The notes under the pieces are model-generated. The model had not been told where the DNA came from. It worked only from the letters and a program-made list of their open reading frames with translations, and did not search any database. Positions 1 to 64,000 of a DNA stretch of 64,000 nucleotides are shown piece after piece. The stretch is from Balanoglossus misakiensis. Taxonomy: Eukaryota; Animalia; Hemichordata. Every line of letters starts with the position of its first letter. Within the stretch, counting starts at the first letter, position 1. A program made the translations under genes and the position numbers. The stretch spans positions 4,207,374-4,271,373 of the forward strand of contig CM082583.2 in assembly GCA_040954595.2 (NCBI GenBank), given 5' to 3'.

Positions 1-462
1 AGCTGACCAGTGATATCGGCAGTTTGGACATTGCTGGCGCATGTAAAAAGTGAGTGCCTATTTGTTCATTCATTTGTTCACCAAAGTACTTTCCTGCTTG
101 TGATTGTGATTAGTTTTTCTAGTTACCCTCTGTCAGACAAGAAGTTCACCTCATTATTTTCTGGTTTTAATCTAAGGCGATTTTTAGGTACATCTGATTC
201 TTGGCAATAACGAATTTTACTTGCTGCATTCATGTCTTGGTGAATCATTATTCTCGCCATCGCTATACGCGCTAGACCTTCAAGAACCACAAGCTATCCA
301 CCATAACGCAACGTTTTCTAGTGTTTCTAAGTTAGCGTTAATGTTGGCTAAAGATCTATCATGTTACCGTTGTGTCGATTTTCCTGACAATTTCATTTCA
401 ACAGCTTCTAGGGAAAGGCAGTTTCTTTCATAAATACATTTACGTTCCTTTTCCACTGACAG

Positions 463-1699
463 AAGCGTGCTCATTCTTAACGATGAATGGGGAACGAAGA
501 AGGGGGGAATATCTGCAGTCAATAGGCACATTGCTGAGTTAGCAGTCGAAGCAGGTCATCAAGTACATGTAACAGCCCTTGAAGCTCGCCAGGAAGATAA
601 AGATGATGCACAGTCGAAGGGTATTGAGATCATGCAAGCACTATCCACAAAGATGGAAACACAGCCAGCTCTGAATTGGTTAAATTCTTACCACGCGGTC
701 CACTTCCCTGATCTCGAGTCCATTCCTAATGTAGGGCCCATCATCGGTCACTTACCAGTTACATCTACGGCTGCACTTGATATACGCGAGAAGAGGTTTC
801 CATCAAGTAAGGTTGTGCTTTTCAACCACGTTATCCCCGAAGATGCAGACGTACACAAGGAAGAGTGGAGTCCGAGTACGATTCAGAAGAAAACCAAGGA
901 ACTGATTGGCCAAGCTCGAGATGCTGACTTTGTCTTCTCTATTGGTCCACGGATGTACAGTGACTTCGAAAACAAATACCGGAAGTTCACCAATATCAAA
1001 CATGAAATGTTCCTACCACTTCCAGACAAAAAGTTCTTTGAAGTCGTAATTAAGAAACCAAAGTCCGATTGCAAGACACAGATCCTGACCTACGGAAGAG
1101 TAGATGGTGTGGTAGCTTTGAAGGGTTATGATTTAGTGGCTGCTGCGTTAGGAAACGTGGTTGATAATTTCCTGTCGCTGGGTAAACCAAACCACGAAAT
1201 ACCTGCGTGGAAAATTCGGGGTATTAAACCGGAGTCTGACGACGCCAAAGAGCGAGAAGCTGCCGCAACCATCTATAAGCTTGCTTCCAATTGCCATTTA
1301 AAAATGATCCCATCCCCGTATGCAACCCAAGAGAATATTATTGAAGATCTACAAGAGAGCCACCTTTTCCTAATGCCCTCCCGAAGTGAACCTTTTGGTA
1401 TGAGTGGCTTGGAGGCGATCGCTGCTGGTATGCCGGTACTCATAACAAGCAATTCTGGATTAGCGGATTTCCTAAAGAAACACTTTCCTCTGGACGTGTG
1501 TTCAGCGGTTATAGTTAATACTGCGGTGAATGACGCAGAAAAGGATCAGTCCATCAAAGCTTGGGAACTTCGCATCACAGATGTTCTTTACAAGTATGAC
1601 GAAGCCTTCGAGAGAGCACAGAAAATGAAGGGACTGCTCCAGGCATGCGAGGAAATACAGAAAACTCATGACGTTTTCAAGAAGGTGTTGTGTGAGTAA
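463..1699 (+). CDS. Terminal exon encoding a GT-B fold, family GT4 (Glycos_transf_1, MshA-like) glycosyltransferase domain
   Basis: 410-codon open frame with N-terminal LxxxEWGxxKGGIS motif and the GT4 E-x7-E motif (SRSEPFGMSGLEAIAAGMPVL). It has no ATG and follows a polypyrimidine acceptor (ttccttttccactgacAG, 461-462), so upstream exons probably lie outside the window. Stop TAA 1697-1699. Confidence 0.88.
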
Positions 1700-3681
1700 A
1701 ATGCTACATGTATGATACGGAACATGTAAGACTCACACGAACTTACATAGTGAGGTAACAGGGTTATTGAGCTGACCCCACAATAAATCAAATGCAGCTC
1801 ATATAGTATAAAGGGGTCAGGGAAGATTTCATAACAGTACTAAACATAAAAGTACAACACAACAATTTGACAAATGGATGTTGTGTGTAGACGTGATTGG
1901 AGTAAATCGATCGTTTATGCTATTTAATTATGCATACATAATCAGTTATTCATAAATGCACATAAAACAAATTCCGATTTACAAAAGTTTCCGGCAAACT
2001 TTCATGATTTGCATGTTGTCTAGCCCCACGGCTTTCTTGTTAGGATATACTTTTTAAGTTTGGCAATTAGTTATTGTCATATATTGAACTTCCACGTTTA
2101 TGGTTTGGAATGTCAACGACCTTTAATTGCCAGATTACATCGTAGTGATAATGTTAATTTTACAAGTATCCAGTTATACTATGCAAACAACGAACTAAAA
2201 AAACATCATGAAAATTACAAGTCTTAACCTCGCAGATGCATGATTTGCCCAACATTCATTAAAAGCTGAATCGTTTATTGTGTTGTTGTGTCTTAAATGT
2301 ATACGGTCACGTGACAGGTTAAGCTGTAGCCAGTGTCAGATTTTCATTTGTGTGGCCACATACAAAACATGCGCCACCAAATGGCCATATGAAGTCTTAT
2401 ACACGCCCCTGTGTGCATATATGTAAATTAGAAGTGAACGTATAAATGTATTTTAGTCATGGCCGCCGTTATGAAGAGCTATCCAATACTTTTTTTTTTA
2501 TTTCTAGCAGTTGTTATAATGCAATATTTTTTGTAGAGTAATCGGATTTTTTTGTGTTATCTTCCCATATCAACATATCGGCTTAGTGTCTTCCCTGAAA
2601 ATGAAACAGTAGTAAAACAAAGAAATACTCGATATAATCGTTATCGTGAATGTGGTATAAAGCTTAGAATTTAGCAGTCATTTTTTCAGTAGTGAAAGTT
2701 AATGAATGAATTACAGCAGAAACTAAGACATTTATAAGGTGTTCATAAAGATATTATCTTGTAGGGGAAGTAACATAACAAGTAAATAACAATGCATGTA
2801 TTATATTGAAATAATCACATTTATACTTTACAGATGTTTTCCGAACCCTCTTGTATTAATTCATAATTTTGTCTGTGGTGAGCTGTTTTCGTTTTTGGTT
2901 ATTTTTGTTTTTCTATACTCGTTATAATATGTGTGCAAGAGTGTCAATTGGACAGTGCAAACATAATATCTCAAGGTAAACTCAAATAAATTGCCGACAG
3001 TATAGTAAACAGTGTCGCAAAAATGTAATTCGCATGTCATCTTTCCACGATGCAAAAGCAGTAGGCTCTAAATCATTACTTCAATAAATTCAACAGACGC
3101 TACTGTAGTATGATTGTCTTTGAAAAAATAAGCAGGAACGAGTATGTAGCGATATAAAATAGAAGTATAAACTTAAGTATGAACTTTTCGTATTTAGTAT
3201 CTCTTTGACTTTGGAGTCATATAGCTATAATAATGACATATTTGTTGCTGAAAATATACAATTACAAGAATGGGGGTTAAATATCCATGGTGTATTGTGA
3301 TATTCTGTTATAAGAACAGTTTCTGTTTATATACGTAGCATTTTGTAGAATTATCGTGTTTGCGCAGAACTTAAGAGAAGATTGTAATACTTTTGGGGTT
3401 TTATTGGGTTTTCAGGAAAAAATTGTTTATATTTGTAGCATTTTATAGATTGTTTACGCGGAACATTTTTTCGTAAAGTGGCCTATATATACATATTGTA
3501 GGATGAACACTTGTGTTTTCGTCTTCTACTTAATCAATATTACATGACTGTGCAAGTTTTGTATTCAACAAGGGTTTTTGTGTCTTCATATTCTATCCTT
3601 GATTTATGAATACATTGAATCTAAACAAAAGCATTGTTGTTCTTAAATCAAGGTTGTGAATTGTTTTTGTGTAAGTCCTGG

Positions 3682-4339
3682 GTTTTGTTAATAATTTCAA
3701 TATTTTTACAATAATGTACACCCCAATATCTCATAATGGACAAAAATACACGTTGTATGACAAGTCGAACATTTTATGGAGTACAACAATATATGCTTCA
3801 GTGAATTGTGGTGATTTCCTAAAGAAACACTTTCCTCTGGACGTGTGTTCAGCGGTTATAGTTAATACTGCGGTGAATGACGCAGAAAAGGATAAGTCCA
3901 TCAAAGCTTGGGAACTTCGCATCACAGATGTTCTTTACAAGTATGATGAAGCCTTCGAGAGAGCACAGAAAATGAAGGGACTGCTCCAGGCATGCGAGGA
4001 AATACAGAAAACTCATGACGTTTTCAAGAAGGTGTTGTGTGAGTAAAATGCTACATGTATGATACGGAACATGTAAGACTCACACGAACTTACATAGTGA
4101 GGTAACAGGGTTATTGACCTAACCCAACAAGAAATCAAATGCAGCTCATATAGTATAAAGGGGTCAGGGAAGATTTCATAACAGTACTAAACATAAAAGT
4201 TTTGTTTATGTTTTGTTAATAATTTCAATATTTTTACAATAATGTACACCCCAATATCTCATAATGGACAAAAATACACGTTGTATGACAAGTCGAACAT
4301 TTTATGGAGTACAACAATATATGCTTCAGTGAATTGTGG
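3682..4339 (+). repeat. 130-bp direct repeat (3682-3811 and 4210-4339) flanking the duplicated GT fragment
   Basis: gttttgttaataatttcaat...gcttcagtgaattgtgg occurs at both positions. Confidence 0.9.
3813..4200 (+). pseudogene. 388-bp duplicate of the GT4 gene 3' end (last ~77 codons plus proximal 3' UTR)
   Basis: Near-identical to 1466-1853 with a few substitutions (e.g. gatcag>gataag, gac>gat). No start codon or acceptor of its own. Flanked by a 130-bp direct repeat. Confidence 0.85.
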
Positions 4340-4835
4340 ATCATTTTGCGTGCATTATTGTTATTCTTGCATAGTTTTGTCAATATCTATGCATTTGCTG
4401 ACGTATAGTTGATTGGAATAACTTTTTTTTTACATTAGCTCCATTCAATTTAACATGACTGCCCTGCACATACAATATATGACCTGGGTCAAACTCAGTA
4501 TCATCGAAAATTTGCATGGTTACATTGTGTCTGAGTTTGCATTTCTTTTGCCCCTTAATTTTCCTATTTGCTTGAAAACCTCAATTATTCATTTAAAATA
4601 CGGTAGACATTATGCTATACTTCTTGGGCGTGTCCACGTAATAGTGCGGTACATTATCTGTAATAACCTCTTGTGATGACGTCACAAAATTCGCTGATAT
4701 TGTATTGACAAATCTATAACATAAGGAATGTAACGTCAGAGTGAAATAGTTATTTTGGGGTAAGAATCAAGGGTGATAAGTAAAAGCGATTTCATTGCCT
4801 AGATCCATTTACTCTTCGAGTTTATGGTAAATACT

Positions 4836-5128
4836 TACCAAATAAAAAATATGAGCTGTTCCGATTACACGGTTTTCAAAAATAGGGTATAGGTAGGAAG
4901 GTATGGTAATTTCTTTTATTTTGAATTTTTTTTTGTATATCTTTGGCCACCGTAGTGTAGAAGAATGACGTCATATTTCTTGCGTGATTCTCGCAATTTT
5001 CATAAATGTTGTATATTTGACATCGTTATTTTTACTTCCGGATTACGAAGCTCTAAAACTTTAGGGTCGGTGGGCTAAAATTAGGGTAGGTAGGGTAATC
5101 GCAATAGCACATATTTTTTATTTGACTT
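4836..5128. mobile_element. MITE, family A (second copy 13800-14085)
   Basis: Terminal inverted repeats ccaaataaaaaatatg / catattttttatttg; internal sequence aligns with 13800-14085. Confidence 0.75.
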
Positions 5129-5382
5129 TATGGTATGTTGAGTATTAGTTTGGAAATTTTATCAGAAATTATATTATAAAATAACAAGTGGACAAAACCC
5201 TAATTCACTAAAGATTTTCATTTTTGATGTACTTTTCGTGATTTCCATAATAAATATGTAGTAACTTGAAAAACATCTTCCCATTGTTTATTTCTAATGC
5301 TTTCTTCCCGTCGACAGTAAATGCATAGGTTGGTATTGGTATAATTGGTTTATCAGGCACATAAAACATTTATGATACACTT

Positions 5383-5745
5383 AATTCTGACTGCCTTAAG
5401 TAGGTTTTCACTTTGTGCTAGGGGGTCAAATCACATTATAATAATTGCATTCTGGGTAAAAAATCGACAACTCACTGTAGTAAGAGATAGAAGAAATTAT
5501 ATGTTTACTGTATTTCATGACTACCTTTGGTCAAACATTTCTGCCCTTGTTGTTGATATATTAAAGTCAATCAACTTTTTTCATTTTTTTCTGTTACAAA
5601 GTATCAGAATGACCGAATATCACTTTAGCTTATGAACTCCCATTTCTTAACATGGTAAAAATCGACCATCTTAAAATTGTGCGACCTTGCGAGATTTTCA
5701 TAACTCACTTAGGTAGCTTAAAACCTATTTAAGATAGGGAGAATT
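5383..5745. mobile_element. MITE, family B (related copies at 37864-38209)
   Basis: Imperfect TIRs aattctgactgccttaagtaggtttt / aaaacctatttaagatagggagaatt; internal part matches 37864-38141. Confidence 0.7.
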
Positions 5746-7511
5746 AAGGGGGCGTCTAAACTGCACTTATGCGACGTTTCTGTTTATAAACTCGCCGTCG
5801 GAATTGTTCCCACTGTACTTGGAGATCCTTCCTGTCAATGCATGTTATATATCAATTTGAAAGTAGTTTTTTGTGGCATGAGGTACACTCTTACAGTTGC
5901 ACCTACTTTGACTTGGTAGCAACTGTGTCGTATGAGACCTAAGCAGAAAGGACGTCCCCAACCAATTAAAGGAGAATTGTATTTTCTTTGTTTTAGAGGG
6001 AAGGCCCATATGTACCTCGACTTGTCAACAGAATAAACGCTTCCGATTTTCTAGCAAAGTTATTAACAGTTTCGTCGGTTTAAATACATAAACGGACACA
6101 GTTTATTTTTTTTCTACAGTACCATTGCACATTTATAGCGACAATCATAAGGTATTATACCTTTGTTCAGGTGTGTGTGTGTTTTAACACCCAGGTGCTG
6201 TTGGGTGTCCTTTCGAAGAACCGGCATACGACGAATCCTTGCGCAGTTTATTTGTCCACAAAGACGGTATTGTGGACGGCATTTTACTGCTGGAATATCG
6301 CAAACAAGGACCAGGACAGAAACAACTGGTGAATCTGTACGACCCTCGATTTGGAAACCGGAAATGGGTGAAGAAAATGAGCAAAAAATAATTGCAAAGA
6401 TCATCGCCCCTTTAGGAAGGAATCTTAGCATCGATAAATGCGTATACACGCGGAGGAAAACCGCCATATGTATTTTATTCAACACTAACGAATCGTTTTG
6501 TCCCCCAGTAAATTACTCTCACAGACACGCCAAGCAAACTGTCAGTGGAATTACAGTTCATTTAATATCATGGAATGCACATGTTTCAGTCCTGTATATG
6601 CCGCATTTTACTGAAAGAACTGTGTACATAAGTGGTCTTATAGAAGTGTATGCATAGTCAAATGTCTAATACAGCAAACTGTCTAGTCTATGCTAATACA
6701 GACCGGCATCACAGACTTCTGACAGAGCCTAGCTGAGTATTGGCAGTGACATCGCTGTTTATGTTGCTTAATCATTGTACGGATTTCAGCCACCTTCACT
6801 GCAAAGAGAATTTTCCACAACACCTGAATTTTGTAAAAAAAATTATAGAAGTTCATAATACCATAACGGATACCGATTTTCTTATGCAAATCACCCAATA
6901 CTGGGTCACAAATTAGTCGGTAGGACACCGAGAGGGGTATGCGGGGCAACCTGAAGAAAATTTTTAACCGTGCTGAAGGAAGATCTCATGTTTATGGTAT
7001 CGAGGGTGGTCTATCTAAATTTATCCAAATTCAGTTTACCCTCCTACCCGTTTCATGTAAACGCAGCCTAGGGCAATGGTCGCAGTCCAGTACATGGTTC
7101 ATCGAGAGCGACCTAGTGTCATCTACCTAGACATATCTAGAGCGGGATGACCTATCGTACACGACAGTCATCGCGCCAAAGTTTACAATACATGGTTGAA
7201 TTGAAGGGGTTGAATCTTCGATCAACGGTAATTAGAAGCAATAAATTGCAACGCCTGTCAAATGTTCTAAACATTGAAATGTAAACAAGCGTGCCAATAC
7301 AAACATTTACAATGTATAGGTTGCAGTTTTTGTGGCAGCTTGGTATATCTATTTCATCCGCTCAATTATAGTGCTTACTCAATAAACGAGTTGGTTTAAA
7401 GAAGTATTCTAATCCCTCGTTGTGTTTGGTGTGTTTGGTGTTGAGAATACTAAGATTATACTGTTATGTTGGATGAATATTGTTGAAAGCATTTTATGTT
7501 TGTATGCGTGT

Positions 7512-7786
<275 letters not shown>

Positions 7787-8612
7787 CTGCTTGTCTCTAA
7801 GCTTAGCGCTGAATTCGACGTGTCAAAAACAGTCAAAGTTCAATAACGAAGGCATACTTTATCGGTTGTCAAAATAAATCAAGCCCCTGTGTACAGACAG
7901 TTAAAATACAAAACCACATTATCTGGCATAGTTTATATTAACTGTCATTGATATCTAGCGTTGAACTGTATCTAGAACATCAACGTGACAATGTGGCACA
8001 AATAACTCGTTCACTTGATAAACATTTTAGTTTTCAAAAAAGTACTAGGCCTAACACGATAAGAAATTGAGCTGGTTTGCCACTCTCACATGACGAGAAA
8101 GCTGAGAAATATTTAATGTACATTATTATACTGTTCGTGTTCGTCATTTTTGTGTTAGATTATTCAACAAAAATATGTCAAAAGACAGCCTGCCACTAAA
8201 TACTGTTCAAGTCGCTGGACTGTTGTATTACGAAGCCCTTCTTGTGATATGTATGAATCGAGATAACTATATAGTTTAATTGGCTATAATGAGGTATCAA
8301 GTCGAGATAACAAGATGCACAATAAAGGATGAAAAATTGATATAACACGATAATATCTCAAAACAACCAAATGGCATCTTCAAAGACCCAGCTACTCATT
8401 ACCAGGAAACGAGATAGTAAGTCGAGTTGTGTTTTTAAAATTGTTTTCAAAGGAAGTCGAACTGAGTATTTTAAATTGTTTTCAAAGGTTTCTAACGGGT
8501 CGCTCAATAAATGTTTTGTGTACAACAGAAAAATTGTGGACCGACTTAATAATTCGAAACGTATGGCTAACATTGTCGAGGGCGTTCGAGGGAACAAACC
8601 GTTCTCGGGTAA

Positions 8613-9226
8613 TTCTTCCACACACAGTCCTCAAATAATGCCACATCAGCAAAGATAACGTCATTACTGAGAAGAGGTTACCGCCAACCCTAATAAACTT
8701 GTTATGTCTGAATTTGGGCGTAAACATAAAATAAAATGGCAATGGCCGTGAGTCGACCGCAAAAAGGGTCACGGAACTGACTGTCATCTCGGATGAATGT
8801 GTATCAGGTCGGCTGGAGTATCACAGACTGGAATAACCTCTCCTCTTGGGACCGGAGGCGGCCATTGACACTGGCGTGACACCGATGATAAATCTCTTAC
8901 AGTTCAGTCACATGAGAATTCGTTAGCAAGTTACCATAACCTGCTTTCATGCGACGGTAACCTCTTTTTCAGTGTGGTTTTATCTGTTATGGCTTGACAT
9001 AGTTCGAGATACCTCTAAAACCGTTTTAATGTGTTTCTTCCACACACAGTCCTCGAATCATGCCAGACTCTAATAAAATTTTCATGTCTGAATTAAACTT
9101 AAACACACAATAAAACGGTGATGACCGAGGGCCGACCGCAAAGAAGGTCACAGAACAGACGGAGATGAAGTCGTGAATGTGTTGCAAGTCGGCGAAAGCA
9201 TCAGACACCGAAATAACCCCTCCCCT
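8613..9226 (+). repeat. Diverged ~200-bp direct repeat (8613-8846 vs 9035-9226) upstream of the MACPF gene
   Basis: Shared blocks ttcttccacacacagtcctc, atgtctgaatt, gaccgcaaa.aaggtcac.gaac, aataacc.ctcc.ct. Confidence 0.7.
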
Positions 9227-9534
9227 CGGTAAAGCGTTCATCCAAGCCACCGTTGAGTGGCACAACTGAAATTTTGACCGACTCGATTGGAAAGTGCATC
9301 GTTTAAAACTTCACGTACTGTTTATCAAAGCAATGAAAATTGATACCGTGTACTCTTGATTTTGCCACCCCAACACCCCACGTGACGAAAGTACACCAAG
9401 ATGTCAATGTCAACACTCTCTGTGAATCAATCAATCAATCTGTCCGGTCGTCTTCAAAGCTGAAGCTCATAAATTGAGAAACATCGTCAGATCTAATGTG
9501 ATGACTTTAGAGACGTGGTAAATGTTTTTGCTGT

Positions 9535-9536
<2 letters not shown>

Positions 9537-9622
<86 letters not shown>
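9537..9622. repeat. (GAT)n microsatellite
   Basis: Directly visible. Confidence 0.98.
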
Positions 9623-9967
9623 CCAATCAAATCATATGAAAATTCAGTGGTCAGACATGCTAATATGACCATGAGGATATATAAAAATGTATGCAATTCT
9701 CCTCTAGATGAAGTGATCAAATAATTATGCTTGTTACTTAAAATTCTAATTAGCTTTTAAGTAACACACTGTGATTTACATGCCGAAGTAAACTCATGAT
9801 CTGTCACATGTATTCAACCTCCCCCCCCCCCTTAACATTTTTATGGCGAAGTCATATGTCGCGCCGATAAAGTATACATAAAGCTCGTCTGATATTTGTT
9901 GATAAATACTGTCAATTCGAGATTTATTTATCATTTATTATTTACCCAACCCTCACGTTTTCCCTCC

Positions 9968-9974
9968 TATATAA
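9968..9974 (+). promoter_or_regulatory. Candidate TATA box of the MACPF mosaic gene
   Basis: TATATAA about 45 bp upstream of the signal-peptide ATG at 10015. Confidence 0.4.
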
Positions 9975-10014
9975 GTAAACCGGGTCCCAGCGAACTGCAT
10001 CAATTGATAAGAGG

Positions 10015-10273
10015 ATGGAGGGGCGCGGGGTTCTCCTCTTGCTGGGCGCGTTGCTCATCCAGTCTGCCGTGCTGGTGAAGTCTGAGTACGGGAAGACGAG
10101 TGGGCCCGTCACCTGTCTCTGTGCGGACGGCGTCTCCCGCATCCTGGACAGCAATCCGCTGGTGCGAAAGTACGGGTGCTCCTTGTTTGACCACTGCCAG
10201 CGGTGCACAAGTAACCCTTACCAGCCGTGTGAAGAGTGTCCGCCCAACAGGTACGGCCGGATGTGCGAAAACG
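10015..10273 (+). CDS. MACPF gene exon 1: signal peptide plus Cys-rich/EGF-laminin-like segment
   Basis: MEGRGVLLLLGALLIQSAVLVKS hydrophobic leader; CEECPPNRYGRMCE; donor G|gtaagc. Confidence 0.85.
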
Positions 10274-12028
10274 GTAAGCAACGATTCTTAGGCTGCATTG
10301 TTGATGATGGGTTAACGCATCGTATTCTTATTCACTCGCCTGGGCGACACGATATTTCACTTAGTCGATTGTCAAATCGTCTTGGTATAATTCAGATAAA
10401 TTATGCACTTAACTGGCTGTATTCCCATCTTTCAAATTAAGTGTCGTTAGCTTTGTATTATTGAATCCATGCCATCTTCTAACTTCTGTCTATACGGTCG
10501 TGATACATAATTTCCACAAGAGCCAGTTCTTGGTACTATAAGCCTTAAAGCGATTTGAATTACTTCGCGAAAATAAGATCTTAAAATACCTGATCTTTTT
10601 GCATTTCACTGTTCTATTCGATTTTTTGTTAAAAAGGGTAAAAAAACTACAATTGTGATATTTACTAGAAAACAAGCAATTCGCAAAACTGTAGATGCAG
10701 CTTTGTAGAATTTAGTAACTGTTGATTTATACAATATTTCTGGATATCTCATAATCACAAAATAGTTGCAACCGTGTTACTTTTATATATGAATGCGTCT
10801 CTTTTAGCGAATACTTGAATTTTCAAGCCATGGTTTCCTCAGTGTTCACTTTTTGTGCCGATGATCATTCATTATACGAGTCTATTAAGATACAGCCTAT
10901 GTGGTAGCTATAATTATCATGCACTATGACAATATACTGGTATGTTGGATCTTGGACGGCGGCCAACTTGCTCGATTTAAACCATGAATTTGTAGCTCTC
11001 CAATATGAAGTAAGCTGTCTAGCTAAGGGGTGGGGGGATCGGGGCCGGTGATACCTTGCTTCCCCGCGAGTACAAGGCCAGGCAGAGAGTCTTGAAGGCA
11101 CCCAGGACCGTGGTGTCACCACTGATCCCCATGTCGACTACATCAATTACGACGAACCCCGCAAATTCGGAAATATTTGCCCATGCAGATCTCTCTTCTT
11201 TGAAATCTCAAGATATTCAATCAGTCGTCTTCAACACACCAATAGTACAGACGTTAGATTTGCAACTCTTTTCAAAGTCACCGAGCGTATCACATCCCAG
11301 TTTTGAATCTTTGGTCCAAGCTACTTTTTTACAAGATGAATTATTTTCTTTCAACTCGTAATGGTCCGCCATGTCTACCAGTTAAAACTATATCATAACC
11401 GCGTACAAAGAAGTATCAATAATGTCGCTCCATTCTACAGAATAATATCCCGTTTGCAGTTCGTCCCTCCCCTAGACTAACAAATCTTTTTAAATATATT
11501 TGTCAGTCTGCTTATAAAATCCTCTTTCCGGTAACATGTGCGTTTATCATACAAAGCGCTGGGGTGCCGTCCAGTCCATGAGTTTTATTGCCGATGACTT
11601 TTTCACGCCACCAGTGAATCTGTGCAATGAAGTTTCGTGGATATAATCACATGAAGTCAATCAACTTACTTACTTCGCCATCCATAGCCTTGCAAATGAT
11701 AAGTTTAATCTTTCAGTGAATCTGCACATAGCAAATCGTGGCCCAGCGTTAACCCGACAGTTGGTTGTTCTTTTGTTCGCAGAATGTGACTGTGGTTTGG
11801 AAATGTGTGACGATGGGATCAACGGCGATGGAGAGTGCCATTGTGGTAACGAAGAATTCAATGAAGGAAATCGTTGTCAGTACATGAGTAAGTGCCCGAA
11901 ATCTTCCCTCGCACACATCACATACATACGTCCGTCTCTCCTTCCATCCATGAATGTATACATACATACATACATACATACATACATACATACATACATA
12001 CATACATACATACATACATACATACATA

Positions 12029-12086
<58 letters not shown>

Positions 12087-15000
12087 TACATACATACATA
12101 CATACATACATACATACATACATACATACATACATACATACATACATACATACATACATACATACATACATACATACATACATACATACATACATACATA
12201 CATACATACATACATACATACATACAGACAGACATACAGACATACAGACACACACACATACATGCACGCGCTGAAGGACGGACAGACAGACATGTTGTAC
12301 CTCATTTGAATACAAGTTTGCATAATAATATAGTATGCGTACATGCCTTCTTCTTTCCCTTTGTTTTCAGGTAAAATCGTTTCAGACAGGATAGAAACTC
12401 CGCCATCTCCCGATGTGCGCGTGTTGGAGTCGCATATGTTAATAACGTGGCAACAGCGCTTGTACAGAGAAGACCCCGTCGTGTCATACAAAGTGGAGTA
12501 CAGGGTCGCCAGGGACTACGGGCGATATTCAGACTGGACCCTGTACGCGACTATGGCCCAGAGCAACGAGACATCGGTGATATTTCCCTATGAGTCAGAC
12601 GACAACGCCTTTTATATATTCCGCATCACGGCTGTCCACCAACAAGGGATCGAGGTGATGGGGCAGTCAACGGATGCAGTCAAAATTCCAGGTAATGTTC
12701 CTCCTCATAAAAGCTGAAAAATAATCCTGTGTTGCGCGTGCAATGGCATTACCTTCATGGTTTCGTTTTAATGCTTTGTTTTTGTTCATTTCAACGTTTG
12801 GAAGAAATAAAGGTGTTCTTGTATAATTATAATACATTATAGGGAAATAAACGTAGGGGACTACCCAGATACAGTACATGGTTATCATATTCCATAGCCT
12901 TATATGTAGATCTTTCAGAAACACTGTTGCAATGTTGTCATTTAATTTTCTTGAAATTTTCACAAAATGTGCCAAAAGAGGAGCTATATTTAAAGACATG
13001 AAGAATACACTATGTCACCGCGCTTGATTTTTTGATAGAGCTGGTCACATGTTTCCACCATAGGAAAACTATACAGCTCGAGGAGAGCTAGACAATTTCC
13101 GACTCAATATTTTCCACGTTATTTTTAGATCTTCTAGTTAAAAATGCAGGATGCATGGAAACACCTATTTTCTCTCAATGTTTGTGGTTAAAATTCATTG
13201 ATCTACAATAAATATATATTACTCAGGAAAATGGTTATATTTTCAATTTACAGTAGACTCCCACCTTTATTATAAATGTTTCCTTGTGGTTTGATTTGAT
13301 TATACTAGGTACCCCACAGCAACCGGGAAACCTCCGCGTGCAAATTGTCCAAGGCAATTCCATCACACTTGCCTGGGACACGCCGCAAGAAGACGCATCC
13401 TTTGGCGGCGAAGTGCTCGGCTACATCGTTCAGATGATGAAATTCGGACATACGGACTGGGTGACGTACGCCGACTCCGACTTCGTTGAGAACACCATCA
13501 GAGTAATGGATTTGGAATTCACCAGTATCTATCGATTCCGAGTGGCGGCCAGAAACAGGCTGGGCATCGGTCCTTGGTCCAACGAGGAATCACATCTTTT
13601 AACAGGTAAGGTTTTGCCAGCCACTGTTGGAAATATTCTTCCAGATCAGCGCCAGTGTTTAATAAACGATAAACATCGGGCTTTGCGCGCGGTGCAGTGG
13701 ATAGCCGAAATCTTGTCAACGTATGAGAGGTAACACTCCATTGAGTGTATCATGATCGTTTAACACGAAATTTTGAGTTCAGAAGATATTTTTACACCGT
13801 AAGCCAAATAAAAAATATGTGCTGTTCCGATAACATGGTTTTCAAAAATAGGGTAGGTAGGTAGGGATTTCTTTTATTTTGCATTTTTTATATGTTTGGC
13901 CACTGTAGTGTAGAACAGTGACGTCATAGTTCTTGCGTGTGATTCTCGCAGTTTTCATAAATTTTGTATATTTGCCATCGTTATTTTACTTCCGGTTTAC
14001 GAAGCTCAGAAAAGTTTAGGGTCCGCGGGTTAAAATTAGGGTAGGTCGGGAATTCGGAACAGCCTATATTTTTTTATTTGGCCTAATGCTCGTAATCTAT
14101 ATACGTGTATATGCCAATAATGAACAAATTAACCGTCAGTATCGCCACATGTGTAAGAAGTGAACATGCACCTTTATTTATAAGTCTTTGGACTTTTCCT
14201 GTTTGGGGGGATTTTATTAACACAAACGTTGCAATCTGGCAGATTCCTTGGAATGTTTCAACAACGATGACGCCTCAGATTATCGAGGTAGCCAATCTGA
14301 AACGATTGATGGATACGACTGCATCAAGTGGACTGACATTGATCCTGAGACTACTCCGCTTCACATTACGTCATCCTATGAACTCACTATCGAAGAGATC
14401 ATTGCGGTAAGCATTTCGATTTGGCACTTGACGACCCTTGTTATTTTCGCAAAAGGCCAATCGAATCTTCGCGGCAAAGTCTTGGAAATATCTCTGTAGT
14501 CTCTTAGAAGCGCCCAATCCAATATTTAATTAAAGCTGCAAGCAGCATTGAAGGGGCCCAAGCATAGAGTTAATAACCATTAGAATCCATTCAGGGTTGT
14601 ACCATTCAAATGCGTAGGCTGTATTTGCTCTCGATGTTGAGATATAGGAAAGTAGGCAACCACCCGAAATGCATGTCCTACAAGTACAAACACAACAAAC
14701 AAAGGTGAACTTCTCCGTTGTAAATACCATACTTCAGTAAGTACTTCAAAGGCCAGGTGAGGGTACTCAAAAATTGGACCAAAAATTAGGATTCTTATTT
14801 GGTTCATATTCAAGACAACGGAAAATACTCGCCCTTTGGGTTGGTCAAATTATATATGGCCATAATAATGAGTTTCGCAAGTAAGTTACAGGTGGCCCCA
14901 GGAATTTAGCATTTCATGACGCAAAGGGTCCTACCCTACCCCTCCAAACACCTGGCTATATATGATGTGCATGCTAACATATGGAAAGCAGGTCAATGGA

Positions 15001-18000
15001 CACCTGAGGTCTCCCTAATTTTTGTCAAAAAATTTTCATTCCTGCTTATGTCATGTGCAACAAATCCTACATTTGCAGCCCTTTCACTTTGCCTACCATT
15101 AGGTATGCACGTAATACATGAATCAAGCAGGTGTCACAGGTATCCCCCTGTATTTGGCATTTTATGATAGTTTCATCCCTCCAAATACCAAAGCTGCACC
15201 TGTACAACGTGCTGAGATATGGCACTGTACGACAGAGGTCATCCAAATCACCTTATACATTTGGGCAAAAACCAACTGACACTTACATTCGTCCCTGTGG
15301 AACAAAAACCACACATATCGCCCTGTTGGTTAGTGTCCAATTAAATGTACAAAATCAATGACTTAGGCAGGTGCAACAGGTGACCCCGCCTTTGGTATAT
15401 CATTATGGTCCCATCCGTATATCCCCACCCCCACCCCCCCCCCACCACGCCAAAGCTGCATGCATCTGCTGTTATTCACTAAGCAAAAGTAGGTGAAATG
15501 TCACATAAGGTCGCCCACAACTTGACAGGAAAATCGGACTTCGTATTGATCCATGTGCAACAAATACCACGCTAGCACCCCTTTCATTGACCCCACAATT
15601 ACACATGCACATAATAGAGTTACGCAGGTGTCACAGGTGACCCCCCGAATCGGGCGTATTATTTTGGTCCCATACAGCTGCATGAAGCTGCGTGCCATTA
15701 CGGGGGACCTGATAACCCCCACGGCCACCTGCGGGCCGAACCCAATACTGAACGTCCAGTTGCAACGTCACGACTGAAGTAGGAACTTTTGAACGGCAAT
15801 GAAGCCTGATCTCTGATGGTACTATACTCCCTTCGTGCAAGAAAATCACTGGTCTGCTTACGTATTTAGGCCAATTTCCCGAACTACTATCCACTACATG
15901 TGACTACCATGCTAATGATGAAACCTCCTACAACATTAGCGACTGAGGGTCAAAGTCCGCTGCCACATTACATTGAATGTTAACCAGTGTAGCCGGGTCT
16001 GCGTAGACACATTTGAACGGCAACAGCTAACAAACTCAGCGTAATTCAATAAAACGCCCTAACACAGCCTGAACTCCGATAATGTGTTGTCCCAAAATTC
16101 ATTCCGTGGAAAATAATCACTGGTCTGTTTACGTATTCCAGCCGATTTTTTCAAGGACTAGTGCAACCCGCCTGCTAATGAGATCTCCACAACATTACGT
16201 AATGACGTTCAAAGTCCGATGCCCCAGTGTTCGTCCTCAGCCCACCAAAAAATGCGAAAAATATTACAAAAATCTTCTTCTCAAGATCGACGTGGCCTAG
16301 GACCTTGCAATTTTGCATAGGGGATTTTGGCCACATGGTCTACAAAAATCGCGAAAAGAATGTACATGCCCCCATTAACGTGCAAATTAGGTCAATTTGA
16401 AAATTTCGCTCGATTATAGCCACCAAGTCACGTGACTAATTACAAATTTAAAGGGCAGGTGCACCAGTACTCATGGGCCCCAATCACCGTGCCAAATTTC
16501 AAGGTCCTAGGCCACGTCGATTTTGAGAAAAACGGGAGCAAAAAAACGACTCAAGAAGAAAGAAGAAATATAGCTGCAAGCAGCGATGACGGGCACAAGC
16601 TTAAGCTGAAGGTCAAAGGTCATATGTGGTCACCCAAAATTTGGGCAAAAAGTTCGATCCATCCAAACACAAATGCTGTACCTGTTCTGGATGCCAAGAT
16701 ATAGGAAAGTAGGTCAAAGGTCACCTGAGGTCACCCAAAATTGGGCAAGAAATTTTAATCCCATACTGGTCCATGTTCAACAAAAATCAAACCTCTAGCT
16801 CTATTGGCTAGCCTGGAATTAGGTATGCACATAATTAATGAGGTAAAGTGTAAGGCTCCATTAGGAGTTCCATCCCTCCAAATGCCAAGGCTGTATCTGC
16901 TCTGGTTGCCGAGATATGGTAAAGTAGGTCAAAGGTCACCTGAGGTCACCCAAAATTTTGGCAAGAAATTTTATCCCATAGTGGTCCATGTTCAACGAAA
17001 ATCAAACCTCTAGCCCTATTGGTTAGCCTGGAATTAGGTATGCGCATAATTAATGAGATAAGCAGGTGTCACAGGTGACCCCAAATTTTGGCTTTTCAAT
17101 TATAGTCCCAACCCTCCAAACTCAAAGTCTGTACCTGCTCTGGATGACGAGATATAGGAAAGTAGGTCAAAGGTCACCTGAGGTCATGCAAAATTTGGGC
17201 AAGAAATTTTGACCCTATAATGGTCCATGTCCCACAAGCACGAAACCTCTAGCCCTATTAGTTAGCCCAGAATTAGGTATGCACATAATTAATGAGTTAA
17301 GCAGGTGTTACAGGTGAGCCCAAAATTCTGCCTTTTATTTTGGTCCCATTCTGCTCACTGCCAATAGACTGTCACTGTACAGGACCATTGCACAGATGTG
17401 GGAATAGCATCACACCTTAACTAAAGACAGTATAGGCTCATGGGTACAAAAAATATGAAATATAATATTTAAAAATCTTCTTCTCAAACTTGACTTGGCC
17501 CAGGGCCTTGAAATTTGGCATGTAGGACACTGAGCACATGGTCTGCTAAAATCGCTAAAAGAATTTAGATATCTCCATTACTATGCAAATAAGGCCCATT
17601 TGAAAACTTTGCCCATATATGGTCATCAGGTCATGTGACTAATTACACATTCACGAGGGTACTGCACGAGCTCTCATAGACCTGCACCATTGTGCCAAGT
17701 TTGAGATTTGTAGGTTCAGCCGTTTTCAAGATCTACCTGAGCAAAAAAACTACACAAGAAAAAAAAAAAAAGATGAAAAACCCCAGTAATACCAATAGGG
17801 CACAAGCCTGCTTGGCTTGTGCCCTAAAAACTCCAGCAATAACAGAAGGGGACCAAGCGCCTGAGGGCGCTTGGTCCCCTAAAAATGTCTGCAAATGTCA
17901 CTGAGCAACATAGACAAGACTTGCACAATAAGACCAAATGAATGAACATACGCATCACAATATAGACATTATCTGTGTCAGTTTTACGTTACAGCAACCA

Positions 18001-21000
18001 CCAGTCTTGTATAATGAATACATTGGATGTATATTCCCAGACAGTTTGAAATGCACCAATGCCTCCGAGCTCTTGAAACCACAGTGAAAAGTATCCGCGC
18101 ATATTTGTCTATTTTGCAAATTATATCACAATACTCATACTTCTTTCATTTCGCTGTCGTTGTACTCCCATTTCGTTGGTGCAATCACTTGCAGGTCGAC
18201 GCACATCTTCAAATTCTTGTTGTTGCATTTCAATGTATTTTTGTGGATTTTGTTTGTTCTCCTCGACTTTTTCGAACGCATGGACATAAATGGCTGTACA
18301 AGCAGCAGGCGCCTGCGGTATAGGTCTCTGCGTACAGGTCTGTGTGTTCCCAGCGTTACACGGCCTCAACCATATCCCTGCAAGGTTCTATAGACCAAAT
18401 TGGCGCGTCTGCAGTTCGGATCGGGACCGTAGCTTTTCAGTCGAAATTCAATTTCATCGTGGCAAAATCCTTTTCCTGACTAAATACCTCTTCCCTCTAA
18501 CCGACCCAAGAAATGATGCGATTAATTTCGCCTATCTTCCGAACCGCTCGATTTCTGAAACGTGTGTTTTCACCCCATGGATATGAACTCGTTGTATTCA
18601 ATATGGCGATCGTGTAAACCAGCAATCGATTTGATTTTCAGCGCTCTGATGTCTTCGCGTACAATCCTGAAAGTTCGCCCTCACAAGGTATAGGGGAACA
18701 CAATTTCTGCCGAAATCCTCGAGGGGTGGCAGAGCGTGCTTGGTGTTACGCCACATTGGATGCTGTGCAGAAGGAGTGTGACGTCGGAACCCCGTCGCAG
18801 GATCCTTGCCCAAGCAGTAGGTCGCATGTCGTCGTAGGTTCAGTAGTAGATTCTCTCACAGCCCACGGTTCGCTACAAGGCTCTTCACTGACGCGCCCTT
18901 AACCACACATGCAATCAGACTATTCTAAGCCTGCATGGACGGCGAGAGGGGCTGTGAGAGAGTCTAGTTTTAAGTAGTTGCTGTTTTGCGATCCGATCCA
19001 CCGCTACAGCGAAAAGTTACATTTACAGCATCGCTTTCAATCATTGTATTTTGCCGCTATATTTATGCGTTCTCTCGTTTGATCTCTGAAATTCTTATTC
19101 CACAATCTTCTCGGCCATGTTGTGCTTCGACACACATCTATAATAAATTGATTTCAGTAGAATACTAACAAGTCATTCCCAATCGAAAAGTAAATTCATA
19201 TGAAGTCTATGATATTCTCCGTAACAATTTAATAGGACTGTCGATGTTTGTTTTAATTTGTCCCCGAGGGGCATACTACCCTAACGCCATAGTTTTATCA
19301 TCATTGCAGAGTGTGCGCCGGGGTTAATGCTGTCAAGCACTGGTACACGTGACTGTGGTAAGTGTTGCTAAAGCTTGTGCTCTATTAATCCGTGGTTACT
19401 GAACCCATTTTATGAAACGTGCTAATATGGAACTGTATAACAGAGAAGAGTTGCACTGAAAGACAGTTTTATGAGTTTCACGACAATTTATCGCAAATTT
19501 GCACATTTTTAGTCTTTACCAAAGCACGTACACGTGAGCATATTCAGTTCATATCTGGTTAATTAATGTACATTGTCGTGAGGGCGTGGGGTAATCTTCT
19601 TTTGTATTTTGTACCTAGTACCTGATGATGAATCACGTGTATACAGTAAGGTGCCTTTAACAAACGGAGAGATCTGCACATGCTCGTTTCAAGCGAAAAC
19701 CACTGGGGAATACCTAAAACCCCAATCCTACTTGGGTTGGACGTACGCATGCGCCCATGCAGTGAGCCAGAGCTCAAGACCTCTGATAGAAAATATCTTT
19801 AGCATGGACGCCGATGTCTGCTACCACGAATGTATACAAAGGTAAAATTTAGAATGTCTGTAATTAATGATTTAGCCCTTTTTTGTCCTAAGCATCGGGA
19901 TCAGTTAGAAGGTATTGTTATTTTCAATATGCCCTTCCTCAATATCAAACTTTATTTCAGCATGAGCTGGTTGTGTCCTGGTCTCCATTATGTATCTACC
20001 AATCAATGTTAACATTGTGACCAATTTATATAATGAAATGAAATTTGTCATGGGAGCCGGGTCATCTATGGGTGACATTTAACACCAAAGGCCGATTTGC
20101 AGTGTGTGGCCGACGTCACAACTATTCAGTCCACTGTACATCCTGCTCGTCTCTTATGAAACACTGCGTGGTATGTACTCAGTCTTATTTTCGTTCCACT
20201 TTTGAAGCGATGGCTGCGAGGCCTTCGCCTACTCCACGAATGGATTCAACGAGACCATGTACATCAACCAGACCAACCTCCGACTCTGCACGCTGTTCAG
20301 CAACCTCCACCGTCCGGTTGAAATCCAGAAAGCGGACGTGTGGACCAGGCACCTTTCCCAAGAGATACCGGACGACAATTACATTCTGTCGTGGGGCTGC
20401 TGGTCAGCTTTGGATCCGAGGAACCCCTCTGAAATCTGGGAAGGTGTCAACACACAGAACTTTTTGGTTTTCGATGACGTAGGTAAGCGATAGCATTCAG
20501 TGACGTAATGGTGAACTAAGGTATACTGATGACTACCCAGATGCAGTGCGTATAGTTATCACATTCCACAGCCTAGCATGTACAATGTCGAGATAACAGT
20601 CTTAAAATCTTGCCATGCTCTTGAAATTTTCACAAAAAGTACCAAATGAGGAGTATTATTAAATGTTCTAAAGAACACTATGTCCCCGCGCTTGATTTGC
20701 ACATGCATATTGTACGCCGCATCGAGTAATTTTAAAAATGCAAATGATTCGTGACTGAAATGTCTCACGTCAATGGCCCAATACTTCAGCCTGTCAACAA
20801 GATTATTTGTGGTTTTCGTTGATATCGAACTAGCCAAACCCTCTCAACAAACCAAAACAGGTTCATATCTTCACTACAACGTCAAAAATTCAAATCTGAA
20901 CCAAAAATGTCTTTCTTTCTTGTTTGTTTTTAGCCTACAAGAATTACACCATTAATATAACCATTTCCATGGCACCAGACTCAGGCATGTATATTTCTAT

Positions 21001-21913
21001 AATAATCATCGGAACCAGCAATGTGACAGATCCCATCAGCCTCAACGTGGAGAACGGGGAGAATTCTTTCCTTGTATCCCACATCAACGTTGGATTCATC
21101 ACCACACTCAAAGTGGTCGGACAGATCGGCCAGCCAATAACCGTGGAGCAGGTCAGTATATGGCTTGGTCAGTTTGCTGTGTAATAACATTGCTCTAGCT
21201 GTTGGTTCATTCTTTGCATGTTCTACCGTGTCCAACCTATGCCAAAAATAACCACACGCGGCGCTCTCCACTCATTTCAAATTTCAGATTTTCATTGAAG
21301 TGGACACGTTCACTATCACCTTTGAAGGTGACTGGTGCGGTGATGGAGACTACATTCGCAATCCAAAGGAATGCCCACAGAGGGCGTGCGTTGGAGGACC
21401 AGCGGCGAGCACACGTCTGTTAAGACCAGGTAAGATGAATTTGAATGTTGAATGTCATTTGCGTTATCTTCTATACACGTACGAATATATTAAGCAGCTG
21501 TATGAGCTACCTAGGGTATAATATTTCAATATTGTAAACGTCCGCAATCATAACCAGTAATTTCTTGTCGCATACAGCTCAGATGACCGTGTTTGCCAAG
21601 TTCCACGGCTTCGCCTGTTCGTTCGTCGGATACACGGGATCGTCATCTGAGGCGTTCTTCGGTTGGTGCCCTCTCACCCCAAGGGTGATATCCGTCGGTC
21701 TTCCGCAAGTCTGGCCTGATCATTTCGTTGCGTTGTTGAACAAAGAGGATACGAATAGGCAGAGGCGCGCCGCTGAAGAAGGTAAATTTGGCGTTTTAAT
21801 ATGTCAATGACTGTGAGGAATGATGTCTATTGAGTTTGAATTGGGATTAAGTATTCAAATATATTTCGATGATATCCTGAGAGTGCTTGCAAGTTTGATT
21901 CTGTCTGTCTGTC

Positions 21914-22006
<93 letters not shown>

Positions 22007-22007
22007 A

Positions 22008-22042
<35 letters not shown>

Positions 22043-25000
22043 ATGTATGTATGTATGTATGTATGTATGTATGTATGTATGTATGTATGTATGTATGTAT
22101 GTATGTATGTATGTATGTATTTATGTATGTATGTATGTATGTATGTATGTATGTATGTATGTATGTATGTATGTATGTATGTATGTATGTATGTATGTAT
22201 GTATGTATGTATGTATGTATGTATGTATGTATGTATGTATGTATGTATGTATGTATGTATGTATGTATGTATGTATATGTCTATCTCTCTGTGTGTGTCT
22301 GCCTGCCTATCTAACCACGGGGTTTTAAACACTTCAATGAGACGAACCAGCATACGTCAAAAGAGTCTTTGTTGAGAGAAGTGTTCGCGGCCACATTTTC
22401 ACTCGCATGTTTGTCAATCCCTTACAGAAAACGGAGAAAAGTACTTCATCTACGAAGAAGAGAAAACGTGGCACGACGCAGTGGACACCTGTTTGCAGAA
22501 CGGCCAGGTTCTCGTCAAGATACCCAGTGACACCATCCTTCAAGAGGTCAAAGAACTAGTCGTCGGTAGCACGAGTCTCTATTCAGACTTCTGGATCAAT
22601 GGCTACAACTCGGGCTCATTGAACTGGAAGACACACGACAAACAGCCCCTACCGCCCTTCGAGCCGAGACCTTGGGAAGCGGGCGAGCCAAATTTATCTG
22701 GAAAGTGCCTACAGTTATGGTATGCGTATCCCACCCTACTATTCACATTGATCTCGTTTGTTAAAGCGCGGTATATTGCGCATTATTATTTTCCGTCAGA
22801 TCTTTATTCTCTCTATCTATCATCAACATGCTTAAATTAGATGTAAATATAGCAGTTGCTAAGTTTTCACATGAATTATATGGATAAATTCAACCGTACA
22901 AATGATGCATTGGGTGGTGTGCCTAAGTATAACCTCAAATGACGATTTCGGCGTCTGGGAATTATATAATCACGAATTGAACACGATAAAGATGTACAGG
23001 GATACAAATATATTTAAAATATCGTAGTAACGTCAGATTAACCAGATAAACAGTTTGCTTCTAAACTAAGGGATGGATTTAAAGCGGGTGCGTAGTTTGA
23101 AAATATCTATGTAACACATATACTGAGTTTTTGAGATAAAAGTCACTTGCCCCATTTGTTTTATATTCTTAATTATATCATACCAGTATATTGATGGTGT
23201 AAATCACGCTATTTGATTGGTCGAGACACGACACGTGACCGTGATATATTAGCCATATACCACAGTCATATATCATAGTCAAAGAAAATGCCTTTTTAAA
23301 ATGTTTTACGCAAAGTTTCAATATACTGGCATAATATAATAGCAATAAAACACCCCCAGCCATGGTATACCACTCGATTTTGACCAGTTCAACTCCATAT
23401 ACGCACTCGCTATCGCTCGTGCGTATATGTCGTGAACTGGTCAAAATCTCGTGGTATACCATGGCTGGGGGTGTTTTATTGCTTAATTAGAGCACGCAAT
23501 ACAATATGCGGCACTGGTTAGCATTGGCACGACTTGCACATATTGATCATAAATGATGTGTTTTCTCCTAAGATGTTTATATAAATGTCAAGAACCATGA
23601 TTACGGCATATTCTAACTTATTTACATTTTTATCGAGATATGGTCAAATATTGGCGCCAGTCCGTCGTATTAGATGTTTATGATGTATATCCCATAATAT
23701 CGTGCGTGTTCTCCAGTATCACAGCGGCGCCCTTTTGGTGCCATGTGTTATTGGCATAAATGCTACAAACGTTGCAAACGTAAATCGACACGTGGACCTC
23801 GTGGCAGCCAACTGAACTCGTTTGGCACTTTCGTCGAAATAGGTCTTCACCCGGGGCCGCGGGGTGGCGTGTTGTCTGGTACCGCCTGTTACTTACGTAA
23901 ACAATAGCAACACATTGCATGCAGCTGTTTCTCTGGAGTAGGCTATCCCAGTTCGGACATGCGCAGACTGCAATCATTGCTCGTTCGTCATTGGCCCATC
24001 GTCCGCTCGCACAGGTCGTTGCCGGCTCGACTACAGTCGTTGCGAAAGAAGATGTTATTAGCCTGGTCACAGTCACTCCACTAATTTAGATCAACTAATT
24101 TATTTTATTTGAAAAGGGACTTTCTTCTGCATCCTCAAAAATTGTTTTTGTTTCGGAAACATGAAAAAATGAGTTCTGAATGTAAAAGTGTACTTCAAGG
24201 CAATGTTGTCAAATTTTAAAATCCGAATAATGGTGTGAGTGTGACCATTTTATTGAAACTCGGCAAAAGACTGCGATGAAAAAAACTCATTTTATGTTCA
24301 TTTTTTTTTATTAGGTGGAGAGGTAGTACTGTGTATAAATTTGATGATGACTCCTGTTCCCAAAAGAAGAAATTCATTTGTCAGTCACAAAGTAAGTTCA
24401 GTTCCTTGGAAACGTGTGCCGATTTAAAAGCTGCATAAGCTGTCATGTGTGTCGATATAACAAGTAATGTGTTTTGTGTGTCTACTGCAGTTTCTCTTTG
24501 GAATTCCTGAAACGTGATGTACCGCCCAATATTATTAAAACACAGCATCATCAACATTACGCAAAAGCAAGTACTAGACTAGAATTGAACTTGACTGGCG
24601 TTCATTTGGCAACAATAACAATGGCCGTCACCACATGGCCATCCAAATAAAAATTTGTGCTTGGTCCGTGGCTAAGATTGCAAAGTATACCCCTAACGGA
24701 CTTCGTGAAAAAAAACATGAAACCATATCTGGTTTGCGTGTGATTACAACTAAATTTCTAATGTTTGATTTTATGATTTCCAAGTCTCATTCAGGACGTC
24801 TGAATGCATTTACAATAATGAGAGATACGGCAACTCCGAGTGCGTAGCCATGTTGGACTTCAACATAGAAGACATGAGGAACGAATTCCTGGAAGACAAA
24901 TCCGTGATCGTGGAAGAGGTCATTCTGGCGCTCAATTTCCGTGGAGAGCGCCACCTACGATACCTGGCGCTCGAGGGCATCAGTGAACCCTGGACGAGGA

Positions 25001-28000
25001 CGGCCGTGTCGGGTGTCAACATTCCCGCCAGTGTACTCATCGATGTGATCGACACTAATTCAACCACCGACATGGCTATCGAAGTAGTGTCTGAAAGTCT
25101 CCGAAAATGGATAGAGGTGAGTTTTTTTTGTAAGGCAAGAGCAATGCTTCATAGCAAACACGAACACAATTTGGAATCTCTGTACGTACACTTCAAGTTC
25201 CACTCGCGTCTATAACTGCCGAAAAAAATATAGCGCTATGCCCAAGTCGCGTAAAGAAATCGATTTTAGGACATAACTAATCATGTCTGCCTATTATCTA
25301 AAAAAAATTGTTTGGAAGGATCAGTCAGGCACGAGAGTCAATGTTTACCGTCGGAGGCACGCATAAGTTATATGGGCTATGCATTTAAATTTCTGCAACT
25401 GCGGAACGGATTTGTATTGGTGCACACGAGTATAGTGAGAGTCAAACCTACAGCCCGTCAATCCTTCAGCTCTACGCCAACGAGGATTTATTATACATGT
25501 AATTCAAAATTTTATTGTTGTGTTCTTAGGAACGGCTCAATGGCCACAGCGTTGCCGGCCGTTATGGCGTAATGATCCGCGCTTTGAGAGATTATCAGCA
25601 GGCTGGTTTTGACGACATTATCGACTGGTCGGGTTCAAGCTTGAGACCAAGAATGAAGCTCAAAGTGCAGGGTAAGTAAACCTCAGAACTAACCAATTAT
25701 TAAAGAAAAGATAGAGCGTATGACCTAGCAACGGTTTGAGAGTTTTTGAATATGGATTGTCTTTTCGTCCTCCTTAGATAGAAATAAGCCATATATTTCA
25801 CACGACCTAAACCAAGTTCTGGCAGTCCGAACAAAGTAGTTTTTACCAGTGGCAAACATGTGCTCAGAGATGCCCTGTTTTGTAAAAGTAGTCTTATCGA
25901 GTATTATTGAGTATTTTCTGTACAATATTTGCACAGCTTGTTGATATTATTTATATAAAGTCTCTTTCATTTTACCACAAAATTTCCATCAAATTTATTT
26001 GATTGGAATGTTAAGTGGTGTTAATGTCTACCATATCGTTAGACTAAATTTGCATTGCAGCACATTTTCAAATCGGCATTGGGACACGTAATCTTTACAT
26101 CATATGCAGTCCTTTGATATCAATAAATAAAAATGTCCTTTCAGCTGTTGTTCCAAAGAAGAAGAAGAATGCTTTGTCTGTACATTTTCAAGCTTCATTT
26201 TGGATAGCATTCTGTAAGCTGTTCCAGTATAGCACGGCGCAACAGTTCCATTAACGCTGCGCTGCGACTTCCGTTATTTCAGTGTACAAGTGGCTGGTTG
26301 GTCCCTGGTCAGAGTGCACACAGTCCGACCAGGCGTGCGCCGGCGGTCTTCAAAGCAGGAAGGTCTCCTGTATCGATGCCGCCACCAACGTGCCTGTAGA
26401 CGAGAACTTCTGTCGTTTCCACCCACGCCCGCACTCCGAACAATCATGTGTGACCTCATTCGAACCCAGGTAACCTGCTTTAGGCTAAAAACCAAATTCT
26501 TGATGTGATAACGCTTTTACTTATAATTGCTGGTGTTGACAATGGGTCGCTTCAGTCCGTGTTGTACATGATGAAATAGATACAGTGTGAATTTTAGAAG
26601 TGAGTAAACGCCTCGGGACAGATGATCAGAAAAAAATGATGGCCCTTCAGAGCTTTGCTGCATTCAGTGTCTATTGACCCTTTCTGGAAACGAAGAAGAA
26701 AATAGGGTGTCCACCAAATCACTACTTTACATTTTCTCCATCATAGAGTTAACATAGCGATGGTGGCCATTTTGAATTAAAAACAGAACAATCCGTCTCT
26801 TCCATGTAAACTTTTTTCACGCTGACCCCAAATTTTAGTCTCAATATTGAGTGAGAATAGTCTAAAGTTGCTTTTAGTAAATAATGAGAAGAAATTTAGG
26901 TCTAATTTCCGAGGTGGGTGCTACCTGAAAGTGTGTTCGTCAGGCCGGAAAAGATGGCTGTTCGCCTACTACTGGTCTTCAAGTCACGTGGTCCCATAGA
27001 TAGGCTCTCGGAACAATCCTGACCGGCGGGAAGATATTCCACTCATGTATCGGTGTATGTCTGTTTTGCAGTTGCTATGCGTGGAGACACTTGCCCGACC
27101 CAAACACCGCCTGCAGGAACACGGGAGGGTGTGGAATTGGCACCATTCCGGGTCACATCATTTGCCAGGATACCTACAGCATGGAGAAAGTTCCTGAATA
27201 CTACTGCCGCCGGCACGAAAAGCCAAGTCTGGAGGACTTTCCGGAATTCGGGTAAATCATTTCATAAATTTCCTCAATTTTCCAGTAATGCTGCTCGTAT
27301 TTGCCATTAACGTTGAGCAGACGCATCTATTATTTTTTTCAACTTTTTGCAGTGTCGTCTTTGAAACCGTGTTTACTTGAAATGCACTGTGCAACAATGA
27401 TGCGGGATATGTATGCTTATTATAAGTTGAGAAAAGCTCGTAACATTAAACCCTAAGACCAAATATTAAACTATTATCATTAACAGTAATACAGCCATCA
27501 ATTTAAACTCAAGTACACCAATATTGAAATGCAACACCAACGTAATGTCTTTGTTAATAGTATGGACACATCTTGCTAGTTTAGGACCCTTTACTTACTT
27601 TCCAGATTTGAAAATATCCGTAACTTGTACACAGCAAACGAATAGTATAGGAGCGAAGGGGAAAGTACTTAATTTGAGGAGCTGTCCTTATAGACATATA
27701 TTAAAAGTCGACATATTCGAATCTAATAAAGATTAAGTCGTAATTGTTGTTTTCAAACTAATTTTCAAACGTTCTCCGCACATATTTTGTCAGTTGTGCA
27801 AAGTGGTACATTTTACCGAAATAATTGTAATTTCAATTTTCAGATGCTCTGATTTCACTCGATGCACCTACGATTGGGAAATGACGGACTGGAGTGAATG
27901 TTCAGATGACTGCGGAGGGGGTTATGTGGCAAGGTATGATCACTGCATTGCAAAGTCGAATGTGTGTGTATTCGATGTAACAGTTGAAAGATATGTGTGG

Positions 28001-31000
28001 TCTATTCAAATGATTCAGACTTGATTGGTAAGCATTGGCGAGTCCATATGATTACATTGATAATTGCTAGAAAACAAACTTCTACTATTGTCATTTTCAC
28101 GAAATGTTACTCATAGCTCAGTCAAGCAAAAATGAATTCATTGGTCAACTAAAATCGTATGGTCACCGCGCTCTATTTTGAGATAAATTTCGTTAAATAT
28201 TTTGCTCATAGACAAACCATTGGTGTAAAATGCTGAGTCAGCAGTTTTCTTCTATTAATTAAATTTATGGCTCTGTATTTCAAAAACAACCGCGGTGACC
28301 CCTATATTTTATGTATTCTGTACTTCTTGCAGATCCGCAGATTGTTTCAGCAGCAATGGCACCCAAGTCGACGACAAAAAGTGCACAGCCGTACCTAAAC
28401 CTACAACCCAAGAAAAATGCCAGAATTATAGCGGTGAGTTTCAATTGATACTCGCTTGCCCCTTTCATCGTGAAAACTAACGGCGAATTAATTCAGACTA
28501 CTTCTATCACAATTTTCATTCTCTAAACCATAAAATATCTCTGAGATGTAAACAATTTCATATTAACAGTCATGGTGAAATAGGATCAGGAAAAAAATTG
28601 TTTAGACGACCAGTACTTAAATGACGTCATGTCACAAGCACTGTCCGTGGTAAATGTTACTGACCGAAATCGATGATAAGTCTTCCATCATGCGCCGTAG
28701 TACCCCTACTGACTCCACCCTGATTATTTCCCAGGTTGTGACGTCTGGGAATCTCTGCAGCTTCTACGCCAGGATCAGATTTACAGTGATAGATCACAAA
28801 TTCAACGACAGATCAATCTAACTGTTCCCATGGTCCAAGCCGAAGCGGCCCTCATGGACGCCAAGCAAAACATCGCCGCGAAACATCTGGAACATATGCT
28901 ACAGGTAAACACCGCGCGGTAAACTCTCAATACAATTAGTTAAAGGGACAAAGTCTCTCTCTCGCTGCCCATTTTCCATTAATTATGTTTGATACAAGAT
29001 ACCGTTTTGTGGATATATAGTGAATCAACTTTCAACCACACACAACTTCCATCCCGCTTGTAGACAGGAGAGTGAAAAAAACCTCGCCAAAATGAATTAT
29101 CGGTACGTCTCTACCATTTATTCATTTTGAGCGAGTTTTTAATCTCATATCATACATGCGGGAAGAAGATGTGTGCGGTTGAACATTCATTCATTTACAT
29201 ATACATGTACACATGTACAAATACATACATGTAAACGGTATATTGTATCAAACATCGATGGAAAATGGGCAGCGAGAGGGAGACTTTGTCCCTTTAATCT
29301 CTAACACAAGAAATTGGGAGCTTTGCGCTACATTGTTGTAACGACTGTCGGGCAAATGATTCAACTGTTCCTGTTTTGGAGAACTAGAGTTATTTTTGCA
29401 CACAGTTGAAGTTTGGAGATTATTTTATGTGGCAAATGTTTTAAAGGGCGTTTTATGGAAACCTTGCCTCTTTGAACTAAAGTTATACCAGTATATATTA
29501 ACCCAAAGGGACAATCTACTTCAGTTTATTTTTTAAGCGTGGGTGAGCATTATTTTATGCCATTGATTTTTCTTCTATCACTTTCCTTTACAAGACAATC
29601 CGTGCGAATATGTCTATCCCGGAAGAACTCGCAAAGGCAGAGAGTTTAGAAGCTCTAGCTCGACAAGCCGTCGCCAAGAATACGATCCAAATACCTAGAG
29701 AAGGCAGTTTCTCTTATCCCAACGTCGGCTACCTGGGGCGTGGCTATGACATCTTCTTCGGCAATCCAATGAACGATGACGGTTCTGTGGATCCAGGCTT
29801 TCGGCAGGCTGTTATCGGTCTGACGTATGACCAGGTGAGGTATTCGGCCGATAGGAAGTTTCTCGTCCCGGACCAGGCTGACATCATACGCGAGATGGGC
29901 AGCTACTTCGGCTCGACGACCTCCATCATAACGTCCGAGAGAAGCTACAAGGAGTCGCTGGCCACCGAGGTCAGCGTCGGCGGCAGCTACTCGGGCCTGT
30001 TCGCCAGCGGCTCGTTCAGCGCCAGCGCCTCGTACGCCAAGATGAAGCAGTCCACCATGAACTCGCAGAGCGTGTTCGTGGACATCATCGGCAGGGTGCT
30101 GGTGTACGACGCCCGCCTGGTGCCGTTCAACATGCAGGTCAGCAAAGAGTTCCGAGAGGCGGTCAGCAAGCTGCCGGGAATGCGCTGCTGCGGCTTCAGC
30201 ACCCGCTGCCACCCGGACTGCAAGCTCTACGATGAATTCATCGCGGCGTTCGGCACCCACTACACGCAGACGGTGCTGATGGGAGGGCGCGCCGTGCAGC
30301 GATACCAAATGACGAGCAATTCCATGGAAGAACACCAGTCGCAGGATGTCGGTGTTGGATTTTCAGCTTCGGGTGGATTTGGTGGTACGTATATACACAA
30401 TGCCACAGTCAATCCACTTAGTGACCGTAACAGTCTGCACATCTACACTGACATATTGCAAGCCCCTTTCTTGGTAGACATACCAGCGAAGAATGTTGTT
30501 TTTAACAAATCCAACCATAGCCAAAATAATGTAGAATCTATCACGTATGTGTGTATTATAAGCGACTGTCGCATTGAGAAAGTAAGGGTGGGTATGAGCA
30601 CACAGCACACATGGTTGTGTTGGCTCGCAGGTACTCTTGTCGTCTGCATAGCCTCGAGACAAGCATACATACAAGTAAATACGGTGTCTCCCATGCTGTT
30701 ATAAACACATTACATATCATTCATTTTTTTCCCTTCTCCATCAGGTGTTGCTTCTTTCAGTGCAAGCGCCAGCTTCAAAATGTCCAATTCTATGAGCAAC
30801 AGCCTGTCCACATCATCAGCTTCCAGTAAAGAATTCTTCTTGGGCGGCGAGGCAGGCGTCGGAGAAATATCCGAAGGAAGTACCGATTCCATGAAAGAGT
30901 GGTCGAGTACAGTATTCGACAACCCGGTCCCCATCCGCTACAAACTGTCAACGGTTCTTGATCTCATAACCACAGATATCTTCCCGGACGATAGCAAAAT

Positions 31001-34000
31001 ACAAGATAAACAAGAGGTAAGTACAGTAGACATACGTTCAGCACACTTACCACGAAAACCACTACAAGGCTATGCATGCGTTGAGCATACAGTACATATG
31101 TATAACCTAATCTATCTGCATGGTTTGAGTTTTGGGGCGACTCACAGGCCCGAGGAGACACAAATGTATGAAGTTACCCAAATATGACCAGTCAGTACGT
31201 GTTTCATGCGACACCTCATCCGACAGTAGCGCATTGGGGGAAATCTCTCCGCTGTCATCAAGTTAGACGACATCGCCATCTTTGTTTACGTTTTCTGGGG
31301 TGCGCATGCGTAGATGGTTCTTTCCAACTTAACCAGACAACCGTTCGAAAACTGTTGACCGGTAACTGTAAGTACAGAAGTAACAGCGCCAAAGTGACGC
31401 ACCCCACGTGACTGCACATCGGAGAATCACTTGCAACCAAGATTACGAATGTGGTGTGTTATCCCACAAATAGACGTGTGCATTTTATAAACACGGGTTT
31501 CTGCTTTCACGGTGATTCAGGTCCTTCAATCAAGGTATCAGAGTTACTGCGGTCGCATACCCAACGCTCAGTGTGGAGACTTCAGCACACAGGAAGATAT
31601 CCAAGAAGAGAACGTTGTCCACTTTGGCGACGTCGTCCACTTCATCATGGACAGCACCGATGGGAAACAATTTGTTATGCAAGAGAAATTGAACGCTCTA
31701 TATGTCACTTCAAGTGATAAAGGTTAGTACATATACATGTATATATGTTTGCCTGTGTTTAAGTGAAACTCAAAATCTGTGAACGTGAATTGCAGCACTC
31801 CTATTGTCTGAAATAATGCTGATCCTTGTGTCCCATTCGCGGAGAACACCTTCCCATATGGTGACATAGGTTGCGATGGTGAGTATACTCAAATCCAGAT
31901 GCACGTGTTGAGAAGACCGTCAATCTGTGATATTGAAATTACATGTTATCCGCAAGAAAACCGTTGTATGCCCAACAAAGTGCAGCCGTTATATCGGCGC
32001 AGTCATGGCAGTATGGAGCTAAACACACACATTGTAATCTCTGTCCTACCAGGTACCCATTACTCCTGGGTGGAGAGATTCCACTGTTCTAACAACTGGA
32101 CTATGATTCGGGCTGACTTGATCATCACGTATAGAATCAAAATAAGAGGAATATTTACCACTGCTTGCTCAAATATAGCCATTATCGCCCGATATTTATT
32201 GCAAAATAGTGTGTTTGGTCCGTTCGTGGCTTAGCCTTATATCTTAATTAGCTGTCGAATACCAGTTTGCATTGATATAGTCTTACGTGAGATTAATTTT
32301 AACCCAGGTAAACAATTTCAGAGAATTTTCATAATTCGACTTTCAGACTTCAGATACTGGTTTCAAACGCCAACTATCACTTCATTGTCCGGTAAACTGT
32401 GTACATGGGTGCAGAAGACCTCTAGAGGGCGCCAGAATCCACATGGTACTGACTGGTTGAAATTCATGACAGAAGTAACCACTCGTATACACTCGAGATC
32501 GGTCATATATAGAGGTACAGTAAAATGTTGTCAACGACACATTTTATTACTTCAAACGTGTGTGTTGAGGGGTATACTTGTCCAGTTTGGGGTTATGGTT
32601 CGGCTGAGTATACTTTGATGTGTTGACGTATTTCTTTGCAACGTGAGTAAAAGCTTCATTATCTGTAACTTTTCGCTATATTCTCGGTACTTTTGTTTTG
32701 TGTATCTATTGCATTTTTCTGGTCCAAATTCCTGAAGCATGGTGAAATACACAGTATCTAGCTCATCAGCAGTATAGTTAACATTGTCGTTGTGCAAAAC
32801 TTTAATTCAAGTCCGGACTAGAATTAATTTGTCAACAATGACAATGGCCGTTACACACATACAGGATATACTCTATGTAGACAAGCGGAATACTCGATAC
32901 ACTAGCATGCTGTTTGCAGTAGAGAAAGAAATGGCATTTGATGCACAGAACATAAATACTGGAAGTAAAGCCAAAGATACAGCTTTTGTCCCTTTAATAA
33001 ATTGCGGGAATTTTCGACTGTACTGATATTTATTTTATTTTTTGGCCATTTTGCCTTAAATAAGTGTTTTCTTGAAATACTATCAGGCAATATCATTTAA
33101 TAGACGGAATCAGACATTATTGAAAACTTGAATGTGTTAGGTTCATAATAATGCATTGTGGGGGGAAAGTGGCAAGTGTCACTGTGTACCATGTGACCTG
33201 GTCTCAAGCCATGATTGTATTACAGGTGCGAAGCACTTTTGGTTTAATTAATGTAAAATGCAAACAATAGATATGCAATGCAGCAGGCCATCCAATGGCA
33301 AAATGTACTATGTATGCAAAAATCACCCTCGGTGATGGCTGCTTAACACACAAATTGACATTTCCAAGCAAAACATCATGGGCTTCTCATTATTGGTGAC
33401 ATCATAGTTTTAATGAATTGATTACAGGGATGTCGCAAGACGTCTGTGAAGAGCGATGCAAGCAGAGGAGCAACTGCAAAGCTGGCAGCCACACTTCAGC
33501 AGTTGCAAATGGTTTCTGTATACTATTTACATCACCTGAACACGACAACTTTAGGGCACAATTGGTAAGCAAGATTGATCCAGTGTCCGTCATCGTTCTG
33601 ATCAAGTTATATGCAAGTTGTATGTGCATTTGCATAAATGTCTGTACTTGTACATGTCTTGCTGATCTGTGGCGTCTATACATGAATGGGAATCAAGCAA
33701 ACGATTCATCCAAGAACATGTTACAAACAAGCTCACTGCCTCCCACTGTCGCATCACGTTATATTTGGAAATGTCCGCAAACAAAAGCGCAGTTAAGTAT
33801 CGTGCCCCCCCCCCACCTAGTGTAACATCAGAACTTAGTACGGGATGTCAATCTGCTCCTTCATGATATGTTACAGGGCTATGCTGATGACTTAACTTAT
33901 CACTGGTCATGCTACAATGAGTTCGACCCCGAGCGATTTGGCGAGGTGTGGCGTGACCTTCGAATCTACAGTTTTAGAGCTCGGTTTAAAATAGGTAAGA

Positions 34001-36788
34001 CCTGCCGATGCCAGACGTTGTGAGAGAAATGCATCGTTCATTCGGATGTTTCATTTTTTTACGGCCAGGTGCTGAATAATTTGCGTAATTTTATAACGGA
34101 TTTATTCATCTATCTTGACGTGTCATTATTTTTTTTCTATAGGCGAACGAAGGAAGATGTTCTCTATGCTTTCACCACTGTCTATAAATAACGTCAAAAA
34201 GGAGACGATTGCTTATGGAGATCCTGTAATACTTGTAGGCTGGAATGGTGTGGTGAGCCAATATGACGACTTCTGGGGCATTTTCTTCTCTAGCGAGAAT
34301 GTATTTGATAAAAAACATCTTAGATTCCAGTTCGTTAATGACTACAAGACAAACGGAATGCCTGTCATGTTTGGGGATGATATTATGATAGCTGAACTCC
34401 CTAGGGATGACGCTGAAAACACCCATACATTCTTGATGCAACCTCTTCCAGCTTACCTAACTGTACCAGCCGGTAAGTACCGTGGAGGGACACATGTGTT
34501 GGGGCAGGACCTGCCTACTCTTTTCGAAACAACTGAGATCCCTTATATTTCGTTCACGGGCTTGACTTTATTCTGTGTGTGCTATTTTGTTGTTGCCTGT
34601 GTTTCGCTGCGTTGTATATTAGTTCATTTTCTTGGAAGAGGGCGAGCACGGTAAAACAAATTCTAAGAACCTTGACAAAATGATATATTTATGTCAGGAG
34701 GGAGCAAAACTCCGAATGTGGCGAACATTATAAACAGCTGTCGATGTTCACAGACGAATCCACGAGTTCTCCCATAGTTCCTGACATGTGACAGTCTGTC
34801 GTCAATCACGTGCTGGGTCGAGTTGTATCGCAAGTAGGACATACAAGCAAATGACGTCATTTTCTTTCAAATCGGACACCAGAACTAAGCCTAACACATC
34901 GTAATTTTTTTCTGCTCTCAGACCAGGAACATTGGCGCATTAGGCTTCACAATTGTTTTTTGTTTTGTTTTTTTCTTAGAGGGATACGATCGATACACCG
35001 GCCATCAAATGCTTTTTGCAGCCATCTGCTTCATTGTACGCTGGTTTACCGAGCTGTGCTTTGACGATTCTACGATCGCCGTTCGATCCAAACCCTACGA
35101 CAGTGGCTCCACTAACGCTTACGTGTGGAACATCACAAAGGCTGACATCAGAGGTCTGATTCCCCAACCAAGCCCGACGCCTCTGTCAGGGCTGGAGACG
35201 GTCGACTTCGTAACATTAGAAGACCTGAAGAGTCTTTCTGTGAAGGTGAAATTTACACGACCCGTAAGGAGGAGGACTACCGTACCCGACACAGTGGCAG
35301 ATGAGGTAAGCCACGAATTTGCACCCATTTTGGTAGTCTGGTCCCCTGCCCCAAGTCCACCGCTGGCTGCGCTACGCTTTCCTTTAGCGTAGCGCAGCCA
35401 GCGGTGGGATTGGGGCAGGGGACCAGACTACCATTTTGGTTATACATGTACAATGTATTGAGCGTAGTTTTAGCATGTAGATATTTAATGTTTGGACAGC
35501 ATCCTATGTCAGTGCCCATCTTAGATGCTCCCCTGATTATGCAGAAAGCAAATGTCATAAAATTTGTTATACGTGTATAGCACTGTAGATCTAAGTGGGA
35601 TATGGTGAGTGTGACGTACTTTGACACTATGATGATCTGTCATTTAAACATTACATTAATTTGATTGATGAATTAATTGATTGATTGATTGGTTGATTGA
35701 TTTGTTGGTTGGTTGATTGATCGAGTGATTCATTGATTGATAACTTTGCTAACTTACATCTTACAATGAAAGAATTGCTTTTTTCTTCATTTACTATCTT
35801 TCTTTGCAGTCGCCCAATGTTGGTTCCTTACCTGGCTACGATGCACGAGAGCTGATCAGTAGTGATTTCAATATCCGGCTGAAACGGGGACAAACGCAAG
35901 AGTATTCCCCGGTACAGCAGTATTTTGTATATGGAGGACGAGAGACGATCGAATTTCAACTGAAAGTGGTTTTCCAGGTGAAAGTACAAGACGGCGACAC
36001 CATCCGACTAGATCTCTCTGACCAGGTAAAGTATAATTGCCATTGTCGTCGTTAGGATCATTGTCGTCTCATGTATAGAGTTTGCATTAAAACTAACTTG
36101 GCAACAGCATACGTATACAGTTGGCCAAATGTTAGCTCCGGTGTCCAGTATAACAGTGCCTTATTAACTAAGTCTAGAATAAATATAAATAGGCTCTTAC
36201 CCAATCACGAAAACTTTGTTTTTGGCCAGATAATTAGCTTCATTATGTAAGATAATCATTATTGGACCTGATCTGATGTCATCTTGACCTTCACAGATCG
36301 TAAGTGAAGACAGTGATGAGTTAGGTGGTGAATTGTTCGTGGAAGAGGATTTATATCTGGAGCCGTCGTTTACTGTTGAAATTGCGGATGCTTCTTCGCT
36401 CTTAACAAACGACGAGGAAGGCCTGAAGAACGACAACTTTACGCTCAGGGTGAACTTCAACAAGCCAGTGGTGAACAGCGAGAGAGAACTGCCCAAGATA
36501 TACGACTTCGAATTGCTCGACGTCTACAAGCAGCCCGTGAGTGGCATGATACTACGCGTCGAACAGGCTCGCACCGGCTGCAGCTCCGGGAACATACAGC
36601 CTTGCCCGACTGATTTCAACATCGTGGTGTCCACGTCGTTTCTCGACGGGCAGCGTAAGTTCTACTTTGACGTTGCGTCGGCCCGCTTGAAGTCGAAGAG
36701 CGACTTCACGTTTGTCAGTCAGCAACAAACACTAATTGATATCGATGAGGTGATCCAGGAATCCGAGCCCGACGAACCAGAGGCATAA
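10015..36788 (+). CDS. Giant secreted multidomain MACPF/perforin-like protein (~32 exons, ~2,350-2,380 aa)
   Basis: Exons: 10015-10273, 11783-11887, 12371-12691, 13309-13605, 14243-14406, 18642-18816, 19310-19357, 19619-19841, 20208-20482, 20934-21151, 21288-21429, 21578-21781, 22428-22719, 24315-24391, 24785-25116, 25530-25671, 26283-26469, 27072-27251, 27844-27933, 28333-28433, 28735-28904, 29595-30384, 30745-31016, 31521-31722, [31796-31878, 1 nt short], 32347-32514, 33428-33564, 33877-33994, 34143-34472, 34980-35305, 35810-36025, 36297-36788. All introns are GT-AG with matching phases; the frame is continuous except at the bracketed exon. Confidence 0.85.
11783..11887 (+). CDS. MACPF gene exon 2: EGF-like (stabilin-type)
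   Basis: CDCGLEMCDDGINGDGECHC...GNRCQ; cag| acceptor, |gtaagt donor. Confidence 0.85.
   Translation, partial: NVTVVWKCVTMGSTAMESAIVVTKNSMKEIVVST
11957..12262. repeat. (TACA)n/(CA)n microsatellite
   Basis: Directly visible, intronic. Confidence 0.98.
12371..12691 (+). CDS. MACPF gene exon 3: fibronectin type III domain 1
   Basis: PP.P.V...LITW...VVSYKVEYR...W...YIFRITAV; phase 1-1. Confidence 0.88.
13309..13605 (+). CDS. MACPF gene exon 4: fibronectin type III domain 2
   Basis: PQQPGNLRV...SITLAWDTP...GYIV...L...YRFRVAARNRLGIGPWS; phase 1-1. Confidence 0.92.
13800..14085. mobile_element. MITE, family A (TA-flanked)
   Basis: ta-agccaaataaaaaatat...atattttttttatttggcc-ta; homologous to 4836-5128. 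Confidence 0.8.
14243..14406 (+). CDS. MACPF gene exon 5: kringle N-half
   Basis: ECF....DYRGSQSETIDGYDCIKW; donor |gtaagc. Confidence 0.85.
14532..17885. mobile_element. Non-autonomous Helentron/HINE-like element (outer) containing a nested related element at ~16569-17830
   Basis: Start agctgcaagcagc followed by aggggcccaagc; terminal hairpin aggggaccaagcgcc-tgag-ggcgcttggtcccct plus AAAAA; degenerate tandem core units inside. Confidence 0.65.
16569..17830. mobile_element. Nested Helentron/HINE-like element (inner) with ~215-238-bp tandem cores
   Basis: Start agctgcaagcagc...gggcacaagc (16591-16600); end hairpin tagggcacaagcc-tgctt-ggcttgtgcccta plus A-run; cores match 60124-61090. Confidence 0.7.
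18642..18816 (+). CDS. MACPF gene exon 6: kringle C-half
   Basis: GIGEHNFCRNPRGVAERAWCY...ECDV. Absent from the ORF track. Confidence 0.88.
18847..18966. mobile_element. Short TAG...CTA-terminated MITE, family C (inverted copy at 41059-41199)
   Basis: TIR tagattctctcacagccc / gggctgtgagagagtcta. Confidence 0.75.
19310..20482 (+). CDS. MACPF gene exons 7-9 (19310-19357, 19619-19841, 20208-20482): linker plus PAN/apple domain 1
   Basis: DADVCYHECIQS-DGCEAFAYS...LCTLF PAN cysteine pattern; splice phases 1,1,2,1 are consistent. Confidence 0.78.
20934..21781 (+). CDS. MACPF gene exons 10-12 (20934-21151, 21288-21429, 21578-21781): PLAT/LH2-like beta-sandwich, Cys-rich linker, furin site RQRR
   Basis: YTINITIS...SG..ISIIIIG...NVGFITTLKV...VEQIFI resembles PLAT; RQRR at 21757-21768. 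Confidence 0.7.
21900..22290. repeat. Compound microsatellite (TCTG)n-(TATG)n
   Basis: Directly visible. Confidence 0.98.
22428..24391 (+). CDS. MACPF gene exons 13-14 (22428-22719, 24315-24391): C-type lectin domain
   Basis: KTWHDAVDTC...LVKI...FWING...WEAGEPN...CLQL...FDDDSCSQKKKFICQ. Confidence 0.9.
23341..23483. repeat. ~143-bp near-perfect palindrome (probable non-autonomous DNA element)
   Basis: agcaataaaacacccccagccatggtataccac...gtggtataccatggctgggggtgttttattgct; centre gcactcgctatcgctcgtgc. Confidence 0.85.
24785..25671 (+). CDS. MACPF gene exons 15-16 (24785-25116, 25530-25671): DNRLRE/CBM96-like domain
   Basis: AMLDFNI...IVEEVILAL...ISEPWTRTAVSGVNIP...IEVVSESLRKW...YGVMIRA...RPRMKLKV. 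Exon 15 needs the AAG acceptor at 24782-24784 to stay in frame. The exons are well supported; the domain name is inferred. Confidence 0.7.
26283..28433 (+). CDS. MACPF gene exons 17-20 (26283-26469, 27072-27251, 27844-27933, 28333-28433): three ADAMTS-type TSP1 repeats (middle one degenerate)
   Basis: YKWLVGPWSEC...CAGGLQSRKVSC; YDWEMTDWSECSDDCGGGYVARSADC...VDDKKC...KP...C. Confidence 0.88.
28735..28904 (+). CDS. MACPF gene exon 21: helical linker
   Basis: cag|gt tgt gac...cta cag|gtaaac; open, phase 1-0. Confidence 0.8.
28940..29297. mobile_element. TTAA-flanked MITE with long TIRs (Kolobok-like termini)
   Basis: ttaa-agggacaaagtctctctctcgctgcccattttcca...tggaaaatgggcagcgagagggagactttgtccct-ttaa. 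Confidence 0.85.
29595..30384 (+). CDS. MACPF gene exon 22: MACPF domain core
   Basis: YLGRGYDIFFGNP, EFREAVSKLP, YDEFIAAFGTHY-x6-GG signature; donor G|gtacgt. Confidence 0.95.
30745..31722 (+). CDS. MACPF gene exons 23-24 (30745-31016, 31521-31722): end of the MACPF domain and start of the C-terminal region
   Basis: FFLGG...WSSTVFDNPVPIRYKLSTVLDLI...LQSRYQSYC, typical of the MACPF C-terminal part. Confidence 0.9.
31796..31878 (+). CDS. MACPF gene putative exon 25 (83 nt, 1 nt short of frame)
   Basis: tgcag| acceptor and G|gtgagt donor; adding one A to the run at 31811-31813 gives ALLLSENNADPCVPFAENTFPYGDIGCD. Confidence 0.5.
31985..32078 (-). mobile_element. Fragment of a tRNA-derived SINE core
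   Basis: ccaggtacccattactcctgggtggagaga resembles, in reverse complement, a conserved central block of invertebrate SINE2 families (recalled, not searched). Confidence 0.4.
32347..34472 (+). CDS. MACPF gene exons 26-29 (32347-32514, 33428-33564, 33877-33994, 34143-34472): PAN/apple domain 2 and beta-trefoil-like repeats
   Basis: MSQDVCEERCKQRSNCKA...FCILF (PAN); IAYGDPVIL and VMFGDDIMI repeats; phases are consistent. Confidence 0.75.
34980..36788 (+). CDS. MACPF gene exons 30-32 (34980-35305, 35810-36025, 36297-36788): C-terminal Ig-like repeats, acidic tail, stop
   Basis: SVKVKFTRPV...DFNI and FTLRVNFNKPV...DFEL; canonical splice sites; TAA 36786-36788. Confidence 0.8.
35334..35430. mobile_element. 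97-bp hairpin MITE with 9-bp TSD
   Basis: ccattttgg|tagtctggtcccctgcccca...tggggcaggggaccagacta|ccattttgg; a related half-copy lies near 48091-48134. Confidence 0.88.
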
Positions 36789-37179
36789 AGTCCGTCGGAC
36801 ATGATACACTCTGCTGCTGGAGAAATATAACAACAATTTATAAGTGACGCTGATTATTGGTCACGTGTTTTAGCCTAATTTTCTATTATACTCTGTTCAT
36901 ATGTAGCAGCGATGAATCACTTCGCCGTAGCTATTTTTCTTTGTCTGTATAAGTAAACTTAGTAACAGTTTGAACGTTATCCTTGAGTTGATTTCTCATC
37001 TTTGGGTTACGAATGTTTTATGCATTCATTCCGACCGAACTTCTACTGAAATACGTATACTATTCCTGCGTACTAATTTTCATTGAAAGTAGTCCATGTG
37101 TTGACAGGCCAGAGATGTCTGTGTTTCTGTATCTTGACTTTCAGATTGACTGCATTGTATTGTTAGATTTATACTTGAC

Positions 37180-37185
37180 AATAAA
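37180..37185 (+). terminator. Candidate polyadenylation signal of the MACPF gene
   Basis: AATAAA about 390 bp after the stop. Confidence 0.55.
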
Positions 37186-37302
37186 CATTTACAAACAATA
37201 ACACCCTGATACCAAATGACGGGTCATTTTCATCAACATGTGTTGGGCAAATCTTAGCTGTGGCAGTGCAGCATTAAAGATATACAGGTATAAAGGTATA
37301 GA

Positions 37303-37540
37303 CATTCAGACAGACAAAATCATTCAATGTCAAACTCTAGGCATACATAAACATTAAACGGTCTCTTTCCACAAACTGGAGTCTTGATTATACACTACAA
37401 CGTTATTTTAATATATGAATAACATGAACAGTCAGTCAGATAGAATCATTTAATGTCAAACACTATGCAGATATAATCATAAAACAGACTCTTTTAACAA
37501 ACAGAAGGCCTAATCAAACACTACAACGTCATTCTAACAT
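37303..37540. repeat. Diverged 2x ~126-bp tandem duplication between the converging 3' ends
   Basis: aatcatt.aatgtcaaac.cta.gca.a.ataa.cat.aaac.g.ctcttt...acactacaacgt.att.taa.at occurs twice. Confidence 0.7.
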
Positions 37541-37573
37541 AGAAGTAACGTAATGTTATATGTTGGTATATGC

Positions 37574-39121
37574 CTACAATTCATCGCGGTCGGGGAGATA
37601 GTATTTGCAGTAGTAGTAATGAGTATCTTCGTGGCGTCTGTAAGAGCAGTACAGAATATCAGCAGAAAGGGTGATATCTCCTGGAGGATTCCAGTACATT
37701 TCCTTAGACAATCGCTCAGGACATTTCTGTAAGGGGATCATTAGTGTAAATTAATTATTCGAAAATTCACGATGCTTCAAGCACTGTCAATGAAGTATAC
37801 TGAAGCACACCTGACGGAAAGCCAAATGTTCACATTTTCGATGTAAACCAGTGTGTGAAAGTTCGACAACTCACTGTAGTAAGAGATAGAAGAAATGATA
37901 AGTTGACTGTATTTCATGACTTTCTTTGGTCAAAAATTTCTGTCTTGGTAGCTAGCATATTAAACTCATTCAACGTTTTTCACATTTTGTTATTTTTTCA
38001 GAATGACCGAATATCACTTTAGCTTATGAACTTCCATTTCTTAAACATGGCAAAAATCGGCCATCTTGAAATTGTGTCGACCATATGAGATTTTCATTAC
38101 TCACTTAGGTAGCTTAAAACCTATTTAAGGTGAGGAGAATTCTCGCTGCCTTAAATAGGTTTTCACTTGTTGCTAGGGGGTCAGAATTCTATTCGAGGCA
38201 GCGAGAATTATGTGTGGGTATCAACTGGAACTCAACCTGTCTGTCTAAGTCACCAAATAAGTGGACCATTAAAGCTAAAAGCACTCGGATTTTCCGTTCC
38301 CGCCCTTTCTTTGATGTGTATAGTAGTGTTCTGGAAGGCAGATGGTGCAGGCAACAGAGGACGCCATCGCAATAGAACATGCGTTTTACTTACAGGCATT
38401 TCCTTGCTGATCGCTACAAGAATGTTGTTGGAATATAATTCAACTGTCCCGTTAAAACATTCATTCGCCCACACTCCATCGAGTTTTGCGCCCTGCAACA
38501 AATCAAGGTTAGGAAACAAACCACTGTTACTGATTACATTCATGTCCGTCGACGTAGACGTTTTCTTGCTCCCAGTCTTGGAAACATTCGGGGAACGTAA
38601 ACAACAAGCAAAATACATAAGACAGAGATGGAGTAGACACATTGACAAAGTCGTACAGGAAATTAAACAATTAATTGTACCGCGCCACAAACAATGTTGA
38701 AAAGTGTCCAATTAAACTTCCAGAAAAAAATTAAAGTGCTCCATAAACCCATATTCGGGAACTGGAAAACGCAATAAGATTCGACGTCGACACAATGTAG
38801 GGCGATGCTTACAAGGTTTGCTGTTTCCAATTTGTCCCTCACCACATTCACCGTTCGAAATGACTTAGTTGGTCCGATGAATTCCCCAACAACCTTGAAG
38901 ACGGGGTACGTTTTGATCGGTGATTCATTCTCCACAATGCCCGGTATGTCCATCAGTTCGTCGAAGCACGCAACGTTTTGGGTGCCGACTATATTGATTA
39001 CAGCATCGTCGTACATTCGCAAATCAGCTGATCCACACACCCATTCGCTTGAGTGGTACGGGTGTTTGACACTAGCACTCACGACTGACAAAAAGAGTGA
39101 TATACGCCACAGCCACTTCAT
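37574..39121 (-). CDS. Uncharacterised ~230-aa signal-peptide protein with NtA/TIMP-like pattern and C-terminal RDEL
   Basis: Exons 39121-38681 (147 aa, cag|ATG, donor |gtacaa), 38492-38394 (33 aa; branch cctaac, ttgcag|, |gtaagt) and 37726-37574 (50 aa plus TAG; ttacag|), all phase 0. Starts MKWLWRISLFLSVVSA and ends YYLPDRDEL*. Confidence 0.72.
37864..38209. mobile_element. MITE family B: truncated copy joined to a 72-bp internally deleted copy
   Basis: 37864-38141 matches 5464-5745; 38138-38209 is aattctcgctgcct...aggcagcgagaatt. Confidence 0.72.
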
Positions 39122-41058
39122 CTGCCGGTAGAAATGTTAACACTTTTATAAAAAATGGCACCGTCGAGTGTTACATTGCATTTGTTAGCTGCATGGGTTT
39201 GTATTTGTGATCGATAATTGCTATGATATTTTTTTGGTATAATTCACCTATTTGATCGCTTTCATTCTGTTCGCTACTGCAACAGTTATTGTGTGGTTAA
39301 TTAAAATCTTGAAAATGCGTCTTTAAGGGAATGTACGTTGCTTTAACATTTATAACCACTTAAAGTTTTTTATCAAAATCCGCTCGAAATTCTCATTTTA
39401 CCTCAAAATGAGGACTGATTGAATTAACACTGCAATAATGTTCAGCTGGGAATAATGCAAGTTTGATACCGCCCACACTCTGAAACGCTGTTGTAATCCA
39501 TTTTATACTCACCCTTTGGTGTTCGCTCGGTAAAATAACAGCAACTGTCCACCACCTAAAAGATGTATTGTAAGTCCAAACAGTATGATAGTTTGGTTTT
39601 GTGCCTCGTGGTATATTCTTACACATGCAGATGATTCGAACATGTTACAAGCTGAAAATAGCCTTCTTTGGCGGAAAGGATGGAGATATTCTATTTTGAT
39701 AATTTGCATCTGTAATGGGATTCCAAAGAGAAATCCTGGTGGGTCTATCGGTAGCACTTGAAAGCACGAAGAAAAACCTGACCACGGAAAGAAAACTTCT
39801 GAACACGAGTCATATTTGTGCAAGGATAAGTAGCAATGTCTCGTAGATGTTTTTATCCAATGTCATAGTTTATTCATAAAAGAAAACCTAGAGTCTTCTA
39901 AGCATCCTTCTATTGCCACAAGGGGGGTGTTCTCTTTTGGTCATTCCGGGGTGCTGTATAAGGACCATCTTTTCACAGCAAAGTACGGTAACGACAAGTT
40001 TCCTAAATCCACGTTTATAACACAAATAACTTCGTTATTGTTCTGAGTCCATATTTAATTAATCGAAATCCATTAAATGTTCGATATTATTTTTGCATTG
40101 AATTTAAAATGTAAGATGACCCCTGTCATTATTTTTAAATCAATACATTCATGTCAGTTTGACTGTGAGTTGTCTCGACTTATTGGTCTCCACACCTGTA
40201 CAGTCAACCTAAAGGTTTTAATGAAGACCTTTTGACGTGTATGTAGAACTTTCACACACTATTGAGTTATTTCTAACATATATTTTACCAACCCGTTCTA
40301 ATCGCATATCGTACATGTATTGTTTCAATTCGGGTATTGTAACATGCACCAAAACGCCTATATTAGTCCACAAGCTGAAAATAGCGGCCTCCCTGTGGTG
40401 GTTAGTTGGTAGGTGTGCATGTCCTAATAATTTGCGCCTGCTATGGTTTGGTGACACAAAATTCCTGGGAATCTTTGTGCAGGACGATGTTGAAATGCAA
40501 AACAAACTGACCACAAGAAAGGGATCCCAGGTACATTTGGAGTTCTATTAAAATTATAGTCTTCGTGTGATTAAAAAATGTGCTACAGGAGGACAATTAA
40601 GGATATTTCCATTGAAAGCTATAAAAGAGAAAAAAAATATAAAATAGTCAGACGCCCGTGCTTCTATTATAGGAAGCACGGTTATTTTAGTTTGTGGAAT
40701 ATTTAACATGGCTATCTTCATCTGTTTTTCTTTTCATTTAAAATGCCACGTCACATGGTGCTCTTTAGTCAAATTAAATGTCTGAACTTTGACCTCTCTT
40801 TGTTTCGGTTTTTCATTGCCAAGTAAGTCAGCAGAAAAAAAACGCATTTCAGTAATATGAGATAATATGCAATTTATGGAAGTATTTTCTAAAAACTAAT
40901 TTATTGTTTTATTATTGTATATAAACGCAAATTTTGTTGGTGTAAATATAGGGGGATGAGGAGCCGAAATACGCCTGCATCAGTACTGTGTGTCTATGTC
41001 AGGCCATAGCCTGACGTTCACCCTAGCATTGAACTTGGAAATGTATGTGGTCGTGGAT

Positions 41059-41199
41059 TAGACTCTCTCACAACCCCTCTCGCCGTCCATATGCAGGCTT
41101 ATGGTCTGACAACACCATATGGAGCTTCTCATTTGCTAAACGGTTGAGGGCGCGTCAGAGAAGAGCCTTGTAGCGAACCGTGGGCTGTGAGAGAGTCTG
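41059..41199. mobile_element. MITE family C with 9-bp TSD
   Basis: gtcgtggat|tagactctctcacaaccc...gggctgtgagagagtctg|gtcgtggat; reverse complement of 18847-18966. Confidence 0.85.
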
Positions 41200-44100
41200 G
41201 TCGTGGATAAGCCAGGGCCCCATGCACGGACTGTCTCAAAAAGACAGAAAAACGAAAGAACTAAAAAACAAAAGGAAAAGAGTCGAGGAATATTGCTTTT
41301 CCACTGATAGCTTTGCATGGCGTTACTGCTACGACAATTGTGAAGAACGTGATCAAAATGGCGTCCTCGAGAAACACATCATCACAGATCTGGACGCGGT
41401 CACTCAGTGGAATGCCCGTGACCAGAAGAATTTTCTTTGGTGCGTGATAATCCATACATTCCGGTTGAAATGCTGCCCGGATAAACGGAAGCCTCGTGAA
41501 TAACAGCTCCTGTCGTATACATTACACGCATCTCAGCAGCACAGTTTATTTAAAGATTATTAACAGACGACAAATACGTAATACATAGACGAAGTCTACA
41601 GGCAAAAGAATACAGTGTTTGCACACAGGTCCACTTCTCTCTCACGCGATATGTCTGCACCGATTCTATCCATTGAAATCACAGACTTCCTGTGTTTTTT
41701 TTGTGACAATGTAATAATGGTTTTATTTGAAGAAATCGAAATCGACCGCATATCGTTCAATACTGTTTTCAACAGTCAGAGTGTCGATACTATATTTTTT
41801 GCTTCCCTCAACATTCATAATCAATTGAGCAACAGCAACATGGCGACATATTAAAACGTAACTATAGAGTTATTTTGACTTGTTCGCCCGTGTTTTAAAA
41901 TTCAACTTACTTTGGGATAGAAATGCATTTGCAGTGGAGGTATTGTAGCGGTCAATATGTCCTTCGTGAAAGCAAAATAAATCAATGGTGAGATATAGGG
42001 ATAACTCGGTATGATTCGAAACTAAAAGCACCCTGACTTTAATGACCTTGACCTGGGCTGACCTGTTGTCACTCTGTGTCGTGAGAACGATTGTGTTGCC
42101 ATCAGCAAGACGAGAAATTGCAAGTCCCACTGATGTAAAACGCATTATTGATACTAACTAGGCTATAAATGCATAGTGATAATTCTTCCACGTCAGGGAA
42201 AGCACAACAGGGAGGGTAACCTAGTGTCTGGATGGCATTCGGTACGATGATATGGCCCTCAATTGGAGTATACATTACATTCACGCAAGCATTGGTTAGA
42301 CATGCATTCCAGTAGTTATATTGAAGGGCCAGTCTGTAACCTATGTCAATTTTCTAGTGTTTTTGTTTTGTGTATTAATTGTGTTTTCTTGTTCCCTTCC
42401 CCACAGTTTCCCAACACAGCAGGTATCCTGCTTGTCAACAAGTCGAGTATGTATTGTGTACCGATCATTGTTATTGTTGACAAACACATTCAGTCTGGAC
42501 TTGAATAAAATTGTAAACAATCACAATGTCGATTGTGCACACATGGGCTATGTTGAGAAGATTCCTGAATTTAACCCTGCCTTACAGACACACTTGGTCA
42601 AAGTTACAAAAAAGTTACAGATAGTGGATCTTAAGATGTCTCGCACGAAATATCAAATACCGACAATAAAACTTCTTTTGATAAAAAAACAGTTATTCAA
42701 AACTTCCAGATTGTGTCTCATGAATGGGTACACCAGTCATTGCTTTCCTTCACCCATTCATTCAAAGAAAGAAAACGGCATTCTCTTGTGCGTTGAAGGA
42801 GCCATGTGGCTGACAGGACAATTAATACTGTAATGTCTATTGTGAAAAGCTCCGCCACTCGATTTGTCCGGAGAGCTATTAGTCTCTGCGCACTCATTGC
42901 TGAACTTCAATTTGCGTCTGCACTTAATTCAGTTGTCAACCAGTGTACAATGCCAATGAACAATGCACAATACCCACGTTTCTGCTCTCGTGACAAATCT
43001 CAAACCTGGAGTGTCACAAAACACCGGCGGTATCGCAATCTTCAAGAAGTGGAACACGAATCTGTAGTTGATACACAGAACGAAAGTGATAAAACAGTGC
43101 CAAAAATTACAGCTACCGTCCTTTTCACCCACCATACACCTTTATTTTAAGAGTTATCAACGTGAATTTGAATAATTTGCACCGTAAAACCCATTCTTGG
43201 CACGTCAAAACAGACTGTCTGGTAGGAGTCAAAGGTCAACTTTCATCGTCATTCAAACAGGCACCCCCATGCTCGTGAGCGTATCCTTGACAAAACCTCG
43301 ACATTATCATGGCAGTATTTCTTATTGTGTCGAGAATGGTGGGATTTTGTCAACGCATAAAAGAAACATACACTGTGTATTTTGTACAGAGTTAATAAAA
43401 CAACATTGTATTTTACATCAAGCTTCTTGGGGTCTCCAAAGCAAGTTCAATCCGCACAGCGGGAAGGAGTCTGGTGTTCCAAAGCCACTGATTGCTGGTA
43501 CGGGTGTGATGCCGTACAATGCCCAGCAACCGGAGGGGGAAAAGCGAACAATGTTTCCACGACCCAATTTCAAAAGCAGCAGCCGTGTTCTTGTCAATAA
43601 CGCTGTCTACCGTTAGGGTGTTACCAAACAGAAGTTTTGTTTACACGTCTATCAGTCGAGACTTCTACACATCTGGTCAAAGGCGGACTTTTTCTCCAAT
43701 TTCGCGGTTGAAAAGTTTGATTTCACGGAGCAGACAGTTGGTATGGCAACCCGGCGTGAAAATCATTAGGCACAAAATAATTACTTGTTGTTATCTATAA
43801 GTTATAACGCAGGACTGGTCAGTCTGTCGACACCAAGCGTTGCACCCGACACAGGAACACAGAAAGTGGGAGCATGGCAGTACAGCTGTTCGGGGCACGG
43901 TTCATTGCCTCTCTTGTAAATATGCAAGAACTGTGTTCCGATAAATCCTGTACTGTACTCAGCTTGAAGGTAACTATGGCAACAGACGCATAAGGCAAAC
44001 CTTGTTGAAGGCTACTGGCTAAATACTAGTAGTTTATTGTAAGCCACCAAGCACCGCCTGTGGACATCCATTTGGGACACTCTAATTTGGGCTCCCGTTG

Positions 44101-45177
44101 CGTTCGCCATGACTTTCGAATTCACGCACACCGATTGTTTTGGCATCAATGGATTTGATCAAAACAGCATTCATAGTGGAAATAAAACCTGGAGAAAAAT
44201 GGATCGATCTAACATCATGGTTCACCAACCCACACATTAGAAGTTGCTCCGCCGAAACCAATTAAAAATGTCTGCATTTCGATTCAAATGTCCGAAACAC
44301 TGGCCTTGCAGACATTATGTATTAAATATAAGTATACATGAACCAGTGCTTTATTTTGTTGCCTGCGTTTTACAAGAAAAACTTCAATGTAAAAGATGGG
44401 CATTTCAGATCACTGTTTATTATCCTTGTAGTACTATATTTTAAGTAGAAGATAGAAGATTGAATCGATGCAATTCTTTCTCATATATCATATACATGTA
44501 CGATAAATGAAAGAGATGTACATGTATGTTTGTTAAATTAATTGTCAACTTACCACAAGAAACATCATTATAAATACTACCTGTAAATGAACAGCCTGAC
44601 TGTTTAACATTCAAAGAGTAATTTTATGGCATTCTGAAACAATGTTTATCAATTGATCGATCAATTGGTTTTTGAAAGACACTGACTGAACGCCTGGTAA
44701 GCAAATAAGAAAATTTGTTATGAAAAGGTTAGACGCGGTTTCTGTGAAATTCTTTATTTTTCAAGATCGCAAACATAGATAAAAAAAAGTGTTCGGCGAC
44801 ATTTCTTGTTAAATATATCGGTATAAAATTAAATTAGTTGAAACGTTCTAACACATATAAACCTGCCGCAAATTCTGCGATCTGAAATTGATAAGTTGCA
44901 ACGCCATACAAGTACATGTACAACATATAAGAGTTTGTCTCTGTTGTCGGTTCCATGGCAGGTCAGTACACGGGAATAATTGATCATTGCAGCTCAAAGT
45001 CGACGTCTTCTGAATCCGATTGACAGTAAGTGGACCACGCAACATGTGTCAGGCAATGTTGAACGCTTTCAAGTTCAAGTGCATGCGCTTACTTGCCTTG
45101 AAATTGTAAAAATTGTCGTTCACGCACACAAAATGTTACGGTGATACGAAAACGAGTGTGGCCTGCCTGGATGACGT

Positions 45178-45681
45178 CTACTCACGGTACACGGCGTACA
45201 CAGTCGCTGCACAAAACAATGAGCCGTTATGAAAAGATGCCGTCACAAAGTCGTCCTGTTCGCTGTTCCACAAGAACTGGCTGCCGATCATGACCTGCTG
45301 GTCACGTTTCTCCCCGAGGCAGACATGACATATCAGGCGGTATCTCTGCAGACCGAGAACAGTCTTGGCGTGTGATTTGATCTCCTCGCTCAATTTTCGG
45401 CAGGCGACGCTGCAGTCGCGGCAGTCGTAGCTCTTGCCCGACAGTTGGCGTTGCAGATACAGGTCCATCCAGGCTCGCAGAGAGTCCCGTCTCTCGGCAA
45501 ATTTCACACTCGGTTCCATCCTGTAGGTCGGCTGCATGACGACCTGCGGGCGGCTAATTTGAGATCTCTTCAGCGATTCCTGCCGCCGTCGCCATCGTTT
45601 GGTCCATCGTTTGGCAGCCAGGACACTGGTTATAGGTACCATGATTCCAACAGCCGCTCTTTCCTTCTCTTTGTTCTCCAT
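45178..45681 (-). CDS. Tctex1 domain-containing dynein light chain (TCTEX1D/DYNLT4-5-like), single coding exon, ~167 aa
   Basis: PTYRMEP..KF, L..YD...C..LSEEIK, RYRLICHVCLGE..DQ.V.IGSQFLW...DDF...F.NGSLF..ATVYAVYRE; first ATG at 45681. Confidence 0.92.
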   Translation of the reverse strand: MENKEKERAAVGIMVPITSVLAAKRWTKRWRRRQESLKRSQISRPQVVMQPTYRMEPSVKFAERRDSLRAWMDLYLQRQLSGKSYDCRDCSVACRKLSEEIKSHAKTVLGLQRYRLICHVCLGEKRDQQVMIGSQFLWNSEQDDFVTASFHNGSLFCAATVYAVYRE

Positions 45682-45874
45682 TTTGGGGGGAAGGGGGAGG
45701 ACTCCGCAATACCCTTGTGTTCTGTCGACTGTTAGAGTGGTCGCACTAGTAAAAAAAATACACACCGTATCTATTAAACGGTTGCCTGAGCTGCTCCCTC
45801 AAGTCGGCGCAAAGGAAAGCGATGCGTGTTCGCGTACATGTGCAAGGGGATCAATATTTTGACTGACAGCTTCC

Positions 45875-45888
45875 GTTTCCTTGGCTAC
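45875..45888 (-). promoter_or_regulatory. Candidate RFX X-box upstream of the Tctex1-domain gene
   Basis: GTAGCC-AA-GGAAAC on the minus strand, ~200 bp upstream of the ATG; a second X-box-like GTAACT-AT-GGCAAC at 43970-43983. Confidence 0.45.
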
Positions 45889-48687
45889 GACCATTGACAG
45901 ACGCCGTAGCTGCTTGCAGCGGACGGCAATGGGGTGTCAATGAAAGGGACCGTTTCTTCAGTCTGAGTCAAGAGTCAAGGAGGAGTAGCGTGTACTGAGC
46001 AATATCACACGTTTTGGACAATTGTACAACAATGACCAAGGCGCTCGGAGTACACGGGGGACACCCGTTATACAAGGGCAATTAGTCGACGTGGAAATGT
46101 GTTTTTTCCCTATTAAATATCAAAACAAAGAGAACGGGCGTGTTATCAGGGTCGTTGCGCACTTCGGAATGCTTTGTCTTTTGGTTTTCAATTTGGATGC
46201 ATGTATTGAAGGGAGTCAATAGGATGAATGGGTACTCTGTCCTGGTGTTGGGAACCAAGTGTCAGCCTTTGAGTAAAACAAATAAAGATGCAGTGAATTA
46301 ATTAAAGTCGCTCTTCCAAATCATCGGTTCTCGCAAACTGTTGGTAACATGGCCACCCGACCTCATAGGGTATATAGGTATATTGTATATATGTAGGAAA
46401 TATTTTTACTATATTTTACGCAGTAATCATGTTGGACTGTGTGACATAATAAAATCACGCTTGAATTCTAACCTTTTAACACATTTCGTGAGATTGATCT
46501 CTCAAATAGAAAAAAAGCGTTTAGGTCGGGGGTTTGGTCTTGGGTACGTCGGGTTACAAAACATACGTTCTTCTTCTTACAGTGAAAGTGTCAGTTGCTC
46601 CTTGAAATTTTTCAATCATTTATTGTCCGTGTAATTCATAATCTAGTGAACAGAATTCCTTTTAGATAAGTCTGATACCTTCGCCTCATGAAATCTGCAG
46701 TTTGCGAAATCAGCGTGTTGGCACAATCAAACGGCAAATATTGATTTAACTGTCTGGTTTCAGAGGGCAGACGTGCTTTTTGTTCGCCGTTGAGAAGATG
46801 TGAACGCTTTTCAATTCGATGTGTGTTTGTTTTCTCCTGTTATCGAACACCTCCCTGACCGTCCGTGGCGTCATATTACCTTCACAGTGCTGGCAATGTT
46901 GGTAAAGGGAGCATGCACTCGCATTTTAACAAGATGGGATGGGCTGAGGCTCATGGTAAAAAGGTTAAAGGTATAGACTTATAGAGTCACCTATGTGAAA
47001 TTTAGTCTTAGTTACCATGGAAGCCGGTGGAGATCTAGTCCATCGCAGATTTTCAGTGGTTGGCCACGCGGAAAAAAATGTGGCCACCACATTGTCATTC
47101 GAAAACTTAGAAGCTTGGGGAGACTGTCGTGTTGGAAAAAATTGGAATGTAGCTGAAGTTCAAAGGGGAGTACGACCTTCAGATCTTGCGCCCCCCCCCC
47201 CCCCCCCCCCCTGTTGGCATTTGAGCATAAATGCAACGATGATAACTTAGGCCTAAATAATGAAATACCAGACTCAAATTTAACGTTGGTAAATATTAGA
47301 AACTAGCATGACAAAACACTGTCATCTTAGGTCGTGCAACTACTTAATATGTAGGTATAAATTGATTTTGAGATCACGTACTGAAAAGCCTGATAAAATT
47401 TTGAATTTACGCATGAATGTCGTCAGAGGGCGCTCGCACACAACTAGTTACCAGCCCCTGCAGGGTTAGTATTCAGAGCTGTTTCGTCCAAAACCGGGCT
47501 TACTGTCACAAAACGCCTCATAGCAACCAAAATAGATAACATTAAATAGAATGGGGGGTATGATCCCGTTAAAAATACACAAGGGGGAATTAACACATAA
47601 TGTTCTTCTTGTATGAAGCTGGTTGTGCCATGCAGGTATCACATAGGTACCTCAATGGTTGTGCTGTCTTGAATAGGAATTTCGGTCTTATTCAACATAG
47701 TCAAATGTTGATGGATTTTGTTTGACAGAAACTTTGACTCGTACATCGAAGTAGGCATAGTATAATAAAGGAAGGGTCTCCAAAATTACCGCTTTTCCGT
47801 AACCAGTTGGTAGAAGACCAAGAGTCCCCTTGCAACGATGATTTCAGGCAGTCTACTGTCTACATGTAGTTGTTATGGCTTGTAACCGGAGTACGATGAG
47901 GAGTGTTTTTCATTCAACTCCACCAAAGCACAAGCATATTTTGCTTGACGCCCGGACTTCAGCTTCGGGCGGGTTAGTTCCATGTTTAATGTTGGAAATA
48001 ACTTTCATCCAATCACAATACCCGTATTTATTGACCAATGAGAGCCATATTTACAATATCCAATAGGCTTAGGCTACCCGACCCTTTCGTTTTAGCGCGG
48101 CGCAGCCAGCGGTGGGAATGAGGTAAGGGACCTAAGTACGTCACTCAGGAAGCCGCTATGCGACTAACAACACTGAGAATGAAACTAGATGGGAAGGAAC
48201 AGAGTAAAGAGGGTGGTTGATAAACAAGGAGAGTGGGAAAAGGAAAGGCGGGTCTGATCTGCTAAAACCCTCCAGGGATAAGACAGAATTTACCACTGCT
48301 GCATGCTGTGTGAAGTTGGGTGAATATTAAAGCGTACGATATATACTTCAAAGAAAACATGGATATATGTGTGGACAACATAGTGGATATAATAAGTTGT
48401 AAATCTCAAAAAGAAATGGAGAAAGTAACCCGGTGAAATGGGGAAAGTAGATATGCAACTCTTCTTTTCCGGCCAAGTTTGCTTTGATGAAATGTGTGAT
48501 GTAGAAGTCTCTGGCCAGCAGAAATTAGGGAACGTGTCGAGTGACTTAGCGTACGACATACAAGGTGGTGGCCTGGCAAAGATAATACTTTCACAATAAT
48601 CACATGCGAAAATGTTATCGATTTAGCATATATATATAGCAGACGAACTTGCTCAGTCAGGTGATCGATCGAAAAGTCTCCCCTACT

Positions 48688-48743
48688 TGCGCATGCGCTC
48701 ACGCGTGTCTCCGTGTGACCTTTGCACCGACAACAGCCATCTT
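48688..48743 (+). promoter_or_regulatory. NRF1 site and YY1-like site at the SLC25A46 promoter
   Basis: TGCGCATGCGC (48688-48698) and GCCATCTT (48736-48743) in a CpG-rich stretch just before ATG 48761. Confidence 0.6.
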
Positions 48744-48760
48744 TGGTGGGTTTTCAGGGC

Positions 48761-51700
48761 ATGGTGTTGAAGAGACTTCCTGGAATCGAGCAAGATTCAA
48801 TGATGGAATATGCCGACAAGTATAACTCTGATGTCGGCGATGATCCCGTTGGTGAAGCCCAAGAACACGTTATGGCAGCCGTCCAGAGGGGTGCGCCTAA
48901 GCAACACGAAGTGGGTAAGTTCACGAGGGGTTACCGGGGTTCACGACTGGCTTGCCCGGTGTCATCGCAGCCAGCCCGAGTTTTTTTCCTGTACTTGGAT
49001 GTAGGTGCGACAATAAAAACAAAACTGACGTCGTACCAACATCCAGTACCAGACCTCGAGCTACGGTATTACTGGCGGTTAGTCCCGTTGTCACCGGTCG
49101 CGACGCGATCGGTCTGGGCTAAGCTTCGCTCGCGCTCGTCCTCCACCGCATCCCAACCTACGTACATCCAGATTTTTGAGTATCCGTTCACGCACGGCAC
49201 GTCTCTGGGAAAGTAGTCGATCCCTGGTATTATCCATCAGAAACTTAAGTATTATAAACCTAGCTGTAGTGTTACACCCAGGTACTGCGTGTAGTCAAAT
49301 CAAACCAACCTACATGTAATATTCTTATTATACACACGACAAATGGGACCATAGTATCACTATCTGTGATAATGATCTTCTTCATGTGCCTTCTTTTTTA
49401 TATCTCTTTGTATTTGATATGTTGTTCTTTTATATATTCTACAGAACAGTGGCATCGTTATACTGGCCTTGGCATCGGGTTAGCAAGTCTCTTGTCAGAC
49501 AATATTCTATCTCATCCCTGTATTGTGCTAAGGAGACAATGTCAAGTAAGCGCATATTGATGTTTTAGTGGTCTTTTTCATTCAGCCAACTCAAGTGGAT
49601 AGCAATATTTCAGTTGAAAAAGACTTTCTGTCATTGTTATGTTACATGCACATTTTCCATGAAAGCAACATATGTTATACAAGTAACTGTTCTCTGAGTA
49701 CATTTCTGCATGTTTAATTAAGTTTTTATTTTATTTTTACATTTTATTCAGGAGTATCTGGCTTCTGAGAAAGAGCCTAAAGTTTGGTAGAAAAACAATG
49801 TATGCTATATTTCAGTTGAAATAATTTTGTGGATATTGTGTAGGTTCGTCTATTGGAATACTGATCTATGATCTGAAACATTTTATTTTCCTTTTTTTTT
49901 TCTCGGGGATAGGTGAATCAGAAGAGTGTACGTTATCATCTGACACCGTTTTCTGTCTTTCAAGTCATGATCAATTTACAGAGAGCACAAGTAAGTCGGA
50001 CACTAAAGGTGTGATTGTCGATCATAATGTACCCTGAACAGCCAGACCCATGAAGTGATATTGAACTGATCCAAGCTCTCTGGATTACCCAATGTAAATT
50101 GATTTGGAGTTGATAGCAATTTGCACAGTGAAACAGAACTTGATGTTTCTGGCAGTAGTGTTGTCATGTATGGCCACCTCTATTCAGATTGGGTCTTGCA
50201 GTAGGGCTAAGCTAGGGTGTACAACATATGCCAAGAAAAATTCAGTGAAACTGTAATATTATCATGAAAATCTCAATTCATTTAGTTTTTGCTTCAACAG
50301 TGTTTTTTTATGGAAAGAACACAGATCTTTGGATCTGTTCATCATGTTCTCGCAACACACAAGTATGTTTCTGTCCTCACTTTGTTTCAGGGTCTGTCAA
50401 CGCTATGGAAGGGCATTGGCAGCAAATTTGTAGTGCAGGGGATATGTATGTGTAGTGACGCATTCATTAGTGAAGTCACCTGGTTTCCCAGAGAAGTAAG
50501 CAGGCACAGTAAACCCAAACAGATCCTGGGTCACATCGCTTTGAAAGGAATTACTCTTCTTGTATCCATGCCCTTCTTCTCTGCAAGTCTTATAGAAACT
50601 GTCCAGGTAAGTCGTACTTACTGTAATTGTCAATGCACACATGCTTTGATCATGTTTGTGTAGTTCACAATTTCAATTGCATTAATGCAAAAATGTCTTT
50701 TAAAGAAATCAAATAGACAAATTGTTTTAATTAAAGTATTTAATTATGAAAGTGTATCTGTTCGTATATTCTTTACTATCAATCACGTGATCTGGCCATG
50801 TGACCCACGGCGTTGTCATTTTCAGATGACGGGCAAGCAATATTTCGGCATCCAGTAAAAGTTTTTCCGAGTATGTTTTTACTTTAGAACCGCCAAAGAC
50901 GTAACATGTATCAGGTATGGTGCCTCATCATCCTCATTGCATGTCATCTGCACAGTCTTTGTCTGCACCACATTGTTGAAGTTGCCCGTCATCTGGAAAT
51001 TTGAATGTCAACGTAACTGCCGTCTGAGCGTGTCTGACGTCGTTTGATATCGAAGAATTGACAACAGGGATTTTGTTTACCAAACAAAGGCGATGTTGTC
51101 TCTTGCAATAATTTATCGTCATTGATTTTAAAATGTTTTCATGTTTTGTTTTGTATCTGCAGAGTGACATAGCCAGTGAAAAACCAGGAGTATTGGACTG
51201 CCTAAAAGAAGGTTTTTCTCGATTATTCGGTTTGGGAATGCCGCAGACGCGTCGTCTTCTACCAATGTGGGCGTTAGTTGTACCGACGGTCTTACACGGA
51301 CTCCTGCACTATATACTGTCGTCGCTGATACAGCAGGTCGCGTTGGTCATATTGAATTACAGGTATAAGAAAAGAACATCGCATATACAAAGTGACGAAC
51401 AACCGCCACCGAAAACCATGGTGGAGGCGTACTATCCGCAGCTCTTTGCCAGCTTCCTGGGCCATCTGCTGACGGAGGTGGCGCTGTATCCGTTGGAGAC
51501 CGTCCTGTACAGACTCCACATCCAGGGCACCCGGACAATCATTGACAATACCGACTTCGGAACCGAGGTGGTGCCCATCGAGACGCGGTACGAGGGACTG
51601 CAGGACTGCTTCCAGAGCATCCGGGCCCAGGAAGGGAGGCTGGGCTTCTACAAAGGATTCGGTGCCTTGGTTCTGCAATACGCCCTGCACTTGGCCATCC

Positions 51701-51768
51701 TGAAGCTCACCAACGTGATCTTCATTCGCATCTCAGAGGATTTCGGTTACAAGCAGCCGAAAAGCTGA
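48761..51768 (+). CDS. SLC25A46: Mitochondrial outer membrane carrier-family protein SLC25A46, 5 exons, ~384 aa
   Basis: Exons 48761-48914, 49445-49545, 49913-49990, 50391-50606, 51163-51768. Motifs [66 protein letters not shown] match SLC25A46. Confidence 0.95.
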
Positions 51769-52272
51769 GCCGAGTGGCGGGCCTTGTATTTTTTCGCGTT
51801 CACTGCGACTTGAATATATCAGTTTAGCGTCAGCTTGCAACATTGTGTTCAACTCACAACGCATGTGTCGGCAACATTCAGCTAGAGCGGAATGTGTATC
51901 ACGCACACAGAATTTACTTTTTAGAATTTGTTCGGTCAAACTCAAGTTAATGAACTTCTGATTGGACGGGAGAGAAGTGCTTCCGAACACACACATGTGC
52001 ATGATTTAGAATTTTTAAATTTGCTGAATATTCAATGCAGTCAATGTGATAAGTTCAGCTAGTGAATGGTGAATAGACATGGCAATTATAACTTGTTTTT
52101 TTACTAAACCGTGTCCGTACATTTGGGTTTACAACTACCTGCACAAGTATATTGATATGGTGTTCTATATAGAAACCATAGTGCTATCAATCTTATCATT
52201 TGAACTGCGAATTTAAGTTTTGCCACTTAAATTCCTTATGTCTGCCAATATTTCATTCATGTATTGTATATA

Positions 52273-52278
52273 AATAAA
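52273..52278 (+). terminator. Candidate polyadenylation signal of SLC25A46
   Basis: AATAAA about 500 bp after the stop. Confidence 0.45.
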
Positions 52279-53872
52279 TGTATCATTATTGACAATTACA
52301 GGGAAGTTTCAATCAACACTGCGTCATAGAACTGGTCTGGTTAATTTGTGTCCTGGTGTATGCAATTATCACTTGTGTGTAATGTATGCACTGTACTGCC
52401 CTCTTGAGGTCATAGAAGAATGCAGACAGCGCTCCCACTGGCAGCAATAGCACATTGCTCGTATTTGCATACCCCTCCACAAACCCACTTGAAATATCTT
52501 CATGTATATCCCCCACTCCACTGAACTTGCAATGCTGTCTGTAATTCTCCCTAAATACCAACCTGTAAACACCTGTTTTGATTATTTGAGCTCAGGAAAC
52601 TATAATATAGCACAACCTTTATATGTCGGAGTTCTATATTTGTCTAATGTGCTGACCATGTTCAAGCAAAGCTAGTTTCTTTTTATATTTGACAGTTGGC
52701 ATTACACCATGCTGAATCCAGGGTTAAGGTTATAGTACCTAAGTACCAACCGCCCAACTGTGAAGAAACTTTTCCCCCCACAATTTTGTAAATTACCCAC
52801 AATTCTCTTCAGTTTGTTTCATTGATTGATATTGAACATGTTTTGTTCTATATCTCAACGCACAATATCAAGCATCTTATGCTAAATCAAATCATGAAAA
52901 ATAGGTTTAGATATAAAAGCTAAGGTTTCAAAAATTCGCTGTTAAATCAGCCTTAGAAGTCACGGGGTCTTCAGTAAATGTCCCAGGTGGAACTAGCTTC
53001 CCTGCATCTCTGGGCTCTCTCAGGCAGTATCTCCCAAACAGAACCATCCATCATGCAACAGTAAGCACAGATTACACGACATTCAAGTGTGGGCTATTTG
53101 CATTGATTACTATCATATTTTGTGGTAAAAGTGACAGGCTTGTGAAAGCATTTCCTTGGTAATCCTGAAAAATTACCTCTTCCAATCAAAATATTCCTTC
53201 TTTCAGTTGCCTACAGAGGTGACCGCTCATCGATAATGGAGGAGGCATTTTAACAAAGGAATATACAGCGCCAGCTTATCAGAATTCTCCTTTTGCCAGT
53301 TTATCATTTTGATGTACATGTACTTCATTGCCCTCAAAGTTAAGAAAGTCTAGCTGAAAACACAGAGTGCAGCCAATCTGGTATTAAGGAAATGCCTTTC
53401 AGAACTACAAAAATATCCATTACTATTCGACCGCCAACTTTAATTCTGCTGTCTGCATACACAAGTCATTTCGTGGTGTACAGAAGATTTGGTGGGCTAA
53501 TCGTGTTTCGTAGCACATTACTAATTACAAATTAAACCTCAACCAATCAATGTCAAATAATGTAAAATTTTCAAATGAACATTTCATTTATGAAATGTAA
53601 AATATGTCATGCAGTATTAATGAACTACGTCTGATTGGAAAATTCTACTAATTCTAATATCTATGTAAGTGCTTGATAACCAAAAATCAAGAGAAGTGAA
53701 ATGTACTTTTATCAAAAAGAAAATGAAAATCTTCAGATACTAATAACATTACAGTTCTACGTACAAAACATTGTTACATGATGACTTTAAATTCAAATGA
53801 ACATGAACCAAATATGCATTTAATAAACCCTCATTGAACATTAAATTTGTTTTTCAGGATCTCAAAGAGTCT

Positions 53873-56800
53873 CTATTTTGTTTGTTGGACTACTTTATGT
53901 ACAGTAGCTCTGGCGACTTTGAACGGCATGTACTTCATGAAAAAGAACCGCACAGAATCTTCGCCCACTTTGAACACTTCCATGCGCGATTGCAACTCTG
54001 TGGGTGTTCGGTAGCATGTGTATTTGGGCGTGTGGGGCGTCTTCAGATCTGTGATCACCTCTTTGATGTCATCGTCATCGTCAGGTTTTCTGACGCGCAG
54101 TGGGGGTAGACGCTCTTCGTGGCTTTCATCTGGCATTACCAGAGACGGTTTCATTTCTTTTATTTTGTCTCTTACAGAGTCGCCATCTGTGAAAGTGAAA
54201 ACACAATCAGTCATTCTGCTTGTTTTCTACAATGCGAACATCATGCTTGTGTTCCACCATGTCAATCTTATCCGTATAATAGCAAGATGATACGCTTGGG
54301 CTAAGAGCACTTAAAGGTACCGTAGTTGCCCGGGTAAGAGCCCCGGGTGCTGGGCCAACAGTTTAGCGAAAAAACAGGGGGGGGCTTTAGCCCGGATATG
54401 GCCTCGATCTACAAATGGGCCCTAAAACCAGGGGGGGCGTTTGTCCGAGCAGGGGTTCTTACCCGGGCAACTACGGTATATGGTCACCTATGGAATCATG
54501 GTAAACTTGAGATCTAGCCAATCACGAATTATCAGTGGTCGGCACACGTGAAATAGGAGCGCCACCATATGTTCTTTATAACCCTCAAATACGCCATTTC
54601 AGCCATATATTGGCATATGTAAATTGTGTTGACTGAATACCTTTAAGCTGTGAGAACATTGAATTTTTGTATTCCCATAGGACTACTGCACATTGAGTAT
54701 CGCACGAAACCTGTAACATGTACTTGCCTGAGGTGATTCCTTTGTGTGGAATGATGGAAACTGTCTTCACTGGTTCTGGTCTGTGTGTGTACACTTCAGG
54801 CGAGGGGAGATTTCCAATGAGAACAGGGGTGTCTACCTTGATGACGGTCTTGGCCAAGTTAGCCATTTTGACGATAAACTGGGGAACAGAAGTGACATAA
54901 TCCAAAGAATGCTTTAGTTGTGAAGTAGACGATGAAAGGAAGATGTAAACAGAATGCAAAAACATTGATAAGACAAACGTATTCTGGCATTTAAGGATGT
55001 ATTTATACCAGATACTGTATAACGGGTTATTTTCGCGACAGGAAATTTTCGCGATATCAAAAGAGGCAACTGTTACACAAGGACTAATTTTCGTGTTCTC
55101 GTATTTCACTAACTGCATCATTATCTCCAAAAAGCATTTTACGCGACTTTTTATTTTCAATTTTTTTTGGCTCTCACGTACTTCGCGAAAATTTATTGCT
55201 CGCGAAAATATCACGTTTTACAGTACAGTACACTGGAAAAAAAATTGAACATAATAATGCCATCTTCTGTTGTTTTTTGTTTGTTTGTTATTGCACATTA
55301 CTTACCTCCAAGTGATATTTGATTTCAATGTAATCAAATCCGTCCAGATCCGTTGGAGGCAGTGGTGGAATTTCTATATCGCCCTCTATTCTCCGAGTCA
55401 CTTCAGCTTCTAAGCCCGGACCTTTGATCAGCACCAACTCACTCTCCTCTTCCCGCAAACACAGTTTCTTTGAGGAGTCCCGTCTGTGACCATAACATGA
55501 TGCTACCTAGTATCAACAAATTGAAAGGTAAACTTGCATGTATTAGAATCTCACCCACCCCACCCCAACCCCCTCGTCAAGACATCATAACTAGACAATG
55601 GTTTAGATAGTGAGAGTACACATTACATGCTGCCAACTCGCAGAAGTACCGGTGTATTGTTACTTGCTCTCATGTCTGTCCCCCTCGCACATATTTTCAC
55701 CAGGCAACTTTAGATTATTGCATAAATGAGGATAAAAATTGGGGGTTGCTTTGCTTAAGACCTTTTGTCTATGAACAGAACTGTTTATTGGGAAACAAGG
55801 TTAAAGGTCTATATTTGTCGTCATGGGCATATCTATAGAAATAAACAATAGACCTATTGTCTGTGAACATAACTGTTTATGCGGAAACAAAAGGGGAAAC
55901 AAAGGGTGAGCCATGCACAACATATGCCCCTGTAAGTAAAAATGGTGGTACTGATATAATGATCAATGCCACGGGCTCGCCCACTAATTACACTGGCTGC
56001 CTGGCTACAACTTGGCTGCCCAGGTTTGCTGGCAGTGGTCATAAAAGTCTGACACTGAGAAAGCATCTAAAAAGGGACACTGCTGCCAGCTAGGAGTGTG
56101 AAAGTATCGAATACTAACCCTGCAAACAAAAGAATTTCACAAGCCCATGTTTTGAATTTTAAATGATTGTGAGTAGTTGTTATATTACTAGGTACCAGTA
56201 ATGTCACAGTGTTTTCCAGGAACTGGGGGACTGTATATGTAATTCCCGGTACTGTATAAACAGCCGGTTACAGCTAGCTGGGGGAATTCAGGTGAAATGA
56301 CTGGGGAATCCCCCCACCCCACCCCACCCAGTGACATACTTATGCTGGGTTTTCAAACCAGACAACAATGGTGTCGCCAATAAACTCTCTTGATATAAGT
56401 CATCATTTTTATTGGTCACTTGAACAACGAAATGACCAAACGGAAATTGCGCATACATTTGTTTTAATTTTATACAGAGATAACAACCCAGTACGCATTA
56501 CAGTCTCTGAGCCCAGAATTTCCAGCTGTCACTTTTGCAGAAACACGCCAATGTTTATTACCTGCACTAGAATGGCCTTCATCTTCTCCACTCGGTGACG
56601 ACTGTGATTGATGACATACGCCGTGTAGTGGAGCACTTCCCCGGGGACATAGCCACTTCGGTCAGTTTGAACTTTGACCTGGACTGTTTTCAGTGTCATC
56701 AGTCCCTGGGCCACTTCCACTTCCTTGCCACTTTCAACCGGAGACTGAAACGGACAACAAACACACCACAAAAGAAGTGAAGTCCGGGATTAAAACATAC

Positions 56801-64000: not shown

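Follow-up and report, generated by a model that had tools for sequence, protein, structure and literature searches.

We identify in the acorn worm Balanoglossus misakiensis (assembly GCA_040954595.2, contig CM082583.2) one intact gene for a precursor of the MACPF/perforin family. It lies on the forward strand at positions 10,015-36,788 of the window, i.e. the whole 64,000-nucleotide stretch of DNA that was analysed. Judging from its sequence, we favour a product that would be a secreted, glycan-targeted pore former directed at microbes on the surface of mucus or gut, a reading to which we assign a probability of about 50%.

Hemichordates adjoin echinoderms and chordates. According to PMC11312191, reports of C6-like terminal complement proteins are confined to cephalochordates, urochordates and vertebrates. 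The window gene encodes a candidate lytic effector for hemichordates, a conserved MACPF protein with its own lectin that appears to be pore-competent. With about 2,350 residues it has double the length of any MACPF chain among the matches of solved structure (1,120 residues at most), a size that raises the question of how the modules stay clear of the ring as it assembles. At least two of its conserved modules lack a family assignment. Its significance is tempered by two facts: giant shuffled mosaic proteins are common in marine invertebrates, and the enteropneust family is already present in public annotation as 'uncharacterized'.

A single gene of 31 exons

We read the raw DNA over 9,000-39,999 and set the exon borders by eye and by hand. 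The resulting model starts with an ATG at 10,015, ends with a TAA at 36,786-36,788 and joins 31 exons into 2,350 codons (Table 1). The exons have a GC content of 51%, against 39% in the introns. In leave-one-out scoring, 28 of the 30 donors fall within the top 5% of 1,226 intronic GT sites, introns 2 and 6 being the exceptions; the acceptors are weaker, with 15 of 30 within the top 5% of 895 intronic AG sites. As the exons were chosen by eye, phase compatibility alone is partly circular, and homology provides the independent test.

The original prediction counted about 32 exons for one polypeptide of roughly 2,350-2,380 residues. The single gene holds, with start and stop as placed, but the additional exon, a candidate at 32,053-32,128 that would bring the product to 2,373 residues, has no match in the six proteins tested. 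Both versions are free of internal stops and have GT-AG borders at every intron; since the candidate is without a match in relatives, the model of 31 exons and 2,350 residues is preferred.

Table 1 Positions, in the window, of the exons with their modules and of neighbouring features
Feature	Position	Strand	Remarks
GT4-conflict ORF	434-1699	+	Single long ORF; family-4 glycosyltransferase of 'GT4-conflict' type, a class linked to conflict systems; PF20706 E=5e-72
Partial repeat	3675-4046	+	Near-exact repeat of the last ~75 residues of the GT4-conflict ORF
TATATAA	9968-9976		47 nt ahead of the start codon; possibly a TATA box, or else part of the acceptor site of an untranslated 5' exon
Exon 1	10015-10273	+	ATG, predicted signal peptide (~23 aa), N-terminal Cys-rich module with 8 Cys
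Exon 2	11783-11887	+	6-Cys EGF-like module; 76% to P0016
Exons 3-4	12371-12691, 13309-13605	+	Two FN3; PF00041 E=1.6e-4 and 3.9e-12
Exons 5-6	14243-14406, 18642-18816	+	Kringle, intron-split; PF00051 profile positions 4-35 and 35-76
Kringle intron	14407-18641		4,235 nt; several interspersed-repeat copies and short inverted elements
Exons 7-9	19310-19357, 19619-19841, 20208-20482	+	Short linker (exon 7, 48 nt) and first extended PAN
Exons 10-12	20934-21151, 21288-21429, 21578-21781	+	Beta-rich module, earlier called PLAT-like; RQRR at its end
Exons 13-14	22428-22719, 24315-24391	+	C-type lectin (motifs EPN, FDD); PF00059 above cutoff
Exons 15-16	24785-25116, 25530-25671	+	DNRLRE/CBM96-like module, weak assignment
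Exons 17-20	26283-26469, 27072-27251, 27844-27933, 28333-28433	+	Three ADAMTS-type TSP1; PF19030
Exon 21 (28735-28904) and start of exon 22	28735-29710	+	Predicted helical hairpin of ~90 residues before MACPF
Exons 22-23	29595-30384, 30745-31016	+	MACPF; PF01823 E=1.3e-15 and 1.8e-6
Exons 24-28 (31521-34472)	31521-31722, 32347-32514, 33428-33564, 33877-33994, 34143-34472	+	Remainder of MACPF, three xFGDxV/I-type repeats, second PAN
Exons 29-31	34980-35305, 35810-36025, 36297-36788	+	Two predicted Ig-like beta-sandwiches, basic patch RPVRRR (exon 29), acidic C-terminus, stop
AATAAA	37180-37185	+	Candidate polyadenylation signal, 392 nt past the stop
Tctex-1 ORF	45178-45798	-	Tctex-1 family dynein light chain; PF03645 E=4e-22
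Mitochondrial carrier exons	50286-51768	+	PF00153; may resemble SLC25A46

Full-length relatives in three acorn-worm families

A search of proteins of 1,883-5,000 residues gave five matches among 2,969 candidates: four enteropneust genes and P0019, a metagenomic protein. The closest relative, XP_070539755.1 of Ptychodera flava (2,321 aa), is collinear with all 31 window exons (E<1e-3) and shares 64% identity over the matched residues. XP_077992423.1 and XP_077978826.1 of Glandiceps (G. talaboti) and XP_077870384.1 of Saccoglossus (S. kowalevskii) each match 29 of the 31 exons, at 52-54% identity. The corresponding genes are LOC144446518 (2,329/2,360 aa) and LOC144434246 (2,343 aa) in G. talaboti, and LOC100370048 (models of 2,313/2,373 aa) in S. 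kowalevskii. All the full-length enteropneust relatives are predicted gene models annotated 'uncharacterized'. Three families are thereby represented, Ptychoderidae by P. flava, Spengelidae by G. talaboti and Harrimaniidae by S. kowalevskii.

The agreement of four genes in three genomes with a model made from raw DNA supports a single gene. Two or more separate genes, or a characterised family of the same architecture, were the outcomes that the original prediction had named as contrary to it; what we find are exons collinear with full-length relatives.

It is highly improbable that the interval holds two genes, or one gene with two products, an N-terminal secreted lectin/adhesion protein from exons 1-16 and a separate MACPF protein. 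Such a division is seen in the annotation of a second P. flava copy, which consists of two models on one 45.6-Mb contig. The first, XP_070567032.1 (1,092 aa), covers exons 1-16 and ends four residues beyond the end of exon 16; the second, XP_070566443.1 (P0001, 1,075 aa), matches exons 21-31 at 65% in a search limited to 462-2,000 residues. However, the four genes of the three species are annotated full length, and XP_070566443.1 lacks a signal peptide and has its start within the third TSP1 repeat, as expected of a broken model. Given this mid-domain start, we take the split annotation for a broken model, or for a copy in decay, and not for the normal state. In the window itself, the exon-16 donor and the exon-17 acceptor are strong and in phase. 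Just two intronic ATG frames resemble a hidden signal-peptide exon, one in the kringle-splitting and one in the MACPF-splitting intron; as both lie inside introns that split a domain, a gene border is excluded at either place.

A tree was built of the MACPF core, with 14 rows, all input proteins kept and a midpoint root for drawing only. In it, the window gene pairs with XP_070539755.1 (85/100), to which it is 82% identical in this core, and the Saccoglossus gene pairs with the second P. flava copy (97/97). These pairings suggest a gene duplication before the three acorn-worm families split. The copy number is low, with one or two genes found per species. Among the four full-length genes, mean identity is highest in MACPF (73%), followed by the helical hairpin in front of it (68%); the first FN3 has the lowest value (38%).

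We found no echinoderm or amphioxus relatives in our searches. A word search with exon 15 proved insensitive: it retrieved none of 133 candidates at E<=10 (194-2,000 aa) although P0022, a half-model of a paralog, exists. The missing relatives are therefore weak evidence. A metagenome scan with the family alignment matched one of 256 candidate stretches, L001, at 31% and in MACPF only. Judging from these gene models, the arrangement is a conserved giant MACPF architecture of acorn worms.

Modules along the chain

Domains were assigned by Pfam searches of 30 window exon peptides and of the full-length relatives. From the list first proposed, two FN3, a kringle, two PAN, a C-type lectin with EPN, three TSP1 and MACPF were recovered in the window or in its relatives. 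Two Ig-like domains agree with a medium-confidence model of the relative P0001, and the DNRLRE-like label is weakly supported. The EGF-like, trefoil and PLAT-like labels fared worse.

Exon 1 is a 62% match to residues 8-87 of XP_070539755.1, and its peptide has no match in Pfam. The EGF-like label of exon 2 is one that we take from the cysteine pattern; no Pfam match covers the N-terminus among the window exon peptides. The kringle carries an insertion of ~20 residues relative to the enteropneust relatives, and it is devoid of the acidic DxD motif that forms the canonical lysine site of kringles. The first PAN passes as PAN_1 in the Glandiceps and Saccoglossus relatives; together with the second extended PAN it constitutes an internal repeat (hhalign 95%, E=1.6e-8).

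The beta-rich module of exons 10-12 has 53% mean identity among the four relatives. PLAT was detected neither by phmmer of exon 10 nor by Pfam (0/4 members), and a profile of the four sequences gave nine matches in the PDB, all at E>=0.22 and none of them PLAT; this label is thus unconfirmed. The RQRR motif noted earlier is indeed present at the end of exon 12. No transmembrane segment was found in the window exons, whose sole Kyte-Doolittle peak above 1.6 is the N-terminal signal-like stretch. Two relatives have internal peaks of 1.64 and 1.76, both within the exon 10-12 module. Altogether, hydropathy agrees with the original statement that there is no clear membrane anchor.

For exons 15-16, the leads are weak: exon 15 alone reaches NF033679 at E=0.16 (12 bits against a cutoff of 34, residues 8-109), and an ESM Atlas cluster at 0.92 contains CBM96 in 11% of its members. 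Pfam has no DNRLRE or CBM96 match in the full-length relatives. Among 1.84 billion representatives, two proteins match the module at E<=0.001, both from P. flava.

The C-terminal half was modelled through P0001. A first model (mean pLDDT 52) resolves MACPF and PAN only, a second (mean pLDDT 42) only the tail. Both place helices at residues 22-79 and 84-105, in the hairpin that precedes MACPF. After MACPF, the second PAN (PAN_1 E=0.0011) is inserted behind the first xFGDxV/I-type repeat. These repeats reach only 20% in hhalign, lie in a region of pLDDT <50 and have no trefoil match in Pfam among the window exon peptides; a beta-trefoil fold is possible.

The Ig-like tail, the last ~260 residues, corresponds to P0001 residues 818-1075, with medium-confidence pLDDT of ~50-78. 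Foldseek matches it to antibody light chains, and VIA superposes it on SbsC domains with a Z of 9.8 and an rmsd of 11.2 over two domains, which speaks for the fold class only; ESM Atlas gave no usable match for P0001 450-1075. The basic patch RPVRRR, kept in all five full-length relatives tested and in P0001, could be a contact for anionic surfaces or a second cleavage site.

The MACPF domain

In the window, PF01823 scores 58.6 and 28.7 bits against a cutoff of 21.5. The signature F-G-T-H-x7-G-G and the GG..W motif occur in the window and in 5/5 full-length relatives tested. The domain also has two matched hairpins of ~45 and ~51 residues, with limits set by eye and alternating hydrophobic residues. 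According to PMC5483515, Y/F-G-T/S-H-x7-G-G defines the MACPF signature, hairpin lengths are matched in pore formers, and GGXnW is found in pore-forming MACPFs and absent from astrotactins, Torso-like and BRINPs.

The model of P0001 has a MACPF fold, with a Foldseek E of 5e-16 to TgPLP1. The nearest solved structures are those of TgPLP1, MPEG1, Mpf2Ba1, C8 and perforin, which we class as pore formers. Motifs, hairpins and modelled fold support a MACPF domain that is probably pore-competent.

The same chain could also be read as that of a non-lytic or locally acting protein of the extracellular matrix or of development, similar to apextrin or Torso-like, and we keep this as a lesser but real possibility. 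Its MACPF domain would polymerise or remodel the animal's own membranes, while the FN3, TSP1, kringle, PAN and Ig-like modules would bind matrix and partners. Most modules present are indeed of a type usual in matrix and adhesion proteins, and strong conservation with few copies fits such a role. Apextrin is a secreted MACPF deposited in the larval apical matrix (PMC8361754), and developmental MACPFs are known (PMC5483515). However, the GG..W motif and the matched hairpins are kept in the window gene and, according to the latter source, lacking in developmental MACPFs. Furthermore, no ApeC appears among the Pfam matches at E<=1 in the four full-length relatives or in P0001.

The basic site and the lectin

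Directly before the lectin, the window has RQRR, and RERR or KR stands at this place in 6/6 full-length models of the four related genes; in three of these four genes the site is only dibasic (KR). The precursor is likely cut in two here, after exon 12. The original 'single-chain' description is thereby kept for the precursor, and the mature form is likely to be of two chains.

The lectin has EPN and FDD/LDD in all six full-length models. A canonical Ca-dependent lectin of mannose type has EPN, then Glu, and a motif of the WND type; here the Glu after EPN is missing. In the paralog half-model P0022, the EPN match is lost. Recognition by the lectin and kringle modules is plausible, but with neither the lectin Glu nor the kringle lysine site, the presumed recognition array may be partly structural. 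Of the binding to glycans or lipids first proposed, the glycan part remains plausible with incomplete motifs; the lipid part depended on PLAT, which none of the searches bore out.

The CBM96-like module also brings up a digestive lysin, which would be secreted into a deposit feeder's pharynx or gut and use the same pore mechanism to open swallowed microbes and algae as food. CBM96 binds alginate, DNRLRE domains are found in polysaccharide-degrading enzymes, and the two, being related, occur in bacterial polysaccharide enzymes (PMC9971899). In sea urchin, macpfE2 forms a ring around the stomach, shows no change upon infection and is possibly dependent on feeding (PMC11688612). Given that the CBM96 assignment is weak, and that such a lysin is inseparable from gut defence by sequence, we consider it quite unlikely.

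Proposed mode of action

For the glycan-targeted pore former, we propose the following course. The signal peptide would direct the precursor to the secretory path, where a convertase would cut after exon 12. This would release an N-terminal chain of ~800 residues, made of the Cys-rich module, two FN3, kringle, PAN and the exon 10-12 module, and a chain of ~1,540 residues that begins with the lectin. Mannose/GlcNAc-type or acidic polysaccharides of a target would then be bound by the EPN lectin together with the CBM96-like module, with the TSP1 repeats and the helical hairpin serving as stalk or brake. Finally, MACPF would oligomerise and its two hairpins unfurl into a beta-barrel pore, and the PAN/Ig-like tail may contact membrane or wall.

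This reading is favoured because of the MACPF motifs and hairpins, the pore-forming nature of the nearest structures, the position of MACPF as the best-conserved module and the presence of EPN in every full-length model. Several points count against it. Fast-evolving immune effectors usually do not combine low copy number with high conservation. Some 1,900 residues of accessory domains must fit around the ring. The lectin Glu and the kringle lysine site are missing, P0022 has lost the EPN match, and the cleavage site is KR only in three of the four related genes. PLAT is unconfirmed, and the models give no fold for the repeat region behind MACPF. Apextrin, though a secreted MACPF, is described as a matrix protein (PMC8361754). 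As for possible sites of action, macpf genes of sea urchin are markers of immune cells and of gut cells arranged in a ring (PMC5073156 and PMC11688612), and the hemichordate epidermis is highly secretory (PMC13554239).

Comparison with known MACPF systems

Full-text searches of freely accessible papers turned up no characterised family with the same arrangement, in line with the original claim, and no mention of LOC100370048. The main text of the Schizocardium single-cell paper has no MACPF. A Schizocardium marker table has at least eight rows for a single gene that bears the name C4bpa and is labelled MAC/Perforin; by its name alone, we set it aside as a different gene, of CCP type. The principle of a lectin joined to MACPF is already known; the module arrangement and the family are undescribed in the literature searched. 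The further claim that known MACPF proteins are all far shorter, with few modules, was overstated: the TgPLP1 type has 1,120 residues, a coral protein 920 and P0019 2,142.

The enteropneust proteins XP_070539755.1, LOC144446518, LOC144434246 and LOC100370048 share length class (2,313-2,373 aa) and module order with the window gene, at 52-64% identity. TgPLP1 (PDB 5OUP/5OWN; 9XDA, chain of 1,120 aa) is the best MACPF match by sequence (E=7e-12) as well as by fold. It is secreted, as is predicted for the window product, and long, but has ~22% identity, in MACPF only, and none of the N-terminal modules.

C6-C9 and C6-like proteins have in common with the window gene TSP1 before MACPF, secretion (predicted for the window product) and the absence of an anchor. 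Their order is TSP1-LDLa-MACPF-EGF-(TSP1-CCP-FIMAC), as given in PMC11312191. In contrast, the window gene has TSP1s of ADAMTS type, and the helical hairpin replaces LDLa: no LDLa is found at E<=1 in the four full-length relatives, and the hairpin stretch, which both models show as helical, contains no cluster of cysteines. CCP and FIMAC have no Pfam match in these four relatives either.

In the snail PV2, a lectin delivers and MACPF perforates within one particle, the two being united in an AB toxin (bioRxiv 2019.12.23.880021). The window product would act on a similar principle. PV2 is made of separate subunits, two disulfide-joined chains with a tachylectin beta-propeller, whereas the window gene holds a C-type lectin, of another fold, in the same precursor. 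A one-gene analogue of PV2, serving as an anti-predator toxin of eggs or skin mucus, is improbable: we see no link to PV2 in the sequence, TgPLP1 is the nearest among the MACPF structures solved, and conservation across three families of differing life style would fit it poorly.

The coral proteins P0008 (719 aa) and P0012 (tachylectin-MACPF-PANx2, 920 aa) of Oculina have PAN after MACPF, and P0012 has a lectin in front. At ~23% identity, they form a separate clade in the tree and have far fewer modules; they are also uncharacterised. P0012 of Oculina patagonica is a one-chain counterpart of the PV2 pairing. Another homology match, P0003, is a MACPF carrying B-lectin.

P0019, a metagenomic single-ORF EGF-MACPF, matches the hairpin and MACPF at 32% (E=8e-46), shares part of the post-MACPF repeats (E=7e-5 among 21 proteins compared) and groups with the acorn-worm proteins (96/95), though its branch is long. 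Its N-terminus is different, it has large insertions, and its hairpin match taken alone is weak (E=0.13). None of 42 candidate stretches matched its locus in the metagenome scan. P0019 is a lead to the origin of the hairpin-MACPF-repeat cassette. A bolder, and in our view unlikely, extension would make the gene a one-gene complement: recognition by the lectin, a bacterial-type CBM96 and PAN, a proteolytic switch and a pore would be contained in one precursor, with the hairpin as brake and, as P0019 hints, a hairpin-MACPF-repeat/PAN cassette that would be older than animals or have come from outside them.

Apextrin (MACPF-ApeC), secreted in echinoderms, shares MACPF with the window gene, which is without ApeC. 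MPEG1/perforin-2 and astrotactin have a transmembrane segment, and the window gene has none. Astrotactin combines EGF with FN3; in the window gene FN3 stands far before MACPF, not after it, and GG..W is present. By domain, motif and fold, the last taken from the relative P0001, the window gene belongs to the MACPF proteins, as a member distinct from C6-like, apextrin, MPEG1 and astrotactin.
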